From the IMG/VR virus record IMGVR_UViG_3300045988_150584: DNA of 64,000 bases. One strand, given 5' to 3'. The stretch is from a virus. The notes beneath the pieces were generated by a model. The model had not been told where the DNA came from, searched no databases, and was given only the letters and a program-made list of their open reading frames with translations. Shown piece after piece: positions 1-64,000 of the stretch. A program made the position numbers and the translations under genes. Position 1 is the stretch's first letter, and each line of letters starts with the position of its first letter.

Positions 1-138
1 TACAACACGGAAATGCAGCTTGGCTTGGAAAAGCTGAAGAGTATCAAGTGTTTCAAAAACGGTCGCGTGGATGTTCGCTTTACCAGCGAGGCATTCGCCC
101 GTGAGTTTGCAGAGATGTTTCTTGGAAATGAACTTTAA
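1..138 (+). CDS. C-terminal end of hypothetical protein (5' end outside window)
   Basis: Frame-1 reading YNTEMQLGLEKL...FLGNEL ends at TAA 136-138. Confidence 0.45.
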   Translation, partial: YNTEMQLGLEKLKSIKCFKNGRVDVRFTSEAFAREFAEMFLGNEL

Positions 139-150
139 TGGAGGTGCGTT

Positions 151-345
151 ATGACAAAGCAAGAACGGCTTATTGTATCGGCTTATACCGGTGTGTTGAT
201 GTGTGACTTTTCGGAGTTTCAGATTTATGTGGAACAGCTTTTACAGCGACCGGTTTTCACACATGAGCTTGCAATGGCAGATGTGTGGCAAGAGATCAAG
301 GAAAAATCTAAACCGGCGTTTCTGGCGCTATGTCAGGATGAATAG
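151..345 (+). CDS. hypothetical small protein
   Basis: ORF track 64 aa; GGAGGTG at 141-147 upstream of ATG 151. Confidence 0.6.
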   Translation: MTKQERLIVSAYTGVLMCDFSEFQIYVEQLLQRPVFTHELAMADVWQEIKEKSKPAFLALCQDE

Positions 346-354
346 GAGGCATAT

Positions 355-630
355 ATGGGAAAGTGCATTACAAGTTGTGGGAAGGACAAAGCTCGTTGCT
401 GTACAGATGATTGTTTTCTCCGTGTTGCAGAAGGTAGCCGCCTGAGAGATTTGAAGTACAACAATATTGCGTGTTTCTGTAGCGGATTGTCCGTCTATGA
501 TGACGGAAAAGAGGTTGCCTGCGGTTTTATCGGAGAGGTTCTTCGTTCCGTTGCACATCTGGCGGATCGTGAGATTGAGAGCTGCAACACATTTTTCGAT
601 ATGTTTGTGATTCGTCTTAAAAAGAAGTAA
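355..630 (+). CDS. hypothetical Cys-rich protein
   Basis: ORF track 91 aa; AGGAGG 344-349 upstream of ATG 355. Confidence 0.55.
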   Translation: MGKCITSCGKDKARCCTDDCFLRVAEGSRLRDLKYNNIACFCSGLSVYDDGKEVACGFIGEVLRSVAHLADREIESCNTFFDMFVIRLKKK

Positions 631-660
631 GCAAATCAATATACCAGTTGGTAGTTATAG
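627..660 (+). promoter_or_regulatory. Bipartite motif copy A: GTAAGCAAA-N12-TTGGTAGTTATAG
   Basis: One of four copies with identical 12-nt spacing (627, 3736, 12289, 15117), all just after a stop codon. Confidence 0.35.
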
Positions 661-677
661 TGTATTGGAGGTGTAGC

Positions 678-3600
678 ATGAAATACAAATATTTAGGTCA
701 GTCGATTCCGCAAGATAGCCGTCGTGAATTAAATAATAAGATCCTTTATCTTGTAGATAACGATTTGGCTGAGTCTTCTGGTATTACCTGCGAGGATATC
801 TATAACGCTTACACTGGTGATGGTGGATTGCACGGTCTGCACTATTCTGATTACAACAGCTATTCCGAATACTCCAGCGCAAAGAAAGAAATTGAAAACG
901 GTCAATTTTTCACACTGGATAGCGTATGCAAGTTTATCATGGATTGTCTCTCGTTGAGCAATCAGGATGTCTTTGCAGATCTGACATGTGGGATGGGCAA
1001 TTTTTTCAATTACGCGCCGATGGAGACAAACGCTTATGGTTGCGAATTGGATGCGAAAGCTTATAAGGTTGCACATTATCTATATCCAAAAGCAAATTTG
1101 ACCTGTGGAGATATTCGCAGTTATGAACCTGGTATCAAGCTGGACTATGTTGTTGGGAATCCGCCTTTCAATCTTCGTTGGTGGGTGGATGGCGCACAGA
1201 TTCTTTCTCAGCTTTACTATTGCCAGAAAGCCGCAGCTTTGCTAAAGCCTATGGGCATTATGGCGCTTGTTGTGCCGAAATCATTTCTGGCAGATGATTT
1301 TAGTGACGGCGGATTGGTTAAGGAGATGGAAAATCATTTTAGTTTCCTTGGTCAGTTTATGCTTCGCGCAGATACCTTTGCATCAACGGGCGTTGCCGAT
1401 TATGAGACAAAGGTACAGTTTTGGCAGCGAAATAGCGATATGGATAGCTGGAAACGGAATCCATACTCCACAGAGATGACGATGCAAGTGGATTGTATGA
1501 ACGCAACTATGGTCAGAAAAGTTCGTGAACAGATCGTAGCGGATGCTCAGGCAGTATTCGTGAAAAATCGTTCGCATATTTTACTGGAACTCGCAAGAGA
1601 TCACGATTCATCTGCTGAGTTTTTGTACAAAGTGAAGAAATACCTATATACAATTAAAACGCACCCAAATCTCAAAGAAAAATACACGAAATGCTGTGAA
1701 TATCTTAACCGTTATTATACGGAGAAGCAGCCTGAAAGTATGTCTTATGAAGAGTGGTGTCGCGTCCGCTTGACGGAGGCAAAAGTATTAGCTTATTTGC
1801 GGAATGTCGTAAAGCATCAGCATCCCGCTCAGTACGAAGATAAGATTTGTCTTGTAAAGCGGGACTATGATCTTGTGTATAAGGCATATAGCCCCAAAAT
1901 GGCGCGTCAATTATCGGATGGGATGAAAACGCCTACTCCGATTTATGATATTGCCATCAGCGAAGAAGATACGGAGCGGTATGGAAGATACGCTCGGCTT
2001 CTGCGTCGTAAACAGCACGAATACGGTGTTGAACAGCAAAAGTTTTCTGAAATGATTGAAGATACCGACATTAAGTCGTGGTTGGATGGTTTTGTTCTGC
2101 ATGACGAAGAAAATGAAGAAGATATTATGCTGAACGATTTGCAAAAACACGACATCAATCTTGTTCTACAAAAGCGATATGCTCTTTTGCAGTGGGAACA
2201 GGGCTGCGGTAAGACACTTGCCGGTATTGCTATCGGTCGTTATAGGATGGAACAGCAGAATGCGTTTTGCACATTTGTTGTCTCTTCTGCAATCTCAATA
2301 AAGAATACCTGGGATGTTATGCTCCCTAATTTCGGAGTCAGATATGTCATGGTGAACAGGCTCGTTGATCTTGACAAGGTGCAGCGTGGAGATTTTGTCC
2401 TCATTACACTGAACAAGCTTGGCAAATATCGTAAGCAAGTAAAGCGCTGGGTAAGGATTCATAATCAAAATATCGCACTTTGCTTTGATGAGAGCGACGA
2501 GATGACGAATCCATCCAGTTTACGCACGAAGTCTGTGCTGGACTGCTTTCGCCGCTGCCGTTTTAAGCTTGAGATGACTGGTACAAGTACACGGAATAAT
2601 ATCAGCGAGTTTGCACCGCAGTTGGAATTGGCCTATAACAATTCGTTCAACATGATTTCCTGGTGCAATACGATTTATCATTATGATCGAGCCAGCAAGA
2701 AAGACGGCGTTGAAGAAGGTCTCCATGTATACGGGAATCCGTATTATGGACAGCCTATCCCCGCATATCACAAGGGGTATAACCTTTTTGCAGATTCTCA
2801 CCTTCCGGAAAAGATCACGGTCTTTGGCGTTGGACAGAGAACGCAGGATATTTATAATGCGGACGAACTGGATAACATTCTTTCCAGATTTGTGATTACA
2901 CGGACGCTGGAAGAAATCTCTGGCAGAGATATCAAGCGTATCCACCAAGTCCCCGTTCGTTTTACGGAAAGCGAACGCGCGGTTTATACCAAAGCGATTG
3001 AAGAGTTTCATGTCATGCGTAGCAATTATTTTGCTTCGACTGGAAATTCTCGCAAGGATTCCATGATGCGACTTATTCAGCAAATTACGCTATTGCTCAG
3101 GATCAGCGCAGCTCCTAATACAATTCGTGAGTATGACGGAGGTTTGCCGACGAAAATTGCAAAAGTGATTGAGATGCTGCAGAGCATGGACGGCGAGATC
3201 GTAGCTGTCGGTGTACGGCACAAGGTTGTTGTTGATGCTTATGCAAAGGCAATTCGAGAAATCATGCCAGACAGACCTTTGTTTGTCGTTACTGGATCTA
3301 CTACTACGCTTGCAAAGCGTAGAGCATTGCGTAAGATCTTAAAAGAAAGCAAGAATGGAATCTTACTTTGTACGCAGCAAAGCTTGCCAAGTTCTGTGAG
3401 CTTTGAATATGTGGATAAGGTAATAATTCCTGAGCTGCACTACAACAATTCTCGGATGAGCCAGTTTTATATGCGCTTTATTCGTTTTACTTCTGAGCGG
3501 ATGAAAGATATCTATTTTGTTACCTATCTTGGAAGCATTGAGTCGAACCAGATGCAGATGGTGCTTGCCAAGGAAAAGATCAATATGTTCATGCGAGGGA

Positions 3601-3731
3601 AAGATACCGACTTGGATGAAATCTATAATCGGTTTGGTGTGGACTATAATCTTCTGTCTGCTCTGATGTCACGCGAGATGGATGAGAACGGGAAGTTCCA
3701 TATCCGGTGGGGTGAACAAGAAATTGCATGA
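678..3731 (+). CDS. N6-adenine DNA methyltransferase fused to SNF2-family helicase
   Basis: ORF track 648..3731; ATG 678 follows GGAGGTG. MTase motifs LTCGMGNFF and VVGNPPFNL, then helicase motifs QGCGKT, FDESDE, MTGTSTRNN. Confidence 0.85.
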   Translation: MKYKYLGQSIPQDSRRELNNKILYLVDNDLAESSGITCEDIYNAYTGDGGLHGLHYSDYNSYSEYSSAKKEIENGQFFTLDSVCKFIMDCLSLSNQDVFADLTCGMGNFFNYAPMETNAYGCELDAKAYKVAHYLYPKANLTCGDIRSYEPGIKLDYVVGNPPFNLRWWVDGAQILSQLYYCQKAAALLKPMGIMALVVPKSFLADDFSDGGLVKEMENHFSFLGQFMLRADTFASTGVADYETKVQFWQRNSDMDSWKRNPYSTEMTMQVDCMNATMVRKVREQIVADAQAVFVKNRSHILLELARDHDSSAEFLYKVKKYLYTIKTHPNLKEKYTKCCEYLNRYYTEKQPESMSYEEWCRVRLTEAKVLAYLRNVVKHQHPAQYEDKICLVKRDYDLVYKAYSPKMARQLSDGMKTPTPIYDIAISEEDTERYGRYARLLRRKQHEYGVEQQKFSEMIEDTDIKSWLDGFVLHDEENEEDIMLNDLQKHDINLVLQKRYALLQWEQGCGKTLAGIAIGRYRMEQQNAFCTFVVSSAISIKNTWDVMLPNFGVRYVMVNRLVDLDKVQRGDFVLITLNKLGKYRKQVKRWVRIHNQNIALCFDESDEMTNPSSLRTKSVLDCFRRCRFKLEMTGTSTRNNISEFAPQLELAYNNSFNMISWCNTIYHYDRASKKDGVEEGLHVYGNPYYGQPIPAYHKGYNLFADSHLPEKITVFGVGQRTQDIYNADELDNILSRFVITRTLEEISGRDIKRIHQVPVRFTESERAVYTKAIEEFHVMRSNYFASTGNSRKDSMMRLIQQITLLLRISAAPNTIREYDGGLPTKIAKVIEMLQSMDGEIVAVGVRHKVVVDAYAKAIREIMPDRPLFVVTGSTTTLAKRRALRKILKESKNGILLCTQQSLPSSVSFEYVDKVIIPELHYNNSRMSQFYMRFIRFTSERMKDIYFVTYLGSIESNQMQMVLAKEKINMFMRGKDTDLDEIYNRFGVDYNLLSALMSREMDENGKFHIRWGEQEIA

Positions 3732-3735
3732 TGCG

Positions 3736-3769
3736 GTAAGCAAACGCAATATCTTGTGGGTAAATATAT
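3736..3769 (+). promoter_or_regulatory. Bipartite motif copy B: GTAAGCAAA-N12-TGGGTAAATATAT
   Basis: Same architecture and spacing as 627-660. Confidence 0.3.
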
Positions 3770-3802
3770 CAGAGGACACAAAAAGTCTTTTATCTTAGCA
3801 AA

Positions 3803-3819
3803 GGAGTTAGCAAATCAAT
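3803..3819 (+). promoter_or_regulatory. Leader motif instance GGAGTTAGCAAATCAAT
   Basis: Variant of recurrent GGARNTAGYTAAACAA motif, followed by GGAGG. Confidence 0.3.
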
Positions 3820-3933
3820 ATTGGAGGTGTCATATGGGCTACTCTTTTATCCATCGTCGGCAGATACAATAGCGGAAGCGCATAAGGAATTGGCAAAAGA
3901 GCTGGAAGCGTCAAGAAAGATCGAATAAAATAA

Positions 3934-3954
3934 GCCTCCCCAAAACGGGGAGGC
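3934..3954 (-). terminator. Hairpin GCCTCCCC-AAAAC-GGGGAGGC, possible terminator of the leftward repressor operon
   Basis: 8-bp GC-rich stem; on the - strand it is followed by TTATTTTATT. Confidence 0.4.
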
Positions 3955-3969
3955 GGAAAGAGAGCATAT

Positions 3970-4173
3970 ATGGAAGAGACTTTCGTAAGAATGTGCAAGG
4001 TAAATGGTGTAACGCAGCGATTGAAAGATTTCTGGACGGTTTCTGTGAAGGATGGAAAATATGTGATATCAGCTAATGGGCAACCGATTTGTCATGGCGC
4101 TGTTCAACTCGGACAGACATGCGAAGCTATACTTCGTGAGTGCTGCGGCGGAGTATTCAGTAAAGTTAGTTAG
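3970..4173 (+). CDS. hypothetical protein
   Basis: ORF track 67 aa; weak RBS; converges on the ImmA gene. Confidence 0.4.
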   Translation: MEETFVRMCKVNGVTQRLKDFWTVSVKDGKYVISANGQPICHGAVQLGQTCEAILRECCGGVFSKVS

Positions 4174-4780
4174 TAACTCTTTTCTGAAGGTATACACGAC
4201 GCATATCATTCTCCCAGGCGGTTTTTCGATGATATCTTGTCCATTTCACATATTCAGACCAGCGGTGTTCAGATGCTTCTTTGGATAGGCCAAATACGCG
4301 CTTGATATCTGATGGAGATTCAATTCTGAGTACCTCATACAGTGGCATAGGGCAAAGTAATGTGGCTGCAAATTGATCTGCTTCTGCTTCAAATTCCGGA
4401 GCAGTGAGGTTGTTAAAACCGTTTTCTGCAAGCATCGGTTCTGCGACCAGCGGAAGATGTTTTAGGATGACATGTCCAAGCTCATGTGCTTTTGTCCATA
4501 ATCTTCTCCCATCAACATTGTTATCGGCACAATCTTCATTCCACAGGATAAGATAACGGTCGTTTGCAATGTCATAGTGCGTACAGCCAGACTTGCTTTC
4601 ACACAGAATGATTACATCCCGAACGGTACACTGGTTGATTGCAGCAAACTCCTGATAGGTCAGCGCTCTACAGTTTGGTAACTGCGCAAGGATATCGCAG
4701 GTACAGATCGGGAATGAGATGCTGCCCATTCCCCTGTACACTTGCAATACTTGATTGTATATGTAAGGATATCTAATCAC
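4166..4780 (-). CDS. ImmA/IrrE-family zinc metallopeptidase
   Basis: HEXXH motif AHELGHVILKH; immediately downstream of the XRE repressor gene. Confidence 0.85.
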   Translation of the reverse strand: MIRYPYIYNQVLQVYRGMGSISFPICTCDILAQLPNCRALTYQEFAAINQCTVRDVIILCESKSGCTHYDIANDRYLILWNEDCADNNVDGRRLWTKAHELGHVILKHLPLVAEPMLAENGFNNLTAPEFEAEADQFAATLLCPMPLYEVLRIESPSDIKRVFGLSKEASEHRWSEYVKWTRYHRKTAWENDMRRVYLQKRVTN

Positions 4781-4836
4781 GGATATATACCTCCAGTGGG
4801 ATGTAGTATATCATATTCGGTGTCCAATAAAGCGGA

Positions 4837-5184
4837 CTAATTCTCGTCCTTAAAGGCATATTCAAAGCCCAGTCGGATCATTTTCATCATTTTTTCACGA
4901 TCTTGTGCTGACATTTTTGATTTTGCCCGCTGCAAGGAGACAAAATCATCATCCGATAGCAGTTCTTCCGCAGATGACGGAATGTCTGATAGTCCGATCA
5001 AGTAATCAGATGAAACGCCAAAGTATTTTGCGATGATCTTAACCTTATCAATAGACGGTGAAGTGTTTGTTTTCCATTTGCGGATTAAGGATGTCCCGAT
5101 TCCGAGATCTTCTTCCAATTTTGCCATAGTGATCCCGCGCTCAGCGCAAAGCTCCTTTATTCTAAGATACAAAATTGATTCCAT
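4837..5184 (-). CDS. XRE-family HTH repressor (cI-like)
   Basis: HTH ITMAKLEEDLGIGTSLIRKWK; GGAGG 9 nt upstream of ATG at 5184 (track ORF extends to 5217). Confidence 0.85.
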   Translation of the reverse strand: MESILYLRIKELCAERGITMAKLEEDLGIGTSLIRKWKTNTSPSIDKVKIIAKYFGVSSDYLIGLSDIPSSAEELLSDDDFVSLQRAKSKMSAQDREKMMKMIRLGFEYAFKDEN

Positions 5185-5226
5185 GTGGTTGTCCTCCAAT
5201 GCAGATAATATTTTCACGCTTTTCTA

Positions 5227-5255
5227 TTGACAGCGATAAGATATTCTGCTATACT
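5227..5255 (+). promoter_or_regulatory. Rightward sigma-A-type promoter TTGACA-17-TATACT
   Basis: TTGACA 5227-5232, 17-nt spacer, TATACT 5250-5255. Confidence 0.65.
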
Positions 5256-5280
5256 GCGTAGTGTCGATAAGATATTATCG
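5234..5280. promoter_or_regulatory. Operator repeats CGATAAGATATT (5234-5245, 5265-5276); second lies in the palindrome CGATAAGATATTATCG
   Basis: 12-nt direct repeat; one copy in the promoter spacer, one between the two opposing transcription starts. Confidence 0.55.
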
Positions 5281-5291
5281 CTATGGTTGAA

Positions 5292-5320
5292 ATTATAGAC
5301 CATATTTTCACGGTTGTCAA
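5292..5320 (-). promoter_or_regulatory. Leftward consensus promoter TTGACA-17-TATAAT for the repressor operon
   Basis: On - strand: TTGACA (5320-5315), 17-nt spacer, TATAAT (5297-5292). Confidence 0.7.
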
Positions 5321-5353
5321 CATGATAATCAATATTGGAGGGTGTGTATCAGG

Positions 5354-5797
5354 ATGAATGTATTAAACGGTTCAGAGCAGTATGAGATGAGAGCAGAGGA
5401 TTTTGGTATGGAGAGCGCACAGCCCGATAAGATCGTCCTCCCGTATCTTGGGATGTTATGGGGAGATTTTCTTTTGGATATTATGAACGCTGTATCTCGA
5501 AAGATGGCGCTTCCTCATGACGCATTATATGAGCAGCTTGTAAAACAAGTTTCTGCTGTATTCTCTTTTAATATTCAGCCGGCGCAAATTCGTATTATTG
5601 CCTATGTTGATGTATTCCCGTTTGACGGAACATCGTTTCGTGATCGAGTTTTTGTTCAGGCCAGTAATGATGAAATCGCCTCTGTGTTGGACAGGTTTTT
5701 TCAATGTGGTTGTTGTGGATTAGAAGATGACTATTCTACATATTATCACGAAAAATATATGGCGTGGCGCGAAGCAAAAAAAATAAAACTTATTTAG
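5354..5797 (+). CDS. hypothetical early protein
   Basis: ORF track 5342..5797; ATG 5354 about 11 nt after GGAGGG. Confidence 0.6.
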   Translation: MNVLNGSEQYEMRAEDFGMESAQPDKIVLPYLGMLWGDFLLDIMNAVSRKMALPHDALYEQLVKQVSAVFSFNIQPAQIRIIAYVDVFPFDGTSFRDRVFVQASNDEIASVLDRFFQCGCCGLEDDYSTYYHEKYMAWREAKKIKLI

Positions 5798-5807
5798 CAA
5801 TTTCCTA

Positions 5808-5836
5808 TTGACAAACGGCTTCCGCTGCGCTATACT
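5808..5836 (+). promoter_or_regulatory. Sigma-A-type promoter TTGACA-17-TATACT
   Basis: TTGACA 5808-5813, 17-nt spacer, TATACT 5831-5836. Confidence 0.65.
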
Positions 5837-5847
5837 ATCACTTGTAA

Positions 5848-5864
5848 GGAGCAAGTTAAACAAC
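5848..5864 (+). promoter_or_regulatory. Leader motif instance GGAGCAAGTTAAACAAC
   Basis: Begins about 5 nt after the predicted start site of promoter 5808-5836. Confidence 0.4.
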
Positions 5865-5890
5865 TTATAATTTGAATAGGAGGGTGGCGC

Positions 5891-6850
5891 GTGGATAACA
5901 GTAGTTACCGTAGCCAGTATATCGCCTCTGATACTGCAAAGGTATCTGAACAATCCGCAAATGCGGTAATTGCATTTTGGAGGCGTGTTGCAAAGGCAGA
6001 GGGTGAAATCGGAAAGAGTCTGGAAGATGGGTATTCAAGAGCAGAATACATCGAACTGATCTCAAAGTTGAATATCACAAGCCCCAATGTCCTGCTTCCT
6101 ACAAAAAGCCGAATCGGAAAGTATTTGAAGTGGCTGCGAGAAAAAGGCGTTCTTGAAAAAGAGTATGTCGATAATCTTTATGCCGTTCGATACAATGCGA
6201 TTAACGCAAATCATGTTTACGACAGCAAGTATTTCAAAGATTTTGAGTCGTTACAATCTGCGATTGAATCTACCTTGTGGGCTGCTGAGAAAGTTGATGA
6301 TAGTGTCTTTGCTCTTCAAATCTCCGCAATTTACTTTGCGTGGCTTGGTTTACACATCGAAGAGGCACTTCAAATCAAGAAAGATGATATTAAAGATGAT
6401 TGTGTAAAAATTGGAGATCGAACCATCATTCCAAACAGTACGATTATGGCGTATCTTTGTGATTACCGTGATGCGGTTGACTACGAGTCTCAGGCAAAGG
6501 GTGTCATTCGTTTGAAGTATATAAACTCCGAATGGCTGTTTCGCACCGCCCGCTCGACGCATGTGGATGTACCTAAGGTAATGAGGATCTTCATTCGTAA
6601 CTTCGGTTTGGCCGGCAATGAAGAAGCAAATATCTTTAATTATGATAAGGTGTACTGGTCTGGCATATTCAGCCGTGCGCATGAATACGAGCAGGAAAAC
6701 GGTGAGATTGAGGCTGGTAACATCCCACTTCTTGAAAAACTATTTAATGAAAAGTATCCGTCTGTTTCTGTAGCGCATAAGCGTTTGCACGAATATCAAG
6801 GTTTCAAGCAGCATTTCTTTTCTGATAGCGCCTCCAACGAGGAAGCTTAA
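5891..6850 (+). CDS. hypothetical protein with weak tyrosine-recombinase-like core
   Basis: ORF track 319 aa, GTG start after GGAGGG. WLGLHIEEALQIKKDDI resembles the integrase TGLRxxELxxL segment, but the catalytic Arg is not evident. Confidence 0.5.
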   Translation: MDNSSYRSQYIASDTAKVSEQSANAVIAFWRRVAKAEGEIGKSLEDGYSRAEYIELISKLNITSPNVLLPTKSRIGKYLKWLREKGVLEKEYVDNLYAVRYNAINANHVYDSKYFKDFESLQSAIESTLWAAEKVDDSVFALQISAIYFAWLGLHIEEALQIKKDDIKDDCVKIGDRTIIPNSTIMAYLCDYRDAVDYESQAKGVIRLKYINSEWLFRTARSTHVDVPKVMRIFIRNFGLAGNEEANIFNYDKVYWSGIFSRAHEYEQENGEIEAGNIPLLEKLFNEKYPSVSVAHKRLHEYQGFKQHFFSDSASNEEA

Positions 6851-6867
6851 AAGGCGAAAAGCCTTTT
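6849..6867 (+). terminator. Rho-independent terminator-like hairpin AAAAGGC-GAAAA-GCCTTTT
   Basis: Overlaps the stop codon of the 5891-6850 gene; T-rich tail. Confidence 0.55.
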
Positions 6868-6879
6868 AGGTTTTACATA

Positions 6880-6896
6880 GGAATTAGCTAAACAAG
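6880..6896 (+). promoter_or_regulatory. Leader motif instance GGAATTAGCTAAACAAG
   Basis: Match to recurrent motif. Confidence 0.35.
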
Positions 6897-6970
6897 ATAT
6901 GTCCGAATAGTTTCCGGTGAAACGCAGTTGAGAGCAGGTTCAACTCCTGAGCGGATACAAAGCTAATCTT

Positions 6971-7249
6971 ATGAACGAGAGAGGGGTGATGCGATTGGTT
7001 GGGTGTCAGTATTGCAAGAAAGCTCGTGCTTTCTGGGCTTACGATAGCCACGGAAGTCCTCACGGAAGCTATCAGAACGCACATATTGAGGTTGGAACGA
7101 ATATCTTCCACGATACCGCTGGGCGGCAAATGCGCATTCGTTACTGTCCTATGTGCGGAAGATCTCTGCTGGATACCTCAGATGCGGGGGGGGTAACACA
7201 AGTGTTGTTTCCATTTTTGCAGCCCCGAAATCGTCTCGCCGTATCCTAA
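6971..7249 (+). CDS. zinc-ribbon protein; C-terminus depends on the length of a G8 tract
   Basis: CQYC...CPMC pairs. G8 at 7186-7193: G7 would stop at once (GGG GGG TAA), G9 gives a different tail. Confidence 0.5.
   Translation: MNERGVMRLVGCQYCKKARAFWAYDSHGSPHGSYQNAHIEVGTNIFHDTAGRQMRIRYCPMCGRSLLDTSDAGGVTQVLFPFLQPRNRLAVS
7186..7193 (+). repeat. G8 homopolymer
   Basis: Counted in sequence. Confidence 0.95.
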
Positions 7250-7271
7250 CTTAAATTAAGGAGTGTATGAA

Positions 7272-7511
7272 ATGGCTAACAAGCGAAACGACAGCGGTTA
7301 CTTCTGGGTTGATAAGGCTTTGACCTGTAACGGCTGTAAGTTCCTCAACTTTTACAAGTGCGGTTGCCGACGCAACCAAGAGCCTGGAAAGGTTCGTCCG
7401 CTTTCGTCCTATACCAATGGCGATGATTATGTCGCGGTTCTCAAGCCGACGGACTGCGATTATCAGAAAGAGCAGAAGCCGCAGGTCAAGGATGATAAGG
7501 AGAACGAGTAA
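7272..7511 (+). CDS. hypothetical Cys-rich protein
   Basis: ORF track 7263..7511; ATG 7272 follows AAGGAG. Confidence 0.55.
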   Translation: MANKRNDSGYFWVDKALTCNGCKFLNFYKCGCRRNQEPGKVRPLSSYTNGDDYVAVLKPTDCDYQKEQKPQVKDDKENE

Positions 7512-7681
7512 TGCCCATATTTGTTCTTCTCGTGTTTGTGGGCGCAGCTCTTTTGTGGCTGCTACTATCCTTTGGGTTTATCCCTATCGGTAAGTTATCC
7601 AACAGACTTCTGAAAGATGCTTCCGATGCAATGTCAAAGGATGAAAAAGATGAAAAAATTGAAGATAAGGAAGAAAAATAA
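7511..7681 (+). CDS. small membrane protein (56 aa) upstream of the SPFH gene
   Basis: Hand translation MPIFVLLVFVGAALLWLLLSFGFIPIG...; ATG overlaps the preceding stop. Below the ORF-track size cutoff. Confidence 0.5.
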   Translation: MPIFVLLVFVGAALLWLLLSFGFIPIGKLSNRLLKDASDAMSKDEKDEKIEDKEEK

Positions 7682-7684
7682 CCT

Positions 7685-8584
7685 ATGAGAAAGAATGGTT
7701 TTGTTGGTGCTATCGTTTTGGCGATCATCATTTTTGGCGGCGTGATTCTCGGTTTTAGCTGCACATCGCGTGTCCCTACCGGTTATGTTGGAGTCGTTTA
7801 TAATATGAACGGCGGCGTTGATGGTGAGGTTCTGAGTCAGGGCTGGCATCTTGTAGCGCCTACAAAGAAAGTAACCACCTATTCTATCGGTTTGGAGCAG
7901 TCCTACCTTACAAGCGAAGAAAAGGGCGATTCTCCGAACGATGAGAGCTTTTCCATTCCGACGTCCGATGGCAAGACTGTCCGTGTAAATCTTGAGTTCT
8001 CTTACAGATTTGACGAAGAGCGTGTTGCTGAAACATTTACGACTTTCAAGGGCAAGTCTGGCGAACAGATCAAGGATACATTTATCAAGCCTAAGATTAT
8101 CGCTTGGACACAGGAAGTCTCCGCCAATTACCCAGTCACGGATATCTTCGGTGACAAGCGCACGGAGATCAACGCCGAGTTGGACACCTATTTGCGCGAC
8201 AAGTTTGATAAGTATGGCATTATTATCGACACGGTAAACTTCACCGATATCAGCGTAGACGATGAAACCGCCGCCGCGATTCAGAAGAAGGTCACTGCGC
8301 AGCAGGAACTTGAACTGGCTAATATCGAAGCTCAGACTGCCAAGGTTCAGGCCGAAAAGGATCGTCAGGTTGCTGAGATCAACGCTGAGAAGCAGATCAT
8401 TGATGCAAATGCAAAGGCTGAGGTAACGCGCATCGAAGCGGAGGCAGAAGCTCAGGCGAACCGTGAGATTGCAGCATCCCTTACCCCGAATCTGATTGAG
8501 AAGATCAAGTACGAGCGCTGGGACGGTGAGCTTCCTACCGTATCTGGTTCTGGAGCAATCGTCAGCATTGACGGCGTTGACTGA
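7685..8584 (+). CDS. SPFH/band-7 (prohibitin/HflC-like) membrane protein
   Basis: N-terminal TM, SPFH-type core and Ala/Glu-rich coiled coil. Confidence 0.85.
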   Translation: MRKNGFVGAIVLAIIIFGGVILGFSCTSRVPTGYVGVVYNMNGGVDGEVLSQGWHLVAPTKKVTTYSIGLEQSYLTSEEKGDSPNDESFSIPTSDGKTVRVNLEFSYRFDEERVAETFTTFKGKSGEQIKDTFIKPKIIAWTQEVSANYPVTDIFGDKRTEINAELDTYLRDKFDKYGIIIDTVNFTDISVDDETAAAIQKKVTAQQELELANIEAQTAKVQAEKDRQVAEINAEKQIIDANAKAEVTRIEAEAEAQANREIAASLTPNLIEKIKYERWDGELPTVSGSGAIVSIDGVD

Positions 8585-8597
8585 TCGGAGGCCGTGA

Positions 8598-8882
8598 ATG
8601 AAGAATAAGGTTCGTGATATCCTTGCGGATAAGAAAGTGAAGCTACAAGAATTGACTGCACAGGCAGAAGCGGCGGTTGATCTTGTAACGAGAACAATTT
8701 CTGGTTTGGAGCTTGTCAACCAAGAAATTGATGATACGGTTGCAGAAATTGACAAGTATTCTGCTGAGCTTGCGTGTACGCGACAGGCGCTCAGCAAGAA
8801 TCGTACACACAATACTGCACTCATTGCAAATTTTGCAAAACTTCTGGAAGTTCCGGAAACAGAAAGTCAGCCAGTAGCCTAA
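8598..8882 (+). CDS. coiled-coil hypothetical protein
   Basis: ORF track 94 aa; GGAGG upstream. Confidence 0.6.
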   Translation: MKNKVRDILADKKVKLQELTAQAEAAVDLVTRTISGLELVNQEIDDTVAEIDKYSAELACTRQALSKNRTHNTALIANFAKLLEVPETESQPVA

Positions 8883-8894
8883 TAGCTACTTGTA

Positions 8895-8950
8895 ACGACG
8901 CGAACAGCAATTTTCTTACATATATTTGGGTTATATCGTACATGCGTCGT
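8895..8950 (+). ncRNA. Stand-alone hairpin element R1 (ACGACGC...GCGTCGT) with ACAGCAAT just inside the stem
   Basis: 7-bp closing stem; interior starts GAACAGCAATTTTCTT. Same design as 9169-9225 and 10563-10626. Confidence 0.35.
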
Positions 8951-8978
8951 GTGAAATAAAACTTGGAGGAATGATGTC

Positions 8979-9158
8979 GTGAAGCTGAAGTTCAATGTTG
9001 GTGATCGTGTTTTTGATAAGAAGTACGGTCATGGTGTGGTTCAGAGAGTTGATGCTGGAAACAGCGAGTTCCCGTATCTTATCTTCTATGAAGATGGTAC
9101 GAAGATCTGGTATAAGGCAAAGGGTGTAACTCTTGCCCCTGCGGAACAGCAGGATTAA
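8979..9158 (+). CDS. hypothetical small protein (59 aa)
   Basis: Hand translation VKLKFNVGDRVFDKKYGHGVV...; GTG 8 nt after GGAGGA. Confidence 0.55.
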   Translation: MKLKFNVGDRVFDKKYGHGVVQRVDAGNSEFPYLIFYEDGTKIWYKAKGVTLAPAEQQD

Positions 9159-9168
9159 GTAAGTTAAA

Positions 9169-9225
9169 AAGACGCAAACAGCAATCTAATAAAATCAAAC
9201 TTGAAATTTGACAGGTAAGCGTCTT
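9169..9225 (+). ncRNA. Hairpin element R2 (AAGACGC...GCGTCTT) with ACAGCAAT
   Basis: 7-bp closing stem; interior starts AAACAGCAATCTAAT. Confidence 0.35.
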
Positions 9226-9237
9226 GTGGTGTGATAT

Positions 9238-9328
9238 GGAGTAGTAATCCTAATTGGTAAGGAAGTAGTTTGCTAAACTACCAGTAATCGGGAACGATGT
9301 GCAGGTTCGAGTCCTGTCTACTCTGCCA
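9238..9328 (+). tRNA. tRNA-Ser (anticodon GCU), class II, encoded CCA
   Basis: Hand fold: acceptor GGAGTAG/CTACTCT, anticodon arm GTAGT-TTGCTAA-ACTAC, long variable arm with ATCG/CGAT stem, T arm GCAGG-TTCGAGT-CCTGT. Confidence 0.85.
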
Positions 9329-9490
9329 ACAAAAGCAAGTAGACAAAGAGAAAGTCTGTTCGCAATCGAAGCCGGCAATCATTGATTATTTTGTCCGCTT
9401 TCTTCACGGTAACTGCATGGCAGTAGTGCGAATACAAAACAGATTGGGTTCTGTTGTATGGGAGTGTGGCCTATACCTTGCTTGATATAT

Positions 9491-9577
9491 GCTGATGTGA
9501 TGGAACTGGCATACATGGGGGACTTAAAATCCCCCGCCGATTGTGGATTATGGGTTCGACTCCCATCATCAGCACCA
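9491..9577 (+). tRNA. tRNA-Leu (anticodon UAA), class II, encoded CCA
   Basis: Acceptor GCTGATG/CATCAGC, anticodon arm GGGGA-CTTAAAA-TCCCC, 15-nt variable region, T arm ATGGG-TTCGACT-CCCAT. Confidence 0.85.
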
Positions 9578-9659
9578 GCCGTTGTGATGATCGGCTTTCA
9601 TCTCCTTCTTTGTGTGACGGTGGGACAGACCACTACTGCCGTGTAAGTGCGGCATAAAT

Positions 9660-9771
9660 GAGAGCGTCTGGATGACAGCTTTAAGGTGTATCGAACGGCG
9701 GACACCTACAGCAATGTTCTTTAAGAAAACTGGAATTTTTCTGCTTACGGGTTCGATTCCCGTAGCTCTCA
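9660..9771 (+). ncRNA. tRNA-like RNA, 112 nt, about 40 extra nt on the 5' side
   Basis: Acceptor GAGAGC(G)/(A)GCTCTC, T arm ACGGG-TTCGATT-CCCGT, candidate anticodon arm GAAAA-CTGGAAT-TTTTC, extra hairpin GGTGT-12 nt-ACACC and CTACAGCAAT motif. Confidence 0.5.
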
Positions 9772-9841
9772 AGAGCCGTTAAATAATCTTCTCGAACTGG
9801 TGAGCAATTCACAACTTCTCTGGGAAGATGTAATAAGAAAT

Positions 9842-9952
9842 GCAGAGGTAGCTCAGTCGGTAGAGCATCAGACAAAAAATGTGCTAAGCATTAGCGCTAA
9901 CAGCAATGTTAAAGGAATCCGAGTGTCGGAGGTTCAAGTCCTCCCCTCTGCG
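9842..9952 (+). tRNA. tRNA-shaped gene whose anticodon stem closes a 45-nt loop (9873-9917)
   Basis: Perfect acceptor GCAGAGG/CCTCTGC, D arm GCTC-AGTCGGTA-GAGC, T arm GGAGG-TTCAAGT-CCTCC, V loop GTGTC, anticodon stem TCAGA/TCCGA. Loop contains CGCTAACAGCAAT. Confidence 0.6.
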
Positions 9953-9959
9953 TCTATAT

Positions 9960-10031
9960 TCGTGCGTAACATCTGCGAAAGTACACCGTGGATGCGATTG
10001 GTATATGTCAGTTCGATTCTGACCGCACGAG
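9960..10031 (+). ncRNA. tRNA-like RNA, 72 nt, no D arm
   Basis: Acceptor TCGTGCG/CGCACGA and T arm GTCAG-TTCGATT-CTGAC; the middle folds as an 8-bp stem (CATCTGCG/CGTGGATG) with a 9-nt loop. Confidence 0.4.
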
Positions 10032-10110
10032 CCTATGCGGTGTCTCACTGAAATAAATGTGGTGTGGGTGAGTAAAATCAGGGCTGTTGAAGAACTTGTA
10101 TCGTAGCGCT

Positions 10111-10180
10111 GCGGTGCATGGAACGTCTGGCAGAAGCAGTTTTACAATACAGAGCTGTTCGAGTCAGCTCCACCGCCCCA
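10111..10180 (+). ncRNA. tRNA-like RNA, 70 nt including encoded CCA, no recognisable D or anticodon arm
   Basis: Acceptor GCGGTG(C)/(C)CACCGC, T arm AGCTG-TTCGAGT-CAGCT, then C-CCA. Confidence 0.4.
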
Positions 10181-10183
10181 AAT

Positions 10184-10298
10184 GCCAGGGTAGCTCAATC
10201 GGTAGAGCGCGTAATAACGCGACTTGTTAAGCCGCTTGCAGCAAATTTCTTTTGGTCTGTTAAACCCGTGGTTGCAGGTTCGATTCCTGCCCCTGGCT
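10184..10298 (+). tRNA. tRNA-Asn (GUU) interrupted by a 42-nt insert (10212-10253) inside the 5' strand of the anticodon stem
   Basis: Removing 10212-10253 gives a 73-nt cloverleaf: GCCAGGG/CCCTGGC, GCTC/GAGC, CGGGT-CTGTTAA-ACCCG, TGGTT, GCAGG-TTCGATT-CCTGC. Confidence 0.65.
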
Positions 10299-10384
10299 CA
10301 ACGTGAATGACTGCTTAAACCATTCTAAACCGACACGACAAAAGGGCAGAAATGGTGACAGCTCGGAGAGACGAGCATCTATAT

Positions 10385-10502
10385 ACGGCAGTGGTGAAGC
10401 GGTAACACAGCAGCCATACAAATGCGAAAAGTGGATTTTCGCTAACAGCTATTTCACAATCCAAGCTGCCAATCGTAGGTTCGATTCCTACCTGCCGTTC
10501 CA
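10385..10502 (+). tRNA. tRNA-shaped gene whose anticodon stem closes a 50-nt loop (10415-10464), encoded CCA
   Basis: Acceptor ACGGCAG/CTGCCGT, D arm GTG-AAGCGGTAA-CAC, anticodon stem GCAGC/GCTGC, V CAATC, T arm GTAGG-TTCGATT-CCTAC. Loop has hairpin GCGAAAA-GTGGA-TTTTCGC and CGCTAACAGCTAT. Confidence 0.6.
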
Positions 10503-10562
10503 CGGGTATAGAGTTGACTTTTCCGTTCAAACAGCCCCTTATAAAGTTGGTAGTAACGGTAT

Positions 10563-10626
10563 GAGACGCACACAGCAATTTGTAAGTAAAGTATTTAGCC
10601 TGATAAGCGGATTTCTTTTGCGTCTC
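10563..10626 (+). ncRNA. Hairpin element R3 (GAGACGCA...TGCGTCTC) with ACAGCAAT
   Basis: 8-bp closing stem; interior starts CACAGCAATTTG and ends ATTTCTTT. Confidence 0.35.
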
Positions 10627-10694
10627 GCCCCTCCTTTAAGACACAGACAGCATCGAATGTGAAATGGTGTCTTGAAGGCTATTTCAAACAAAAA

Positions 10695-10711
10695 GAAATT
10701 AGTTAAACAAT
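10695..10711 (+). promoter_or_regulatory. Leader motif instance GAAATTAGTTAAACAAT
   Basis: Directly upstream of the AAGGAGG RBS of the vWA gene. Confidence 0.4.
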
Positions 10712-10728
10712 TCAAGGAGGAAGAAAGT

Positions 10729-12273
10729 ATGAATGGTTTTATGTCTGCTATGAAAAGCACTTTGAACGATGAGTTCAATGTTTCTGTTACCGAAAACGGT
10801 GCTGTTGGCTATCGTACTACCGGCAAGGAACTATTGGATCTCAACTTTGCCGTTGCATCTCTTCGTAAGGCATCTCCGAGCGATATTGCAAACCGCTTCG
10901 TCAGAGCGTTTTTCGAGGATAAGATTACGGCAATGAAATGGCTGTTCTTTGCGCGTGATGTTCGTGGTGGTCTTGGCGAGCGTCGTTTGTTCCGCATCGT
11001 GTTTCAGCGTATGGCGGAGGAAAATCCGGAATACATCATTCCGCTGATTTCCCTTGTGCCTGAGTATGGACGCTATGACGATTTGTGGTGTTTGCTCGAT
11101 ACAAAGCTTGCACCTAATGTGCTGAACATCATTGCGCAGCAGCTCCGCGATGACATTCAGAATTTGAGCGATGGCAATAGTATTTCTCTTCTCGCAAAGT
11201 GGCTTCCGTCTGCGAATGCTCATTCCGCTGACGCAAAGCGTTATGCTAAGCAGATCTACAAGTTTATGGGCATTTCTGAGCGCGACTACCGTAAGGTGCT
11301 GTCCAAGCTGCGTTCTAAGCTGGATATCGTGGAGAAGAAAATGTCCGAAAAGCGTTGGGATGAGATTGCGTATGAAGCTGTCCCGTCTCGTGCAAATCTG
11401 ATTTACAACTCCGCATTCCTTCGTAACGACGAAGATCGCCGCCGCGATTTCCTGTCCCGTTTGGAAAAGGGCGAAACGAAAATCAATGCGTCTACGCTTT
11501 TCCCGCATGACATTGTTGCAAAGTATAGCGATGGCTGGCGTGGCCTGAAGCCTACGGATAAAACACTGGAAGCTCTTTGGAACGCACTTCCCGATACCGT
11601 AAACGGATGCGGCAATACCATCGTCGTTGCGGATGGCAGCGGCAGTATGACCGTGAATGTCGGTGGCAGCAATGTTACCGCACTGGCTGTTGCAAATGCA
11701 CTTGCGATTTATTTCGCAGAGCGTTCCTCTGGTCAGTTCAAGGACAATTACATTACATTTTCTGAGCATCCTCAGCTCGTCGATTTGAGTAAGGGCAAGA
11801 ATCTCCGCGAGAAGATTCAGATTGCGCTTAAACACAGCGAGGTAGCAAACACAAATATCGAAGCGGTGTTTGACCTTATCTTGACTACGGCAAAGAAAAA
11901 CAACATGGGACAGAGCGATCTTCCTGCAAATATCCTTATTATCTCCGATATGGAGTTTGACTACTGCGCAACATCGAATGGTGGAAGCAGATATAATCGT
12001 GGTCGCGTTGATTCTCGTCTGTTTGACAAGATTGCAAAGCGCTATGAGGATGCTGGGTATAAACTGCCAAGGCTCGTGTTCTGGAACGTGAATAGCCGCA
12101 CGAATACCATCCCTATTAAGGAAAACGAGATGGGAGTTGCGCTTGTAAGCGGTTTTAGTCCGAACATCGCAAAGATGGTGATGAGTGGTCAAACTGATCC
12201 GTATGAGTGTCTGCTTGAAACGCTGAACTCTGATCGCTATAAGCCTATCGGTGACGCTCTGGAAAATCAGTAA
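10729..12273 (+). CDS. DUF2828-like alpha-repeat plus vWA (MIDAS) protein; architecture reminiscent of Ro60/TROVE-vWA
   Basis: ORF track 10672..12273; ATG 10729 after AAGGAGG. FFARDVRGGLGERRLF and YGRYDDLW segments; C-terminal vWA with DGSGS MIDAS motif. Confidence 0.8.
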   Translation: MNGFMSAMKSTLNDEFNVSVTENGAVGYRTTGKELLDLNFAVASLRKASPSDIANRFVRAFFEDKITAMKWLFFARDVRGGLGERRLFRIVFQRMAEENPEYIIPLISLVPEYGRYDDLWCLLDTKLAPNVLNIIAQQLRDDIQNLSDGNSISLLAKWLPSANAHSADAKRYAKQIYKFMGISERDYRKVLSKLRSKLDIVEKKMSEKRWDEIAYEAVPSRANLIYNSAFLRNDEDRRRDFLSRLEKGETKINASTLFPHDIVAKYSDGWRGLKPTDKTLEALWNALPDTVNGCGNTIVVADGSGSMTVNVGGSNVTALAVANALAIYFAERSSGQFKDNYITFSEHPQLVDLSKGKNLREKIQIALKHSEVANTNIEAVFDLILTTAKKNNMGQSDLPANILIISDMEFDYCATSNGGSRYNRGRVDSRLFDKIAKRYEDAGYKLPRLVFWNVNSRTNTIPIKENEMGVALVSGFSPNIAKMVMSGQTDPYECLLETLNSDRYKPIGDALENQ

Positions 12274-12288
12274 AACTCCAACCCAAAA

Positions 12289-12322
12289 GTAAGCAAACCA
12301 CGAAATAAGTGGGTAGTTAAAG
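12289..12322 (+). promoter_or_regulatory. Bipartite motif copy C: GTAAGCAAA-N12-TGGGTAGTTAAAG
   Basis: Same spacing as the other three copies. Confidence 0.35.
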
Positions 12323-12323
12323 T

Positions 12324-12347
12324 AGGGCGGCGGACACCCGCCGCCCT
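12324..12347 (+). terminator. GC-rich hairpin AGGGCGGCGG-ACAC-CCGCCGCCCT
   Basis: 10-bp stem after the vWA gene; weak T tail. Confidence 0.5.
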
Positions 12348-12371
12348 ATCATTATATCCGGAGGTTCGTTT

Positions 12372-12656
12372 ATGGACTTGGTTACAAAATATATTATGAC
12401 GCATTCTGATGGTCGCCGTCATCCTATTTGCGGCTCTGCTATTGCTGCTGCATTTTGTGTGTCGAGCGTTGAAGTGAGACGGCTTGTAAACGCCGCCCGT
12501 ACAAATGGTGATCCGATTTGTTCCAGTGGGCGTGGATACTACATTGCAAAGGACAAAGATGAAATCCAGAAAACAATCGAGTCTCTACAAGGTCGCATCG
12601 CTGGCATGAGTAATGCTGTGTCCGGACTGCAGCAGTATATGGAAGGAGCATTCTGA
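12372..12656 (+). CDS. winged-helix DNA-binding-like protein
   Basis: ORF track 94 aa; GGAGG upstream. Confidence 0.55.
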   Translation: MDLVTKYIMTHSDGRRHPICGSAIAAAFCVSSVEVRRLVNAARTNGDPICSSGRGYYIAKDKDEIQKTIESLQGRIAGMSNAVSGLQQYMEGAF

Positions 12657-12967
12657 TGCCAGATGTTGTTATGACGAATCATAGTGTGAAGCGAACAAAA
12701 GAAAGAATTGGACTAAGCAAGAAAATCGCAGATAAGAACGCGCAGAGAGCGCTTGAATACGGTGTTACGCACTCTGAGGCAAAAGGTGGCTTATGTCGGT
12801 ATCTTGATAAACTGTATCTGTCGAATGGTAATGCAAATAATGTTCGCGTTTATCACAGATATGTATATCTCTTTCGTGGGAACACGCTTTTGACAATCAT
12901 TCCATTACCAAACAAATTCTATGCTCTGGCGGACAAACTTCAAAAGCAGAAAGGCGAAATAGAATGA
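12656..12967 (+). CDS. hypothetical protein
   Basis: ORF track 103 aa; start overlaps the preceding stop. Confidence 0.6.
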   Translation: MPDVVMTNHSVKRTKERIGLSKKIADKNAQRALEYGVTHSEAKGGLCRYLDKLYLSNGNANNVRVYHRYVYLFRGNTLLTIIPLPNKFYALADKLQKQKGEIE

Positions 12968-13920
12968 GAATTGTAAAAACACATACTGGAAAAATTTATG
13001 TTGATAAGGATAAGAAACTGGAATTTTTAACGGTTGGCGACTATGGCAAGGAAAACAATATTAAAGCAAGTTTTCTTGGTTTGAACAAAGAAATCAACGG
13101 TGTTCAACATCATACGGTTGACCTGGCGGATAAGTGGGTTGCTACTATCAGCACTCAGAAAGGTTGTCCGATGAATTGCCAGTTTTGTGATTGCCCGAAG
13201 TATGGATTTCACGGAAATGTATCTCGTGAGGAACTGGCTTATGAAATTGAGACAATTCTTGCAAACGAACGAGTAACACATACTAATCGTTTCAATGTTC
13301 ACTTTGCTCGCATGGGTGAGCCTACATTCAACGATGCCGTTCTTCCGTTTGCTGAATTTGATTTGAAGCCGCTGGTTAAGCGGTTTATTACGGCAGATAC
13401 AATTCATCCTGTTGTTTCAACTATGCTTCCGAAAGCAAATGCCAATTTGAAGTCATTCATCATGGAATGGTGTCGCATTAAGAACAGTGTGTACAGTGGA
13501 GAAGCTGGTCTGCAATTTAGCATCAATTCGACGAATCAGGCGCAGCGTAATGAACAGTTTAACGGAAAGAGCTTATCCTTATCAGAAATTTCAAGTCTCG
13601 CATCTAAGCTTCCTACGCCGGTCGGTAGAAAATACACATTGAATTTTGCGGTAACGGCTGACACGATTTTGGATGCGGTGGAGCTTGGGAAGCTGTTCGA
13701 TAAGGAAAAGTTTATCGTAAAAATTACGCCGATTCACCAGACAAATGCAGCCATTAAGAATGGATTTGATGTGACCACGGAATATACTGACTACGATGTT
13801 TACCGCAAGTTTGAAGATCCACTTGTTGCTGCTGGATGGGATGTCATTGTGTTCGTACCGAGCGAGGAAGAAGATAGCGACCGTATTACTTGCGGGAATG
13901 CCTTAATTTCAGATAAGTGA
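12964..13920 (+). CDS. radical-SAM enzyme resembling the RlmN/Cfr RNA-methylating family
   Basis: ISTQKGCPMNCQFCDCPKYGFHGN (CxxxCxxC), RMGEPTFN, C-terminal DRITCGNAL. Pattern recalled from RlmN (SSQVGC..C.FC, MGMGEP, AACGQL). Confidence 0.65.
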   Translation: MRIVKTHTGKIYVDKDKKLEFLTVGDYGKENNIKASFLGLNKEINGVQHHTVDLADKWVATISTQKGCPMNCQFCDCPKYGFHGNVSREELAYEIETILANERVTHTNRFNVHFARMGEPTFNDAVLPFAEFDLKPLVKRFITADTIHPVVSTMLPKANANLKSFIMEWCRIKNSVYSGEAGLQFSINSTNQAQRNEQFNGKSLSLSEISSLASKLPTPVGRKYTLNFAVTADTILDAVELGKLFDKEKFIVKITPIHQTNAAIKNGFDVTTEYTDYDVYRKFEDPLVAAGWDVIVFVPSEEEDSDRITCGNALISDK

Positions 13921-13928
13921 GGTGCAGG

Positions 13929-14336
13929 ATGTACAAGCACTACGAAAACATTACAAGAGAAGTTTTGGATACAATAAAGGTTGGAGATTTGGTCAGAGTA
14001 AACGATTGGACGAGTCCAATGCTTGTGAAAGCGGTATCTAAGAATTTCTTTGTGATGACTTGTAAGAAAGGCGAAGATACATATTACTCTGTGTGTTCAA
14101 AACTGCCGTGGGACGGTATTCGTCACAATGCTATGGTTGGCGGCATGTTCCATTGTGGATGTGATGATTGGATTTTCGGGACGCCGCTTGGAATTAGAGA
14201 CGAAAACATCTACCAGTTTAATGATCCGGAGTTAAATAGGTTGTATCTACAAGAGTTTGAGGATGGTAAAACGCACATTTCTGAACGAAATGGAGCTGCT
14301 ATCTATGATTTGTATGTAGAGCGCTGTGATGACTAA
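13929..14336 (+). CDS. hypothetical protein
   Basis: ORF track 13917..14336; ATG 13929. Confidence 0.6.
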   Translation: MYKHYENITREVLDTIKVGDLVRVNDWTSPMLVKAVSKNFFVMTCKKGEDTYYSVCSKLPWDGIRHNAMVGGMFHCGCDDWIFGTPLGIRDENIYQFNDPELNRLYLQEFEDGKTHISERNGAAIYDLYVERCDD

Positions 14337-14350
14337 GGAGGTTATGCAAG

Positions 14351-14626
14351 ATGGTTGTAAGTCTACGCGAAATAGTGATGTCGCATGAAAAGATTTATTC
14401 GCTGCTCTATTCTCCGTGTAGAATCGAGAGTGACCCGATTGAAAAGCAGATTGTAGAAATTAGTACGAAGTCTCTGCGTTGGTCGGATGATGGGACGATG
14501 TTTGTCTATGTCTGGGGTTGGCCTGGGCCGGACTTTAACAGATATTCTGCAAAGACATACGGAAAAGGCTGGGCATTTACAAAACAGGAAATCATTGATG
14601 CCTGGGAGAGCGAGAATAGGAAGTAG
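14351..14626 (+). CDS. hypothetical protein
   Basis: ORF track 91 aa; AAGGAGG upstream. Confidence 0.6.
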   Translation: MVVSLREIVMSHEKIYSLLYSPCRIESDPIEKQIVEISTKSLRWSDDGTMFVYVWGWPGPDFNRYSAKTYGKGWAFTKQEIIDAWESENRK

Positions 14627-14635
14627 CAAATCAAT
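14619..14635 (+). promoter_or_regulatory. Leader motif instance GGAAGTAGCAAATCAAT
   Basis: Overlaps stop codon TAG 14624-14626. Confidence 0.3.
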
Positions 14636-14729
14636 CCTATGTACAGTTCATTTCTTAAAATAATTCACTGAAAAACACAGAGTTTTTCGTTGCAAGCAAG
14701 CGCAACTAATGATTGGAGTGTAATTTGCC

Positions 14730-15110
14730 ATGCCCCTTAAAACACCTGAATCACAGCGACGAATGGCTGAAATGCAGCACATGAGAGACTGTGGATTTAC
14801 TTTGCAGCAAATCGGAGATCAATATGGAATAAGCCGAGAGCGAGTTCGTCAGATTGTAAATAACATTCACAAGAAAAAGCGTACTTGTGGTGTGAAAAAT
14901 ATCTGCTATCCAAATTTCAAAAAATGGGCGCTTGATAATGGGTATTCCACTTTAACAAAGCTTGCTAATGATATGGATATGTGTTCATCTCTTGTTAGAA
15001 GTCTTCTGATCAAGGGTGAACCCCCTACAAAGCGCTCCATTAGGAAGATAACTGAATTCACTGGAATGTCTGCGGATGAAGTATTTTATCTACCGGATGT
15101 TGCAGCGTAA
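14730..15110 (+). CDS. sigma-70 region-4-like HTH protein (candidate phage transcription factor)
   Basis: CGFTLQQIGDQYGISRERVRQIVNNI resembles sigma region 4.2. Confidence 0.6.
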   Translation: MPLKTPESQRRMAEMQHMRDCGFTLQQIGDQYGISRERVRQIVNNIHKKKRTCGVKNICYPNFKKWALDNGYSTLTKLANDMDMCSSLVRSLLIKGEPPTKRSIRKITEFTGMSADEVFYLPDVAA

Positions 15111-15116
15111 AGATTG

Positions 15117-15150
15117 GTAAGCAAATTGTTATTACGATGGGTAGTTATAA
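15117..15150 (+). promoter_or_regulatory. Bipartite motif copy D: GTAAGCAAA-N12-TGGGTAGTTATAA
   Basis: Same spacing; 19 nt upstream of ATG 15169. Confidence 0.35.
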
Positions 15151-15168
15151 CGAAAGGGGTGTGGTTGC

Positions 15169-15480
15169 ATGAATGGTCTTGGTGAGGCTGTGATGATAAC
15201 ATGGGCTGAATATGGTCTAAAAATCGAAAATACGAGTGAAACAGCAGAATCACTTGTGATTTATGTTTCTGTCCCAGAGCATAGTTACAAAAGAAATGCC
15301 AGAGGCTCTGAAATGGCTGCTATGGATCTTGCAAAACGATTTAAGACCGTAATGACGGAGATGGGCGTTAAGCGTTTGACCGTTAAAGCCCGCGTTCGTG
15401 CTGGTGAATACTGGACGAAAGAAATGGCTGATAGCGCCAATATCGAGATGCGAAAAAACATCTTTGGAAGTCAATATTAA
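15169..15480 (+). CDS. hypothetical protein
   Basis: ORF track 103 aa. Confidence 0.6.
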   Translation: MNGLGEAVMITWAEYGLKIENTSETAESLVIYVSVPEHSYKRNARGSEMAAMDLAKRFKTVMTEMGVKRLTVKARVRAGEYWTKEMADSANIEMRKNIFGSQY

Positions 15481-15494
15481 GGAGGGTGTAATAG

Positions 15495-16574
15495 GTGATT
15501 AAGAAGGTTGATCGGAAAAATCGGTTTGTAGCAATGTTTAATCCTACAACTGGCTTCTATGCTCGTAGTGGTGTGATTGATGAGAATGGGCATGACACCG
15601 GCGTAGATCCGTTTATGACAGCATTCCCAGAGCTGATTGATGTCGGTGTGATGGGTCATTGTGTCCACGGAGCAAGCGGTCTTTGCTTTAAGTCTGGCGT
15701 TCAGTGTTATCAGAACGGACTAAAGACAAAAGAACCAAATATGACGCTTGAAAATTTCAAACGCATTGTTGATGAATGTAGGGGTAAAACATTCCAGCTC
15801 GCGCTTGGTGGTCGTGGTGATGTTGACCAGCACGAAAATTTTGCTGAGATTTTGCAGTATTGCAGGGAAAACAATATCGTGCCGAATTTCACTTCTTCAG
15901 GGCTTGGCTTTACAGATGAGATTGTAGATCTGTGTAAAAGATACTGTGGTGCAGTAGCAATCTCCTGGTATCGCCAGAAGCATACATACCGTGCGATTCA
16001 GATGCTTTTGGATGCTGGCGTAAAAACGAACATTCATTATGTTCTTGGAAACAATTCCATTGAAGAAGCAATTATGCGGCTAAAAAATAATGGTTTTCCT
16101 GCTGGCATTAACGCAGTGATTTTCCTTCTTCACAAACCCGTTGGACTCGGCAGCGAAGAGAATGTTTTGCAGATGGATAACCCGCTCGTAAGACAGTTCT
16201 TTGAGATTGTGGATATGCAGAAATTCAATTTCAAAATTGGCTTCGATTCATGTTCTATTCCAGCCGTTTTGAATCTGACTCACAATATCGACCACGATAG
16301 TATTGATACTTGCGAGGGCGGCAGATGGAGCATGTATATCACAAGCGACATGAAAGCTTTGCCCTGTAGTTTCGATAATCAAGAGCTGCGTTGGGCATTT
16401 GATATTAGCAATTCCAGTATCGAAGAAGCTTGGAATAGTCCGCAGTTTGAAAGATTTAGAAGTCATTTCAGAAATTCTTGCCCGAATTGTCAGTGCCAAC
16501 ACGCTTGTATGGGCGGTTGTCCGATTCGTCCGCAAGTAGTTTTGTGCGATAGGGCGGAAAAGGAGCTGTATTAA
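15495..16574 (+). CDS. radical-SAM/SPASM-domain-like protein with non-canonical N-terminal Cys spacing
   Basis: C-terminal CPNCQCQHACMGGCP cluster. The N-terminal triad is CVHGASGLCFKSGVQC rather than CxxxCxxC. GTG start after AAGGAGGG. Confidence 0.65.
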   Translation: MIKKVDRKNRFVAMFNPTTGFYARSGVIDENGHDTGVDPFMTAFPELIDVGVMGHCVHGASGLCFKSGVQCYQNGLKTKEPNMTLENFKRIVDECRGKTFQLALGGRGDVDQHENFAEILQYCRENNIVPNFTSSGLGFTDEIVDLCKRYCGAVAISWYRQKHTYRAIQMLLDAGVKTNIHYVLGNNSIEEAIMRLKNNGFPAGINAVIFLLHKPVGLGSEENVLQMDNPLVRQFFEIVDMQKFNFKIGFDSCSIPAVLNLTHNIDHDSIDTCEGGRWSMYITSDMKALPCSFDNQELRWAFDISNSSIEEAWNSPQFERFRSHFRNSCPNCQCQHACMGGCPIRPQVVLCDRAEKELY

Positions 16575-16763
16575 ATGAGAGATCCGAAGCGAATCCGAAA
16601 ATTCTGCAATGAGCTTGCAGATTTATGGGAGAGCAAATGTCCAGATTTGAGATTTGGTCAAATAATGGCTTATGTTTCAAGCAAATGTGGAGATTCATTT
16701 TATACGGAAGATGAAGAACTGATGAATCAACTAAAGAAAATATTTGAACGAGGTACAGTATGA
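16575..16763 (+). CDS. hypothetical protein
   Basis: ORF track 62 aa. Confidence 0.5.
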   Translation: MRDPKRIRKFCNELADLWESKCPDLRFGQIMAYVSSKCGDSFYTEDEELMNQLKKIFERGTV

Positions 16764-17311
16764 AAAATAAAACTACATGGATTATCGTTGGCATTGTTTT
16801 TGCCGTTATCATTCTGATTGTTGGCGTTTTTGCCGGTGCAAACAACAAAGCGGTATTTTTGGAAGAGCAGATTAACGGCGCTCAGGCCAATATCAATATT
16901 GCTGAAAAGCGTCGTGTTGATTTGGTTTATAACCTTGTGGATGCGGTACGGGCATATCAGGATTATGAGGGCAAAACGCTTGAGGCTATCACTGCTGCCA
17001 GATCCAGTGTAAGCAATGGTGATATTGATGAAGCAAAGGTGTCTATCAACGCTGTGGCAGAAGCGTATCCGGAGCTGAAAGCAAATGAAAACTATCAGCA
17101 GCTTATGAATGAGCTTGCTATGACAGAAAACCAGATCGCACAGTATCGCAATAATTATAATGAGCAGGTTCGAGCATATAACAAGATGATCCGGTCGTTC
17201 CCAAACAATGTCATTCTGAGCATTCTTGGATATGAGCGAATTGAAACGACCTATACTGACTATGGTGCGCCGGTCGATGCACCGCAGAATCTCTTTGATA
17301 ATGGTAATTAA
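16760..17311 (+). CDS. lemA: LemA-family membrane protein
   Basis: N-terminal TM plus the typical LemA helical region (AEKRRVDLVYNLVD..., YPELKANENYQQL). Confidence 0.8.
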   Translation: MKNKTTWIIVGIVFAVIILIVGVFAGANNKAVFLEEQINGAQANINIAEKRRVDLVYNLVDAVRAYQDYEGKTLEAITAARSSVSNGDIDEAKVSINAVAEAYPELKANENYQQLMNELAMTENQIAQYRNNYNEQVRAYNKMIRSFPNNVILSILGYERIETTYTDYGAPVDAPQNLFDNGN

Positions 17312-18056
17312 AAAACGAGAACTGCTTTTCAGCATAATTATTGTCTGTGTCCTACTTTGCCTTGGCTTATTTATAAGCGGAAAGATTTCGTATGGAGCGG
17401 CGCAAACAGCGGAGAAGTATGCAACCGCAACGATTATTGAGGATCATTCGCAATTCCGGTACGGTATGAATACTGACTTCGGCAATGTGTTGCTGTATGG
17501 AGAGCTGAGTACGGATTCACCTGTGACTTTCGATGAGATTGGCAATGGTTATATTTACATTGAGAAAGTTCGTGAGGATTACACAAGACATACCAGAACC
17601 GTTACAAAGAAAGACAGCAATGGCAATACATACACAGAAACAGAGGTCTACTACTCATGGGACTATGTTTCCAGTGAACATCTTGCTACGGATACGATTG
17701 TGTTTTTGGATGAACCATTTTCATATGGCACAATTACTTTGCCAGTGCGACGTCTGAACTTGGCTGATGCAGGTGTTGAAAAGCAGCGATGGAACTATAT
17801 CTATAAGAACAGCGATACAAGATACTATTACAATGTAACAGATGTATCTCTTGTCGGGACTGTCTTTGCAACATTGAGTGACGGGACAATAAAGAACGCT
17901 TCTTCTTTATACGAAAACGATACTCCAACGGAAGTAATTGAATCCGTACAACAGTCGGAAACGCTTTATTTGATTTTCTTTTGGCTGGCTTGGGTGGTTT
18001 TTATGGTCGGCTGTGTTTATGGATTTTTGTATTTAGAAAATCGTTGGCTCGATTGA
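17301..18056 (+). CDS. membrane protein (N- and C-terminal TM segments)
   Basis: ORF track 17226..18056; ATG 17301 overlaps the lemA stop. Confidence 0.6.
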   Translation: MVIKKRELLFSIIIVCVLLCLGLFISGKISYGAAQTAEKYATATIIEDHSQFRYGMNTDFGNVLLYGELSTDSPVTFDEIGNGYIYIEKVREDYTRHTRTVTKKDSNGNTYTETEVYYSWDYVSSEHLATDTIVFLDEPFSYGTITLPVRRLNLADAGVEKQRWNYIYKNSDTRYYYNVTDVSLVGTVFATLSDGTIKNASSLYENDTPTEVIESVQQSETLYLIFFWLAWVVFMVGCVYGFLYLENRWLD

Positions 18057-18075
18057 ATATCAGAAAGGCAATGAC

Positions 18076-18282
18076 ATGAACCTATATGCTGTTTTTGCAG
18101 ATTATAGAAAGAACAATGAGCATAGATATCCGTATTATGTTTGTGCAAATTCTATTCGTGAGGCTCGAACAAAATTTCAAGATAAAATATCTTGGCTTAC
18201 GATATTAAAGATCGAGCCTGTAACGGATAAAGAGCTGTGTCATAGAATTTTCAGCAATCCATTGGGGTACATTTTCTTTTGA
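18076..18282 (+). CDS. hypothetical protein
   Basis: ORF track 68 aa. Confidence 0.5.
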   Translation: MNLYAVFADYRKNNEHRYPYYVCANSIREARTKFQDKISWLTILKIEPVTDKELCHRIFSNPLGYIFF

Positions 18283-18301
18283 TTTGTTTTGGAGGGGCAA
18301 A

Positions 18302-18913
18302 ATGATTATTGAAGACAAGCGATATGAGATTGATGAAGTTTTTCATATGATCGGAGAAGAGTATTTATCTCTTGACACGGATAAAGGGAAGAAAAACTCG
18401 GATATCGTAGTGGACGGGTTTCGCGTTCATCCGATTTCGCTCCGTTATATGACTTTCTATCAGAAAGGTACTGCATGTGCATATTGCGGAAAAGTCGGAA
18501 CGCATTTTAAGCTTTGTGGCGATCCAGATTCGCATCGTAGACATTTCAACTTGTTTGCAGATGACGGCTCTCTGATTACGAAGGATCATATTGTTCCTAA
18601 AAGCAAAAGCGGAAAAGATTGCGTTTCTAACATGCAGCCGATGTGCAAAGCGTGTAATACAGAGAAAGGTAACTATCATCCTGAAATTAAAGTTGATTAC
18701 ATCGCAGCATTAAATCAGAGAACGGGTAACACTTCCCTTTTTAGAACAATTAACAAAGCGGCATATCATGTTATTTCGGCGCATTTGCGTCCACCCAAGA
18801 AAGACAAGGATCTTATCATTAACACCTCGATCAATGCGGTACTTGCAATTCAGAATGCCATCAAAACTGGCTGTTCGTATTGCGGATACACATGGTCGAT
18901 TGAGCAGCGATAA
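18302..18913 (+). CDS. HNH endonuclease
   Basis: ITKDHIVPKSKSGKDCVSNMQPMCKACNTEKGN; ATG 18302 after GGAGGGG. Confidence 0.8.
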   Translation: MIIEDKRYEIDEVFHMIGEEYLSLDTDKGKKNSDIVVDGFRVHPISLRYMTFYQKGTACAYCGKVGTHFKLCGDPDSHRRHFNLFADDGSLITKDHIVPKSKSGKDCVSNMQPMCKACNTEKGNYHPEIKVDYIAALNQRTGNTSLFRTINKAAYHVISAHLRPPKKDKDLIINTSINAVLAIQNAIKTGCSYCGYTWSIEQR

Positions 18914-18930
18914 GGAGCTTGTTAAATAAT
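18914..18930 (+). promoter_or_regulatory. Leader motif instance GGAGCTTGTTAAATAAT
   Basis: Match to recurrent motif, upstream of AAGGAG. Confidence 0.3.
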
Positions 18931-18946
18931 ATCAAGGAGTGAAAAT

Positions 18947-19462
18947 ATGAAAGTTAGACGCGATTTTGTAACGAACAGTAGCTCCAGCAGTTTTATTATC
19001 GCTTTTGCGGATAAGGCTGATGGTCTACAACAGATTGACGATCTCAGACACAGATACGGCTCTGATTATGTCGATCAGCTCTTGAAGGATTTCTCAAACA
19101 GCGAACCGATCTCTCATGACAAAATCAGAGAGCGCTTTGAGGATGAGTTTGAGTGTGAGGCAAGCTACGTTCTCAGTTATGGCGATGATGGTTGGTGGTC
19201 TGATGATAAACCGACCTTTAGAAAAAAGTGGGAGGAAGCTCATCCTGGCGCAACTGGTGCTGACTTCTATAATTCTCCGGAGCGGAAAGCCGCTATCAAA
19301 GAGTATGTAGAAAATGCTTTCAAGAAGTTGTTTAACGACATTGGTTCTGCTCCATATCTGGTTGAGCTTGAATATGAAGACCATACGGATATTGGCAGTG
19401 CGTTAGAACACGATATTCTTCCAAACTGTGATTTTACGGTACGTGGTTTTAGTCATCATTAA
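18947..19462 (+). CDS. paralogue 1 of DFVTNSSSSS family (unknown function)
   Basis: N-terminus MKVRRDFVTNSSSSSF shared with the next two genes. Confidence 0.65.
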   Translation: MKVRRDFVTNSSSSSFIIAFADKADGLQQIDDLRHRYGSDYVDQLLKDFSNSEPISHDKIRERFEDEFECEASYVLSYGDDGWWSDDKPTFRKKWEEAHPGATGADFYNSPERKAAIKEYVENAFKKLFNDIGSAPYLVELEYEDHTDIGSALEHDILPNCDFTVRGFSHH

Positions 19463-19476
19463 AAGGAGGACACGAT

Positions 19477-20037
19477 TTGAAATTTCGCAAAGATTTTGTG
19501 ACCAATTCCAGTAGCTCCAGCTATACATGTGATATTTGTGGCGCAACGGAATCTGGCTGGGATATTAGTTTAGAAGAGGCCGGCATGGTTGAATGCGTAA
19601 ATGGGCATACGATCTGCAATGATGAGCTGCTTGAGATTCCGCGCAAAGAGCTGATTAAAAAGATTCTGGAATCTGGTTACGAGACTGAAAGTGAAGAAGA
19701 GCTGAATAGTCAGCACGACGATGATTCACTTCTCGATATCTTCTGGGATCAGGCAGACAATCGTTATGCTGCTCCGGAAGAGTTTTGTCCGATTTGCCAG
19801 TTTATCGAGTATTCGCAGCACGATCTTGGAAAGTATCTTGAAAAAGAGTACAAGGTTTCCCGCAGTGATGTGTTCGCAAAGGTGAAAGCGGTGAATAAGC
19901 GCCGCAAGAAGCTATACGACAGCGAATATGTGACAGAGGTATGTAAGCAGTTCGATCTTAATCCTGTCGATATTGTAGCTGGTCTGAAGAAGAGATTCGT
20001 TACCTACCGTGCATTCAGCGACTATATTCGGAGGTAA
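19477..20037 (+). CDS. paralogue 2 of DFVTNSSSSS family, with CxxC pairs
   Basis: MKFRKDFVTNSSSSSY; TTG start after AAGGAGG. Confidence 0.65.
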   Translation: MKFRKDFVTNSSSSSYTCDICGATESGWDISLEEAGMVECVNGHTICNDELLEIPRKELIKKILESGYETESEEELNSQHDDDSLLDIFWDQADNRYAAPEEFCPICQFIEYSQHDLGKYLEKEYKVSRSDVFAKVKAVNKRRKKLYDSEYVTEVCKQFDLNPVDIVAGLKKRFVTYRAFSDYIRR

Positions 20038-20042
20038 TTGAA

Positions 20043-20477
20043 ATGAAAATTAGAGAAGATTTTGTAACGAATAGTAGTAGCTCAAGCTATGTTATCGCCT
20101 ATAAAGCGTCTCCAAACTTCGATGAAGAGACTATTCAGCGCTATCCGATTCTGAAAGGGTTTACCACTGTTTTAGAAAGCGTTTTGCTTGCCGCAAATGA
20201 TTATGGTGACACGACAGAGGGCGAGCAGATTAAAACCATTGAGGAACTGGATAAGTATTTTGTTGGATGCTATGGATATGGGGAGATCAATACGCTTCCA
20301 CGCATCTTGGATGATGACCATTATCTAAAAGAACATTATGATAAGTGTTCTAAGCTGTTAAACGATGGTTATAACATCGTTTTCAAGCAGGTCGATTATA
20401 ACGATAGCACTTTTGATTCTATCATTCGCAACCTGGCAAACACAGATGGCATTGTCCAGATTATTGCTGATGAATAA
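20043..20477 (+). CDS. paralogue 3 of DFVTNSSSSS family
   Basis: MKIREDFVTNSSSSSY. Confidence 0.65.
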   Translation: MKIREDFVTNSSSSSYVIAYKASPNFDEETIQRYPILKGFTTVLESVLLAANDYGDTTEGEQIKTIEELDKYFVGCYGYGEINTLPRILDDDHYLKEHYDKCSKLLNDGYNIVFKQVDYNDSTFDSIIRNLANTDGIVQIIADE

Positions 20478-20490
20478 TTGGAGGTAAACC

Positions 20491-21930
20491 ATGTACGCAG
20501 CATATGTAACTCGTATTAAGAATTTGCGCAAACATTCAAACGCGGATCGACTTCTCTGCGGTGAATGTTTTGGCAATACGGTAATTGTGGGCTTGGATAC
20601 AAAGCCAGAAGAGCTGGGTGTCTATTTCCCCGTAGATGGCAAGCTTGGCACTGAGTATGCGGTGAAGAACGACCTGCTTCGCCGTAAGGATGAGAACGGT
20701 AAGCCTGCTGGTGGTTATCTCGATCCTGAAAAGCGTAATATTAAGGCGTTGAAGCTTCGTGGCGAAAAGAGCGATGGCTTGTTTATGCCATTGTCCAGTT
20801 TGAGTGGGTTCACAGATATTGCAAAGCTCCGTGATGGCGATGTAATTACCATTTTGAATGGTGTTACAATTTGTGAGAAGTATATCCCCCATCGTAAGAA
20901 GAGTACCATTATGGTTGGGGGGGGTAGGACTCGTAAGCATCACGATCCTGTTGCTCCGCTCTTTGCGGAACATGCTGACACGGAACAGCTCGCATATAAC
21001 CTCAGCGCATTTCACCCAGGCGATCTTGTTGAGATTACTTTGAAAATGCACGGCACATCTCAGCGAACCGGATATCTACCAATGCTTAAAGGATATAAGA
21101 AGACATTGCTTGATAAGCTCCTACATCGCATTGGTTCTCCGATTTATAATTGGGGATATGTAACTGGTACTCGTCGTGTTGTCTTGGATGATTTTGACGG
21201 TGGCTTTTATGGTAGCAATGCTTTCCGTGAACAGCATAGCAAGGTTTTTGAAGGTAAGCTGCATAAGGGCGAAACCGTGTACTATGAAGTCGTTGGCTTT
21301 ACGCAAGACAAGCAGCCTATTATGGCATCTTGCGACAATAAAAAAGTCGGTGATAAGGAATTTGTTAAACAATACGGCGAAAAGACAGTGTTTAGCTATG
21401 GTTGCTATCCAGACGGTGTAAAGGAAGTAACAAATCCGAAAATTACACACGCAACAGTAATGATTGGCGATACCTCTTTTACAGCAAATGAGATTACGGA
21501 ATATGAATCTGCTCCGCAGTCTGATTTCTATGTGTATCGAATGACAATGACAAATGAGGATGGCGATGTTGTTGAATACACACCAGACTTTATGCGTTAT
21601 CGTTGTGAACAGATGGGCGTTAAGTGTGTTCCGCTATTTGCTCGATTCATTATTCCGGATTACATTCAGCTTCCTGATGCTGTTGGGTCTCCGATGGCTG
21701 TCAATGCTGGCGAATATGTCAAGGAAATTGCTGAAAACTTCTATGATGGTGCAGACCCGATTGGTAAGTCGCATGTCCGCGAGGGCGTTGTTTGCCGTAT
21801 CGTAAACCGCCCAAAGTTTACAGCATATAAGCACAAGAATTTTGCATTCAAGGTGCTTGAGGGAATTGTAAAGGATGTTGCGTCTGCTCCGGACATGGAA
21901 GAAGCGCAAGATGATGTAAGCGTTGCATAA
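20491..21930 (+). CDS. ATP-dependent RNA ligase (Rnl2/Rnl5-like, N-terminal OB-like domain)
   Basis: Ligase motif I KMHGTS, EGVVCRIV, YKHKNFAFK. In-frame G8 tract at 20917-20924. Confidence 0.75.
   Translation: MYAAYVTRIKNLRKHSNADRLLCGECFGNTVIVGLDTKPEELGVYFPVDGKLGTEYAVKNDLLRRKDENGKPAGGYLDPEKRNIKALKLRGEKSDGLFMPLSSLSGFTDIAKLRDGDVITILNGVTICEKYIPHRKKSTIMVGGGRTRKHHDPVAPLFAEHADTEQLAYNLSAFHPGDLVEITLKMHGTSQRTGYLPMLKGYKKTLLDKLLHRIGSPIYNWGYVTGTRRVVLDDFDGGFYGSNAFREQHSKVFEGKLHKGETVYYEVVGFTQDKQPIMASCDNKKVGDKEFVKQYGEKTVFSYGCYPDGVKEVTNPKITHATVMIGDTSFTANEITEYESAPQSDFYVYRMTMTNEDGDVVEYTPDFMRYRCEQMGVKCVPLFARFIIPDYIQLPDAVGSPMAVNAGEYVKEIAENFYDGADPIGKSHVREGVVCRIVNRPKFTAYKHKNFAFKVLEGIVKDVASAPDMEEAQDDVSVA
20917..20924 (+). 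repeat. G8 homopolymer (in frame, Gly-Gly-Gly)
   Basis: Counted in sequence. Confidence 0.95.
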
Positions 21931-22050
21931 CGACATTACGCATCTTATCCATCAATGTCGAACGGTGTGCTGGAATATATACGGATTTGGTAGCTCCAGC
22001 ACACTGCCGACATATTGTCAGAGATTGTATTTTGAAAGAGAGGTGCTGTG

Positions 22051-22872
22051 ATGAGTGACAGAGAAAAGATTATGAAGCGGCTTTCTGAACACCTCGAAGC
22101 AGTAAGAGACAAACACCCTGAGTGGGTTGGTATTTTTCTTCAAGGTTCACAAAACTACAACTTAGATTATGAGGGCAGCGATATTGATTCCAAGCTGATC
22201 GTCCTCCCTTCGTTTGAAGATTTTGTTTTGAACAAGAGACCGTATAGCTACACACACATCATGGAAAACGATGAACATGTAGATGTTAAGGATATTCGTC
22301 TGATGCTCGATTGCTTCAAAAAGCAGAATGTAAATTTTGTTGAGATTCTTTTTACCCCGTACCGTATCTTGAATCCAAAGTACGAAGCTTTGTTTCAGCC
22401 GATTCTTGATATTGCAGAGAGAGTCGGTCGATATAACAACTATGCTGCATTGAACTGCATGGTCGGAATGGCGCTTGAAAAGCAAAAGGCATTGTGCCAC
22501 CCATATCCTGCAACAAAAGACAAGATTGATAAGTACGGTTTCGACAGCAAACAGTATCATCATATCGAGCGTCTTTATGAGTTCATGCAGCGTTGGCTTA
22601 ATGGCGAGCCATATCGTGATTGCCTCATTTCTAAGCAGAGAGAACGTCTTAGAGAAATCAAGCTTTATATTAACTGCGATCTTACAACGGCGCAGGCCAA
22701 TTCGGACAGAATTGTATCTGAGATGAAGTCAATCAAGGACACTTATATGCAGCAGAATCCTGTCGTGATAGATCGTGAGGTTGATTCAGTTTTCAATAAG
22801 GTTTTGCTTGATTTATTTAAGTTTAATTTCCAGTGTGAGATTGGTAACGGCTCGCCTAATAAAAAGGAGTAA
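22051..22872 (+). CDS. Pol-beta-superfamily nucleotidyltransferase (RlaP-like, RNA-ligase-associated)
   Basis: GIFLQGSQNYNLDYEGSDIDSKLIV (GS...DxD). Confidence 0.7.
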   Translation: MSDREKIMKRLSEHLEAVRDKHPEWVGIFLQGSQNYNLDYEGSDIDSKLIVLPSFEDFVLNKRPYSYTHIMENDEHVDVKDIRLMLDCFKKQNVNFVEILFTPYRILNPKYEALFQPILDIAERVGRYNNYAALNCMVGMALEKQKALCHPYPATKDKIDKYGFDSKQYHHIERLYEFMQRWLNGEPYRDCLISKQRERLREIKLYINCDLTTAQANSDRIVSEMKSIKDTYMQQNPVVIDREVDSVFNKVLLDLFKFNFQCEIGNGSPNKKE

Positions 22873-22876
22873 GAAT

Positions 22877-23791
22877 ATGTCTATCTTTTTTATGATGGTA
22901 GGTCTTCCGTACAGCGGAAAATCTGTTTATGCGGAGGGGCTGCGAGAGAAGTTCGGTGCAGAGATTCATTCCAGCGATGCAATTCGAGCAGAGATCCTTG
23001 GAGATGTACAGGATCAGACAAACAATCAGATTGTTTTTGATACTCTGCACAAGCGAGTAATTTCTGATTTGTCTGCTGGTAAAAATGTAATTTACGATGC
23101 GACGAATATCAATTACAAGCGGCGTATTGATATGCTGAATCGCTTGTCGAAGGTGAAGTGTCAGAAAGTCTGTATCGTTATGGCGACACCTTTTCACGAA
23201 TGTGAAGAGCGTAGCAAGCATCGTGAGCGGGTTGTCCCACACGAGGTTCTTGTGCGTATGTATAAGAATTTCTGGCTTCCGTATTGGTATGAGGGGTGGG
23301 ACGCAATCGAGCTTGTTTATCCAGATAATTTTGAGCCGTACAGTGTAAGTGATTTATTTAATCGTGATGGAGGGCTGAATAGCTTTGAGCAGGACAATCC
23401 ACATCATACTTTCACGGTTGGGCATCATTGTATCGCTACATATGGGCTTGTTTCTGATGGAAGCACAGAGCTTCAGGAGGCTGCTCTTCTTCATGATATC
23501 GGAAAGCCTTTCACAAAAAGCTTTGTGAATAGCAAGGGCGAAACAACAGAGATTGCTCATTATTATGAACATCAGCATGTTTCCGCCTATGATAGCTTAT
23601 TCTACTCAAATCCGAGTTTGAATCGGCTGTATATCGCAAATATCATCCAGTGGCATATGCGTCCGTTTGAGCTTGAACGAGACCCCCATTCTGGCAAAGC
23701 GCAGAAGCGGTTCAAAAAGCTTGTCGGCAATAAGCTTTATTCAGATGTGATGAAGCTTCATGCCGCTGATATCGAAGCAAAAGGAACTTGA
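22877..23791 (+). CDS. polynucleotide kinase (P-loop) fused to HD phosphohydrolase
   Basis: MMVGLPYSGKS Walker A, DATNINYKRR, then HH...LLHDIGKP. ATG 22877 after AAGGAG (track ORF starts 22775). Confidence 0.8.
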   Translation: MSIFFMMVGLPYSGKSVYAEGLREKFGAEIHSSDAIRAEILGDVQDQTNNQIVFDTLHKRVISDLSAGKNVIYDATNINYKRRIDMLNRLSKVKCQKVCIVMATPFHECEERSKHRERVVPHEVLVRMYKNFWLPYWYEGWDAIELVYPDNFEPYSVSDLFNRDGGLNSFEQDNPHHTFTVGHHCIATYGLVSDGSTELQEAALLHDIGKPFTKSFVNSKGETTEIAHYYEHQHVSAYDSLFYSNPSLNRLYIANIIQWHMRPFELERDPHSGKAQKRFKKLVGNKLYSDVMKLHAADIEAKGT

Positions 23792-24648
23792 TAAACAATA
23801 CAAAGTGGGTGTTTGGCATTTACAGTAAAGAAGACTTAGATGTAATGCAGTCATGGGATTTGCAGCGAAAAATTCAAGTGACTACAACTCGTATCATTGA
23901 GTGGTATGAGCATTTCGGCGGAAGCGTTTATGTTGCTTTTTCTGGTGGTAAAGATAGTACGGTTTTGCTTGATATCGTTCGCCGTATTTACCCAGATGTG
24001 CCGGCTGTATTTTGTGACACTGGCTTGGAATTTCCGGAAATCCGAGAGTTTGTTAAGCAGCATGATAATGTTGTGATTCTGCGACCTGAGATGAATTTCA
24101 GAAAGGTCATCGAAACATACGGATATCCAGTTGTCTCAAAAAGAGTTGCCGACACTGTAGAATATGGCAGTAAGCCAGGTTCTTATCGGTGGAAAGAGCT
24201 TCACGGAGAGATTATCCGTAGCAATGGTACTCCGTCGGAGTTTAACTGCGAAAAGTGGCGCTATCTTCTGGACGCCCCATTTAAGGTTTCTTCTCGTTGC
24301 TGCAATATTATGAAGAAGAAGCCGCTGAAGAAGTATTTCAAAGAAACTGGTCGCGTTCCCATTATTGCAACTATGGCAGACGAGAGCCGATCTCGTCGAT
24401 CTACATGGATGAGACAGGGTTGTAATGCTTTTAGTAAGAAATCTCCAAGTTCTCAGCCGATGTCTTTCTGGACAGAAAATGATGTTCTTGAGTATTTGCA
24501 CACCTACAATATTCCCTACGCCTCCGTTTACGGTGAGATCATACCTTGTGGGGGGGGTGGACAACGACAGGTGAAAGAAGAACTGGTTGTGTCTTTTGCG
24601 CATTTGGCGCTCATCTGGAGAAGTCCCCGAACCGTTTCCAGCGATTAA
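23788..24648 (+). CDS. PAPS-reductase-like PP-loop enzyme, main part; frame lost at G8 tract 24550-24557
   Basis: AFSGGKDS PP-loop. After the tract the conserved-looking continuation (RTGCVFCAFG) is in the -1 frame. Confidence 0.75.
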   Translation: MINNTKWVFGIYSKEDLDVMQSWDLQRKIQVTTTRIIEWYEHFGGSVYVAFSGGKDSTVLLDIVRRIYPDVPAVFCDTGLEFPEIREFVKQHDNVVILRPEMNFRKVIETYGYPVVSKRVADTVEYGSKPGSYRWKELHGEIIRSNGTPSEFNCEKWRYLLDAPFKVSSRCCNIMKKKPLKKYFKETGRVPIIATMADESRSRRSTWMRQGCNAFSKKSPSSQPMSFWTENDVLEYLHTYNIPYASVYGEIIPCGGGGQRQVKEELVVSFAHLALIWRSPRTVSSD

Positions 24649-24752
24649 AGGAAACGCATCCTAAGCTATGGGAATATTGTATGAAGCCTTGGAGTGAACA
24701 TGGCTTAGGTATGCGAACAGTATTAGAGTACATTGGTATTCCGTGTGAATAG
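24546..24752 (+). CDS. C-terminal part of the same PAPS-reductase-like gene, in the -1 frame
   Basis: WTTTGERRTGCVFCAFGAHLEKSPNRFQRLKETHP; one extra G (G9) would fuse it to 23788.. Confidence 0.6.
   Translation: MWGGWTTTGERRTGCVFCAFGAHLEKSPNRFQRLKETHPKLWEYCMKPWSEHGLGMRTVLEYIGIPCE
24550..24557 (+). repeat. G8 homopolymer at a frame switch
   Basis: Counted; upstream frame 1, downstream frame 0. Confidence 0.95.
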
Positions 24753-24883
24753 AAAGTGAGTTTTTGTAATGCAACCAATTTTCAAAGAATACGCTCATTT
24801 CTTACATGATAATGGGTGTGATATATCTTGGTTTCAAGAAAGAACATATTGGTTGGATCACAACATTGTAAAAGCGTTCACGA

Positions 24884-24892
24884 GGGGGGGGG
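24884..24892 (+). repeat. G9 homopolymer at a frame switch
   Basis: Counted. Confidence 0.95.
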
Positions 24893-25163
24893 CAGCGGTT
24901 AGTTTCGCTATATAAGATTGTTGTTTCTGACGATCTTACCGTTGCTCTTACAAAACACAAACAAAATGTTGATGGTCTGCAATTTGAATCTTGGGACGAA
25001 ACTATCGCGCGTTTCAGACCGCATCTTGAAAGTATTGAGCATGATAGCATCGCTCTTCTTCGACAGTATGGAATTGGGACAGAGCGGAAAATAGTCAATA
25101 CAAATTCTACTGGCAAAGACAGTATGGTTGTTACACATCTTGCAAAAAAAGCAGGATTAAATT

Positions 25164-26078
25164 TTGAAACATATTTCAATGTTACAACCTTGGATGTTGC
25201 TGAAAGTAATTGTATGGCAAAACGGAATGGATTCAAACACATTCTGCCCAATCCGGAGTATGGTGGATTTTATAAGTACATCCAACGCTATGATGGGGGG
25301 GGGCAACCAAATGATACCAAGTAGATTGAATCGCTTCTGCTGCAATTATTTTAAGGAAAGTCCGACAATTGGCTATTTTCCTGATGATGAGCCTCTGATT
25401 TTCTTATTTGGAATGCGGAATCAAGAATCAGTTCGCCGGTCTGGTTATAAGGACATATGGAAAAACGAAAAGTGGGGCGAACGCGACTGGATCGCTCTTC
25501 TTCCAATTCGTCAATGGTCTGAGTTTGATGTCTGGCTTTATATTTTGTCGGAAGATATTGAGATCAACGACAAGTATAGATACGGATATGATCGCGTTGG
25601 ATGTGGTATTGCTTGTCCGAATTATACAAAGTATACATGGGTTCTTGATAAATACTGGTATCCATATTTGTTTAATCGGTGGAGAAATATCTTACGGAAC
25701 GACTTTATCAACAATAACAAGTGGCTCATTATGAATTGCACCGTCGATGAGTATGTGACAAAAGCATGGACTGGCGGTGTATATCGTGACGAGCCGACAG
25801 AAGATGTTATTTCTGAATTTTCTCAGTATTCTGGGCTGGATATATCAATTGCAAGAAAGTATTTTAATCGCTATTGCGCAAATGGATGTATTAACAAGCG
25901 CCGTCAGCCTCTTCGGATCAAAGATAGAAATGCTCTTGCCATGAATATGAAAATGTTTGGAAGAAATATAAATCATTTTTTGTGCAAGAAATGCCTTATG
26001 AAAGAATTTGGTTGGAACAAATCTCAATGGGACGAAAAAGTCAGCGAATTCAAAGCGCAAGGCTGTCAATTATTTTGA
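25164..26078 (+). CDS. largest open segment of the second PAPS-reductase-like gene
   Basis: ORF track 304 aa. Confidence 0.6.
   Translation: MKHISMLQPWMLLKVIVWQNGMDSNTFCPIRSMVDFISTSNAMMGGGNQMIPSRLNRFCCNYFKESPTIGYFPDDEPLIFLFGMRNQESVRRSGYKDIWKNEKWGERDWIALLPIRQWSEFDVWLYILSEDIEINDKYRYGYDRVGCGIACPNYTKYTWVLDKYWYPYLFNRWRNILRNDFINNNKWLIMNCTVDEYVTKAWTGGVYRDEPTEDVISEFSQYSGLDISIARKYFNRYCANGCINKRRQPLRIKDRNALAMNMKMFGRNINHFLCKKCLMKEFGWNKSQWDEKVSEFKAQGCQLF
25295..25303 (+). repeat. G9 homopolymer at a frame switch
   Basis: Counted. Confidence 0.95.
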
Positions 26079-26081
26079 AAA

Positions 26082-26098
26082 GAAATTAGTTAAATAAC
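26082..26098 (+). promoter_or_regulatory. Leader motif instance GAAATTAGTTAAATAAC
   Basis: Upstream of the AAAGGAG RBS of the 26118 gene. Confidence 0.35.
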
Positions 26099-26117
26099 TC
26101 AAAGGAGAACACAGTAT

Positions 26118-26639
26118 ATGAAGATGGACAAAGTTGCTGGCAGTGGGAATGACGAATTCTACACGCCAGAGTATGCAATTACACCTATTGCAAAGTATCT
26201 TGCACCCCCCCCCGCCGTAATTTGGTGTCCGTTTGATACGGAAGACAGTTTGTTTGTGAAGCATTTTAGAGCTGCTGGGTATACAGTTTTGGCAACACAT
26301 ATTTGTAATGGTCAGGACTTTTTTACTATGGAGACTCCAAACTGTGACTACATCATTAGTAATCCTCCATATTCACTTAAAGGTGATGTTATTGACCGCC
26401 TGTTTGAAATCGGAAAACCGTTTGCAATGCTTGTTGGCGTTGTTGGATTGTTTGAAAGCCAACATCGGTTTAACCTTTTCAAGTCACATGAATTTGAAAT
26501 TATGTATTTGAATAAGCGCGTTTCATACTTTAAGGACTATGCAGAGCAAAAACCGTCGCTTAATCCTCCGTTTAGTAGCGTCTATATTTGTAGCAAAATG
26601 CTTCCAAGAACCATTGTATTTGAAGAAATCGACAAATAA
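26118..26639 (+). CDS. adenine-specific DNA methyltransferase (NPPY)
   Basis: EFYTPEYAI..., IISNPPYSLK; in-frame C9 tract 26205-26213 (Pro-Pro-Pro). Confidence 0.75.
   Translation: MKMDKVAGSGNDEFYTPEYAITPIAKYLAPPPAVIWCPFDTEDSLFVKHFRAAGYTVLATHICNGQDFFTMETPNCDYIISNPPYSLKGDVIDRLFEIGKPFAMLVGVVGLFESQHRFNLFKSHEFEIMYLNKRVSYFKDYAEQKPSLNPPFSSVYICSKMLPRTIVFEEIDK
26205..26213 (+). repeat. C9 homopolymer (in frame)
   Basis: Counted. Confidence 0.95.
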
Positions 26640-26651
26640 TAGGAGTTTTCA

Positions 26652-27533
26652 ATGAGATATACTACTTCCCTTTTCTGCGAGTTCGATAAGTACGCAGCAG
26701 AAAGCTATTGTGCGGTTCATGACACAGCTCCGGAGCTAAATATTGGTGATATTACAAAGGCAGATGAGAAGTCTGTACCTGATTTCAACACCATGTTTGG
26801 CGGATCTCCGTGTCAGGACTTCTCTATCGCAGGGAAACAGGGGGGGGCTGCATGGACATGTAAAAACTGCGGTCATACATATAACCCCCTTGAAGCCCAT
26901 TACACAGAGCGAGATAAATGCCCGAATTGCGGTTCGACTAAGATTGAGAAAACACGCTCGTCTCTTTTGGTTGAATGGCTGCGCTTCCTTCGGGAGAAAA
27001 AGCCTCGTTTTGCTATCTATGAAAATGTCAAGAACATTGTAGGCGCTCGTTTTAGACCGACATTCGATCTGTTTGTTAAAGAGCTTGAGGACTACGGTTA
27101 CAATGTTCACTGGCAAGTATTAAATGCGAAAAATTATGGTATTCCTCAGAATCGAGAGCGTGTCTATTGTGTTATCATTCGTAAAGATTTGGATAACGGA
27201 AAGTTCAAATTCCCAGAGCCTATTCCGCTTAAACATACGCTTGCCGATATGTTAGAAACCGATGTCGATGAAAAATACTATCTCAGTGACGAGAAAGTAG
27301 CTGCAATGATTACCCCCCCCCGCAGCGAATCAGTAAAACAATCCGAGTTGGAGGAAGAAATTCAGCCGACAGACAACATCAATGGGACTTGGTTGCAGAA
27401 AACACATGGAGTCCGATTGAGTAACAAAGGCAACAAGTTTGATGGATATAGTGATATTGCTCTAACTCTTCTTGCGAGAGACTATAAGGGTTTTGGCAAT
27501 CAGCAAATGACAGGAGTAATGGAAATTGACTGA
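26652..27533 (+). CDS. C5-cytosine DNA methyltransferase, catalytic part starting at motif II (no motif I)
   Basis: Own AGGAG RBS. LFCEFDKYAAESY (II), GGSPCQDFS (IV), ENVKNIV (VI), QNRERVY (VIII). In-frame G8 26840-26847 and C9 27313-27321. Confidence 0.8.
   Translation: MRYTTSLFCEFDKYAAESYCAVHDTAPELNIGDITKADEKSVPDFNTMFGGSPCQDFSIAGKQGGAAWTCKNCGHTYNPLEAHYTERDKCPNCGSTKIEKTRSSLLVEWLRFLREKKPRFAIYENVKNIVGARFRPTFDLFVKELEDYGYNVHWQVLNAKNYGIPQNRERVYCVIIRKDLDNGKFKFPEPIPLKHTLADMLETDVDEKYYLSDEKVAAMITPPRSESVKQSELEEEIQPTDNINGTWLQKTHGVRLSNKGNKFDGYSDIALTLLARDYKGFGNQQMTGVMEID
26840..26847 (+). repeat. G8 homopolymer (in frame)
   Basis: Counted. Confidence 0.95.
27313..27321 (+). repeat. C9 homopolymer (in frame)
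   Basis: Counted. Confidence 0.95.
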
Positions 27534-27715
27534 TAAAATTATTCAAGTTGGGAACTGGACGCAAGGTGCAAAACGCGAGAATCCGCAAAGAGGTCGAGTA
27601 TACGATCCGTCAGGAATTGCACCATCCCTCACCTGTATGGGGGGGTAATCTTCAGCCGTTTATAATCGTCCGTAATGAACATGTTGAGTTAGAAAGTAGT
27701 GCTGATGAAGAGTAG
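27526..27715 (+). pseudogene. TRD-like cassette of C5-methylase, two frames joined at a G7 tract
   Basis: LTDKIIQVGNWTQGAKRENPQRGRVYDPSGIAPSLTCMGG stops at TAA right after G7 27639-27645; GGNLQPFIIVRNEH... continues in the +1 frame. Confidence 0.45.
27639..27645 (+). repeat. G7 homopolymer at a frame switch
   Basis: Counted. Confidence 0.95.
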
Positions 27716-28775
27716 CGTTTTAATTCCCGCAGCAATTCACGGTCGTTATTCTGACAATGGTAGTATTGTGCAGCGATTAGAGCTTAGGCCAGATAAATGC
27801 ACGAATACGCTTACCTCTGTACAGAAGGACAATATTATAGTGGAATGCTGCATTGATATCCGTTTCTCCACTGAACGGAGTGAAGATGTGAAAGAAAACA
27901 ATATGCCAGTCAATGTTGGAAATGTAAATCCGTCTGGGCATGGAATGAACGGTACGGTCTACGACGCAGATGGCGTTTCTCCGACATTAACGACGAATAA
28001 AGGAGAGGGCGTAAAAATCCGCATTAAATCACCTACGCCCTTACACCAGACAATTATCTATGATGACTACAATAGGAGGATCAAGTCGGATCAGACTTGT
28101 ATAGGAACAGTTATGCCAAATTTCAAAAATGACGCTCCTGGCAATGGAACTAAGCTGATTGAAGTAAGTCCTACACCAGAGGATAAAATCACAATGCTTG
28201 GCGGCTTGCAAAAGCACCAGACTCCGAGAGACGATGGTATCTGCCCATGCGTAAATAGCGCTGCCGGTATGGGTGGTGGGCAAACGCCTATTGCAATGCG
28301 CCCAGGTTTTCGGGTAAGAAAACTCACGCCGAAAGAGTGTTGGCGTTTGATGGGTTTTGACGATGAGGATTTTGAAAAAGCACGCGATGCTATGAACGAG
28401 AATATTTATAATGGTAACGACCGTTCCAGTTCGCAGCTCTATAAGCAGGCCGGTAATAGTATTGTCGTAGATGTCCTTCAGCATATTATGGAGAATCTAT
28501 ATGACGCTATGCCATATCTGTTTGACGATATGTCTGTTGGATCGTTCTTCAGCGGTATTGGCGCTTTTGAAAAAGCTCTATCGCGGCTTGATACAAGGCT
28601 GAGCGAGAATACTCAGAATGGTTCTTCCGCCGAACTTACACAGATTGGATATATCAACGATTATAATGGAGACGCAAATCGTGTATATGATGGCGCTGCC
28701 ATTGCCCGTGCCTTGAAAGCCGAGGCGGGGGGGGCGGAGCAAAGACCGGATGGTACAGTGTCAATGCTTCGTTAA
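27699..28775 (+). CDS. C5-methylase continuation: further TRDs, motifs IX-X, then a motif I (FxGxG) segment
   Basis: GVSPTLTTNKGEG (TRD), RKLTPKECWRLMGF (IX), QAGNSIVVDV (X), followed by VGSFFSGIGAFEKAL (I). G8 at 28727-28734. Confidence 0.7.
   Translation: MLMKSSVLIPAAIHGRYSDNGSIVQRLELRPDKCTNTLTSVQKDNIIVECCIDIRFSTERSEDVKENNMPVNVGNVNPSGHGMNGTVYDADGVSPTLTTNKGEGVKIRIKSPTPLHQTIIYDDYNRRIKSDQTCIGTVMPNFKNDAPGNGTKLIEVSPTPEDKITMLGGLQKHQTPRDDGICPCVNSAAGMGGGQTPIAMRPGFRVRKLTPKECWRLMGFDDEDFEKARDAMNENIYNGNDRSSSQLYKQAGNSIVVDVLQHIMENLYDAMPYLFDDMSVGSFFSGIGAFEKALSRLDTRLSENTQNGSSAELTQIGYINDYNGDANRVYDGAAIARALKAEAGGAEQRPDGTVSMLR
28727..28734 (+). repeat. G8 homopolymer
   Basis: Counted; all three frames stop within about 45 nt downstream. 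Confidence 0.95.
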
Positions 28776-28776
28776 A

Positions 28777-28920
28777 GTGATTGGAAGAATAATTCCAGAT
28801 AGCAAGAAGCTTCACCAAAATCAGGAAGTGTATGATACGGATTCGTGTAGCGGCGGAGGGCTTTCGCCTACGATTAAAGCCACGCACTACAAAGATCCAC
28901 CCAAAATTGAGGTGCAGTAG
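28777..28920 (+). pseudogene. TRD-like cassette fragment
   Basis: VIGRIIPDSKK...GGGLSPTIKATHYKD in a separate frame. Confidence 0.4.
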
Positions 28921-29123
28921 TGGAAACAGTCAGAATTAAGCAAGCCACAAAACAGGGTTTTATTGAGTGCGTCGTGGGGGGGGCTGTCGATCTCTCCTAT
29001 CCAAACTCAAAAACAAGGCGTGGTCGAGTACAAGAGGGCGGAACGATCTGCCCGACAATTACAGCACAGAATACCGGCATCTGCCTTATTGAAAAAGCAG
29101 ATTATTCCCGCAAATCCACTTGA
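28920..29123 (+). pseudogene. TRD-like cassette fragment
   Basis: ORF track 67 aa ...RGRVQEGGTICPTITAQNTG; in-frame G8 28976-28983. Confidence 0.4.
28976..28983 (+). repeat. G8 homopolymer
   Basis: Counted. Confidence 0.95.
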
Positions 29124-29148
29124 CAGATAGCGTCAAGCGTGTTATTAT
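29120..29148 (+). promoter_or_regulatory. Sigma-A-type promoter TTGACA-17-TATTAT
   Basis: TTGACA 29120-29125, 17-nt spacer, TATTAT 29143-29148. Confidence 0.6.
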
Positions 29149-29153
29149 ATAGA

Positions 29154-29170
29154 GGAAATAGCTAAACAAT
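29154..29170 (+). promoter_or_regulatory. Leader motif instance GGAAATAGCTAAACAAT
   Basis: Starts at about +1 of promoter 29120-29148. Confidence 0.4.
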
Positions 29171-29209
29171 ATCGGAATGGCATGTAGCCATCCGTTTGGT
29201 TCTTTCAAA

Positions 29210-29226
29210 GGAATTAGCAAAATAAT
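29210..29226 (+). promoter_or_regulatory. Leader motif instance GGAATTAGCAAAATAAT
   Basis: Second copy in the same leader, upstream of AAAGGAG. Confidence 0.35.
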
Positions 29227-29246
29227 TTATTAAAGGAGTTCAGTTT

Positions 29247-29708
29247 ATGGAAAAGCGAATGGTTTCTTATCCGTATCCGAGTCAGAACATTGTTAGTAGC
29301 ATTTTGGATGATGTATTGCGTTCTGTCAGCGCTGCGAGCGTTCCCGCAAATCGTCCTACTGCTATGACGGCGGTTCACCAGCCGGCGCAGGTCATCTTTA
29401 ATCCTCCTGCCACGATTGTGTATTGGAGAGATGGTACTAAGACGGTCGTGCGCTGCGACAACGACGAGTTCTCTGAGGAATTCGGCTTTGCGATGGCCTG
29501 TATGCGCAAGATCTTCGGTACTCGAAATGCGTTTAAGGCGCAGTTCAAGAACGCATACCGCCCTTATCTGAAAAAGAAAAAGGAAAAGCATACCGATAGC
29601 TGTGAGGTCAAGCATTCCGATGCTCCCATCTCTTTGGATAAGATGCTGCGTGATTTTGCTGGAGATGACAGCGTTGGTGTCGCTATTGGATTTAAGCCCA
29701 AGGAGTAA
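29247..29708 (+). CDS. hypothetical protein
   Basis: ORF track 153 aa. Confidence 0.6.
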   Translation: MEKRMVSYPYPSQNIVSSILDDVLRSVSAASVPANRPTAMTAVHQPAQVIFNPPATIVYWRDGTKTVVRCDNDEFSEEFGFAMACMRKIFGTRNAFKAQFKNAYRPYLKKKKEKHTDSCEVKHSDAPISLDKMLRDFAGDDSVGVAIGFKPKE

Positions 29709-29964
29709 TCCTTATTTCGTATGTGTTGAGTGCGGCTGTGTGTTTCAAGAGCCAAAGCATTATATCGAAACGCATGGTCTCGACACTCCACCATATGAGC
29801 ATTTTACAGTTTGTCCTCATTGCGGCGGAGCGTTTGTAGAAGCACATCGTTGTGATTGCTGCGGTGAATTTATTACCGCCGATTACATTGTGGTTCAAGA
29901 TGGAAAACGCTATTGCGAAGAGTGCTATTCTATTCGGAACATTGAGGATGATTTAGCTGCATAA
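29665..29964 (+). CDS. zinc-ribbon protein (start uncertain)
   Basis: CVECG...CPHCG...CDCCG...CEEC; ORF track 29602..29964, first ATG 29665. Confidence 0.5.
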   Translation: MTALVSLLDLSPRSNPYFVCVECGCVFQEPKHYIETHGLDTPPYEHFTVCPHCGGAFVEAHRCDCCGEFITADYIVVQDGKRYCEECYSIRNIEDDLAA

Positions 29965-29978
29965 ACGGAGGTTTTAAT

Positions 29979-30578
29979 TTGATTAGCGATAAGTTGGGAC
30001 AATCATTGAAAGAGGAATTTCTTTTGATTTGCAAGAGAGATATTTGTCGAGATGGAATCGAAGAACTGTTAGGATGGGTAGAAGAAAGTGATTTCTTTTA
30101 TGCTCCAGCAAGTACAAGATTTCACGGCAATTACAAATATGGTCTGTTAGAGCATTCTTTGAATGTTTACAAAGCCTTAAAGGAACTTGTTAAGCAACAC
30201 GAAGAGGTTGAGGTATCCGATGAGACGCTTGCAATTTCTGCACTATTTCACGATATTTGCAAGGCAAACTTATATGTCGTAGGGAGCAGAAATGTTAAGG
30301 ATGAGCAGACGGGCCAATGGCACAAGGAAGCAATTTATAAGCATGATGACCAGTTTCCTATTGGTCATGGCGAAAAGTCTGTGATTATTTTGCTTCGGCA
30401 TATGGCTCTCACAGACGATGAAATTTATGCGATTCGCTTCCATATGGGCGGATTTGATTCCGCCGTCAAAGGCGGAGATGGAAGTATCAGCAAAGCTTAC
30501 GAACTTTGCCCGCTTGCGGTGTTACTCCATCTTGCAGATATGACCGCAAGTTATCTTATGGAGGATCGTAATGCCTGA
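29979..30578 (+). CDS. HD-domain phosphohydrolase
   Basis: SALFHDICK, GHGEKS; TTG start after GGAGG. Confidence 0.7.
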   Translation: MISDKLGQSLKEEFLLICKRDICRDGIEELLGWVEESDFFYAPASTRFHGNYKYGLLEHSLNVYKALKELVKQHEEVEVSDETLAISALFHDICKANLYVVGSRNVKDEQTGQWHKEAIYKHDDQFPIGHGEKSVIILLRHMALTDDEIYAIRFHMGGFDSAVKGGDGSISKAYELCPLAVLLHLADMTASYLMEDRNA

Positions 30579-31335
30579 TGAAGCAAATTTGAATCTGGTA
30601 CAGAAACTTGCGAAGATCCGCGAAATGGTGGAGGTTCTTCGCAAGAATAAATCCGGATTTAACTACAAGTATGTTACGGAAGATGAGATTCTGGCGCGTG
30701 TGGCTGCCGGCATGAAGAAATACGGTGTGTCGCTGCAGCCAAGTATTGTTCCTGGCACACTTTCTGTAACGCCTGTCAGTTACACAAAAACAAAGAATAC
30801 AAAGTCTGGCGATCAGCTCAAAGAGGAAATCAACGAAACGCTTGTTCATGCAGAACTTACTTTTACTTGGGTAAACTGCGATGATGTAAATGATACTCTC
30901 GTTGTTCCGTGGGCATTGGTTGGACAGCAGGGCGACGCAAGCCAAGCTTTTGGTAGCGGCCTGACATATGCAAATCGTTATTTTATGCTGAAATTCTTCC
31001 AAATCGCAACACCGGACGATGATCCGGACAATTGGCGGAGCAAGAAGGAAGAGGCGGAACAGGAAGCTGAAATGGCTATTGTTCGTCCAATCATCACAAA
31101 GATTGACGATCATGTCAAAACATATCTGAATGCAAATGAAAATGAAGCCGGTGCGAGAAAGGCGCTTATTGAGGTTGTTAAAAAGTATGTCAAAGATGGC
31201 AATAAGCCAACTGCCGACTACATGAATTACCTCACAGATCCCACGGTCGCAGGAGAGCTTCTTGAAGAGCTTCAAAAGCAATTTCCAGTTGGAACAAAGA
31301 AAAAGTCAGTAGCAAAGAAAGAAGGTAATGCGTAA
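30571..31335 (+). CDS. erf: ERF-family single-strand annealing protein
   Basis: NLVQKLAKIREMV...FNYKYVTEDEIL...QAFGSGLTYANRYFMLKFF pattern. Confidence 0.7.
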   Translation: MPDEANLNLVQKLAKIREMVEVLRKNKSGFNYKYVTEDEILARVAAGMKKYGVSLQPSIVPGTLSVTPVSYTKTKNTKSGDQLKEEINETLVHAELTFTWVNCDDVNDTLVVPWALVGQQGDASQAFGSGLTYANRYFMLKFFQIATPDDDPDNWRSKKEEAEQEAEMAIVRPIITKIDDHVKTYLNANENEAGARKALIEVVKKYVKDGNKPTADYMNYLTDPTVAGELLEELQKQFPVGTKKKSVAKKEGNA

Positions 31336-31769
31336 TGGGATTTCGTGAAGGTGCATTTGCTACGGTTTGGGAGATCACAAATCAGGGAGATACCTTCTCT
31401 AAGGTAAGAGTGTCCACAAGCCGTAAAGATAAGAAGACGGATGAATATGTAACCGACTTTAACGGATTCGTCAGTCTGATTGGCGAGGCGAACAAAAAGT
31501 TAGGTCTCATTGAGCGTTCTTTGGATGAAGATGGTCGGTGCAGAATCAAGCTTGGTGCTTGTGATGTCTCTAATCGCTACGATAAGGACGCAGGCCGCGA
31601 GTTTGTAAACTATACGCTGTTCGATTTCGAGATGCCTGATGGGAGCGGAGCTGATGCCGCAGAAGCTCCTAAGGAAAAGAAAACTCCAAAGGGCGGGAAA
31701 AAGCAGAAAGCAAAGCCGTCTGCTCTGACCGAAGAAGAGTCTGATGAAGACGAAGAACTCCCGTTTTAA
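31335..31769 (+). CDS. ssb: single-stranded DNA-binding protein
   Basis: OB-like N-terminus and acidic tail ending DEDEELPF. Confidence 0.75.
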   Translation: MGFREGAFATVWEITNQGDTFSKVRVSTSRKDKKTDEYVTDFNGFVSLIGEANKKLGLIERSLDEDGRCRIKLGACDVSNRYDKDAGREFVNYTLFDFEMPDGSGADAAEAPKEKKTPKGGKKQKAKPSALTEEESDEDEELPF

Positions 31770-31824
31770 GTCGCTTCGATGAATGCGGTGATGCACTATT
31801 CGATACGATTTAATCATCGAAGAT

Positions 31825-32580
31825 ATGACTTGGAGTTATTCAAGAGTAGCATCATTTGATGATTGCCCGTATAAGTGGTTTCTTTCCTATTTATATCGGG
31901 ATGAAAATGGACATTCTCTGAAAAAGAAAAGTGGCTTTTTTGCAGAATTCGGAAGCTACATGCACAAGATTTTGCAGATGTACTTGAGTGGTCTACTGGA
32001 AAAAGAGCGCTTGTCTACTTACTATGTAGCCCACTTCAAGGAGAATGTTTTTTCAAAAGCCCCAAACTCCAAGATCTATATGAACTATTTTCAGCAAGGC
32101 TTTCATTATCTTGATGACTTTTCATTTCCGTCGAGAAGTATTATTGGCGTAGAAGAAAAGGTTGATTTTATGTTTGCTGGCAGAAAATTTACCGGATTCG
32201 TTGATCTCATTAGCGAAAATGGGAAACTGATTGTGACAGACCACAAATCAAGAACTTTGAAGCCTCGCTCAAAGCGTTCAAAGCCAACAAAGCATGATGC
32301 GGAATTAGACGAATATCTACGCCAGCTATATGTCTATTCCGCAGCAATCAAAGGAAAATATGGTCGCTACCCAGATATATTAGAGTTTAATTGTTTCCGC
32401 TCTCAAGCCATGATTCAAGAACCATTCGAGTCAAAAAGGCTTTATACGGTTGAGGATTGGGCGAGTAAAACAATAGATTCCATTGCCACCAACGATAAGT
32501 GGAGCGCAAAGCCAGATTATTGGAGGTGTAATTATCTATGCGATGTTTGTGACCATTGCGAATATAAAGGATTGATTTGA
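31825..32580 (+). CDS. PD-(D/E)XK Cas4-like exonuclease
   Basis: N-terminal Cys (CPYKWF), VDLI...IVTDHKS, C-terminal CNYLCDVCDHC. Confidence 0.7.
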   Translation: MTWSYSRVASFDDCPYKWFLSYLYRDENGHSLKKKSGFFAEFGSYMHKILQMYLSGLLEKERLSTYYVAHFKENVFSKAPNSKIYMNYFQQGFHYLDDFSFPSRSIIGVEEKVDFMFAGRKFTGFVDLISENGKLIVTDHKSRTLKPRSKRSKPTKHDAELDEYLRQLYVYSAAIKGKYGRYPDILEFNCFRSQAMIQEPFESKRLYTVEDWASKTIDSIATNDKWSAKPDYWRCNYLCDVCDHCEYKGLI

Positions 32581-32673
32581 TAGGGGTGATTCGCGCTGCA
32601 AATTGATCGTGATGTAATTCTTGAAGCGAAAGAAAAACTTGGTGATGAAAACGCCAGAATTATCGCTCAGGAA

Positions 32674-34542
32674 TTGGATATTCAAGATTTCGATGAGCAG
32701 AATTTACGGTGCTGCTGCCCATTTCACCAAGAGGATCACGCATCGTTCATATACAACCGAAAAACCTTCTCATTTCATTGCTTTGGTGCGTGTGCAAGAA
32801 ATTACGATATCCTTGATGTGTTTATTTACAAGGGTATGACTTACCTTCAGGCTTGCCAAAAGCTGTTTGAACTGGCTGGCATCAGATACAGCTTTGGTGA
32901 GCTTGGGGTTCACACCAAGCATCAGTACAAGTATCCGAAAGAAGTACCGATTGGAGATAAGTCGAAAATCTACGGATATTTCAAAAAGCGCTGCATTAGC
33001 CCAAGTACATTGGACTATGCAGATGTGCGACAGGATGAAGAAGGAAATATTGTTTGGAACTATTACGACACCAACGATGTTCTGACAATGGTTAAGTATC
33101 GCCCCTCTCGCAAGGTGCGTAAAGGCGAAAACAAATGTTGGTGTCAAAAAGGCGCTGATACATGCAATCTACTGTTCAATATGAACCGTGTAAATGTCAA
33201 TTCTCCGTTGCTGATCTGCGAAGGAGAACCTGATTGCTTGTCTGCTATTGAGGCTGGGTTTAGCAATGCCGTTTCTGTCCCGCTTGGAAGCACAAACTTT
33301 CACTGGATTGAAGAAAATTGGGATTGGTTGGAACAATTTGATAACATCATTATCTGTTCCGACAATGACGAGGCCGGCTATAAGATGCAGAAAGAGGTTG
33401 TGTATCGGCTTGGAAGCTGGAGAACACGGGTTGTTGAAGTACCGCAGATTTTTGAAACCGATGACGGTCGAAAATTTCCAGTAAACGATTTGAACGAAGC
33501 TCTTTATTATTTTGGTAAAGAGCGAGTGCTTGATTTAATCTTAAATGCTAAGGATAGTCCTGTCCCTGGTGTAATTGACTTCTCTGACATTCAGGATATT
33601 GATATTGACCAGATTGACGGCATCCGTACAGGAATTAAGACGCTTGATCGGTATTTGATGAAGATTTTCCTTGGTACATTGAATATCATCACCGGTATTA
33701 ACGGTGCTGGTAAAAGCTCGTTCATCAATCAGCTCATTATTCAGTCGTTAGAGGAAGAGAAAAATGTCTTTTTGTTCTCTGGTGAGCTTCCTAACTTTCA
33801 AACTAAGAATTGGCTTAATTCTGTGATTGCAGGTCAACGATATATCGACGAAAAGCATTCCGGAGAAGCCGTTTATTATAAGGTTCGTCCAGAAGCAAAG
33901 CGCTCCATTGATAATTTTTATCGTGGTCGGCTGCATATCTACGAAGATGGTCAGCCAAATACAAAAACTGCATTGATGACAACGATTGAAGATGCAGTTC
34001 GTAAGTATGGTGTAAAGCTTGTAATTCTGGATAACCTGACCGCAATCAATTTGGAATGCAGCGATGATAACAAATATAACAAACAAAGTGAATTTGTTAT
34101 GGAGCTTATTGCATTTGCAAAGAAGTTCAATGTTGCTATTGTGCTGGTTGTTCATCCTCATAAGATTGACACCATGCGCCGTCTTACAAAGATGGATGTC
34201 CAAGGTATTTCCGCAATCATTGATCTTGCTCATCGAATCATTAGCCTATACCGCGTACAGGAAAAAGACAAAAAGGGTGAGCCAAAGTTAAATGGCAGCG
34301 GTTGGAAAGTACCGCCAATTAAAGATGATGTCCTTATTGATATTCTTAAAGATCGAATGCTTGGTTACGAAGGTCGCAGTATTGGTGTGTTTTATGATAC
34401 GCCATCCAGACGATTTTTCCTAAATGAAGAAGACCTTGATAGAAAGTATTCATGGGACACAAAAACACACACAGGATCTTTGCCATATCCTCCGCCTCAA
34501 ATGATTGATGAGGAAGAAGAGGTGTTTGGTTCGGTTAGTTAG
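32674..34542 (+). CDS. DNA primase-helicase (zinc finger, TOPRIM, DnaB-like P-loop); true start probably upstream at 32596-32602
   Basis: CCCPFHQEDHASF...HCFGAC, LLICEGEPDCLS, GINGAGKSSF. Frame is open from 32590 with no ATG/GTG/TTG before TTG 32674. Confidence 0.85.
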   Translation: MDIQDFDEQNLRCCCPFHQEDHASFIYNRKTFSFHCFGACARNYDILDVFIYKGMTYLQACQKLFELAGIRYSFGELGVHTKHQYKYPKEVPIGDKSKIYGYFKKRCISPSTLDYADVRQDEEGNIVWNYYDTNDVLTMVKYRPSRKVRKGENKCWCQKGADTCNLLFNMNRVNVNSPLLICEGEPDCLSAIEAGFSNAVSVPLGSTNFHWIEENWDWLEQFDNIIICSDNDEAGYKMQKEVVYRLGSWRTRVVEVPQIFETDDGRKFPVNDLNEALYYFGKERVLDLILNAKDSPVPGVIDFSDIQDIDIDQIDGIRTGIKTLDRYLMKIFLGTLNIITGINGAGKSSFINQLIIQSLEEEKNVFLFSGELPNFQTKNWLNSVIAGQRYIDEKHSGEAVYYKVRPEAKRSIDNFYRGRLHIYEDGQPNTKTALMTTIEDAVRKYGVKLVILDNLTAINLECSDDNKYNKQSEFVMELIAFAKKFNVAIVLVVHPHKIDTMRRLTKMDVQGISAIIDLAHRIISLYRVQEKDKKGEPKLNGSGWKVPPIKDDVLIDILKDRMLGYEGRSIGVFYDTPSRRFFLNEEDLDRKYSWDTKTHTGSLPYPPPQMIDEEEEVFGSVS

Positions 34543-34584
34543 GAGGTGTGAGCGATTTCGGGCAAAAATTATACCGCTTATCAT

Positions 34585-37500
34585 GTGCATACTGAATTAT
34601 CGCTGTTGGATAGCTGTACTAATTACAAGCTGTATGTCGATAAGGCTGTTGAGCTTGGACAGAAAGCCCTTGCTTTTACAGAGCATGGCAACATCTATCA
34701 GTGGGTAGAGAAAAAGATGTATTGCGATGCCAAAGGAATTAAGTATCTGCACGGCATTGAATGCTATCTTACGGAAACGCATGAGCCAAATCCTGAAACG
34801 GGATCAAAGGTTCGTGATAACTACCATACAATTCTGATTGCAAAAAACTATGCGGGTGTTCTTGAGTTGAATAAGCTTGTAAGTATTTCAACAACAGATT
34901 CTCACACCTACTACAAGCCGCGAATTTCATTTGATGAATTTCTTGGGACTTCAAAAAACATCATCAAAATCAGCGCTTGTCTTGCTTCTCCGCTGAATAA
35001 GCTCCCATTTTCTCATAAACGGTATATGGAGCTGGCGCGGCATTATGATTATTTTGAGATTCAGCCGCATGATTTCCAAGAACAAAAGGATTTCAATTTA
35101 CATCTTGCTCAGCTATCCAGAGAACTTGGCAAGCCGCTGATTGCCGGCACGGATACGCACAGCATTGATAAATACAAGGCTGAGTGCCGAAGTATTCTTC
35201 TTGCCGCAAAGCATATCGAATATAGCGATGAAGACAGTTTTGACTTGACTTATAAGAGTTATGATGAACTGGTTGAGATGTTCAGAAAACAAAACGCTCT
35301 TCCAGAAAGTCTATATCTTGAGGCAATCGAAAACACAAACCGTATGGCTGATTCTGTCGAAAGTTTTGATTTGGACTTATCTTTTAAGTATCCAAAGCTT
35401 TATGGCAGCAGAGACAAGGAAGTATTTGTAGAGCGAATTAAGAGCGGGCTTGAAACCAAGCTTTTGTCTGGCGCTATTTCAAAAGAGCAGCTTCCTAACT
35501 TCAAGTCGGCTATTGCTGAAGAATGCCGAGTGTTTGACAAAATCGACATGTCAGGATTCATGCTGTTTATGTCAGAGCTTGTTACATGGTGCAAGTCAAA
35601 CGGCATTCCTGTTGGGTTCAACCGTGGCTCATGTGGCGGATCTCGTGTGGCCTACGTTACCGATATTACAGACTTAAATCCAGAGACCTGGCATACAGTA
35701 TTCTCTCGTTTCTGTAATGAAGATCGTAAGGAAATCGGTGATATTGATATCGACGTCTCCCCGTCTGACAGAGACCGAGTGTATGAGTACATTATCAATC
35801 GTTTTGGGCAGGATAAAACCGCGTTTATTCTTGCTGTTGGCACGATTAAGTCCAAGGGTTGTATTGATGAGATTTGCCGTGCGCTTGGTGTTCGGTGGAA
35901 CAAAGAGCATCAACACGACTTGAAAGACCTGAAAGCGGTACTTAAATCACTGAAAGATCTAAATGTCGAAATTCTATTTGGTGATGCAAGAGATGGTAAT
36001 GTGACCTATTACTTCGATAAGGAGAATGGGAATCAGCTTATTTTCCAGAGCAGATTAAGTAATACGCCAAGATCGGAGTTAATCAAGTATTACACCAAGG
36101 AATACGACAAGCTCAAAGCAGAAAACGAAAAGATTTTTGAAAAGAATCCGTGGACTGGAAAAATCAACAGCGTTATTAAGCAGGAGTTTGAAGCAGATCA
36201 GGAGGCGGCGAGAAAAAAGTATTCTGAGGTGTTTTACTACTACGATGGTCTTCTCGATACTGCAATCTCTCAGTCGATGCACCCAGCGGGCATTGTAGCG
36301 AGTCCAATCACTTTGGCGGATCATTATGGCACATTTGAAGATGCAGATGGGCATGTGTTACTTCAGATTGATATGGAGTGTGTGCATGAGGTAAGCCTTG
36401 TTAAATACGATATTCTTGGTTTGAAGAATATTGAGATTATCAAGGATGCGTATGACTTAATTGGACTTCCGTATCCAAAGTCGCATGAGATTAACTGGTC
36501 TGATGAAGCCGTATGGAAAGATATGCTTCGCTCGCCTGTTGGGGTGTTCCAGTTTGAAGGAGATTTCGCACATTCCATGTTGAGGCAGTATGTTCCTCAT
36601 AGCATCTTTGACATGTCGTTGATTACTGCAGCATTAAGACCGTCCGGTGCTTCTTATCGTGATGATTTGATGCAACATAAGCCGCACAAGAATCCGTCAG
36701 CAATTATCGACGATCTTCTGAAAGACAATAACGGATATTTGATCTATCAGGAGGATGTTATTAAGTTCTTGCAACAGATTTGCGGCTTTTCTGGTTCTGA
36801 CGCAGATAACACGCGCCGTGCTATTGGTCGTAAGGATGAAGAGCGTTTGAAAAAAGCGCTTCCTCAGATTCTTGAGGGATATTGTGAAAAGTCAACGCAG
36901 CCGCGTAACATTGCGGAGCAGGAAGCAAAAGAGTTCCTACAAATTATCGAAGACGCTTCCAGCTATATGTTCGGTTATAATCATTCAATCGGTTATTGTA
37001 TGATTGGCTATTTGTGTGCCTATCTCCGTTATTATTATCCGTTTGAGTTCATCACTGCATATTTGAACAATGCAAATAACGAGGATGATATTAAAAACGG
37101 AAGCGCACTTGCCGAACTGTATGGAATTCAGATTGTTCCTCCGAGGTTTGGCTTGTCAAAAGACAAGTATCTGTTTGATAAGAAGTCTCAGGTAATTGCT
37201 AAGGGCATTGAGTCTATCAAATACATGAACAGCACTGTGGCGAATGAGTTGTACGAAATCTCTCAAAAGCATAAGCCAAATACTTTCATGGAGCTGCTGT
37301 GTCTAATGGCGGTTGAAAGCTCGTTAGATACGAGACAAAGAGATATCCTTATCAAGATTGACTACTTTAGAGATTTTGGTAATATCCCAGAGCTAAGCAG
37401 AATCGTCAGTTTCTTCTCATTCTTCAAAAATGGCACAGCAAAGCGAGTTCAGAAAGATAAGCTGAGCGATGAAATGATTAAGCTGGTTTCTCAGTATGGC

Positions 37501-37923
37501 ACAGATAAAAACAAAGACGGAACATCTGGTAAATCATTTGTGATTACAGATATTGGCGGTTTGCTTGTAGCCTGTGAGAAAGCTGTAAAATCACTGAATC
37601 TCCCCGATGTTGATTTGAAAAATAAGATTCAGACGCAGCTTGAGCTTATGGGGTATATTGATCTGACAACAAAAAAGCCAGAAGATCGCCGTAAGCTTCT
37701 GATTACGGATGTGTTTCCCTTTGTAAGCAAAAAGGATAATAACATCTGGGGATATGCAGTTCAAACAAGGTCAATCGGTAGTGGCAAGGCTGCGCGGCTT
37801 ACTATTCGTAGCTACCGATATAAAAAGAATCCTATTAAGAGATTCGATATTATTCAGGCAAAAGAGTTAGGAAAAAACAAGAGTGGGTATTGGTATTTGC
37901 TCGATTACGAACTAATTGCCTAA
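34585..37923 (+). CDS. dnaE: DNA polymerase III alpha subunit (PHP domain plus polymerase core); probable ATT start at 34555
   Basis: AYHVHTELSLLDS PHP motif spans the GTG of the track ORF. AGGAGGTG 34541-34548 lies 6 nt before ATT 34555. Confidence 0.9.
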   Translation: MHTELSLLDSCTNYKLYVDKAVELGQKALAFTEHGNIYQWVEKKMYCDAKGIKYLHGIECYLTETHEPNPETGSKVRDNYHTILIAKNYAGVLELNKLVSISTTDSHTYYKPRISFDEFLGTSKNIIKISACLASPLNKLPFSHKRYMELARHYDYFEIQPHDFQEQKDFNLHLAQLSRELGKPLIAGTDTHSIDKYKAECRSILLAAKHIEYSDEDSFDLTYKSYDELVEMFRKQNALPESLYLEAIENTNRMADSVESFDLDLSFKYPKLYGSRDKEVFVERIKSGLETKLLSGAISKEQLPNFKSAIAEECRVFDKIDMSGFMLFMSELVTWCKSNGIPVGFNRGSCGGSRVAYVTDITDLNPETWHTVFSRFCNEDRKEIGDIDIDVSPSDRDRVYEYIINRFGQDKTAFILAVGTIKSKGCIDEICRALGVRWNKEHQHDLKDLKAVLKSLKDLNVEILFGDARDGNVTYYFDKENGNQLIFQSRLSNTPRSELIKYYTKEYDKLKAENEKIFEKNPWTGKINSVIKQEFEADQEAARKKYSEVFYYYDGLLDTAISQSMHPAGIVASPITLADHYGTFEDADGHVLLQIDMECVHEVSLVKYDILGLKNIEIIKDAYDLIGLPYPKSHEINWSDEAVWKDMLRSPVGVFQFEGDFAHSMLRQYVPHSIFDMSLITAALRPSGASYRDDLMQHKPHKNPSAIIDDLLKDNNGYLIYQEDVIKFLQQICGFSGSDADNTRRAIGRKDEERLKKALPQILEGYCEKSTQPRNIAEQEAKEFLQIIEDASSYMFGYNHSIGYCMIGYLCAYLRYYYPFEFITAYLNNANNEDDIKNGSALAELYGIQIVPPRFGLSKDKYLFDKKSQVIAKGIESIKYMNSTVANELYEISQKHKPNTFMELLCLMAVESSLDTRQRDILIKIDYFRDFGNIPELSRIVSFFSFFKNGTAKRVQKDKLSDEMIKLVSQYGTDKNKDGTSGKSFVITDIGGLLVACEKAVKSLNLPDVDLKNKIQTQLELMGYIDLTTKKPEDRRKLLITDVFPFVSKKDNNIWGYAVQTRSIGSGKAARLTIRSYRYKKNPIKRFDIIQAKELGKNKSGYWYLLDYELIA

Positions 37924-37944
37924 ACAAGAAAGGACGTAACGAAC

Positions 37945-38631
37945 ATGTGTGGTAAACACTTAGCAAAACGCAAAAAAAATCACGCACCGCTGGTTGCTGT
38001 ACTTGCAATCTGCGCTATCGTGGCTGTTGTTATTACAGAAGTGATAAGCTGTTCTCAGGACGCAAAGGCGTATGAGTTTTATGATTCGTACAGTTATCCA
38101 GTGACTACATCATATGTAACTCCGTCGAAAGAAATTGTTGTAGACAACACGGAAGAATTTGATGTTAAAGCTGAGGACATTGAGTATGTCGATGTTGAAT
38201 TTGCAGATTTGGTTATAAGCGAACCAGAACCAGTTGTCGAATCAGAGCCGCAGTATTCGGAAGAAGATCTTGATTTACTTGCGAGGTTGATGACGGCAGA
38301 AATGGGAAGCGAATGGGTTTCGGATGAGGTGCAGTTATATGTCGGCAGCGTACCACTTAACAGAATGAAGAGCGATGCTTTTCCAGGTGAGACATTATAC
38401 GATGTGATTTATCAAGAAGGTCAATACTCCCCGACTTGGACTGGCGCAATTAACAACACACCAGATGAACGCACGATTGAAAATGCCAAGAAACTTCTAA
38501 CAGAAGGTAGCGTTTTGCCAGAAAATGTTGTGTTCCAAGCGAATTTTAAGCAAGGCGATGGTGTTTACTATGAATACTATGATGAGATCCTTGGCACAAC
38601 CACTTATTTTTGCTACTTAGGAAATAGTTAA
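37945..38631 (+). CDS. SleB-like cell-wall hydrolase with N-terminal TM
   Basis: LLARLMTAEMGSEW...VPLNRMKSDAFPGETLYDVIYQEGQYSP. Confidence 0.7.
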   Translation: MCGKHLAKRKKNHAPLVAVLAICAIVAVVITEVISCSQDAKAYEFYDSYSYPVTTSYVTPSKEIVVDNTEEFDVKAEDIEYVDVEFADLVISEPEPVVESEPQYSEEDLDLLARLMTAEMGSEWVSDEVQLYVGSVPLNRMKSDAFPGETLYDVIYQEGQYSPTWTGAINNTPDERTIENAKKLLTEGSVLPENVVFQANFKQGDGVYYEYYDEILGTTTYFCYLGNS

Positions 38632-38636
38632 ACAAT
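38620..38636 (+). promoter_or_regulatory. Leader motif instance GGAAATAGTTAAACAAT
   Basis: Contains stop TAA 38629-38631; GGAGG follows. Confidence 0.4.
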
Positions 38637-38650
38637 CGGAGGAATGAAGA

Positions 38651-39655
38651 TTGAAGATTGTAAAACCAAATGCTGAACTTATGTTTGCCCCCAATAATGA
38701 TCTTTTTGCATTAAAGCACTTAGAGTCAGTCGGGAGAACATGCTATAAGAGCGAAAACAATATTACCGATGATTCGTGTATCAATTTTGTTTCCGGAATT
38801 ATTAAGCGTGGACATGAAGCCGTTATTGAACACTATTCTTTCATCTATGAGCTGAATGATGTGAGCTTGGACAGTCTTGAGTTTTTAATTAAAAATCTGT
38901 CTGATAATGGATTCAATAGTTACCTTCGTATTACATACGATAAGCGTCCGGTTGTTTCTGGAAATGTGAGAGCATGGAGAGAACTTTTCAAGTGGGCGAC
39001 AAAGCTTGGATACCGTATTCCTGGATATATGAAGTCATTTGTATATGCGTATCCTTTGTTTTTCCCAGAATACAAAGACTCGTTGTTTTCAACAGAGGTA
39101 GATGAAGATTATGTGTTTACACCATTGAGTGTAGCTGGTTTGCATGGCGATATCGAGCTGCTGACGCATGTTGATATCACAGCTCGTCTTACAAACGACC
39201 GTGGCGTGTCTCACGAGGAAGTCCGCCATCGCCCAGCGAGTTTTGCGCAGGAAAGTACACGATACTGCAACTATTCTAAGGACAAATTTGACAATACGAT
39301 TTCCTATATTGATCTTTTTGGCGGTATGGAGCTTGATAACAAGGTCAAAGGAATGTCTGCAAATGAAAAATCTGCAATTTATGATGAATGGGTATCGGCC
39401 TGTGAAGATGCAGAGCGTCACTACTTCAAAATGCTTGAGCTTGGGGCAACTCCGCAGATTGCTCGTTCCGTGCTAAATAACTCTACAAAAACAGAAATTT
39501 GCATTACGATGAATCTTGCTGAATGGAGGCACTTCTTTACCTTGCGACTCTCACCGGCAGCGCATCCGCAAATGCGTGAAGTAGCGTCTATGCTACTTGA
39601 TCGGTTTGATACGGAATTTCCTCAGTATCATAAATATGTTGGGGTGAGCGAATGA
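38651..39655 (+). CDS. thyX: FAD-dependent thymidylate synthase ThyX-like (long form, 334 aa)
   Basis: RGHEAVIEH and RHRPASFAQESTRY (ThyX RHRxxSxxxQSxRY signature). Confidence 0.8.
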   Translation: MKIVKPNAELMFAPNNDLFALKHLESVGRTCYKSENNITDDSCINFVSGIIKRGHEAVIEHYSFIYELNDVSLDSLEFLIKNLSDNGFNSYLRITYDKRPVVSGNVRAWRELFKWATKLGYRIPGYMKSFVYAYPLFFPEYKDSLFSTEVDEDYVFTPLSVAGLHGDIELLTHVDITARLTNDRGVSHEEVRHRPASFAQESTRYCNYSKDKFDNTISYIDLFGGMELDNKVKGMSANEKSAIYDEWVSACEDAERHYFKMLELGATPQIARSVLNNSTKTEICITMNLAEWRHFFTLRLSPAAHPQMREVASMLLDRFDTEFPQYHKYVGVSE

Positions 39656-40182
39656 AAGTGATTTGTATTTCTGGTAAAGCGCAACACGGGAAAGATACAT
39701 CTGCAAATTTACTTCGTGAGGAATTAGTTAATCAATGTCAAAGCGTCCTTGTAACGCACTATGCCGATTTGCTGAAGTACATCTGCCGTAATTTCTTTGA
39801 TTGGGACGGAAAGAAAGACGATGCTGGTCGCAAGCTTTTACAGTATGTTGGGACGGATGTGGTTCGTCAGAAGCGTCCGGATTTCTGGGTGAGTTTTCTC
39901 GTCAATGTACTCGATCTGTTTCCAGATGAATGGGATTATGTTTTAATTCCGGATTGTCGTTTCCCAAACGAAATTGAGGCTATGAGAAACGCTGGCTTTG
40001 ATGTAACGCATTTACGAATTGTGCGACCAAATTTTAATAGTCCACTCACAGTGGAGCAACAGCAGCATCCGTCAGAAACAGCGCTTGATAGCTACCATGC
40101 AGATTATGTGATTTGCAACGATGGTACAATCTCAGATCTAAAACGCAAACTATCAAATTGGCTTGGAGGTGAACAGCATTAA
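39652..40182 (+). CDS. deoxynucleoside monophosphate kinase-like P-loop protein
   Basis: ISGKAQHGKDT Walker A. Confidence 0.6.
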   Translation: MKVICISGKAQHGKDTSANLLREELVNQCQSVLVTHYADLLKYICRNFFDWDGKKDDAGRKLLQYVGTDVVRQKRPDFWVSFLVNVLDLFPDEWDYVLIPDCRFPNEIEAMRNAGFDVTHLRIVRPNFNSPLTVEQQQHPSETALDSYHADYVICNDGTISDLKRKLSNWLGGEQH

Positions 40183-40738
40183 GCGTTTGACAATTCTTAT
40201 TGATATGGACGATGTGTTAGAAAACCTTGTTGAATGTTGGGTTGCTGCGCTGAACCGAAAACACGGAACTACGGTTAAGCCAGAAGATATCACAAACTGG
40301 CTGATCGGTGAATTCTTCCCGTCTCTTACAAAAGAAGAACTGTTTGCCCCTTTGAATGATCCAGCATTCTGGGGAAATCTTTCTCCTATGCCGTTCGCAC
40401 AGGATGTTATTTGCCGGCTGATTGACGATGGACATTTGGTTCGGGTTGTAACTTCGTCTTACTACAACACCGTTCCGCCAAAGATGACTTGGCTATTTAA
40501 GCATTATCCGTACCTATGTTGGAAAGATGTCATTATTGCACATGACAAGAAACTTATTAACGGTGACGTTCTGATTGATGACGGCGTTCACAATCTCGAA
40601 AACGCAAAATACAAAAAGCTTCTTTTTGATCAGCCGCACAACAGAAGCTATAACGCAGAAGAAAATGGCATGATTCGTGTTCACGATTGGAACGAGATTT
40701 ACCGTGCTATTTGCGAAATCGCAGGAGGCGAAGAATGA
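40163..40738 (+). CDS. 5'(3')-deoxyribonucleotidase (HAD, NT5C-like)
   Basis: ILIDMDDVLENL HAD motif I. Confidence 0.65.
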   Translation: MEVNSIKRLTILIDMDDVLENLVECWVAALNRKHGTTVKPEDITNWLIGEFFPSLTKEELFAPLNDPAFWGNLSPMPFAQDVICRLIDDGHLVRVVTSSYYNTVPPKMTWLFKHYPYLCWKDVIIAHDKKLINGDVLIDDGVHNLENAKYKKLLFDQPHNRSYNAEENGMIRVHDWNEIYRAICEIAGGEE

Positions 40739-43035
40739 TTACAGAAATTCGGAAAAGAGACGGTCGTATTGAACCGTTTGATGCAAGTAAAATTGCCAAT
40801 GCAATTACAAAGGCGATGGTATCTGTCGATGAAGTCGATGGCGATGTAGCTTTGCGCGTTACAAGCAAAATCTCAAATTCTAACCTTTCTGGAGTTGTTG
40901 ATGTTGAGCAGATTCAGGACATGGTTGAAGACGGTTTGATGGGAAGCCGCTGTAAGAAGACTGCGAAAGCTTACATCAAGTATCGTGAGAAACGCAATCA
41001 GGAGCGCCAGAAGAACAACGAACTGAATAAGCAGATTGAAGATATCCTCTTGTGCAACAATGTTCAAAACCAGAACGCAAATGTCGATGAGCATTCGTTT
41101 GGCGGCAGAAAATTTGAAAGCGCAAATGTACTCCACAAAAATATTGCAATGAATGTGTTTGTACGACCTGAGGTTGCGCAGGCTCATAGGGAGTCGAGAA
41201 TCTATCTGCACGATTTGTCAGAGTACGATATTGGAGATCATAACTGCCTATTTGCAGATCTTGGACGATTGCTCCATAACGGCTTTGCCACAAGAAATGG
41301 TGATGTTCGCCCAGCAAACAGCTTTTCTACGGCCTGCCAGCTTATCGCTGTTATTTTCCAGATTCAGAGTCAGGTTCAGTTTGGCGGAGTCGCATCTTGC
41401 CATATTGACTATGATCTTGCTCCGTTTGTGAAAAAGAGTTTTGTCAAAAAGTATGTCATGGCTCTTGTAAAAGCAAGCGCAGAATTTGGAGAAACTGACT
41501 TTTCTATTATGACAGATGAAGAGCTTGATGATTTTATCAAGAAAATCAAGCCTGTAATTTTAGAGCGCGTCGGTTTATCCGAAAGCGATATTTATATCGA
41601 CAACAAGGCGAACCTTGATCCTGTTATGTACAATCAGGCGTATTTTGACTTGATGTGTGAGGGCAAACAGTCGGCACAAAGCTTGTATCACAATCTGAAC
41701 ACATTGGAAAGCCGCGCGGGATCTCAGATTCCGTTTACATCAATCAATTTTGGTACGGACACATCGACAGAGGGCAAGCTCGTTTCAAAGTGGCTTATGG
41801 CTGCAAGTCTTGATGGTATTGGCAAATATCACCTCACACCAATTTTCCCAATCAGTATCTTCAAGTACAAAAACGGTGTGAACGCTCATAATGGTGATCC
41901 GAACTACGATATCAAAAAGCTTGCCATTAAGTCACTGAGCAGAAGAATTTATCCCAATATTGTCAACTGCAATTTCTCAGGAAACATTGAAGAACCTGGC
42001 AATCCAGATACGGAGATGGCAACAATGGGTTGTAGAACGATGATGGGATATGACAGAAATGGGCTTGGATATTCTAAACTTGGGCGCGGAAATGTTTGCC
42101 CGACTACAATCAATCTCCCGAAGCTTGGTATCAAACATGGTATTTGTCTTGGCGAGCGTGATACCGCTGATTTAGACGGATTCTGGGAAGAGCTTGACGA
42201 AGTGCTACATCTTACAGAAATGTCCCTTGTAGACCGATTCTATCATGTGTGCAAACAGTCCGTTGCCTCTGCAAAGTTTATGTATGGCAATGGAACGATC
42301 GCAGATTATGATAAGGCTTCTTATAAGGGCATTTACGAAGCGATGAAGCATGGAACTCTCGCCGTTGGCTATATCGGTATTGCAGAGATGTGTCAGGCGC
42401 TTTTTGGAAAAGATCATTCTGAAGATGATGAGGTCTGGAAGTTTGCATTGAGCGTCGTAAAACACATTTATGATTTTTGCGTAGAGGCAAGCGAAAAGCA
42501 CGGGCTGAACTTCTCATGCTATGCTACGCCGGCAGAAAATCTGTGCCGCACTTATGCTACTGCTTTGAAAAAGGAATTCGGTGTAATTCCGAAAGTAACA
42601 GATCGTGAGTATATCACAAATTCTCACCATGTTCCCGTTTGGCAGAAGGTATCTATCTACAGAAAGCTTGAATTGGAAGCTCCGTTCTGCAAGTATCCGA
42701 CTGGCGGCTGCATTACCTATATCGAACTGGAAAGCTCGATTATGAAGAACGAAAGGGCTGTTGAAGATATCATTGACTACGCTATGTCGCTTGATATTCC
42801 GTATCTTGCATTTAACTTCCCGATTGACTCATGCCTCAAGTGTGGGTATCAGGGTGAGATTGGATATAACTGCCCCAAGTGCGGCAATACGGAAATTCAG
42901 CGTCTTCGTCGAGTTACCGGATATCTTACGACAGATTACCGTAATTTCAATGCTGGAAAAATCAAAGAATGCCTTGATCGAGTTAAGCACAGCAACTATA
43001 CAGACTTCAATCAAATGAAGGATGATGCTGAGTGA
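40735..43035 (+). CDS. nrdD: anaerobic ribonucleoside-triphosphate reductase
   Basis: N-terminal ATP-cone (ITEIRKRDGRIEPFD), C-terminal CLKCG...CPKCG and glycyl-radical RRVTGYL; ATG 40735. Confidence 0.9.
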   Translation: MITEIRKRDGRIEPFDASKIANAITKAMVSVDEVDGDVALRVTSKISNSNLSGVVDVEQIQDMVEDGLMGSRCKKTAKAYIKYREKRNQERQKNNELNKQIEDILLCNNVQNQNANVDEHSFGGRKFESANVLHKNIAMNVFVRPEVAQAHRESRIYLHDLSEYDIGDHNCLFADLGRLLHNGFATRNGDVRPANSFSTACQLIAVIFQIQSQVQFGGVASCHIDYDLAPFVKKSFVKKYVMALVKASAEFGETDFSIMTDEELDDFIKKIKPVILERVGLSESDIYIDNKANLDPVMYNQAYFDLMCEGKQSAQSLYHNLNTLESRAGSQIPFTSINFGTDTSTEGKLVSKWLMAASLDGIGKYHLTPIFPISIFKYKNGVNAHNGDPNYDIKKLAIKSLSRRIYPNIVNCNFSGNIEEPGNPDTEMATMGCRTMMGYDRNGLGYSKLGRGNVCPTTINLPKLGIKHGICLGERDTADLDGFWEELDEVLHLTEMSLVDRFYHVCKQSVASAKFMYGNGTIADYDKASYKGIYEAMKHGTLAVGYIGIAEMCQALFGKDHSEDDEVWKFALSVVKHIYDFCVEASEKHGLNFSCYATPAENLCRTYATALKKEFGVIPKVTDREYITNSHHVPVWQKVSIYRKLELEAPFCKYPTGGCITYIELESSIMKNERAVEDIIDYAMSLDIPYLAFNFPIDSCLKCGYQGEIGYNCPKCGNTEIQRLRRVTGYLTTDYRNFNAGKIKECLDRVKHSNYTDFNQMKDDAE

Positions 43036-43565
43036 ATGTATCTGGCATTAACTTTGAATCCATAGCGGATGGTGATGGTGTTCGGGTTGTGGTGTATATT
43101 AGCGGCTGTTTGCACAACTGCAAGGGATGCCACAATCCAACATCCCACTCTTTCATGGCTGGCAGACCTTTTACAGAAGAGCTGCAGCGTGAGGTTATAG
43201 AGTACATCAAGAAAACACCATTTATTTCTGGATTAACATTAAGCGGTGGAGATCCTATGTATTCTGCAAGTGAGCTTGTGCCGTTTGTGACAGCTTTGAA
43301 AGAGGATATAAAAGATATCTCCGTGTGGATTTACTCAGGATTTAGCTATGAAAAAATACTGGAAAACAGTGAAATGCTAAGTCTTTTATCATTGTGTGAT
43401 GTGCTTGTTGATGGAGAGTTCATTCTTGAGCAGAGAGATATGACGCTTTGCTATAAAGGAAGCTCAAATCAAAGAATCATTGACATTCCCAAATCGCTCT
43501 CATCTGGAGAGATTATTCTATGGAAAAGCGAGGTAGTCGCAGTTGAACAGAATTGCAAAGTTTGA
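43032..43565 (+). CDS. nrdG: anaerobic RNR activating radical-SAM protein
   Basis: DGDGVRVVVYISGCLHNCKGCHN. Confidence 0.85.
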   Translation: MNVSGINFESIADGDGVRVVVYISGCLHNCKGCHNPTSHSFMAGRPFTEELQREVIEYIKKTPFISGLTLSGGDPMYSASELVPFVTALKEDIKDISVWIYSGFSYEKILENSEMLSLLSLCDVLVDGEFILEQRDMTLCYKGSSNQRIIDIPKSLSSGEIILWKSEVVAVEQNCKV

Positions 43566-44082
43566 AAAGGTGAGCAAGCAGCAGTTCGCGGAAGCTATGC
43601 TTAACACCTTTGGAAATATTTTTACAGCAAACATTGATGATGTATCGCTCCCTGTCCGTGCGACCTCTGGATCGGCAGGATATGATTTTGTCAGCCCAAT
43701 TTCATTTGAACTTGCCGCTGGTGAGTCAATCAAAGTCCCAACTGGTATCCGTGTTAATATCCGAGAAGGCTGGTGGCTCGCTATTGTTCCTCGTAGTAGC
43801 CTTGGCTTCAAGTATCGGATGCAGCTTGATAATACCGTTGGTGTAGTCGATAGCGATTATTACCATTCAGATAATGAGGGACATATTTTCGTGAAAATTA
43901 CAAATGACAGCCGCGATGGAAAGTCACTTGTGGTAAACGCGGGTGATAAATTCGCGCAGGCCATTTTTCTTCCTTATGGCATTACATATGACGATGCAGC
44001 AAGTGGGATTAGAAATGGCGGTTTTGGATCTACGAATACTCCCCATGTAATTGAGTTTGGACAGGCAGAAAAGGTCGGCTAA
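43543..44082 (+). CDS. dut: dUTP diphosphatase
   Basis: SAGYDF, DSDY, GGFGSTN motifs. Confidence 0.85.
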   Translation: MNRIAKFEKVSKQQFAEAMLNTFGNIFTANIDDVSLPVRATSGSAGYDFVSPISFELAAGESIKVPTGIRVNIREGWWLAIVPRSSLGFKYRMQLDNTVGVVDSDYYHSDNEGHIFVKITNDSRDGKSLVVNAGDKFAQAIFLPYGITYDDAASGIRNGGFGSTNTPHVIEFGQAEKVG

Positions 44083-44087
44083 ATAGC

Positions 44088-44861
44088 GTGGAATTAGACA
44101 GAGTTTATAATGTGGACTGTCTGATCGGAATGAGGGAGATTGCGGATGAATCTATTGATATGATCTTTTGTGATCTCCCTTATGGGGTAACTAAGAACAA
44201 GTGGGATTCTGTTATTCCACCAGAATTGCTCTGGGCGCAATACAAAAGAATCATCAAACCAAATGGTGCAATCCTTTTGTTCGGTCAAGATAAGTTTACG
44301 GCTAAGATGATGTTGTCAAATGAAAAACTACATCGTTACAACATCATTTGGCGTAAGGTTTTGAAAAGCGGATTTCTGAATGCGAACAGAATGCCGCTAC
44401 GAGAACATGAAGATATCATGGTCTTTTATAAATCGCAGCCAGTCTATAATCCACAAATGGTAAAAGGACAAAAGAATCATAGTAAAGGTAAAGCAAAGGG
44501 CGAAAATGCGGAAGATATTCTGAATAATCGCGTGTACGGTGCGTATAAAGTCGTAGAAACGACCGGAGACATGAAACACCCGTCTTCGATTTGGGAGTTT
44601 CCAAAGTCTCATCCGTCTGTTGCAATCAGCTCAACTGAGAAACCTATTGAACTATGCAGATATGCAATTCGCACCTTTACGAATCCAGGCACAGTTGTTC
44701 TTGATAATTGTTGTGGTTGTGGTTCTATTCCGATTGCTGCAAAGCTTGAAGGACGTCATTACATAGGCATGGATAATGGCGTTTGCGATAATAAAAAGAG
44801 TAAATATTTTGGAATGCCTTGGGCTGATGTTGCAACACAGCGCTTGGCGGAAATTGCGTGA
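44088..44861 (+). CDS. beta-class N6A/N4C DNA methyltransferase
   Basis: DMIFCDLPYG (motif IV), TEKPIEL..., VLDNCCGCGS (motif I). Confidence 0.8.
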   Translation: MELDRVYNVDCLIGMREIADESIDMIFCDLPYGVTKNKWDSVIPPELLWAQYKRIIKPNGAILLFGQDKFTAKMMLSNEKLHRYNIIWRKVLKSGFLNANRMPLREHEDIMVFYKSQPVYNPQMVKGQKNHSKGKAKGENAEDILNNRVYGAYKVVETTGDMKHPSSIWEFPKSHPSVAISSTEKPIELCRYAIRTFTNPGTVVLDNCCGCGSIPIAAKLEGRHYIGMDNGVCDNKKSKYFGMPWADVATQRLAEIA

Positions 44862-45043
44862 GGTGTGATATGTACTATTGTGTTGGCAGATGCGGTTCTG
44901 AGATTCTTGTAGAGCTTGGTTGCAACGGAGAATGTGTAGCGACTTGTGGTTACTGTCGCTGTATGCAGGGCGATGAATGTTTTGATCCTACGGAGCTTTG
45001 TGATGGCTGCTCAATGTGCAAAAGCGAGGATCGTTATGCCTAA
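44858..45043 (+). CDS. hypothetical Cys-rich protein
   Basis: ORF track 61 aa. Confidence 0.5.
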   Translation: MRCDMYYCVGRCGSEILVELGCNGECVATCGYCRCMQGDECFDPTELCDGCSMCKSEDRYA

Positions 45044-45290
45044 TGAAAATTTGAACTTAGTTCCAGCAATTCGCGCGATTGAAGAACAAATTAGCGAGCT
45101 GAATAGTGAATATGTAAAGAAGATTACACCATACAAAGAGAGTTTAGCTAAGCTCAAAGAAATCAATACAGCTTGCGAAACATGCTGTGGAACAGGAAAA
45201 GTGTTTAGGCGTTCATGCGCAGAAGACGAGGGAGACTACTATACATGTCCAGACTGTAAGGGTTCTGGCAAATGTGCAGATCATGTTTAA
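45036..45290 (+). CDS. small protein with DnaJ-type CxxCxGxG zinc finger
   Basis: CETCCGTGK...CPDCKGSGK; ATG 45036. Confidence 0.55.
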   Translation: MPNENLNLVPAIRAIEEQISELNSEYVKKITPYKESLAKLKEINTACETCCGTGKVFRRSCAEDEGDYYTCPDCKGSGKCADHV

Positions 45291-45660
45291 GCTTATAATC
45301 GCTGGCGGGCGTGATTTTAACAACTATGACGGCATGTCGAAATGTCTTGACCGTCTGCTGAAAAACATCAACGATAATATTGAAATTGTTTGTGGTATGG
45401 CTCGCGGCGCAGATCGTCTTGGAGAACGCTATGCAAAAGAGCATGGCTATAAAGTAATCTACATGCCTGCCGATTGGGATTTGTATGGAAAATCTGCTGG
45501 CTTCAAACGCAATGTACAGATGGCTGAGTATGCAGATGCGCTCGTTGCTTTTTGGGATGGAGTATCGTCCGGTACGAAACATATGATAGAAACAGCGCAA
45601 AAGATGGGACTTGATGTGCGCGTAAAAAAGTACCTAATGGTAAAGAGGGATTCCACATGA
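45283..45660 (+). CDS. SLOG-fold (DUF2493-like) protein
   Basis: LIIAGGRDF...VCGMARGADRLGERYA...ALVAFWDGVSSGTKHMI. Confidence 0.65.
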   Translation: MFKLIIAGGRDFNNYDGMSKCLDRLLKNINDNIEIVCGMARGADRLGERYAKEHGYKVIYMPADWDLYGKSAGFKRNVQMAEYADALVAFWDGVSSGTKHMIETAQKMGLDVRVKKYLMVKRDST

Positions 45661-45812
45661 ATGAGCTTAAAAAGTATGAAGAATTGAAAAACAAGCTACA
45701 TGATGCGGTAAATGAATTATGTGTATTATGCGGAAAGTATCAGTTTGAGCATATTGGTATGTGTGATGGGTGTAGATGGAAGCAGGAAAAACACGCATGG
45801 ACGAAAGAGTAA
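45657..45812 (+). CDS. small CxxC protein (51 aa)
   Basis: Hand translation MNELKKYEELKNK...CVLCG...CDGC; ATG overlaps the preceding stop. Confidence 0.45.
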   Translation: MNELKKYEELKNKLHDAVNELCVLCGKYQFEHIGMCDGCRWKQEKHAWTKE

Positions 45813-45924
45813 ATAATAGTATCTGCCCGTTTGTCCGCTCTGGCGAATGTGATGTTCCTCCGTGTAATTCGTGCTTTTTATACCATTTGAGTTGTCATGA
45901 AGATAAAAAGGAGCAGCGAGAAAA

Positions 45925-46809
45925 TTGAAACGACCAGAAATCACAAAGCAATTATCAGAGCTGTTAGAAAAACACATTGATCCGCATAACGATCCGCGTG
46001 TGTATTGGGCAAAAGAAGTGACATTTGATTATGCAACAAGCAATACCGTAAGAGTTGACTACATGCTTTTCAAACCAATAAACAACTCCGTTTCTGGCAT
46101 TGAAAAAGGAGATTTCTCTTGCTATGAGATTAAATCCTCCGTCGATGATTTTCACTCGAAAAATGGACATAACTTTATTGGCGATAAGAACTACTATGTC
46201 ATGCCAGAGAGCGTGTTTGAGAATGTGAAAAATGAAATCCCTTATTTTGTTGGTGTCCTATGCCCGCGTCAGGTATTTAGCGGTAGCTCTACATATCAAC
46301 TTGTCGTTGTGAAAAACGCAAAGAAACACGACCGTACAAAATCAGTCTCAGAAATGCTGTTAATGATGTGGCGCTCATCCAGACGCGAAATTGTTAAAGC
46401 AAGGCGTATTAAGAAAGTGGAGGAAGTAATGGAAACTGATGTTTTAATCAAAAATCTCCGTGAAGCTGCAAATAAATGGGACAGAGATAACCCAAATCCA
46501 CCGACATTCTCGACGGTTTATTCTGCTGCTCTGCGTGATGCAGCAAGCAGATTAGAAGAGTATGAGAAGATTATTTCGGAGACGCAGAAGCCGAACAATG
46601 TACTTAGCATCGAAGATCTTCAGCGTATGAACGGGCAACCAGTGTGGATTGAAGATATTCATGAGTGGGCTATCGTTTCTGTTGATGAGAATGGTTATTA
46701 TGAGGGTATCCCATTTGCACAAGGACATTGTTTTAACTGGAATATTAAAGATCGAAACCTGAAATGTTATCGGAAACCGCCAGTCAGTAACACTCAGGAG
46801 GATAACTAA
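45925..46809 (+). CDS. PD-(D/E)XK (MmcB-like) nuclease-fold protein with C-terminal extension
   Basis: VRVDYMLF...GDFSCYEIKSSVDDF. Confidence 0.55.
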   Translation: MKRPEITKQLSELLEKHIDPHNDPRVYWAKEVTFDYATSNTVRVDYMLFKPINNSVSGIEKGDFSCYEIKSSVDDFHSKNGHNFIGDKNYYVMPESVFENVKNEIPYFVGVLCPRQVFSGSSTYQLVVVKNAKKHDRTKSVSEMLLMMWRSSRREIVKARRIKKVEEVMETDVLIKNLREAANKWDRDNPNPPTFSTVYSAALRDAASRLEEYEKIISETQKPNNVLSIEDLQRMNGQPVWIEDIHEWAIVSVDENGYYEGIPFAQGHCFNWNIKDRNLKCYRKPPVSNTQEDN

Positions 46810-47231
46810 TGGAGCGGCTGACCAATAAACGCGAGGCAGACGCTCAGCGTAAGGATTACGAAAATCGTATTAAAAACGGTTATCCTCGCAACATTCCGGA
46901 AGAGCGTTTTCTTCGCCTCGCGGCATACGAAGATACAAAGATGCCTCCAGAACTCGTTGAAAAGGTGGCCAAGTTTGCAATGTGGGTAAATGAAAGTGGG
47001 ATTGACCGACTACGGCATCTTGCAGAAGCAGACGAAGAAAATCGTATTATTATCTTGCCCTCAAAAGAATACCAAAAGAAATTACAAGAAGCATTTAACA
47101 TCGTTGTAAAGTATGGTTTTTGTAGCGATTGCGTACAGAAATACGATGGAACACTTTGTCACCAATGTGATTGTTTTCAGAATGGCGTTGATGTGATTAG
47201 ACAAGCTTTATTTGGATCGGAGAATTTGTAA
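46809..47231 (+). CDS. hypothetical protein
   Basis: ORF track 140 aa. Confidence 0.6.
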   Translation: MERLTNKREADAQRKDYENRIKNGYPRNIPEERFLRLAAYEDTKMPPELVEKVAKFAMWVNESGIDRLRHLAEADEENRIIILPSKEYQKKLQEAFNIVVKYGFCSDCVQKYDGTLCHQCDCFQNGVDVIRQALFGSENL

Positions 47232-47534
47232 ATGCCGGAATATATTTCAAAGGATGCGGCATTTCAGAGGTTGCTTTGTAAAGAAAGCGAATTCCACCAT
47301 TGGAATGACTATAATCTTGCTCAATATATCATTGCGCAGATTGTTCCAGAAGATGTAGTTCCAGCCACGCATATACAAAAACTTGGTAATATTGTTCAAA
47401 CAATAAAAAATGGGCGGGCTTGTAGAACCTTTTCGTGCTGCGGAACTGACTGTACAGAAATGACATCATGGATGTGGCCTAAATACTGTCCTTGGTGTGG
47501 CGCTAAATTGAATGGTGGTGTCTGTAATGCCTAA
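47232..47534 (+). CDS. hypothetical protein with C-terminal zinc ribbon
   Basis: ORF track 100 aa; CCG...CPWCG. Confidence 0.6.
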   Translation: MPEYISKDAAFQRLLCKESEFHHWNDYNLAQYIIAQIVPEDVVPATHIQKLGNIVQTIKNGRACRTFSCCGTDCTEMTSWMWPKYCPWCGAKLNGGVCNA

Positions 47535-47808
47535 ATACACAGAATTATCTTCCCTTTTAGAAAAGCTTCAGACAACAAGCATAGTCACAGATGATTTGTA
47601 CGGCATGGGGATTATGAGTGGCATGGATGCTGCGAGAAAGATTGTAGCTGAACAACCAATCATAGACGCAGAGCCGGTTGTAAGATGTCAGCATTGTAAG
47701 CACCATGATGATGGTGAGAATTACATTTATTGTTGGCTGTTAAAAACAAAATGTCCGAATGATGCAGATTTCTTCTGCGCTTATGGTGAAAAAGAAAGCG
47801 GTGGCTAA
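47527..47808 (+). CDS. hypothetical protein
   Basis: ORF track 47512..47808; ATG 47527. Confidence 0.55.
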   Translation: MPKYTELSSLLEKLQTTSIVTDDLYGMGIMSGMDAARKIVAEQPIIDAEPVVRCQHCKHHDDGENYIYCWLLKTKCPNDADFFCAYGEKESGG

Positions 47809-47809
47809 T

Positions 47810-48124
47810 ATGGCGATGAAAATTGGATATATTCAAGAGATTGATCTTCAACTTAACCCGCAGTGTAAAGAACGATTCCGTTTCAGAGAAGCATCGTTTA
47901 CTCGAAGAATTTCAAGTCGTGGAGACCGTGTGTATTCCAAAATGCTTGCACTTCCAGTTGACTACGAAGAAATCGTAGACAATGCAAACATTATGAAGAA
48001 AAATAGCAAAATCATTTTAGTACGAGAACCATTCTTACTCGATGACGAACTGCGCAAGAAAGTTACAGAATGGGTTGAGTGGGCAAACACAGCAGACCCA
48101 CACGAATACGATCCGTTTGCATAA
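47810..48124 (+). CDS. hypothetical protein
   Basis: ORF track 47759..48124; ATG 47810. Confidence 0.55.
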   Translation: MAMKIGYIQEIDLQLNPQCKERFRFREASFTRRISSRGDRVYSKMLALPVDYEEIVDNANIMKKNSKIILVREPFLLDDELRKKVTEWVEWANTADPHEYDPFA

Positions 48125-48138
48125 GAGAGGTTTTCACA

Positions 48139-48315
48139 GTGGATAACGAAAAATACACGCAAACGAATAGCACAAACGAGCCTGTTCATTGCAAGGACTG
48201 CCAGCATCTTATGTTTTCCGATTGTTACGGAGAATGTACAAAGTGTCATTTAGGAATTGTGCGGCCAGATGATTCTTGCGAATTTGGCGAAAGGAGAGCT
48301 ACAACACATGTCTGA
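48139..48315 (+). CDS. hypothetical Cys-rich protein
   Basis: ORF track 48079..48315; GTG 48139 after GAGAGG. Confidence 0.45.
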   Translation: MDNEKYTQTNSTNEPVHCKDCQHLMFSDCYGECTKCHLGIVRPDDSCEFGERRATTHV

Positions 48316-48868
48316 AAACCGAAAGCTGTATATCGCAGACTGGCATTATGCACATGCAAACATTCTTGCATTTGATAATCGTCCGTTTAAGACAGTAGAA
48401 AAAATGAACGAAGAGCTTGTTAAGCGTTGGAACGCTGCGGTCGATCCTGGCGATACGGTTTATGTGCTTGGTGATATGTTCTGGTGTATTTCCTCTCAGG
48501 CCGTACCAATTCTGCAAGCATTGAACGGTCAGAAATTTCTTATCAAAGGAAATCACGACAGATCAAACGATGGCAAGTTTGTAAAAGAGTTTGCAAAAAT
48601 TACAGAATACCTTGAAGTAAATGATAATTTTAGAAACATCGTGCTTTGCCATTATCCTATTCCATGTTTCAAAAATCATTATTACGGTTGGTATCACCTA
48701 TATGGGCATGTACATAATTCGTTTGAGTATCAGATGATGGAGCATGACAAATATCTGATGCAGGAATTATACGGAAAGCAGTGTCAAATGTTTAATGTAG
48801 GTGCAATGATGCCGTATATGGATTATACGCCACGAACCCTTGATGAAATCCTAAAAGGAGCAAGTTAA
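48308..48868 (+). CDS. calcineurin-like metallophosphoesterase
   Basis: YIADWH, GDMFW, KGNHD, CHYP. Confidence 0.75.
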   Translation: MSENRKLYIADWHYAHANILAFDNRPFKTVEKMNEELVKRWNAAVDPGDTVYVLGDMFWCISSQAVPILQALNGQKFLIKGNHDRSNDGKFVKEFAKITEYLEVNDNFRNIVLCHYPIPCFKNHYYGWYHLYGHVHNSFEYQMMEHDKYLMQELYGKQCQMFNVGAMMPYMDYTPRTLDEILKGAS

Positions 48869-48873
48869 ACAAT
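48857..48873 (+). promoter_or_regulatory. Leader motif instance GGAGCAAGTTAAACAAT
   Basis: Contains stop TAA 48866-48868; ATG 48874 follows directly. Confidence 0.4.
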
Positions 48874-49374
48874 ATGGAAAAATTCTATGTGATAAAACCT
48901 GAGTGTGGATTTTACAAGCAGGTATTCGACTATTTAGAAAACGCGCAGATCGTAAACAAATTGTTTAATCAGTTCTCTCATGATATGGGAATCGAATCCA
49001 ATCTCTATTATGCCAGTAATGACACGGTGTCAATCGTACCGACAGCAAAAGACAAAGAGAAATTTGCAAATCAATTCAAAAAATATGCTGACGGCGCGAC
49101 AGGTCTAATGTTCTTCAAACAGAATAGCAAGGTTTATAAGGAATGGATCGCTTTATTGAAAAAGAATAATTTGAAAGTAAAGTGCCGTCCGCAGCCAGGA
49201 TTCTATTTTGGAATTTGGGGCAGAGGAAGTTCCCGTTTATTTGAACACGATGGGAAACTGTATATGTCATTAAATTACAATGAAGATTTTGAAGATCCAC
49301 AGGATTGTGAGCCTATTCTTGGCAGTGAGTTTTACAAGGTATTAGAGGAACTCGAACATAGCGAAAAGAAATAA
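48874..49374 (+). CDS. hypothetical protein
   Basis: ORF track 166 aa. Confidence 0.6.
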   Translation: MEKFYVIKPECGFYKQVFDYLENAQIVNKLFNQFSHDMGIESNLYYASNDTVSIVPTAKDKEKFANQFKKYADGATGLMFFKQNSKVYKEWIALLKKNNLKVKCRPQPGFYFGIWGRGSSRLFEHDGKLYMSLNYNEDFEDPQDCEPILGSEFYKVLEELEHSEKK

Positions 49375-49385
49375 TGAGGTGAAAT

Positions 49386-49833
49386 ATGAACACAGGAGTA
49401 ATGTTCTCATCGAAGTCTATGAATTGGGCAACACCGCAAGACTTCTTTGATAAACTCAACTCCGAGTTTCACTTTACCCTTGATCCGTGCGCAGACAGTG
49501 AAAACCATAAATGCGCTACATATTACACAGAGCGCGAAAATGGTCTTGCACAGTGCTGGGGGGGGGCAAACGGTCTTCTGTAATCCGCCATACGGAAGAG
49601 CGATTAAGGATTGGGTAAAGAAATGCTCGGAAGAATCGTTAAAGCCAAATACAACGGTTGTAATGCTGATTCCAGCACGAACCGATACGAGTTATTTCCA
49701 CGATTATATCTATCAAAAACCAAATGTCGAAATTCGGTTTATTCGTGGACGATTAAAGTTCGGAGATGGAAAAAACTCCGCCCCGTTCCCAAGTATGGTG
49801 GTTATATTCAAATCTAAAAAGGATGAAACATAA
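49386..49833 (+). pseudogene. Phage Dam-type N6-adenine methyltransferase split by a G9 tract (phase-variable or frameshifted)
   Basis: NWATPQDFFDKLNSEFHFTLDPCA...LAQCWGG (frame 0), then TVFCNPPYGRAIKDWVKK (frame 1). Switch at G9 49558-49566; G8 would be in frame. Confidence 0.7.
49558..49566 (+). repeat. G9 homopolymer at a frame switch
   Basis: Counted. Confidence 0.95.
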
Positions 49834-50150
49834 TGGCTATCAAAGAAAATATGGATTTATACAGATGTGAAAAATGTAAAAAGCTTTACACGTCTGAGTA
49901 TGCTGCGAATATATGTTGTAAGCAATATCATTGTAGGGTATGCGGGAAAGAAACACCGCAGTATATGTTGATTTGCGATTCTTGCGCAGAGCATGAGCGC
50001 TTTGAAAAAGCAAGAAAAATGACTCTGGCAGAGTATTATGAAGAGTTCCCAGGCAACATGCTCTATTACGGAGAAGAATTCTATGACGATATCGAATCTC
50101 TATTAGACAGTATTGATTGTGACTATGAGGATATTCCAAAGTATGTATAG
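49833..50150 (+). CDS. zinc-finger protein
   Basis: ORF track 105 aa; CEKC...CRVCG...CDSC. Confidence 0.55.
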   Translation: MAIKENMDLYRCEKCKKLYTSEYAANICCKQYHCRVCGKETPQYMLICDSCAEHERFEKARKMTLAEYYEEFPGNMLYYGEEFYDDIESLLDSIDCDYEDIPKYV

Positions 50151-50159
50151 GGCACAACA

Positions 50160-50375
50160 ATGGAAAGCATGGAGATTGACGCAGATCAAATGTTGCAGCA
50201 AGCAGAGGAAGATTCAGATGTTGAGGACTTCTATTTTGATGATGTTGCCGCTAAAGAGCTGAGGGAATTTGTTAAGCAGTGGAATGAAAAATATGCCAAA
50301 AGCTACTACTCGTGGAATGACAAAGTAGTTATTATGCTTCCTCCGGAATACCAGAAGGAGCGTGTCAATGATTAA
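50160..50375 (+). CDS. acidic hypothetical protein
   Basis: ORF track 71 aa. Confidence 0.55.
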   Translation: MESMEIDADQMLQQAEEDSDVEDFYFDDVAAKELREFVKQWNEKYAKSYYSWNDKVVIMLPPEYQKERVND

Positions 50376-50838
50376 AACAGTTGTTGGGGACATTCTTGAC
50401 GCAACGAAAGATATTATTTGCCATCAGGTAAATTGTCGGGGTGTAATGGGAGCTGGTGTAGCCAAAACGCTTTGTACTCGTTGGCCTATCATCAAGAAGA
50501 CATACATCCGATATTGCAGAAGATTTGAAAATCAAAATGAACTTCTTGGTCATGTTCTTCCTGTAACGGTTGAACCGAATAAGACTGTTCTGAATATCTT
50601 TGGGCAACTTGATTATGGCAGAGACAAGTACCGCAAGTACACGGACTATGTTGCTCTCACAAAAGCATTTGATGAGATCCGCAGTAAGTATCATAACAAA
50701 TCGCTTGCATTCCCATATGGATTTGGCTGTGGATTAGCAAATGGTGACTGGAATATCGTTGAAAATATGCTCAACACATATTTTGGCGATATGGATGTCA
50801 CTATTTACAGACTTTCAGCAAGGAGCGACGAGGTATGA
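50368..50838 (+). CDS. macro-domain (ADP-ribose binding/hydrolase) protein
   Basis: VVGDILDATKDIICHQVNCRGVMGAGVAK. Confidence 0.75.
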   Translation: MIKTVVGDILDATKDIICHQVNCRGVMGAGVAKTLCTRWPIIKKTYIRYCRRFENQNELLGHVLPVTVEPNKTVLNIFGQLDYGRDKYRKYTDYVALTKAFDEIRSKYHNKSLAFPYGFGCGLANGDWNIVENMLNTYFGDMDVTIYRLSARSDEV

Positions 50839-51101
50839 AACTATACTTTCGCAATAGCAGAGCTAAGTTTCGTCCTATCGCCAATATTGACGGCAGAAAG
50901 CCAGATAAAGAGATTGCCAAACAGATAGTTGCAAAAATCAATGAGTTTTGTAGTGAACGAAACTTTAAGATTTATTACACAAGGATATGGCATGAGGAAT
51001 GCAAGGGAAAGCAAATGACAAAATTTGATGTAGGAAGCCACACGGAGTTTTTCTATTTTGAAAAAGCTCTTCCGTTCGCAGCATTTCAAGGAGACAAATA
51101 A
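50835..51101 (+). CDS. hypothetical protein
   Basis: ORF track 88 aa. Confidence 0.55.
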   Translation: MKLYFRNSRAKFRPIANIDGRKPDKEIAKQIVAKINEFCSERNFKIYYTRIWHEECKGKQMTKFDVGSHTEFFYFEKALPFAAFQGDK

Positions 51102-51392
51102 ATGAAAGTATTACTTATTCCAGACTGGCAAGGATGTACGATCATTACGGACAATGGGTACTGTACGATCCAGGGCTTGCCAAATGACATTGTAGACAAG
51201 GTGTTTGTATCCGAAATCCCTATTAGTAAAGGGATCGGGCTGATCACTCCGCTTGTAAATGAGCTTACTATCGTATCTGGTAGCAGCGCAGCAAGCCTGT
51301 ATTGCAAATTGCTCAATGAACACCATATCGCCACAAAAGAGATTTTTAACACAAAGCCATCCGTATTGCTGAAAGGAATCCGAAATGGATAG
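51102..51392 (+). CDS. hypothetical protein
   Basis: ORF track 96 aa. Confidence 0.55.
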   Translation: MKVLLIPDWQGCTIITDNGYCTIQGLPNDIVDKVFVSEIPISKGIGLITPLVNELTIVSGSSAASLYCKLLNEHHIATKEIFNTKPSVLLKGIRNG

Positions 51393-52068
51393 GCTAATTG
51401 CCATCGGAGACATTCACGGATGTCTCAACACACTAAAAGAGCTTCTGAAAAGTGTGGATTATAGCAGTCAGACAGATACGTTAGTGTTTGTTGGTGACTA
51501 CATAGATCGCGGAGCAAATAGCTGTGAGACAGTGGCGTTTCTTCGCAAGCTTCAGCAACAGGTAGGAAAAGATAATTGTATTTGTCTTCGCGGCAATCAT
51601 GAACAAATGGCAATTGACGCATTTATAAGCGGAGATAATTCGCTTTGGTTTTACAATGGCGGATACTCAACCGTATGTAGTTACGATAGAAATGGCACAG
51701 ATATTGAATCGGATATTGGTTGGTTTAAGACTCTTCCGCTTGTGTACGATACACCAGAAATTATATTCTGTCATGCCGGTCTGTCAAAACCACTGCTAAA
51801 GGACAATACTGCACACGATTTGATTTGGGGACGCGACTGGATTCGACATAATGACCGTAGGCCACGGGAAAAGCAAGTGATTTTCGGGCATACCCCAAGT
51901 AGAACTGGTGCCGCCTACACCGTAGCAACTGGCGATATTTGCATCGACTCAGCATGTGTTTATGGCGGAAAGCTATGCGCCTTAGCAATCAACGAAGATG
52001 GAAACAGTAAACTATTCTATGCAGACAAGTCCGAAGAGGACGATGAAAACTTGCAAGGAATTAGTTAA
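51385..52068 (+). CDS. PPP-family Ser/Thr phosphatase / metallophosphoesterase
   Basis: GDIHGC, GDYIDRG, GNHE. Confidence 0.8.
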   Translation: MDRLIAIGDIHGCLNTLKELLKSVDYSSQTDTLVFVGDYIDRGANSCETVAFLRKLQQQVGKDNCICLRGNHEQMAIDAFISGDNSLWFYNGGYSTVCSYDRNGTDIESDIGWFKTLPLVYDTPEIIFCHAGLSKPLLKDNTAHDLIWGRDWIRHNDRRPREKQVIFGHTPSRTGAAYTVATGDICIDSACVYGGKLCALAINEDGNSKLFYADKSEEDDENLQGIS

Positions 52069-52073
52069 ACAGC
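52057..52073 (+). promoter_or_regulatory. Leader motif instance GGAATTAGTTAAACAGC
   Basis: Contains stop TAA 52066-52068. Confidence 0.4.
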
Positions 52074-52090
52074 ATTTGGAGTGTGAATTG

Positions 52091-52417
52091 ATGTTCAAAA
52101 TTCTTATTTTCTATAAGAGCATTTCTGCGGTTAAAAACTACCTCGAAATGTTTAGAAATATGCCATTGATGATTTTTGAAGAAACTCGCAACGGCTTCAC
52201 ATTCAGTGGTGAAAAAATATGCGTGAAAGGTATCCGATGTGCCAAAATCTCAGATCAGCACCGTGGACATCGGGCGCATATTATCGCCGTGCAAGAAGAA
52301 CTCACATGGGCTGAAGATTGGAACGAGGTTCGAGACTATATCGTTTACCCCATGCTTCAAACACCGATTGATATTCAAATCTTTGATGGAGATTACTCAG
52401 ATGAACAAGCAGCCTAA
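52091..52417 (+). CDS. hypothetical protein
   Basis: ORF track 51998..52417; ATG 52091 after GGAG. Confidence 0.55.
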   Translation: MFKILIFYKSISAVKNYLEMFRNMPLMIFEETRNGFTFSGEKICVKGIRCAKISDQHRGHRAHIIAVQEELTWAEDWNEVRDYIVYPMLQTPIDIQIFDGDYSDEQAA

Positions 52418-52574
52418 AGAAGAAAAGCCTAAGTATATTACGGATGAAAATGGTACGCAGTTTTTCGTAGTTGGCAATACGAAAATCCGTGTAACAGAGC
52501 ATTTTAATAGTAAGGGTAAACATATCAAAGATCTCGTAGAAAATGCCGTACAATACGCCGCAAATGCGGCTTAA
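52401..52574 (+). CDS. small hypothetical protein upstream of the recombinase
   Basis: ORF track 52239..52574; ATG 52401. Confidence 0.5.
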   Translation: MNKQPKEEKPKYITDENGTQFFVVGNTKIRVTEHFNSKGKHIKDLVENAVQYAANAA

Positions 52575-52652
52575 TACCGGTGACAACAGCTCGTACTTGT
52601 GATATAATTACGCGGTAAGCTTATCATAAGTGCGAGTTGTTTCACTACTAAA

Positions 52653-52669
52653 GGAGGTTGCTAAACAAC
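52653..52669 (+). promoter_or_regulatory. Leader motif instance GGAGGTTGCTAAACAAC
   Basis: Directly precedes GTG 52671. Confidence 0.35.
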
Positions 52670-52670
52670 G

Positions 52671-54281
52671 GTGAAACAACTGATTTATCGCGTCGCGCTC
52701 TACATGCGATTGAGCCGAGACGATGAAGATTACGGAGAAAGCGTTAGTATTGAAACCCAGCGCAAAATCATCACACAATTTGCTAACGAACAGCACTTCA
52801 TTATAGTTGACGAGTACATTGATGATGGTTGGAGTGGTACGAACTTTGATCGTCCAGCATTCCAACGCATGATGGAAGATGTTGAGTCCGGAAAGGTGAA
52901 TTGCATTATTACCAAGGATCTCTCCCGCCTTGGTCGTGAGCATATCATGATGGACTATTATCTGGAATTCTACTTTCCAGAAAAGCGAATCCGCTATATT
53001 GCCGTCACAGAAAATGAAGATACGGAAAAAGGCTTGTCTGACTTCGTTCCGTTCAAGAACCTATTCAATGAATGGTTTGCAAAGGATACAAGCCGTAAAG
53101 TCAAAGCCGCTTTCAAAGCAAAGTTTGCTGCTGGAGATCGTATTTGCGCATATGTTAAAATCGGATATAAGCGGCATCCAGAGATTAAAAACCGTATTGT
53201 GCCAGATGAAGAAACAAGGTGGATACCTGAGAAAATCTTTGATTTGGCTTATCACGGTGCTGGAGCTGCTAAAATTACAAGGACTCTAATTGCAGAGAAA
53301 GTTCCTACGCCGTCCTGGATTAACTACCAGAGATTCGGGACATTCGCTCATGTATATCAAAATGCCTCAGAAGAAAAACGGTACGCATGGACGGTTGCAC
53401 AAGTTAAGTACATCTTGAAAGATGAAACCTACATTGGGAATACAGTTCACTACAAACAGACGAACATATCTTTCAAGAACAAGAAACGCATTCGCAAGCC
53501 AGAAGATGAATGGTGGAGAATAGAAAACACTCACGAGGGATTGATTCCAAAGGAGATGTTTGATTCTGTTCAGGCGCAAATTGCCACCAGACGTCGGATG
53601 CAGAAAGATCATACAACGCAGATCTTCTCCGGACTTGTCAAATGTGCCGATTGCGGATGGTCAATGCGTTTCGGTACGAACAGGCAAAACAAAAACCCAT
53701 ACAGCCACTACACATGCAGCAAGTATGGGCAAGTAGGAATTCATTGTTCTGCGCACTATATCCGATACGATGTACTGTATGCCTATGTGCTATCAAGAAT
53801 TCAGTATTGGGCGACACAAGCCGTACAAGACGAGGATGCTCTTTTAGAAAGGCTTCTTCAAACTGGCAATGCAAAGCAGAATGCCGAGCGAAAAAAGATC
53901 GCTGACGATTTGAAGAGAGCTGAAAAACGGCAAAAGGAATTGGACAACCTTTTCGCCAAGCTATACGAAGATCGAATTGCTGAAAGAATTACAGAGCGAA
54001 ACTTCATTATGCTGTCTGCAAAATATCAGGAAGAGCAAAATGCTTTGGACGGTAAGATAGACCTACTTAATGGGCAAATCAGTGAAAATTCTGAGCGATA
54101 TAGCAATATTGAAACTTGGGTGAAACTGATTAAGCAGTACGCATCTCCAACGGAATTAGACTCAATTTTACTCAATGCTCTTGTGGAAAAAATCACAGTC
54201 CACGAGGCAGTTAAACACGAAGATGGAAGTCGAGAGCAAGAGGTCGAGATTTTCTATAAGTTTGTAGGAAAGATCGACTGA
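52671..54281 (+). CDS. large serine recombinase (phage integrase)
   Basis: YMRLSRDDEDYGESVSIETQ resolvase catalytic N-terminus, recombinase domain, CADCGW...C zinc ribbon, coiled coil. Confidence 0.9.
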   Translation: MKQLIYRVALYMRLSRDDEDYGESVSIETQRKIITQFANEQHFIIVDEYIDDGWSGTNFDRPAFQRMMEDVESGKVNCIITKDLSRLGREHIMMDYYLEFYFPEKRIRYIAVTENEDTEKGLSDFVPFKNLFNEWFAKDTSRKVKAAFKAKFAAGDRICAYVKIGYKRHPEIKNRIVPDEETRWIPEKIFDLAYHGAGAAKITRTLIAEKVPTPSWINYQRFGTFAHVYQNASEEKRYAWTVAQVKYILKDETYIGNTVHYKQTNISFKNKKRIRKPEDEWWRIENTHEGLIPKEMFDSVQAQIATRRRMQKDHTTQIFSGLVKCADCGWSMRFGTNRQNKNPYSHYTCSKYGQVGIHCSAHYIRYDVLYAYVLSRIQYWATQAVQDEDALLERLLQTGNAKQNAERKKIADDLKRAEKRQKELDNLFAKLYEDRIAERITERNFIMLSAKYQEEQNALDGKIDLLNGQISENSERYSNIETWVKLIKQYASPTELDSILLNALVEKITVHEAVKHEDGSREQEVEIFYKFVGKID

Positions 54282-54441
54282 AAGACCAATATCTTTAAGT
54301 ATGTGAATGGGGGGATTCACTTAGTTAAAGATACCATTTGAAACAGCTCGCACTTTAGCTTACAAATTATTATATTGAGCTTATTATACCAGCGCGAAAT
54401 GGTGTCATAATCTGAGTACAATAACAAATGCGTAAAAAATA

Positions 54442-54470
54442 GGGTACAGAAATAAATCTGTACCCTTATT
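54442..54470 (+). terminator. Hairpin GGGTACAGA-AATAAA-TCTGTACCC plus T-rich tail
   Basis: 9-bp stem downstream of the recombinase gene. Confidence 0.55.
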
Positions 54471-54497
54471 GAAAAGAAACCATCTCCATGATATATT
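54469..54497 (+). promoter_or_regulatory. Candidate promoter TTGAAA-17-TATATT
   Basis: TTGAAA 54469-54474, 17-nt spacer, TATATT 54492-54497. Confidence 0.45.
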
Positions 54498-54641
54498 TAT
54501 ATGCGGATAGCCTGAGCGCTTTCATAACAGAATCCTTCCACCTCACGTATGGGAATAACGGTTCATCTACCCGAACCCGTCTGTTACAGCAGACAGAGCG
54601 CCTTGTGCGCAGGGTAGTAACTACGGAAGGAGGAAACTGCT

Positions 54642-54716
54642 ATGGCGAAAGTCAAAGTAGAAGTGAAAGTAGCGGTCAAAAAGACTGTGAAGCGTCGCGT
54701 CATCGTCCGTCGATGA
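54642..54716 (+). CDS. 24-aa highly basic peptide MAKVKVEVKVAVKKTVKRRVIVRR
   Basis: Strong RBS GGAAGGAGG 54625-54633, 8 nt before ATG; structured leader with anti-SD CCTTCC; terminator follows. Confidence 0.4.
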   Translation: MAKVKVEVKVAVKKTVKRRVIVRR

Positions 54717-54774
54717 GCGGTGTAGCTCAGGCTATTCATATTAAATTATCTGAAAATGTATTTGATTATTTGTA

Positions 54775-54808
54775 GGGTGCAGAGCAAATCTGCACCCTTG
54801 TTTTGTTT
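54775..54808 (+). terminator. Rho-independent terminator GGGTGCAGA-GCAAA-TCTGCACCC plus TTGTTTTGTTT
   Basis: 9-bp stem followed by a T tract. Confidence 0.7.
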
Positions 54809-54863
54809 CCTCGTTTGAAGAAACTTCACCAGAATGACTCTGGGCAATCTTGCCGATCTAAAA

Positions 54864-55427
54864 TCACTTTCTGCTGTGCATCAGCTCAGCAATTCCACTT
54901 GTATCATCCATCTCGATAATGCCAAGCAAATTCATTTCTGGTTGCACAACACTGTGCATATAACCGTTGCCATTCATGTTCTCATAGTCTGCGAAACACT
55001 CCCAGAATGTTTCTGACTCCATACGAGTCCACTCTTGACGCGGGTTATGCTCCTTGCTCGTGTAATAACGATAATTTTGGAGCAGTCTGTCGCGTAGTTT
55101 ATTACGCTCTCTACGCTGGGAATTCTCTTCCATCTGCAATAAGCGGCAGGTGTGTTCATCCTGCGCCTTACGCAGCTCTTGGATTTCACTTTCCAGCTTT
55201 TCTTGAATCTTAATGCTTTGTTGACGATATTCGGGGTACTTACGCACAGCTTCAAGTGCCTCTTTCAGCTCTTTGTCCTTTTCTTTCTCGGCTTCGTATT
55301 TCTTAATAAGATAATCTCTGATCTTCTTATAAGTCATACCAAGGAAAACGGCTGCAAGAGCAACGGTAATCACATTGGAAACCGTAATGTTCCCGAAAGT
55401 CTTTAGAAACTCTTCGAGTCCAGTCAT
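54864..55427 (-). CDS. membrane-anchored coiled-coil protein
   Basis: ORF track 187 aa; N-terminal TM VITVALAAVFLGM. Confidence 0.6.
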   Translation of the reverse strand: MTGLEEFLKTFGNITVSNVITVALAAVFLGMTYKKIRDYLIKKYEAEKEKDKELKEALEAVRKYPEYRQQSIKIQEKLESEIQELRKAQDEHTCRLLQMEENSQRRERNKLRDRLLQNYRYYTSKEHNPRQEWTRMESETFWECFADYENMNGNGYMHSVVQPEMNLLGIIEMDDTSGIAELMHSRK

Positions 55428-55455
55428 AAAGTACCTCCAATCTGCTCAAACCTAA

Positions 55456-55770
55456 TTAAGCTTTTGGGGCATTTACGACCTTGCTCATATTGCACAGACT
55501 ATCAATCAAATCACTAATTGCATCCATGTCAATATCGTAGTCGATGGTATCAGCAGATGCCTTTACCATTGCAAGCACCCACTCCTTACGCTCAGCGCCA
55601 GTCTCAAACTTAGTCTCTGCGGTCTGCATAAGGTTCATTACCATATTCAGCACCTTAGACCAGTTCTTTTCTCGGATTGCTTTCTGAACATATTTTACCA
55701 ACTCAACTACAAGAGGAATTGCGGCAGCTAAACCGGCCAGAGCAGAAACAAGAATCTTTACCCATTCCAT
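55456..55770 (-). CDS. holin-like small membrane protein
   Basis: ORF track 104 aa; single N-terminal TM. Confidence 0.5.
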   Translation of the reverse strand: MEWVKILVSALAGLAAAIPLVVELVKYVQKAIREKNWSKVLNMVMNLMQTAETKFETGAERKEWVLAMVKASADTIDYDIDMDAISDLIDSLCNMSKVVNAPKA

Positions 55771-55784
55771 ATTGCGTGTCCTCC

Positions 55785-55824
55785 TAACAAATAAAAAAAT
55801 AACAGTAGCCGGCAGACTACTGTT
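55785..55824 (-). terminator. Hairpin AACAGTAG-8 nt-CTACTGTT with a T run on the - strand
   Basis: 8-bp stem 55801-55824; A-rich 55785-55800 on + is a T run on -. Confidence 0.55.
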
Positions 55825-55835
55825 ATTTTCTCAAA

Positions 55836-56195
55836 TTAAATAGCTGGACTTTCCCAGCTCGATCCGTCATCATTTACTGCGTCAGACATTGCCATTGCAA
55901 ATTTGATGCCGTCTCCATTTCCACCAACATTTTCAGCTTCGCTTTTATGAACGATTTTACTTAGCACAATGCTACAAGCTGTACCAATCGGCGTAAACAC
56001 CACCGTCCAGCACATCAGAGCGCCAGTATATCCGGTTCTAATGCTTTCGTTGGCAAGATAAAAGCCGCCAGCCAAGCCAGCAGCCAAAAACAAAAGTATG
56101 TAAATCGCAAGCCGATTGCTAAAGCCAAGCGAAACAAGATGCTGGATAAGACCTTTCTTTTTCTTGCGACGCTTCACTTTACGCTTAACAGCCAT
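55836..56195 (-). CDS. holin-like multi-TM protein
   Basis: ORF track 119 aa; basic N-terminus and hydrophobic segments; directly downstream of the endolysin. Confidence 0.55.
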   Translation of the reverse strand: MAVKRKVKRRKKKKGLIQHLVSLGFSNRLAIYILLFLAAGLAGGFYLANESIRTGYTGALMCWTVVFTPIGTACSIVLSKIVHKSEAENVGGNGDGIKFAMAMSDAVNDDGSSWESPAI

Positions 56196-57535
56196 TACGC
56201 TTTACCCATCAATTTTGCAAAACGATAGAATAGCGCTGCGGCCTGCTCTCTCGTAAGCTGATCTGCCCAAGCATAATTCGGCTCTCCATTTGCATTGTTT
56301 CCAGTACCACCAATGAGACCGTTTGCGATTGCCCACTCACGAGCGTCCTTACTCCAAGTACCACAATCGTTGTCCTGAAGCTCTGCACGATACTCTTTCA
56401 TCAACTCTTTGAATCTATCCAAAGTCATATCTTCATCCTCCTGTTCTACACTTTCACCAACAAGCGACCAATCTGGTCTACCGTACCCACAAATATATGT
56501 AGCGGTAAGATTATAGGATTTGGCTCTTACGCATCCACCATTAGGAACAACGCCAGAAGCGCTTGATGTATTTCCCTCAATCGTATAGACTTTGCCATTT
56601 CCAACAGCAATAACAAGTCCGGTGTGATAAGATGTTGCTCCGCCATCGTTAGTGAAGAAAATCTGATCGCCGGCCTGAGGATTGCTTTTATGGAACTGCC
56701 CCTTTTGCTTATAATACTGAACAGAATAGGTACATCCAGCTCCAGCACCGCCATATGGCTGACACAGCAGCTTCATAGCAAGATCTACTCCAAATGTCTT
56801 GATAAAACACCAGTCAACAAAAACATCACACCAAGCATAGCCGTTCTTTTTGCCATTGTAAATGTTCCCGATGTTATCCAAATCACGGGCGTACTTTGTC
56901 CAGTTGTTGCTACCGGCATTTGCAGTTTTACTATCAAGCTGGGCATTCGTTGCCTTTTCCAAATAGCCCTCTTCTGCCTTTGCCGTCGCAATAAGTCTTT
57001 CAATCGCAGTCAAACTACCAACTCCTTCCTTTGTCGTACTCTGCGCAAACTTGTCATAATAAGCTTGTCCATAGCTTGCACGTTTGTTTTGAACGGCTTC
57101 GCTTTGGTTAGCAGGTCGTTCATACTGTAATAGCACAGCGTTAGATGCTTCAAAAACGGACGTCGCAGACTGCAGCGTTTTCCACACAGTAGGATATCCG
57201 GAAAGCTCCTTGCAGAGAAATTCAAGCTGCATGTCCAAATCACCGATTGATTTTCCGACGCTTCGTGCGTAATTCAATAGGTTTTGCTTTCGACTCCAAT
57301 ATGTCCATTGGGCAAGCCCATAACCGGCAGCATCCTTGACAAAGTTTGTATAGCTGCCATTATCAACGGCTTGCGTATAGCTTTGATCTGTAAAATTAAG
57401 CTTCTTCTCATATGAGTTTTGAAGATTGATAGGGCTTAATCCAGACTCGGCGTATAGATTTCCCATCAGCCCAGATACACCAAAATCAGTAAAACCTTTT
57501 GACTTTAAGAATTTCCAGATTTTTTCTTCATTCAT
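56195..57535 (-). CDS. endolysin (lysozyme-like N-domain, CHAP/NlpC-like domain, C-terminal wall-binding-like domain)
   Basis: GVSGLMGNLYAESGL; GYAWCDVFV...SYHTGLVIAV; C-terminal NGLIGG...LTREQAAALFYRF. Confidence 0.8.
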   Translation of the reverse strand: MNEEKIWKFLKSKGFTDFGVSGLMGNLYAESGLSPINLQNSYEKKLNFTDQSYTQAVDNGSYTNFVKDAAGYGLAQWTYWSRKQNLLNYARSVGKSIGDLDMQLEFLCKELSGYPTVWKTLQSATSVFEASNAVLLQYERPANQSEAVQNKRASYGQAYYDKFAQSTTKEGVGSLTAIERLIATAKAEEGYLEKATNAQLDSKTANAGSNNWTKYARDLDNIGNIYNGKKNGYAWCDVFVDWCFIKTFGVDLAMKLLCQPYGGAGAGCTYSVQYYKQKGQFHKSNPQAGDQIFFTNDGGATSYHTGLVIAVGNGKVYTIEGNTSSASGVVPNGGCVRAKSYNLTATYICGYGRPDWSLVGESVEQEDEDMTLDRFKELMKEYRAELQDNDCGTWSKDAREWAIANGLIGGTGNNANGEPNYAWADQLTREQAAALFYRFAKLMGKA

Positions 57536-57549
57536 TTATATCACCGCCC

Positions 57550-57975
57550 TTAAACCAGCATATAATGCGGCTTCTCTTCTCCGAAAAACCAATATCGAAA
57601 ATAATCGTCAAGTATAATAGCCACGACAGACAACCCAACCCAAGCAAAGAAAAACGGCAAGCAAATTTGCCCCATCAAATTAAGCGGTAGATTTGAATAG
57701 TCCCACACATTTAATCCAAGCCAAACATTCACAATTAAGCCTGTAATAAATTCAAGAGTGGTTACAAGTACACCGCCAATTAAAGCCTGCCATACAATAC
57801 CAAGTTCCCACGGAAACAGTTCGTTGATTAAACCGATAGAAACAAAACACATACCGCCAAGAATAAACATGGAAATATGACTATGACCGCGCCAAAGTAG
57901 TTCGATCAAAACATAGGCAGCACCGCCAATAACAAACAGTGCTGCCAGTTTGAAAAATGTCTTCAGATTACGCAT
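57550..57975 (-). CDS. 4-TM membrane protein
   Basis: ORF track 141 aa. Confidence 0.6.
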   Translation of the reverse strand: MRNLKTFFKLAALFVIGGAAYVLIELLWRGHSHISMFILGGMCFVSIGLINELFPWELGIVWQALIGGVLVTTLEFITGLIVNVWLGLNVWDYSNLPLNLMGQICLPFFFAWVGLSVVAIILDDYFRYWFFGEEKPHYMLV

Positions 57976-58567
57976 TTGCCGCGCTGCTCAGACGAGCAAT
58001 AATTGCTTGCATTTGTTCATTTGCAACAGCAAGCTTCTCATTCATTTCGGTATTATACGGATCTGGCAAAGTCATTCCATATACAATTGATGTGACAGCT
58101 TCAACACTATCCAAAGATTGTACATAGGCTTTCAGTTCATTGTGATATGTTGTCTGTGTCGTAATAAGCGTTTGCGCAGCAATGTAAATCGTTGCGATTT
58201 CCGACGCTGTATAGATACGGCAAACGCCACCATCAGCCTGATACGGGAATTCAGTTCCACCAAGCTCTACAACGCGGAACAAGTTTGCGATATTTGCCTG
58301 ATCTTCCGTACTCAGATTAAAATGAACTGTTTCGCCATTGAGAGTAAGATCAACGCCGTTTACAATAGTTTCGTTGCAAGCAATCGAAATCTCCTTCAAC
58401 TTTGCCGCACGGACAATTGGTAAAGTATCTTCACCGCCAATGATTTCAACAGCATCGTCAAGTGTGATCCAGCCGTTCGCAACTGCTTTAAGCAAGCCGT
58501 TCGCACTAATGCAAGGCGTAATGCCAGCCTGCCCATTCTGGTATAGTTCTCTAAGCTTCTCTTTCAT
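57968..58567 (-). CDS. hypothetical protein (fibre-associated?)
   Basis: ORF track 199 aa. Confidence 0.6.
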   Translation of the reverse strand: MKEKLRELYQNGQAGITPCISANGLLKAVANGWITLDDAVEIIGGEDTLPIVRAAKLKEISIACNETIVNGVDLTLNGETVHFNLSTEDQANIANLFRVVELGGTEFPYQADGGVCRIYTASEIATIYIAAQTLITTQTTYHNELKAYVQSLDSVEAVTSIVYGMTLPDPYNTEMNEKLAVANEQMQAIIARLSSAANA

Positions 58568-58569
58568 TG

Positions 58570-58842
58570 TTATCCCTCCAAAATCGTTTGAATCATTTCA
58601 TTGATTGCGGACTGTTGATGGGATACAGCAGTCCCGCCGTCAATCTCTGATACAATAACGGTTTCTGCATTCTGGATTTCATCATGACCAATCAAACCAT
58701 AGGTTGTTCCATCAAACACAACGCCAGTTGCATTCTCTTTCTTGGCAATGGCAAAATCGCCGCTGCTACCAATCTTCACATATGTAACAGTCTCGACCAT
58801 ACCAAGTTCTTTTCCATCTGAAACTTTAACAATACGATACAT
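58570..58842 (-). CDS. hypothetical protein
   Basis: ORF track 90 aa. Confidence 0.6.
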   Translation of the reverse strand: MYRIVKVSDGKELGMVETVTYVKIGSSGDFAIAKKENATGVVFDGTTYGLIGHDEIQNAETVIVSEIDGGTAVSHQQSAINEMIQTILEG

Positions 58843-59244
58843 TTATTTGCCCTCCTTTACTCCAATCAGATTTGCAATATACCGTAGTACATCAATATCG
58901 GCATTATAAAAATCATGATTCCAAAGCCATGTATCGTCGCACTCTTGGCGACGGTATCTTTGACAAATGGAATCGTCTGCTACCTTTTCACAACGCTCAT
59001 CGTGCTTCGTATCTTTTTTCTCAAGCGCCGTCTGGATACTGCTTGTGAGTTTACCTCTGAGCATTCCATTACCATCGTCATTTCTGGCAAAAAACTGGTG
59101 TGCATTTCTGGAAAATACACTGCAAATTTGCTTGCCATTGTAATAAATAACATTACCGACAGACTCGCATTCGCTCATAGCTGGAATATTCACACTATCG
59201 CAAACAGAAGTGTGTCTAAATCTTCTATGTACAATGTACTGCAT
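58843..59244 (-). CDS. hypothetical protein
   Basis: ORF track 133 aa; overlaps the RT 3' end by 20 nt. Confidence 0.55.
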   Translation of the reverse strand: MQYIVHRRFRHTSVCDSVNIPAMSECESVGNVIYYNGKQICSVFSRNAHQFFARNDDGNGMLRGKLTSSIQTALEKKDTKHDERCEKVADDSICQRYRRQECDDTWLWNHDFYNADIDVLRYIANLIGVKEGK

Positions 59245-60406
59245 CTTTTAATCTCTCCATTGCTCTGAAATTTTCTATGTTTTCTGCTGAAAAGCCATAG
59301 ATAGCATAAAAGAGCCGCCGCAACCTCAACACTCGTTGATGATTTTGATAGCTCTCTAAATACGCAAGCATCCCATTTACAGAAGTCCATAAATCCTCGT
59401 AGGACATTTCGCCATTTTGCACTTTCTCATAGAATGCTTTGATTTTGTGTCTGGTACGCTTGAAACTTCCTCGATTACCAGTCTCAATAACACGACCGCT
59501 TTCCGTCAAGGTATATTTCGCCTTACAATAACGAAACGGCTTGGAGAGCGGGACAATTCTGGATTTTTCTTTACTGATGGTCAGATCCAGTTCTGACGCT
59601 TTTTGAACAATGAGACGCATGATCTCCTTTGGATCTTGATTTGGAGGAACTATAATATAGTAGTCATCCATATAATGACCAGCGCATTTAATAGAGAGCT
59701 GGCATTTAATGTAGTTATCAAGCGGAGATGGGAAAGCAATCATTTCAGCCTGACTCGGCTCAACTCCAAGTGGCATACCTTTATCACCGGTGCTTGATGC
59801 AACAATATCATCACCAAGCTTGCACAAATCATAATCATGAATCAGCTTGTTATGACGGGCGTAGATAACACGGTGCGATGCACTTGGAAAGAATTGTTTG
59901 TAGTCTAAAAGAATTATGCTTCCATTTCTCCCATAGCGCTTAAAATGATAATGCAAATCCTCGCGCAAAAGTCTTTTAGAGAAATGAAAACCTTTGCCTG
60001 GGAGACTTGCTCCGTTATTCCAAATCATATCTGGCAGATATAAAGGCAAAAGGACTTTCTTTGTATAAACCTTGTGTATCTGTCTATCTTGAATGCGAGG
60101 TGCGTCAATTGGTCTTGTTTTACCGCGCTCAGAGATAACGAAATGGACATATGGGCATGGTTTCCACATTTTATCCAGTATTAGTTTTCTCCGTCGCGCC
60201 GTGCCGGAAAACAAGTGCATTTCAAATCTTTGTGCGCTGTTCTTCCAACGCACACCATTACAGCATTGCTTTCCTGCCTTGTATAAGTCGCCGTAGGAAA
60301 ATACATCTGACATCGTTCCTACAGCAAGACTTCGTTCTTGTTTCTTGCGCCATCTCTCGGCTTTCCGTCGTTGGAATCTTGCCTCATGACGCTCTTTGCT
60401 TGTCAT
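59225..60406 (-). CDS. DGR-type reverse transcriptase
   Basis: YMDDYYII (YxDD) and GVEPSQ (DGR-typical GxxxSQ). Confidence 0.9.
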   Translation of the reverse strand: MTSKERHEARFQRRKAERWRKKQERSLAVGTMSDVFSYGDLYKAGKQCCNGVRWKNSAQRFEMHLFSGTARRRKLILDKMWKPCPYVHFVISERGKTRPIDAPRIQDRQIHKVYTKKVLLPLYLPDMIWNNGASLPGKGFHFSKRLLREDLHYHFKRYGRNGSIILLDYKQFFPSASHRVIYARHNKLIHDYDLCKLGDDIVASSTGDKGMPLGVEPSQAEMIAFPSPLDNYIKCQLSIKCAGHYMDDYYIIVPPNQDPKEIMRLIVQKASELDLTISKEKSRIVPLSKPFRYCKAKYTLTESGRVIETGNRGSFKRTRHKIKAFYEKVQNGEMSYEDLWTSVNGMLAYLESYQNHQRVLRLRRLFYAIYGFSAENIENFRAMERLKDAVHCT

Positions 60407-60638
60407 AAATAGTTATTCGCCTTTCGTACAGTTGTAATATAGAGTGCGCCTAAACTGCTTTGCCTTGACACATGAAATAGGATTAAGCACAATATCCTCC
60501 CACCATGCAAGAAGCGTCCGTGCAAAAGCATCAAAAGAGCGGTTTTGGGTTTTATCCACGGGAAACATTTCTCCTTTCGCAAAGGTCTCCTTCATCCTCA
60601 AAAGGACTACCGTATTTGACCATACCTAAAAGGGTTGC

Positions 60639-60764
60639 GAAATCGGGGGCGAGGCCATTGGAATTCCTGGCGTTGTTGTTGTTCGCGTTGCCGTTCGTGT
60701 TCACATTGCAGAAGTTGTTGCTGTTGTTGTAGTACGGAGAACGCTCCCACCAATTCGCAGTGGA
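60639..60764 (-). repeat. DGR template repeat (TR)
   Basis: Aligns with 61402-61527 at a fixed offset of 763. Reads NWWERSPYYNNSNNFCNVNTNGNANNNNARNSNG on the - strand (AAC-rich). Confidence 0.9.
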
Positions 60765-60857
60765 CAGCGGGAATCCCCAAAGCCGACAGGTTTTACAGAA
60801 ATGCACCCAATTTTTATGATCTGGTAAGCAAAGCCCAATTTTCGTTGGTAGATATAA

Positions 60858-61313
60858 TTAGCGGTCTTTGTCGCTCTTTAATGTATTTGTCAAAAGACCG
60901 TTTTCGGAATCAATCAGCTCACCAAGCGATTGCGCCATATTTTCAAGAATTTCTTTTGCTCTTGCTGGCTTAACTGGATTTCCATTTGATGTTGTAAAGC
61001 ATCCCTCCGGATTCAGCATCATAATGTCATAGCAATGAGATAGCTCAACATCCAAAGCCATCAATGCAGCTCTTGATTCTAAAAGGTGCTGCTTGCGCAA
61101 CTCCTTTCTGGTATGATCCGATGGAAAGATACTGTTTGCCTTTTCTGCATTCACGAGAACTTCTGACGCAAGATGTGATACATCGTTAGCCATCAGTCTT
61201 GAAAATCTTGCAGAAAGTCGAGATAAGAAGTTAATCGTTTCCACATAAATCTTGTTTGCAGTATTCACAAACTCAGCTTTGCTTTCAGATCTATGTGCTT
61301 TTAATACCGACAT
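60858..61313 (-). CDS. avd: Avd-like accessory variability determinant (four-helix-bundle family)
   Basis: 151 aa helical basic protein between target and TR, the position typical of DGR avd. Confidence 0.75.
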   Translation of the reverse strand: MSVLKAHRSESKAEFVNTANKIYVETINFLSRLSARFSRLMANDVSHLASEVLVNAEKANSIFPSDHTRKELRKQHLLESRAALMALDVELSHCYDIMMLNPEGCFTTSNGNPVKPARAKEILENMAQSLGELIDSENGLLTNTLKSDKDR

Positions 61314-61356
61314 AAATAGAACTCCTTTTTATATTTTGAAAAACAAAAAGAAACCC

Positions 61357-61372
61357 GCCCTCTTTCGAGGGC
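61357..61372 (-). promoter_or_regulatory. GC hairpin GCCCTC-GAAA-GAGGGC downstream of VR (DGR homing hairpin and/or terminator)
   Basis: 6-bp stem, GAAA loop on the coding strand, followed by a T run on the - strand. Confidence 0.6.
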
Positions 61373-61392
61373 AGGATTCTCTTGATATGGGA

Positions 61393-63480
61393 TTAGACGC
61401 GGAAAGCGGGGGCGAGGCCATAGGAAAACCAGGCGTCGGTGAAGCCCGCGTCGCCGTTCGAGTACACACTGCAGAAGTAGAGGCCGCTGCTGTAGTACGG
61501 AGAACGCTCCCACCAATTCGCAGTGGAAGAAGTAGAGTTATGGCGATACTTGATCTTAGAATTACCAGCCTTATAGTAATCGTACTGTTTCTGATAATTC
61601 TTTTCTGCACTATTTGCATAAGAGCGAGAGCCAAAGATCTCAAACTCCGCCAACAAAGGCAGATAATCTACAGACTTTGTAACATACGAAGCAGTATCAG
61701 AACCGCCAGCAGTATTGTCCGTATAAATCGTCATCGGTTTCATAACCGCACGAAGCGCGGATGGCAATGCAGCCATTAGCGTATTTGCAACAGGGCTTGT
61801 AGCACAAGTAGATGTTGCATCATTACCCTTACGACCAGAAGAAACCGCGCTACCATATCCGCTTGGAGCAACATTTGTACTGCCAAGAACATCATAACGT
61901 AGGTCGCATCCAGCCCATCCACCATAGTTATAGTTACCCCAATGGTTCATGTTGAAATACTTTGAACCATTCGTCGAATAACTATTGTAGTTGCCATCGG
62001 TAAGACACAAATCACTTCCGCCAGAAGCCGCAGACTTGAATCCACCAAAGTCAATGGTGTTCGATGCGCCATTGTGAGCAAATCCAAGAATATATACATA
62101 GTAAGTAGCATTCACTGCCAATGTACCGACTGTACCATTGACTAAAACGCCCTTACGATCACCGACGTCGAAATAGTCATCACCTTTACCAGCAGCGGAA
62201 ATCTGAGCAATTTGTTCCCATGTGTATGTGTCAAGCGCATTACCCATTGGGGGCATAAACGACGCGATAACATCAACTGTCTTGTTAGAAGGGGCTGTAT
62301 AGTTCGTACCAGCACCGCAAGAAACAGTGATTGTAGTGTTACCTGTGGTCTGATTGACATGAGAAACCGTAGCGGTATTTCCGCTTAGACTAACGGTCGC
62401 AATAGATGTATTGTTAGATTTAACCGACAATGTTCCATCGTGATTACCGCCAATCGTGAATGTGGTAGTCAGATTATCTTTATCCACTGTAACGCTTGTC
62501 TTGCTTACAGTCAGCGTACCAGTTGCCTTACCGATCTTCCACGAAACAGTCTTTGCTGTAGTCGTACCGTCAGACCAGCAATAATCCGACTTTGGCGTAA
62601 ATGTGGCATTGTATGTGCCGGCATTTGTTCCGGATGTCGTTCCGCCAATCGTCATCTTGGATGTGTCATAGTTACTCCAAGACGGAGACTGAGAGTTTTT
62701 ATTATATGTCAGCGTACCACTCTGGCTTGGAACAGTCGAAATCGTCAAACGATTTGGAACTCCGGTTATTCTATTACTTGTGTTTACATTAACTGCACCA
62801 TCCGTAGAGATGGGGAAGAATGAAATGTAATAGGTTGTTCCGTTAGTTAGGCCGGTAACAGTAAGTGCAGAATTCGCATACTGATTGCGAGTGGTCACAT
62901 TTAAGCTATAAGCCGCAGCGCTATCATCTGGAGAAGTTGCATAGCTTCCAGCCTTAACGACAATCTTTGTGCTTGCCCATGTCGCAAGTGTCACGCCGTC
63001 CGAAACTACGGTCGCGGCTGGATCAGTCCACTTGATTGCAAGCTTTCCATTACCAGCAGCAACAGCGCTTGCGCCAGAAATATTACCAACATTTACAGCA
63101 GCAGGAGTAACATTGAATTCGTCATCCGTACTGTCCGTATATGTACCAGTGGTAGTGTATGGGAACAGCTTATAGTAATACTTCACGCCGTTAGTCAATC
63201 CACTATCACAGAAATAGGCAGATTTATATTGATCTCGCGTCTTGCTGTCGAGAACGATTGTGCCATCTCTACGACTTGTCGGAGCAGAACCAGCCTTACG
63301 AACAAGGAGTGTTCCTCCCCATGCGGCAAGAGTAGAGCCAGCAACGACCATATCATCAGGATCAGTCCATTTTACATAGACCTTCCCAGCCGCCGCGAGC
63401 GTTGTAATTCCCGTAACAGCGGCAAGGGCAAGTCCGCCGCCAGATCCGCCGCCAGTTGGGAAATTAGAAATAATAGGCAT
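61393..63480 (-). CDS. DGR target protein: fibre/receptor-binding protein with repeated beta-domains and C-terminal variable lectin-like domain
   Basis: ORF track 695 aa; C-terminus NWWERSPYYSSGLYFCSVYSNGDAGFTDAWFSYGLAPAFRV is encoded by the VR. Confidence 0.85.
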   Translation of the reverse strand: MPIISNFPTGGGSGGGLALAAVTGITTLAAAGKVYVKWTDPDDMVVAGSTLAAWGGTLLVRKAGSAPTSRRDGTIVLDSKTRDQYKSAYFCDSGLTNGVKYYYKLFPYTTTGTYTDSTDDEFNVTPAAVNVGNISGASAVAAGNGKLAIKWTDPAATVVSDGVTLATWASTKIVVKAGSYATSPDDSAAAYSLNVTTRNQYANSALTVTGLTNGTTYYISFFPISTDGAVNVNTSNRITGVPNRLTISTVPSQSGTLTYNKNSQSPSWSNYDTSKMTIGGTTSGTNAGTYNATFTPKSDYCWSDGTTTAKTVSWKIGKATGTLTVSKTSVTVDKDNLTTTFTIGGNHDGTLSVKSNNTSIATVSLSGNTATVSHVNQTTGNTTITVSCGAGTNYTAPSNKTVDVIASFMPPMGNALDTYTWEQIAQISAAGKGDDYFDVGDRKGVLVNGTVGTLAVNATYYVYILGFAHNGASNTIDFGGFKSAASGGSDLCLTDGNYNSYSTNGSKYFNMNHWGNYNYGGWAGCDLRYDVLGSTNVAPSGYGSAVSSGRKGNDATSTCATSPVANTLMAALPSALRAVMKPMTIYTDNTAGGSDTASYVTKSVDYLPLLAEFEIFGSRSYANSAEKNYQKQYDYYKAGNSKIKYRHNSTSSTANWWERSPYYSSGLYFCSVYSNGDAGFTDAWFSYGLAPAFRV
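61402..61527 (-). repeat. DGR variable repeat (VR)
   Basis: 21 mismatches to TR, all where TR has A on the coding strand (T as printed). GC-rich CCTCGCCCCCG at the 3' end resembles an IMH. Confidence 0.9.
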
Positions 63481-63493
63481 ATTGATTCCTCCA

Positions 63494-63898
63494 TTAACCT
63501 AAGAGAATAATTACAACGGGAATGTCTTGTTCTGGCAGTTCACCATCAGCTACGATTTGTAGCTTTCCGTTTTCCTGACCGGTGATGGAGAGCAACGCTT
63601 CTCGCGCAATTTCCCGTTGCTCGGCAGTCGCACTATGCGCCACCGAAATAGTTCCGTTTTGCGCAGCACCAAGCCCCTCAATAGAGAGTTCTTGTGTGAA
63701 AGGAGCATCTACGCCTACCCATGCGGAAACCAGCAATGTTGCCGTAGCTGAAGTGCTTTTGTCTGCTTTCTCGCCAAGAGCGGTGTCAATTTTCACCATA
63801 TTGGATTGCCCAGAACCATTCATTTTCTGTCTCCATGTTTTGAACTTAGCAGACGCATCATCTTCCAAATAAAGCCCGTAGTTAGTTGTTTCGCTCAT
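63494..63898 (-). CDS. hypothetical structural protein
   Basis: ORF track 134 aa; C-terminus ...DIPVVIILLG. Confidence 0.6.
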   Translation of the reverse strand: MSETTNYGLYLEDDASAKFKTWRQKMNGSGQSNMVKIDTALGEKADKSTSATATLLVSAWVGVDAPFTQELSIEGLGAAQNGTISVAHSATAEQREIAREALLSITGQENGKLQIVADGELPEQDIPVVIILLG

Positions 63899-63916
63899 CC
63901 GTCAACACCGCCTTTC

Positions 63917-64000
63917 TTAACTCAGCAAAATAATGACGGTTGGAATATCGCAGGTGGGTACAGTGCCATCCGCAGCGATTGTGATAGTTCCATCGGCCTG
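63917..64000 (-). CDS. C-terminal end of a paralogue of 63494..63898 (5' end outside window)
   Basis: Hand translation ...QADGTITIAADGTVPTCDIPTVIILLS stop; parallels ...QIVADGELPEQDIPVVIILLG. Confidence 0.5.
   Translation of the reverse strand, partial: QADGTITIAADGTVPTCDIPTVIILLS

Follow-up and report, generated by a model that had tools for sequence, protein, structure and literature searches.

Length-variable G/C runs as probable phase-variation switches in the DNA-modification genes of a human-gut Clostridia phage

Why should a phage genome hold long runs of G or C inside its genes, several of them exactly where the reading frame breaks? The question is raised by the virus record IMGVR_UViG_3300045988_150584, a human-gut Clostridia phage, of which the 64,000-nt stretch analysed here (the window) contains 12 G/C runs of 7–9 nt where approximately 2 are expected. 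A sequence-only reading had proposed that they form a phage-borne set of switches, turned ON and OFF stochastically, with DNA-modification genes as the main targets. The coordinate and length that it assigned to each of the 12 tracts match the window sequence; its count of eight tracts in 24.5–29.0 kb should be nine, and the A8 run that it placed at 37973–37980 lies at 37972–37979. The tracts, by first nucleotide, are as follows.

G8, plus strand: 7186, 20917, 24550, 26840, 28727 and 28976
G9, plus strand: 24884, 25295 and 49558
G7, plus strand: 27639
C9, plus strand: 26205 and 27313

A zero-order composition model of the window predicts approximately 1.8 G-runs and 0.5 C-runs of at least 7 nt, and approximately 0.5 runs of at least 8 nt. 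Shorter runs are scarce (33 G4, 4 G5 and 1 G6 observed vs 111, 26 and 6 expected, a 3–6-fold depletion), leaving a bimodal spectrum. Genes for DNA modification, which make up 14% of the window, hold 10 of the 12 tracts (P = 1.3e-7) and methyltransferases alone hold seven (P = 6e-5); none of the 12 falls in the structural/lysis arm. These ten sit in the genes for a pair of PAPS-reductase-like PP-loop enzymes, in two N6-adenine methyltransferase genes and in an array that encodes a split C5-cytosine methyltransferase; a DNA-modifying role for both PP-loop enzymes is suggested by their family and gene neighbourhood. We propose that the G/C runs are probably hypermutable contingency loci, through which slipped-strand phase variation would turn phage DNA-modification genes ON and OFF in combination.

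Four of the genes concerned are the PP-loop and N6-adenine methyltransferase genes.

23788..24752, plus strand: gene A, PAPS-reductase-like PP-loop enzyme (phrog_424), tract G8 at 24550–24557
24760..26078, plus strand: gene B, second PAPS-reductase-like PP-loop enzyme, tracts G9 at 24884–24892 and G9 at 25295–25303
26118..26639, plus strand: M1, N6-adenine DNA methyltransferase of 173 aa with an NPPY motif (phrog_799), tract C9 at 26205–26213
49386..49833, plus strand: Dam-like phage N6-adenine methyltransferase (TIGR01712, phrog_111), tract G9 at 49558–49566

Five frame switches had been proposed, at 24550, 24884, 25295, 49558 and 27639, and the first four hold. One additional G at 24550 (G9) restores a 321-aa PP-loop protein with a C-terminal GCVFCAFG motif, the G8 of the window being OFF. 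Removal of one G at each of 24884 and 25295 fuses three fragments into a 438-aa gene B protein; its ON state needs G8 at both tracts, and the window, with G9 at both, is OFF. At 49558, one G fewer (G8) restores a 148-aa Dam protein with the NPPY motif just 3′ of the tract, and G9 is OFF. The fifth did not stand, as no length at 27639 fuses the ORF to the next long ORF, and a further switch absent from the earlier reading lies at 28727, where loss of one G lengthens the ORF to 28920. In the state captured by the window, gene A, gene B (at both tracts) and Dam are OFF, M1 and M2 are ON, and M3 is without its C-terminal extension (M2 and M3 belong to the C5 array described below).

Comparison of tract lengths among related phages, a check set beforehand, covered approximately 200 related loci and a close clade of 8 genomes. 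Length varies at 9 of the 10 tracts within this clade, and no two genomes share a length vector. Genomes L002 and L015, separated by 28 substitutions over 21,171 nt (0.13%) and a single further indel, have different lengths at 5 of 10 tracts; for A5, A6, T5 and T6 runs, 0 of 436 comparisons differed in length. Per site, tract length shifts hundreds of times faster than point substitution. Tract positions are kept down to 64–68% protein identity, prophages of cultured isolates included, and the tracts stand uninterrupted at the same place across lineages with saturated synonymous sites. Lengths span 7–10, mostly 8–9; G7, G8, G9 and G10 are all seen at one site, the frame breaks are confined to tracts and are both +1 and −1, in-frame alleles are found at every site, and homologs without a tract are never frame-broken. 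No one length restores every frame, contrary to what a fixed-length consensus error would give, and the tracts are neither absent from the relatives nor interrupted in them. Further tract-containing families found in the relatives likewise comprise methyltransferases (C5, N6_N4 and DPPY-type) and PP-loop enzymes, in keeping with an effect mainly on DNA-modification genes; because the fetched loci were centred on the tract genes themselves, this family-wide enrichment is partly sampling-biased. The tracts are real and over-represented, they keep their positions while their lengths vary, and they have consequences for the frame; conserved position, length polymorphism and concentration in one gene class all lend support to stochastic switching.

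Individual genes display both states. For gene A, L002, L003 and L015 have G9 (ON), whereas the window, L001, L016, L017 and L018 have G8 (OFF). Gene B is a single intact ORF in L010 and L028; in approximately 20 of 30 relatives its frame is lost precisely at one or both of its tracts, by both +1 and −1. For M1 the tract is C9 and in frame (ON) in the window; it is C8 and frame-split in 7 of 7 close relatives. The Dam tract is present in approximately 49 of 63 viral loci, approximately 12 of them in frame and 37 split exactly at the tract (G7–G10), and all 13 Dam homologs without it are in frame. Out-of-frame Dam G9 occurs in approximately 60–80% of genomes; an independent scan of human-gut metagenome contigs counted 11 with G9 and 3 with G8, and for a fifteenth contig the match length implies G9.

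Several sequencing platforms are known to handle homopolymers poorly, and most of the relatives are metagenome assemblies, either of which might suggest that the runs were mis-called and that the true genomes are all in frame. A control is provided by a tract in a gene outside the modification class.

20491..21930, plus strand: RNA ligase, 479 aa (phrog_968), in-frame G8 at 20917–20924

This tract is G8 in 7 of 7 close relatives. Across 80 homologous loci the gene is in frame in every one, and the tract, found in 29 of them, is always G8; these loci span three lineages that differ in flanking sequence. Of 30 genomes, 30 have the identical in-frame RNA-ligase G8 in the contigs and datasets that also hold the variable tracts (Fisher P = 6e-6 vs Dam), and it is on this invariance that we exclude a consensus error; the G7 tract of a Pnkp-like gene is likewise invariant, in 8 of 8. 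Polymorphism is common to IMG/VR contigs, to human-gut contigs from ENA named in SPAdes style and to a cultured isolate: in a prophage of Flintibacter muris DSM 110149 (L030; 165x coverage according to the contig title) gene B has G9 and is broken, and in a prophage of Clostridiaceae strain 9 (L028) it has G8 and is intact. Errors cannot give rise to tracts, hold them at conserved positions or limit variation to one gene class, and a sequencing or assembly artefact is in our judgement extremely improbable. Because the RNA-ligase tract never varies, it also follows that not every tract is a switch.

Selection keeps both the tract and the reading frame downstream of it. In the repaired frame, dN/dS is 0.04–0.13 for tract genes vs 0.01–0.08 for their neighbours (0.039 for gene A, also in the repaired frame, 0.041 for M1, 0.078 for M2 and 0.127 for M3). 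Gene B is in frame in none of the 8 close genomes, yet its 432 codons contain no internal stop and dN/dS is 0.072. For Dam, considering out-of-frame alleles only, the segment downstream of the tract gives pN 0.11 vs pS 0.82. The G run is dispensable to the protein itself: no Gly codon is rarer than GGG (9% of Gly codons), 0 of 41 Gly-Gly pairs outside the tracts are encoded GGGGGG, and homologs without the tract read W-(G/Q/K/R/D)-(G/K/A)-E at the tract site. These data bear on the proposal that the tracts are neutral hotspots, fragile sequence of no adaptive value in decaying, dispensable modification genes. Many alleles are indeed frame-broken, gene A of L003 carries one genuine nonsense mutation, and fragmentary modules lie 3′ of the C5 methyltransferase. 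However, repaired-frame dN/dS equals that of essential neighbours, the L003 mutation is the single lesion found outside the tracts, tract position and integrity are kept across lineages saturated at synonymous sites, a disfavoured codon is used where the protein tolerates other residues, and the tracts are concentrated in one functional class. Because genes that are mostly out of frame keep neighbour-like dN/dS of 0.04–0.13, we argue against decay and regard it as very unlikely.

Strong purifying selection on frames downstream of a break could also reflect recoding, in which RNA polymerase or the ribosome slips on the G runs, out-of-frame alleles are routinely expressed and DNA length is of minor importance. 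Out of frame is the commonest state at several sites (Dam; gene B in 8 of 8 close genomes), and runs of the rare GGG could favour ribosomal slipping. A programmed shift, however, would have a fixed direction and a conserved length, whereas +1 and −1 offsets and four lengths occur here at one site among close relatives, every site has in-frame alleles, and it is the DNA length itself that evolves so rapidly. RNA polymerase slips efficiently on long A/T runs but far less so on G/C runs. We consider recoding distinctly unlikely as the alternative to genetic switching; the two are compatible, and slippage of this kind may make OFF states leaky.

The remaining tracts lie in a small ORF at 7 kb and in the C5-cytosine methyltransferase array.

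6971..7249, plus strand: small Zn-ribbon-like ORF of 92 aa, sole family match phrog_1494 (unknown function), G8 at 7186–7193 near the 3′ end
26652..27533, plus strand: M2, alpha part of the C5-cytosine methyltransferase (PF00145 4e-49, phrog_116), motifs I–VIII and one recognition module, tracts G8 at 26840–26847 and C9 at 27313–27321
27520..27648, plus strand: 42-codon ORF, recognition-module-like peptide, ending with G7 at 27639–27645 and then TAA
27699..28920, plus strand: M3, beta part of the C5 methyltransferase, recognition-like modules and motifs IX–X followed by a second motif-I remnant, tract G8 at 28727–28734
28920..29123, plus strand: short ORF, methyltransferase recognition-module-like fragment (phrog_16427, phrog_8411), tract G8 at 28976–28983, in frame

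At 7186, 27639 and 28976 the hosts are small or fragmentary ORFs, and the sense of ON and OFF is ambiguous there. The tract at 7186 had been said to decide the C-terminus, and it sets the C-terminal tail alone, at 18, 1 or 20 further residues; comparison with 11 relatives whose 44-nt flanks are identical or 1 base different gives G6, G7, G8 (eight times) and G9 (twice). In M2 both tracts, the first just after the catalytic PCQ motif, are in frame in the window, and the gene is split at its tracts in L002, L015 and L017. The phrog_116 profile is continuous from M2 (positions 231–410) to M3 (409–492), and in L007 the beta part is provided with a separate ribosome-binding site and ATG. M3 is in frame at 406–409 aa in L001, L003 and L016; G8 in the window removes a 62-aa C-terminal extension that G7 or G10 would add. 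In 6 of 7 relatives the 42-codon ORF encodes an unchanged peptide (100% conserved); the tract is G7, G8 (five times) or G9 among relatives. At 28976, L016 and L003 have a G7 or G9 tract and a split frame, and the more distant L004 and L007 have a tract, split, at the equivalent site.

For 27.5–29.1 kb only, the tracts might select recognition modules or C-terminal extensions and so alter which sequences are methylated, rather than act as ON/OFF switches. The tracts at 27639, 28727 and 28976 each stand directly 3′ of a recognition-module-like ('TL...GGG') motif, the one at 28727 lies past catalytic motifs IX–X and adds or removes only the module-like extension, and with a G9 tract the 42-codon ORF runs on into methyltransferase-like sequence. 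Against this, the 42-codon ORF joins M3 at no tract length, two stop codons lying between them, and the downstream pieces are without a catalytic core and may be remnants. Specificity switching in this interval seems to us unlikely.

Under slipped-strand phase variation, the explanation we favour, mispairing during replication would add or drop one G, and this heritable change, presumably reversible within a clone, would put the gene in frame or out of frame. The genome has at least nine switches of this kind. These, in the two PP-loop enzymes, the two N6-adenine methyltransferases and the pieces of the split C5-cytosine methyltransferase, would flip independently, making the phage or prophage population a mix of many modification 'phasotypes'. 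Methylation would shield the phage from classical restriction-modification and expose it to modification-dependent (Type IV) restriction, and it may also cost the lysogen; a mixed population should always contain some variant fit for the next host strain. Bet-hedging against restriction is thus the likely benefit, and mixed DNA-modification patterns within a phage population would, if this is correct, be a clade-wide trait. The term 'phasevarion', a regulon under methyltransferase control, is not supported by this analysis.

The closest precedents are the polyG tracts of Campylobacter phages and the phase-variable methyltransferases of bacteria. Among the latter, Type III mod genes and their phasevarions are known from Haemophilus, Neisseria, Helicobacter and Moraxella, and a Campylobacter Type IIG enzyme also belongs to this group (PMC4889913). 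As here, a simple-sequence repeat within the ORF shifts the frame and switches methylation stochastically and reversibly. The bacterial systems, however, are chromosomal restriction-modification genes, usually one or a few per genome, that regulate host gene sets, whereas the phage genome, in which no restriction partner was seen, clusters many solitary methyltransferases of three chemical types together with PP-loop enzymes, and their expected role is protection of phage DNA. The contingency loci of Campylobacter jejuni and Helicobacter pylori (G8–G11) share the length range and mode seen here, the depletion of intermediate runs, and many independent loci whose combinations form phasotypes; they are cellular, lie mostly in surface-structure genes and belong to organisms without MutS/MutL mismatch repair, whereas the present tracts belong to a virus of Bacillota. 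For the array itself, M.AquI is a C5-cytosine methyltransferase split into alpha and beta subunits, and the C5 enzymes of Bacillus phages SPR, phi3T and rho11s have tandem recognition domains. M2 and M3 resemble both, with motifs I–VIII and IX–X on separate adjacent ORFs and recognition-like modules in tandem; we know of no G/C tracts in M.AquI or in the SPR, phi3T and rho11s enzymes.

Hypermutable polyG tracts have been described in Fletchervirus, a group of Campylobacter phages (Sorensen et al., 2021, Cell Rep 35:109214, as cited in PMC12823448 and PMC11868660). They too are reportedly phage-carried, within coding sequences and variable in length, and give rise to phenotypically different subpopulations of one phage. 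Unlike in Fletchervirus, the tracts here lie in DNA-modification genes, with none in the structural/lysis arm, and belong to temperate phages of gut Clostridia with approximately 38–45% GC and up to approximately 12 tracts per genome. The Campylobacter phage tracts reportedly sit in receptor-binding or structural genes and alter host recognition, and those phages are said to have approximately 26% GC and a host that itself uses polyG phase variation. A textbook diversity-generating retroelement (DGR) is present in the same window, and receptor diversification here falls to this separate system. Both the DGR and the tracts represent phage-encoded, targeted hypermutation that generates population diversity; the DGR does so with an error-prone reverse transcriptase that rewrites residues of a binding protein, whereas the tracts would do so by slippage and frame shift in a different class of genes.

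Exactly twelve G/C homopolymers of 7–9 nt occur in the window, the twelve that the sequence-only reading had listed and with the coordinates it gave, and all of them lie inside plus-strand open frames. About two runs of this length would be expected. The reported clustering between 24.5 and 29.0 kb holds as well, although nine tracts rather than eight fall there; the A8 run noted alongside them lies at 37972–37979. For the window's composition (42.5% G+C; A 29.6, T 27.9, G 23.3, C 19.2%), the G-run spectrum is bimodal. Runs of G4, G5 and G6 number 33, 4 and 1 where 111, 26 and 6 are expected, whereas G8 and G9 occur 6 and 3 times against expectations of 0.33 and 0.08, and C9 twice against 0.01. 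A and T runs match expectation, the longest being 8 and 6. Across the whole window, G4–G6 runs are 3–6-fold below the composition-based prediction and C3–C6 runs are also depleted, less strongly, a pattern that fits avoidance of GGG codons and of intermediate slippery runs outside the switches. G/C tracts become hypermutable at about 7 nt or more.

Ten of the twelve tracts sit in DNA-modification genes, which make up 14% of the window (binomial P = 1.3e-7); methyltransferases alone carry seven (P = 6e-5).

Tract-bearing genes in the window, by tract start (plus strand)
7186: small Zn-ribbon ORF
20917: RNA ligase
24550: gene A; G9 needed for a 321-aa PAPS-reductase-like PP-loop protein, with its C-terminal Cys motif regained
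24884 and 25295: gene B; G8 needed at both for a 438-aa PP-loop protein
26205: M1, a second NPPY methyltransferase; C9 tract, in frame in the window
26840 and 27313: M2, the alpha part (motifs I–VIII) of a C5-cytosine methyltransferase; in frame in the window
27639 and 28976: short ORFs encoding recognition-module-like peptides
28727: M3, after motifs IX–X of the beta part; the tract governs attachment of a 62-aa extension
49558: Dam-like gene; G8 needed for a 148-aa phage N6-adenine methyltransferase, with NPPY directly 3' of the tract

As had been predicted, adding one G at 24550 and removing one at each of 24884, 25295 and 49558 restores full-length enzymes. The frame change proposed at 27639 is borne out to the extent that the tract ends a short ORF, but no long ORF is restored there, and a further switch at 28727 had been missed. 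In the window, A, B, Dam and the M3 extension are thus OFF, whereas M1 and M2 are ON. Gene B is a single intact ORF in two homologous loci from relatives, L010 and L028. Based on their family and neighbourhood, the PP-loop enzymes A and B are likely to act in DNA modification; NCBIfam returned no specific name for either, giving sub-threshold matches to PAPS reductase, CysD and 'hypothetical' models.

The tracts belong to a genome organized in two arms.

Main regions of the window
1–54 kb, plus strand: N6-methyltransferase/SNF2 fusion, radical-SAM pair, RNA-repair module, DNA-modification cluster, primase-helicase, PolIII-alpha-type polymerase, anaerobic ribonucleotide reductase and large serine recombinase
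20491–23791, within the plus-strand arm: the RNA-repair module, comprising RNA ligase, a nucleotidyltransferase-like protein, and kinase (AAA_33) with HD phosphohydrolase
54–64 kb, minus strand: endolysin, tail fibre and a complete diversity-generating retroelement (DGR)

The gene content of both arms indicates a temperate phage or prophage. The RNA-repair module probably counters host anticodon nucleases. The fusion gene (648–3731), in which an N6-adenine methyltransferase domain is joined to a SNF2/ResIII helicase domain in 1027 aa, is the sole DNA-modification-type gene in the window that lacks any G/C tract. Elsewhere in this arm (10672–16574), a 533-aa DUF2828/DUF7788 vWA-type protein is followed by two radical-SAM/SPASM-type enzymes at 12964–13920 and 15495–16574, a group that may form a further module for modifying nucleic acids or peptides. 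The relatives comprise IMG/VR viral contigs of 65–140 kb and human-gut metagenome contigs, together with prophages in Flintibacter muris DSM 110149 (a cultured lysogen), a Clostridiaceae isolate and mouse-gut MAGs. Among GenBank phages, megablast of window 20–32 kb gave no match and tblastn with gene B gave only matches below 31% identity, none of them a close relative.

Comparison of tract lengths among related phages, which the sequence-only reading had suggested as a check, reveals kept positions and polymorphic lengths. Scanning viral contigs with repaired gene B yielded 26 loci of 55–97% identity; every locus of 38–45% G+C contains G runs of 7–11 nt, and three AT-rich distant loci contain none. 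Each tract of the window recurs at the homologous position in the seven closest genomes, and length differs at 9 of 10 sites. No two of the eight genomes in a 21-kb alignment share a length vector. Two of them, L002 and L015, have different lengths at 5 of 10 tracts although only 28 substitutions in 21,171 nt (0.13%) and a single ordinary indel separate them otherwise; per site, therefore, tract length changes at a rate hundreds of times that of point substitution. At 7186, genomes whose flanks are identical or nearly so have G6, G7, G8 or G9. In about 20 of 30 relatives the frame of gene B breaks precisely at the first tract, the second or both, by +1 as well as −1 shifts, and the tract positions of this gene are kept in relatives of 64–68% identity, including two cultured-isolate prophages. 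No frame splits were seen away from tracts; alleles in frame and out of frame both occur.

The Dam-like gene, represented at 63 viral loci, behaves in the same way. All 13 homologs without the tract are in one frame; among approximately 49 with it, whose lengths include G7, G8, G9 and G10, the frame is intact in about 12 and splits exactly at the tract in 37. In 15 human-gut metagenome contigs with exact-flank matches, the Dam tract is G9 in 11 and G8 in 3, and the length of the match implies G9 in the last (L196).

Could such differences be sequencing artefacts? The RNA-ligase gene argues otherwise. At 80 viral loci it is in frame in 80, and the tract, present in 29 of these loci from three lineages with different flanks, is G8 in every one. 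With the window included, the RNA-ligase tract is thus unchanged in 30/30, against 32/55 at modal length for Dam (Fisher P = 6e-6). Both counts come from the same contigs and datasets, so the variation cannot be put down to generic mis-calling of homopolymers, and we reject that explanation. A Pnkp-like gene of relatives likewise has an in-frame G7 tract that is unchanged in 8/8. Evidently, selection purges frame shifts from RNA-repair genes, while in modification genes it tolerates or favours them. Runs of A5, A6, T5 and T6 differ in length in 0 of 436 comparisons. Long A/T runs do vary occasionally, as in an A7-to-A8 change within gene B (window 25144–25150) in one close relative and T8/T9 and A8/A9 variation at two other sites (L094:1957 and L100:9885 in loci from relatives); among close relatives, such variation is far rarer than at G/C tracts.

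A second alternative is neutral decay of the split genes. We computed dN/dS in repaired frames among the eight close genomes.

dN/dS in repaired frames and number of genomes in frame
Gene A: 0.039; 3/8 in frame
Gene B: 0.072; 0/8 in frame, with 432 codons free of internal stops
M1: 0.041; 1/8 in frame
M2: 0.078; 5/8 in frame
M3: 0.127; C-terminal extension present in 3/8
Ten neighbouring genes, among them the RNA ligase with its invariant tract: 0.013–0.080; not frame-shifted

Repaired-frame values of 0.04–0.13 lead us to reject decay. The few apparent stops trace to a position before the true start, to a natural stop codon and to one real nonsense mutation. The last, a CGA-to-TGA change in gene A of the close relative L003 (homologous to window 24397), is the sole non-tract lesion in the tract-bearing genes of the eight genomes.

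Codon usage bears on the level at which the tracts are kept. GGG is the rarest glycine codon in use (72/800), and GGGGGG encodes none of the 41 Gly-Gly pairs outside tracts. Tract-less Dam homologs have W-(G/Q/K/R/D)-(G/K/A)-E at the tract site, and residues this variable mean that Gly-Gly, let alone GGG-GGG, is not required by the protein. The tract is maintained at the DNA level.

For Dam, selection can also be followed in out-of-frame alleles alone. In lineages with saturated synonymous sites (pS 0.82), the segment downstream of the tract retains NPPY and a pN of 0.11. This segment must therefore be translated regularly, by way of frequent reversion or of recoding. Slippage in transcription or translation, the recoding route, may be a source of leakiness, but tract length and shift direction both vary, and so it is not the primary mechanism. 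In its strict form, a programmed ribosomal frameshift or transcriptional slippage site of fixed length and one direction, we reject it, as G7–G10 occur at one site with offsets both ways.

The C5-cytosine methyltransferase region is more intricate. M2 and M3 match consecutive stretches of one PHROG profile, and in locus L007 of a relative a separate ribosome-binding site and ATG precede the beta part; the enzyme is therefore best read as split. A single gene running from M2 through a 42-codon ORF to M3, joined by tract changes, was considered and rejected: the frame change from M2 to the small ORF occurs without a tract. Fusion of the 42-codon ORF to M3 was likewise rejected, as two stop codons intervene at every tract length. 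A split alpha/beta enzyme, as in L007, fits better than a single joined gene.

The 42-codon ORF itself (window 27520–27648) encodes a peptide resembling a C5-methyltransferase recognition module. It begins after AGGAG and TTG, ends with the G7 tract and then TAA, and is 100% conserved in 6 of 7 close relatives, above its neighbours. In a G9 state the ORF would run on to 27715 as methyltransferase-like sequence and overlap the beginning of the next gene. It may serve translational coupling or be a remnant. Farther downstream (window 28500–29123), a second motif I (FFSGIGAFE) follows motifs IX–X of the beta part and leads straight into recognition-module-like pieces that lack a catalytic motif IV. 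This stretch resembles what is left of a second methyltransferase, yet three lineages (the window's clade, L004 and L007) keep both its G tracts and vary in their length. The tracts in the C5 array might also re-assort recognition modules. Their placement directly 3' of 'TL...GGG' modules speaks for this idea, but the frames are not joined at any tract length.

Tract-bearing genes are more diverse in the relatives than in the window. We clustered all 268 G/C runs of at least 7 nt from the window and the first 104 loci, a survey biased toward the genes of interest around which loci were fetched, and scanned ten cluster representatives with Pfam, which stood for the larger clusters and several singletons that the window lacks. 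Further tract-bearing families include another C5 methyltransferase (15 loci), a probable DPPY-type methyltransferase (13 loci), three N6_N4 methyltransferase clusters, more PP-loop enzymes, one tail lysozyme and the Pnkp-like gene. By length, the 268 runs are distributed as 70 of 7 nt, 109 of 8, 77 of 9, 11 of 10 and one of 11, and G is on the sense strand in 223 of 268.

Bacteria classically hedge their bets through phase variation driven by repeat slippage. We propose that slipped-strand phase variation at contingency loci is applied here by a phage to its own DNA-modification genes, and that each genome would thereby come to carry its own ON/OFF combination. Judged from sequence, the tracts would qualify as contingency loci: they lie in open reading frames, have hypermutable lengths, are over-represented and polymorphic with conserved flanks, and change the frame of genes that appear functional. 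Genome comparison gives both in-frame and out-of-frame alleles at the tracts of M1, M2 and Dam, which would accordingly be phase-variable methyltransferases in the sense used for phasevarions. A phasevarion further calls for a set of other genes whose expression follows the methyltransferase switch, and we do not class the system as one. The benefit would be a bet hedged between restriction that is evaded by modification and restriction that is provoked by it, and we infer a further advantage in sparing the lysogen a cost.

The fullest form of this proposal, to which we give an even chance of being correct, is that a widespread clade of uncultured human and animal gut Clostridia phages (~65–140 kb) evolved a combinatorial modification-state generator. 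At least nine independently slipping G/C tracts, in methyltransferases of three chemistries and in PP-loop enzymes, would provide hundreds of heritable states per lineage (2^9 = 512 here), selected as a bet-hedge between classical and modification-dependent restriction, alongside a receptor-binding-protein DGR. If this combinatorial reading is true, the system would be the first parallel, on the phage side, to phase-variable restriction-modification in bacteria, and its tracts in essential RNA-repair genes would be held fixed. It would also point to a general answer for a phage that faces both hosts restricting unmodified DNA and hosts restricting modified DNA, which may be met with a standing mixture of modification states. 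For annotation, 'frameshifted pseudogenes' in the methyltransferase clusters of these phages would be switches rather than errors or dead genes, and automatic pipelines would miss or split them.

The DGR of the same window is complete.

Components of the DGR (all minus strand)
59225–63480: entire DGR
59225–60406: reverse transcriptase (phrog_1423)
60639–60764: template repeat (TR), 126 nt
60858–61313: Avd-like ORF
61393–63480: target gene, DUF6273 family
61402–61527: variable repeat (VR), 126 nt, at the 3' end of the target gene

All 21 of the TR-to-VR mismatches fall at TR adenines, as expected of a DGR. Its presence beside the G/C tracts means that the phage has two separate targeted-diversity systems.

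Our literature search turned up no account of G-tract switches in the DNA-modification genes of phages, or in Bacillota phages, a result that is no proof of novelty. The sole phage case of repeat-slippage phase variation it returned concerns receptor-binding genes of Campylobacter phages. That polyG study of 2021 reportedly places the tracts in receptor-binding or structural genes, where they alter host recognition. This is the closest precedent, sharing phage-encoded polyG tracts within ORFs that vary in length. The likeness does not extend to the genes concerned: the tracts reportedly act on receptor-binding genes in the Campylobacter phages, and lie in DNA-modification genes here, where the structural and lysis arm (54–64 kb) contains no G/C run of 7 nt or more. 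The DGR here appears to do the receptor-diversifying job that polyG tracts do in Campylobacter phages. With bacterial phase-variable methyltransferases the present system shares its mechanism, whereas theirs are chromosomal parts of restriction-modification systems with a regulatory role.

What the first reader, a model, noticed from the sequence alone, without database searches (positions are those of the whole stretch)
7511..23791. Phage RNA-maintenance island: tRNA-like array flanked by SPFH, a Ro-like vWA protein, an RlmN-like enzyme and an Rnl/RlaP/PNK-HD repair set
Seen, from ORF-track motifs:
- SPFH protein (7685-8584)
- DUF2828-like alpha-repeat plus vWA/MIDAS protein immediately after the RNA array (10729-12273)
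- RlmN/Cfr-like radical-SAM enzyme (12964-13920)
- HNH nuclease
- RNA ligase with KMHGTS (20491-21930)
- Pol-beta nucleotidyltransferase (22051-22872)
- P-loop kinase plus HD (22877-23791)

Established: T4 Pnkp/Rnl repairs tRNA cut by anticodon nucleases. Ro60/Rsr is an alpha-repeat ring plus vWA that binds tRNA-like Y RNAs, and it is often encoded near RNA ligases.

Inference: the whole block may be one counter-defence system that supplies, protects, modifies and re-ligates tRNA. The vWA protein and the aberrant tRNA-like RNAs would form a Ro/Y-RNA-like RNP. The link between DUF2828 and TROVE rests on my reading of the architecture, not on a search.
Basis: partly seen in the sequence, partly recalled or inferred. 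Interest (0 to 1): 0.65.

Follow-up and report, generated by a model that had tools for sequence, protein, structure and literature searches.

The report
Phage Ro-like protein with cognate small RNAs
A gut phage encodes a ring-shaped Ro60-like RNA-binding protein beside a cluster of small RNAs, some tRNA-shaped, that share a signature found next to this protein in very different phages; this points to an undescribed phage version of the Ro/Y-RNA particle, sitting near an ordinary RNA-repair gene set.

Summary
All listed genes exist and carry the stated domains. An AlphaFold model of the DUF2828/DUF7788 protein (10729-12273) matches only Ro60/TROVE structures over its full length, and its MIDAS motif is complete. 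The 12964-13920 radical-SAM enzyme is closest in fold to RlmN.

The main result concerns the RNA array (8.9-10.7 kb). It holds 2 normal tRNAs and at least 8 small RNAs that share one module: a helix strand (GRCRC), two bases, then single-stranded ACAGCAA. Four are 40-68 nt stem-loops. Three are full cloverleaves with the module in place of the anticodon loop. No Rfam 15 family matches it.

The module lies next to DUF2828 genes in every lineage I examined, with hosts in Bacillus, Enterococcus, Staphylococcus, Mycobacterium, E. coli and Campylobacter. In bacterial assemblies, 11 of 12 helix-bearing copies lie beside a DUF2828 gene, against 0 of 108 helix-less matches.

Best reading: a Ro60-like/Y-RNA-like particle, next to a separate ligase/RlaP/Pnk-HD repair cassette. 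The "single 16-kb system" idea is only partly supported, because the RlmN-like and HNH genes are lineage-specific insertions. This is a new variant of a known kind. RNA binding is not shown.

The parts
7685..8584 (+). SPFH/Band-7 protein, membrane-anchored, directly upstream of the RNA array
   Evidence: Pfam Band_7, E 2e-26. N-terminal hydrophobic helix. It keeps its position next to the RNA array and DUF2828 gene even where it has diverged: L017 at 39% identity, and L006 with a 519-aa Band_7.
8893..8952 (+). Stem-loop RNA element 1 (type B): closing helix ACGACGC/GCGUCGU, then GA-ACAGCAA at 8904-8910
   Evidence: Covariance model R1, E 3e-7. The fold keeps the closing helix.
9167..9227 (+). 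Stem-loop RNA element 2 (type B): AAGACGC/GCGUCUU, ACAGCAA at 9178-9184
   Evidence: R1, E 2e-9. Conserved in L001 and L003.
9238..9328 (+). Canonical tRNA-Ser(GCU) with encoded CCA
   Evidence: ARAGORN. Rfam tRNA, 49 bits.
9491..9577 (+). Canonical tRNA-Leu(UAA) with encoded CCA
   Evidence: ARAGORN. Rfam tRNA, 53 bits.
9657..9775 (+). tRNA-like variant: acceptor-like stem, reduced D region, hairpin GGUGU/ACACC followed by ACAGCAA (9708-9714), and a T-arm
   Evidence: Sequence reading. Fold z-score -2.6. Conserved in L001, L003 and L017.
9842..9952 (+). tRNA-shaped RNA A1 (type A): full acceptor, D and T arms; the anticodon loop is replaced by AAUG-hairpin-UA-ACAGCAA (9900-9906)
   Evidence: Rfam tRNA, 52.5 bits with a 44-nt insert. 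Not called by ARAGORN. Covariation support. Fold z-score -4.3.
9955..10036 (+). Minimal tRNA-like element (acceptor-like stem, one stem-loop, T-arm) without ACAGCAA
   Evidence: Sequence and fold. 83% identical to L003 9490-9554.
10184..10298 (+). tRNA-shaped RNA A2 (type A), module with GCAGCAA at 10238-10244
   Evidence: Rfam tRNA, 48.4 bits with a 55-nt insert. Orthologues in L001, L003, L006 and L017.
10385..10499 (+). tRNA-shaped RNA A3 (type A), module with ACAGCUA at 10445-10451; followed by an encoded CCA
   Evidence: Rfam tRNA, 48.6 bits with a 49-nt insert. Orthologues in L001 and L003.
10561..10628 (+). Stem-loop RNA element 3 (type B): GAGACGC/GCGUCUC, ACAGCAA at 10572-10578
   Evidence: R1, E 1e-6. 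Fold z-score -2.5.
10636..10675 (+). Stem-loop RNA element 4 (short type B): AAGACAC/GUGUCUU, ACAGCAU at 10647-10653
   Evidence: R1, E 1.5e-3, and not part of the training set. Fold.
10729..12273 (+). Ro60-like protein: DUF2828 helical-repeat part plus DUF7788 vWA domain with a complete MIDAS
   Evidence: Pfam. phrog_850 'RNA-binding protein', E 5e-141. AlphaFold2 model, pLDDT 72.6. Foldseek top 8 hits are all Ro60. MIDAS residues invariant.
12964..13920 (+). Divergent RlmN-like radical-SAM enzyme; a lineage-specific insertion, not part of the conserved core
   Evidence: NCBIfam RlmN, E 4e-9 but 36 bits against a cutoff of 290. Foldseek 6fz6 and 4pl2 on top. Absent in L001 and L003. Different contexts elsewhere.
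18284..18913 (+). HNH endonuclease, probably a homing insertion
   Evidence: Pfam HNH. Absent at this position in L001 and L003.
20491..21930 (+). ATP-dependent RNA ligase: N-terminal OB domain plus nucleotidyltransferase domain (Rnl5-like order)
   Evidence: phrog_968, E 9e-64. TIGR02306 DRB0094 N-terminal part, E 4e-8. PDB Naegleria RNA ligase N-terminus and T4 Rnl2. Motifs I, III, IV and V.
22051..22872 (+). Pol-beta nucleotidyltransferase, RlaP-like, next to the ligase
   Evidence: GS...DID motif. phrog_388, E 6e-11. Pfam RlaP is the best family but below threshold, E 0.025. A 40%-identical homologue lies 1-4 kb from DUF2828 in L019-L022.
22877..23791 (+). Polynucleotide kinase fused to an HD phosphohydrolase (end-healing enzyme)
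   Evidence: Pfam AAA_33, E 3e-18, and HD, E 5.5e-6. PDB Clostridium thermocellum Pnkp kinase domain, E 1e-11. GLPYSGKS and HD motifs.

Best explanation
The region holds two neighbouring but separable modules in the accessory arm of a temperate phage of gut Clostridia.

Module 1 (about 7.7-12.3 kb) is a Ro60-like ribonucleoprotein locus. It encodes a ring-plus-vWA protein of the DUF2828/DUF7788 family and an array of cognate small RNAs.

The RNAs share one recognition module:
- a short G+C-rich helix whose one strand reads (A)AGRCRC;
- two variable bases;
- the single-stranded heptamer ACAGCAA.

The module comes in three forms:
- bare 40-70 nt stem-loops;
- in other phages, forms that enclose a tRNA-like domain in the T-arm / stem-loop / D-arm order of YrlA;
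- in this window, a circularly permuted form in which the tRNA acceptor stem is open and the module caps the anticodon arm.

Inferred mechanism, by analogy with Ro60/Y RNA: the protein binds the helix-ACAGCAA module. The tRNA-shaped part then acts as a tether, or as a decoy, for enzymes that handle tRNA. Candidates are host PNPase, RNase P/Z and the CCA-adding enzyme, or the phage's own repair enzymes.

Module 2 (20.5-23.8 kb) is a standard heal-and-seal cassette:
- Pnk-HD converts 5'-OH and 2',3'-phosphate ends;
- the RlaP-like transferase could restore a lost nucleotide;
- the ligase seals the break.

Together with the two phage tRNAs, these modules would keep the tRNA pool working when host nucleases attack it.

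Shown: the folds, motifs, RNA structures and the gene-RNA association. Inferred: protein-RNA binding, co-operation between the two modules, and the counter-defence role.
For: Protein:
- The top 8 Foldseek PDB matches are all Ro60/TROVE, over 515-572 aligned columns. They include Thermus phage phiLo Ro60 (E 1e-7, TM 0.53/0.58), Xenopus and human Ro60, and Deinococcus Rsr. The next matches are isolated vWA domains.
- The MIDAS motif is invariant.

RNA structure:
- For the tRNA-shaped form, 90.7% of cells are paired, against 39-47% in slid controls. 21 of 28 pairs have compensatory changes, and 0 of 500 shuffles reach the observed values.
- For the stem-loop form, 81 of 151 ACAGCAA sites have a perfect 6-bp Watson-Crick partner 20-170 nt downstream, against 6.9% of random positions (p 2e-49). 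The pairs covary.
- Covariance model R1 finds 4 hits in the 64-kb window, all in the array and all on the + strand.
- R1 finds 23 hits in 137 kb of DUF2828 loci.
- R1 finds 0 hits in 861 kb of random viral DNA.
- R1 finds 0 hits in 49 kb of phage T5 that holds its tRNA array.

Gene-RNA association:
- Elements lie within about 1 kb of the DUF2828 gene, on the same strand, in phages of Bacillus (Tsamsa), Enterococcus, Mycobacterium (Faith1), Staphylococcus (BE22), E. coli (momo, FelixO1-like) and Campylobacter, and in gut clades at 40-76% protein identity.
- Faith1 has no tRNA gene within 7 kb of the elements, and BE22 has only one, 1.4 kb away.
- Reverse search in IMG/VR: 22 of 120 exact-motif loci carry a DUF2828 homologue, all co-oriented. 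A shuffled motif gives 0 of 120 (p 2e-7).
- Reverse search in bacterial assemblies: 11 of 12 helix-bearing motif hits have DUF2828 within the 8-kb piece, against 0 of 108 helix-less hits (p 1e-14).

Precedent: Ro60 genes, including phage ones, are flanked by their Y RNAs. Those RNAs have a 5'/3' stem, a conserved motif on the 5' side of a large loop, and often a tRNA-like domain (PMC4201824, PMC12135203).

Repair cassette:
- Ligase, nucleotidyltransferase and Pnk-HD are adjacent and conserved in L001.
- RlaP-like and ligase genes lie near DUF2828 again in a 40%-identity lineage, in a different order.
- Cluster L mycobacteriophages combine a Ro-like protein, an RNA ligase of this family and a polynucleotide kinase (PMC13148394).
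Against: - No binding or expression data exist.
- Ro60 similarity is seen only at fold level, from a model of moderate confidence (pLDDT 72.6). There is no Pfam TROVE hit, and a profile search of PDB sequences finds no Ro60.
- The RNAs lack the canonical Ro-binding GNCGAA/CGAA motif and score far below the Rfam YrlA threshold.
- In IMG/VR, 29 helix-bearing elements lie in pieces with no visible DUF2828 gene. Nearly all of those pieces are large tRNA arrays. An RNA function tied to tRNA operons rather than to the protein is therefore not excluded. Those pieces are only fragments of 40-190 kb contigs.
- The ligase family and DUF2828 have largely different distributions among GenBank phages.
Confidence: 0.6

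Rival explanations
1. The helix-ACAGCAA elements are cis-acting parts of phage tRNA operons, such as processing or punctuation signals read by a universal host RNase, or spacer RNAs. DUF2828 genes merely tend to sit in or beside tRNA arrays.
For: - Elements often begin right after a tRNA 3' end (Enterococcus phage, Tsamsa).
- 29 helix-bearing elements in IMG/VR pieces have no DUF2828 gene in view, and 25 of those 27 pieces contain tRNA genes, mostly 6-28 each.
- In the window they flank tRNAs and tRNA-like genes.
Against: - Three elements directly follow the DUF2828 gene in Mycobacterium phage Faith1, where no tRNA gene lies within 7 kb. Three more directly follow it in Staphylococcus phage BE22, where only a single tRNA-Pro lies nearby, about 1.4 kb downstream.
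- There are none in the 25-tRNA array of T5, which lacks a DUF2828 gene in the 49 kb examined.
- 11 of 12 helix-bearing elements in bacterial assemblies are beside DUF2828.
- The heptamer is invariant across phages of four bacterial phyla. That fits a phage-encoded reader better than host enzymes.
Confidence: 0.2
2. The three long tRNA-like genes are intron-containing tRNA genes. The ligase and Pnk-HD splice them, as in yeast Trl1-type tRNA splicing.
For: The inserts lie in the anticodon arm. A 5'-kinase, a 2',3'-phosphoesterase and a ligase are encoded 10 kb away.
Against: - Removing the insert leaves no conserved 7-nt anticodon loop. U33 and the anticodon are absent or not conserved between orthologues.
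- The insert is itself a conserved, covarying structure that also occurs free-standing and inside YrlA-like RNAs in other phages.
- No splicing endonuclease is evident.
- ARAGORN does not call these genes.
Confidence: 0.04
3. One reading: the whole 7.5-23.8 kb block, including SPFH, the RlmN-like enzyme and the HNH, is one co-evolved counter-defence system that supplies, protects, modifies and re-ligates tRNA.
For: - All genes are co-directional.
- SPFH, the RNA array, DUF2828 and, further on, ligase/NT/Pnk-HD keep their order in relatives at 74-76% identity.
- SPFH genes occur next to RNA-repair or tRNA genes elsewhere: the P. aeruginosa rtc locus (PMC13086221) and T5 gene T5.080 beside tRNA-Arg and stable RNAX.
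Against: - Co-direction holds for the whole 0.6-54 kb arm.
- The RlmN-like block and the HNH are present or absent between close relatives.
- The RlmN-like gene has unrelated neighbours elsewhere.
- Intervening genes (SPASM radical-SAM, LemA, small ORFs) have no RNA link.
- SPFH is not found next to DUF2828 outside this clade. It has a different phage distribution: 645 records, 275 of them Staphylococcus.
Confidence: 0.1

Closest known systems
Ro60 (Rsr/TROVE2) with Y RNAs, especially bacterial and phage YrlA-type RNAs and Thermus phage phiLo phiRo60-Yrl1/Yrl2
   Same: - Helical-repeat ring plus vWA/MIDAS protein.
- Several small RNAs encoded directly beside the gene on the same strand.
- RNAs built from a 5'/3' stem with a conserved motif on the 5' side of a large loop.
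- Some RNAs carry a tRNA-like domain with T-arm, stem-loop and D-arm in the YrlA order (PMC4201824, PMC12135203).
   Different: - The protein belongs to Pfam DUF2828/DUF7788, not TROVE, and sequence searches do not connect the two.
- The RNA motif is ACAGCAA after a GRCRC helix strand, not GNCGAA/CGAA.
- The Rfam YrlA model does not recognise the RNAs.
- The window's three tRNA-shaped RNAs have normal tRNA topology, with open acceptor ends and the module in the anticodon arm. I found no description of such a form in the YrlA and phage Ro60 papers I could read.
Phage and bacterial RNA heal-and-seal systems (T4 Pnkp/Rnl1; bacterial Pnkp/Hen1; Rnl-RlaP-kinase/phosphatase cassettes surveyed in jumbo phages, PMC7824862)
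   Same: Adjacent ATP-dependent RNA ligase, ligase-associated Pol-beta nucleotidyltransferase, and a kinase fused to a phosphoesterase.
   Different: - The ligase has an N-terminal OB domain like DraRnl/Naegleria Rnl (Rnl5) and a longer nucleotidyltransferase domain.
- The phosphatase is an HD domain rather than HAD or calcineurin-like.
- Activities and substrates are untested.
RlmN/Cfr radical-SAM RNA methyl synthases
   Same: Closest fold. CxxxCxxC cluster motif. A C-terminal invariant Cys in a CG(N/Q) context like RlmN Cys355.
   Different: - 318 aa, with a small beta-sheet N-terminus in place of the RlmN N-terminal domain.
- The Cys118 position holds an invariant Thr.
- It scores 36 bits against a 290-bit family cutoff.
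- It is not a stable neighbour of the RNA genes.
SPFH/Band-7 proteins linked to RNA-repair loci. This rests on my memory of the abstract of Burroughs and Aravind, NAR 2016, which pairs SPFH/Band-7 with 'a novel tRNA-like molecule'. The paper could not be read here.
   Same: An SPFH gene directly flanks an array of tRNA-like RNAs. SPFH genes also sit in the P. aeruginosa rtc locus (PMC13086221) and beside tRNA and stable-RNA genes in T5.
   Different: I could not check whether the tRNA-like RNA of that paper is the ACAGCAA class. The SPFH protein here is membrane-anchored, and it is found next to DUF2828 only in this clade.

Membership tests
Ro60 / TROVE proteins | Helical-repeat (HEAT-like) ring followed by a C-terminal vWA domain | tested here: met
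   The Foldseek PDB top 8 hits are all Ro60, over 515-572 aligned columns, E 1e-7 to 2e-5, TM 0.35-0.58. The model has pLDDT 72.6 and pTM 0.61.
Ro60 / TROVE proteins | MIDAS motif DxSxS...T...D in the vWA domain | tested here: met
   D302, S304, S306, T375 and D407 are invariant in 31 sequences.
Ro60 / TROVE proteins | Sequence membership (Pfam TROVE, or significant similarity to solved Ro60 sequences) | tested here: not met
   Pfam gives DUF2828, DUF7788 and VWA_2. vWA_Ro60 scores only E 0.044, below its cutoff, and there is no TROVE hit. phmmer and a profile search of PDB sequences find no Ro60.
Ro60 / TROVE proteins | Binds Y RNA on the outer surface and misfolded RNA ends in the central hole | not testable with these tools
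   Needs biochemistry or a structure of the complex.
Y RNA / YrlA (Rfam RF02553) | Encoded next to the Ro gene, often in several copies | tested here: met
   Elements lie within about 1 kb of DUF2828 in every lineage examined, on the same strand.
Y RNA / YrlA (Rfam RF02553) | 5'/3' stem enclosing a large loop, with a conserved motif on its 5' side | tested here: met
   Closing helix with covariation. 81 of 151 sites against 6.9% of random positions. R1 hits.
Y RNA / YrlA (Rfam RF02553) | Conserved Ro-binding motif GNCGAA(N)G / CGAA | tested here: not met
   The invariant motif is ACAGCAA. The motif definition comes from PMC4201824 and PMC12135203.
Y RNA / YrlA (Rfam RF02553) | tRNA-like domain (T-arm, acceptor-like stem-loop, D-arm) | tested here: met
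   Present in the long forms of other phages and, permuted, in three window RNAs. Absent from the short stem-loops.
Y RNA / YrlA (Rfam RF02553) | Reaches the Rfam gathering score | tested here: not met
   The best window hit is 20.4 bits against 69, E 0.39. No hit at E <= 0.1 in the Tsamsa, VRE9_1 or Faith1 loci.
tRNA | Cloverleaf with acceptor, D and T arms | tested here: met
   Rfam tRNA, 48-53 bits. Covariation in all five helices.
tRNA | 5-bp anticodon stem closing a 7-nt loop with U33 and an anticodon | tested here: not met
   For 9842-9952, 10184-10298 and 10385-10499 the loop is replaced by 44-55 nt. No anticodon is conserved between orthologues, and ARAGORN does not call them. The two genes at 9238 and 9491 do meet this feature.
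RlmN/Cfr radical-SAM methyl synthases | Radical-SAM core with CxxxCxxC, and RlmN as the nearest fold | tested here: met
   C68, C72 and C75. Foldseek 6fz6, E 1e-7, and E. coli RlmN 4pl2, E 6e-7, are about 1000-fold better than other radical-SAM enzymes.
RlmN/Cfr radical-SAM methyl synthases | Methyl-carrying C-terminal Cys (E. coli Cys355) | tested here: inconclusive
   Invariant C310 lies in DRITCGNAL, which resembles RlmN ...AACGQL. I matched the motifs by eye and did not superpose residues.
RlmN/Cfr radical-SAM methyl synthases | Resolving Cys seven residues before the cluster motif (E. coli Cys118) | tested here: not met
   The aligned position is Thr61, invariant in 30 homologues.
RlmN/Cfr radical-SAM methyl synthases | Reaches the curated family score | tested here: not met
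   TIGR00048, 35.8 bits against a cutoff of 290. The match covers only residues 52-130.
ATP-dependent RNA ligases, Rnl5-like (DraRnl / Naegleria Rnl) | Nucleotidyltransferase motifs I (KxxG), III, IV and V | tested here: met
   KMHGTS, YYEVVGF, EGVVCR and YKHK, read in the translation. phrog_968 'RNA ligase', E 9e-64.
ATP-dependent RNA ligases, Rnl5-like (DraRnl / Naegleria Rnl) | N-terminal OB domain before the nucleotidyltransferase domain, with family-level score | tested here: inconclusive
   Pfam PHA02142 OB, E 0.002. TIGR02306, E 4e-8 but 33 bits against 151. Naegleria ligase N-terminus, E 0.03-0.07. The domain order fits, but the scores are below the cutoffs.
RlaP (RNA-ligase-associated Pol-beta nucleotidyltransferase) | Pol-beta GS...DxD active site, and a gene next to an RNA ligase | tested here: met
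   GSQNYNLDYEGSDID. The gene starts 120 nt after the ligase stop.
RlaP (RNA-ligase-associated Pol-beta nucleotidyltransferase) | Pfam PF10127 at the gathering score | tested here: inconclusive
   RlaP is the best Pfam family, but at E 0.025 and 14.7 bits against 23.
Polynucleotide kinase-phosphatase end-healing enzymes | P-loop 5'-OH kinase domain related to Pnkp | tested here: met
   Clostridium thermocellum Pnkp kinase domain, E 1e-11. AAA_33, E 3e-18. TIGR04075, E 5e-14, partial match.
Polynucleotide kinase-phosphatase end-healing enzymes | Phosphoesterase domain | tested here: met
   Pfam HD, 27.1 bits against a cutoff of 22. HD motif LLHDIGKP. Activity on 2',3'-phosphate ends is not tested.
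SPFH / Band-7 | Band_7 domain with an N-terminal membrane anchor | tested here: met
   Pfam Band_7, 93.5 bits. Hydrophobic residues 6-24.

The most novel reading that the evidence does not exclude
DUF2828/DUF7788 proteins are a second, sequence-distinct branch of Ro60-like proteins, present in more than 700 sequenced phages. They have their own undescribed class of Y-like RNAs, defined by a GRCRC helix strand plus ACAGCAA.

This class is modular:
- bare stem-loops;
- YrlA-like forms;
- circularly permuted forms that are complete tRNA cloverleaves with free acceptor ends.

The cloverleaf forms could be processed by RNase P/Z, receive CCA, and perhaps be charged or serve as decoy substrates for anticodon nucleases. 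They would physically link a Ro-type RNA-surveillance ring to the tRNA pool during infection.
Probability: 0.45. Interest if true: 0.75.

Novelty: new variant of a known kind. Interest (0 to 1): 0.62.

Why it matters
Ro60/Y-RNA particles are conserved from bacteria to humans and are a major autoantigen, yet what the tRNA-like part of bacterial Y RNAs does is still open.

A parallel system with a different protein family and a different RNA signature would give independent test cases in tractable phages:
- Felix O1-like coliphages;
- Listeria and Staphylococcus phages;
- cluster L mycobacteriophages, where the Ro-like gene is toxic when overexpressed (PMC13148394).

The permuted, tRNA-topology RNAs would show that the module and the tRNA mimic can be wired in several ways, which constrains models of how the particle works.

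On the practical side, dozens of phage annotations currently place short hypothetical ORFs over these RNAs. A covariance model for the class would correct that.

Tried and rejected
- Megablast of the block against GenBank phages: no match.
- Rfam in permissive mode on the array: only tRNA hits, a 20-bit YrlA hit and a chance plastid hit. The module is therefore not an Rfam 15 family.
- Sequence searches of the DUF2828 protein and of a 31-sequence profile against PDB: no Ro60.
- Sigma-70 promoter and terminator scan: fewer sites than in shuffles, so uninformative.
- ACAGCAA as a promoter: rejected. It is confined to the array within the window. It is shared by phages of Firmicutes, Actinobacteria, Proteobacteria and Campylobacterota. 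It is always attached to a covarying helix.
- ACA-GCAA-UGU as a GNRA-tetraloop hairpin: it forms only in A1 and its orthologue. The 3' flank is not conserved.
- tRNA-intron reading: rejected (see rivals).
- RlmN-like gene as a fixed partner of the RNA module: rejected on synteny.
- SPFH next to DUF2828 outside this clade: not found in the flanks available.
- Negative control on T5: no elements in its tRNA region. I checked only 49 kb of T5 for DUF2828.
- Burroughs and Aravind 2016 (NAR 44:8525) could not be retrieved by DOI, PMC id or PubMed id. I therefore could not check whether its 'novel tRNA-like molecule' overlaps this class.
- The supplement of Weinberg 2017 on the drum RNA is not held.

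Full report
**The observation.**
- SPFH, 7685-8584: Band_7, E 2e-26.
- A DUF2828 + DUF7788 protein with a weak VWA_2 hit, 10729-12273.
- A radical-SAM protein, 12964-13920.
- An RNA ligase, 20491-21930.
- A kinase-HD fusion, 22877-23791.
- An HNH endonuclease, 18284-18913.
- A Pol-beta nucleotidyltransferase, 22051-22872, with a GS...DID site.

The ligase carries KMHGTS and the other nucleotidyltransferase motifs. The kinase matches the kinase domain of Clostridium thermocellum Pnkp at E 1e-11.

Between SPFH and the DUF2828 gene lies 1.85 kb with one small ORF (8979-9158). ARAGORN finds only tRNA-Ser(GCU) and tRNA-Leu(UAA) there. The Rfam tRNA model finds three more genes of 111-115 nt, each with 44-55 extra bases in the anticodon arm.

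**Origin of the window.** It matches IMG/VR contig UViG_3300045988_167762. The closest named relative of the DUF2828 protein is from a Lachnospiraceae MAG. The window also encodes a serine recombinase and DNA-replication genes, so it is a temperate phage of gut Clostridia.

**The vWA protein.**
- Homologues are abundant: 711 GenBank phage records from hosts as different as Bacillus, Listeria, Staphylococcus, Enterococcus, Mycobacterium, Escherichia, Salmonella, Vibrio and Campylobacter.
- Annotations include 'DUF2828', 'vWFA protein', 'RNA-binding protein' and, in mycobacteriophages, 'Ro-like RNA binding protein'.
- An AlphaFold2 model from 31 homologues has pLDDT 72.6 and pTM 0.61.
- I compared it with the PDB. 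The eight best matches are all Ro60: Thermus phage phiLo (E 1e-7, TM 0.53/0.58), Xenopus, human, and Deinococcus Rsr. All are aligned over the full length. Only isolated vWA domains follow.
- The MIDAS residues are invariant.
- Sequence methods do not see the link. There is no Pfam TROVE hit, vWA_Ro60 scores E 0.044, and a PDB profile search finds no Ro60.

The protein is therefore Ro60-like in architecture but is not a member of the TROVE sequence family.

**The RNAs.** Eleven tRNA-like genes from the window and three related contigs align into a cloverleaf. The anticodon loop is replaced by AAUG, a 7-bp hairpin, two bases, and ACAGCAA.
- With the structure written out, 90.7% of cells pair, against 39-47% when partners are slid.
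- 21 of 28 pairs show compensatory changes.
- No shuffle out of 500 reaches the observed values.

The heptamer, preceded by CGC-N-A, also occurs outside the tRNA-like genes. In the window it is confined to 8.9-10.6 kb, on the + strand. In those copies the 6-7 bases before the heptamer pair with a complement 35-60 nt downstream, giving stem-loops of 40-68 nt.

Across DUF2828 loci:
- 81 of 151 distinct ACAGCAA sites have a perfect 6-bp Watson-Crick partner 20-170 nt downstream, against 6.9% of random positions (p 2e-49).
- The pairs covary: GACGC/GCGUC, GACAC/GUGUC, GGCAC/GUGCC, GGCUC/GAGCC and GGUCAC/GUGACC.
- The consensus is A-AAGACAC-NN-ACAGCAA ... GUGUCUU-G.

A covariance model of 40 short forms (R1) gives:
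- four hits in the 64-kb window, all in the array, one of them not in the training set;
- 23 hits in 137 kb of DUF2828 loci;
- none in 861 kb of random viral DNA;
- none in the 49 kb of phage T5 that holds its 25 tRNAs.

**Topologies.** Longer forms in other phages enclose a tRNA-like domain.
- Often the order is T-arm, stem-loop, D-arm. Examples are Tsamsa L024 5246, L086 8477, and Faith1 L026 8527-8660. This is the arrangement described for YrlA (PMC4201824).
- In both that form and the window's form, the D-arm leads to the helix strand that lacks the heptamer, and the heptamer leads on to the T-arm.
- The window's tRNA-shaped RNAs are therefore circular permutations: the acceptor stem is open and the protein-module helix is capped by a loop. 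This is my reading of the sequences, not a computed result.
- A third arrangement, with the D-arm before the T-arm inside the closing helix, also exists.

**Association with the protein.** Elements lie within about 1 kb of the DUF2828 gene, on the same strand, in:
- gut-phage relatives at 40-76% protein identity;
- Bacillus phage Tsamsa;
- Enterococcus phage VRE9_1;
- Mycobacterium phage Faith1, with three in the 370-nt gap after gp55;
- Staphylococcus phage BE22, with three directly after the gene;
- the Felix O1-like coliphage momo, with four elements by sequence, one of which reaches the R1 threshold;
- Campylobacter phage QDYZ.

No tRNA gene lies within 7 kb of the Faith1 elements, and BE22 has only a single tRNA-Pro about 1.4 kb away.

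Searching from the RNA side:
- The exact 18-nt motif was found in 120 IMG/VR stretches. 22 of these encode a DUF2828 homologue (25-75% identity), always co-oriented.
- A shuffled motif gave 0 of 120 (p 2e-7).
- In bacterial and archaeal assemblies most exact matches are chance. The 12 that also have the closing helix include 11 with a DUF2828 gene in the same 8-kb piece, against 0 of 108 without the helix (p 1e-14).

The caveat is that in IMG/VR 29 helix-bearing elements lie in pieces with no DUF2828 gene. These pieces are almost all dense tRNA arrays cut from much longer contigs. A tie to tRNA operons as such cannot yet be excluded.

**Comparison with Y RNAs.** Known Ro60 partners, including the two Yrl RNAs of Thermus phage phiLo, have a 5'/3' stem and a large loop that carries a CGAA or GNCGAA motif. 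They are encoded next to the Ro60 gene (PMC4201824, PMC12135203). The present RNAs share the plan and the gene neighbourhood, but they have a different motif and are invisible to the Rfam YrlA model. I found no paper in the searchable library that links DUF2828 to such RNAs. The review most likely to bear on this, Burroughs and Aravind 2016, could not be read.

**The RlmN-like enzyme.**
- Sequence evidence is weak and local: TIGR00048 scores 36 bits against 290, and E. coli RlmN scores E 4e-4.
- The model (pLDDT 74, pTM 0.80) is closest to two RlmN-family structures, at E 1e-7 and 6e-7, about a thousand-fold better than other radical-SAM enzymes.
- An invariant C-terminal cysteine sits in a CGN context like RlmN Cys355. 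The Cys118 position is an invariant threonine.
- The gene and its four neighbours (12964-15480) are missing from syntenic relatives L001 and L003.
- Homologues elsewhere sit next to an HU-like gene or NAD-salvage genes.

It is a mobile accessory gene. The HNH gene is likewise an insertion.

**The repair cassette and the block as a whole.**
- Ligase, nucleotidyltransferase and Pnk-HD are contiguous and are kept together in L001.
- In a lineage whose DUF2828 protein is only 40% identical, an RlaP-like gene lies 1-4 kb from DUF2828 in two different arrangements, and a ligase gene follows in one of them.
- Cluster L mycobacteriophages combine the Ro-like protein, this ligase family and a polynucleotide kinase (PMC13148394).

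That suggests a loose functional link. Against a tight one:
- most DUF2828 phages (Felix O1-like, Listeria, Campylobacter and others) lack this ligase family;
- about fifteen unrelated genes lie between the two modules here.

SPFH keeps its place next to the RNA array even where it has diverged to 39% identity or been replaced by a 519-aa version. SPFH genes also occur in the P. aeruginosa rtc locus (PMC13086221) and beside tRNA-Arg and a stable RNA in T5. However, SPFH is not found beside DUF2828 in other clades, and its phage distribution is different.

**Verdict.** It is too broad in calling the whole block one system. What is new is the RNA class and its permuted tRNA-shaped members, which I rate as a new variant of the Ro60/Y-RNA kind. 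Binding, expression and any role against host tRNA nucleases remain to be shown.

Noticed in passing
window 59225-63480, minus strand: A reverse transcriptase gene (59225-60406, RVT_1), an RT-2 RNA (Rfam RF03077, 137 bits, 60399-60624) and a 695-aa protein ending in DUF6273 (61393-63480). Together they look like a diversity-generating retroelement cassette near the tail and lysis genes.
   Followed up: partly
L006 14248-14356: A drum RNA (Rfam RF02958, 88 bits) sits inside the tRNA array between the DUF2828 gene and a 519-aa Band_7 gene of a related phage. Weinberg 2017 says drum RNAs associate with a nearby protein gene, but the supplement that names it is not held.
   Followed up: partly
L274 (phage T5, NC_005859) 19792-20739, minus strand: T5 gene T5.080, annotated 'lipoprotein', is an SPFH homologue of the window protein (26% identity, E 4e-9). 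It lies directly beside tRNA-Arg and the 719-nt stable RNAX. T5 also has several annotated 'tRNA-like stable RNAs with unknown functions', none of which matches the ACAGCAA model.
   Followed up: partly
L273 (Staphylococcus phage BE22) 6516-6605: The annotated hypothetical CDS BE22_0031 overlaps an ACAGCAA stem-loop element (R1, E 2e-8). It is probably a mis-called ORF over an RNA gene. Similar tiny ORFs cover the tRNA region of Enterococcus phage VRE9_1.
   Followed up: no
window 10385-10502: The tRNA-shaped RNA A3 is followed by an encoded U-CCA, like the two canonical tRNAs. A1 and A2 are not. This could mean that A3 matures with a tRNA-like 3' end.
   Followed up: no
window 9955-10036: A conserved minimal tRNA-like element (acceptor-like stem, one stem-loop, T-arm) lacks ACAGCAA but contains UGCGAAAG, which is close to the canonical Y-RNA GNCGAA motif.
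   Followed up: no
window 15495-18056: A SPASM-domain radical-SAM protein (359 aa), a LemA-family protein (183 aa) and a phrog_3886 protein keep their order in all relatives examined. They lie between the Ro-like gene and the ligase, and their function is unknown.
   Followed up: no
window 23788-24648 and 25164-26078: Two PAPS-reductase-family genes lie directly after the Pnk-HD gene. They may be nucleic-acid modification enzymes.
   Followed up: no
window 14730-15110: A 126-aa protein with a sigma-70 region 4 helix-turn-helix (E 8e-9) lies in the same insertion block as the RlmN-like gene.
   Followed up: no
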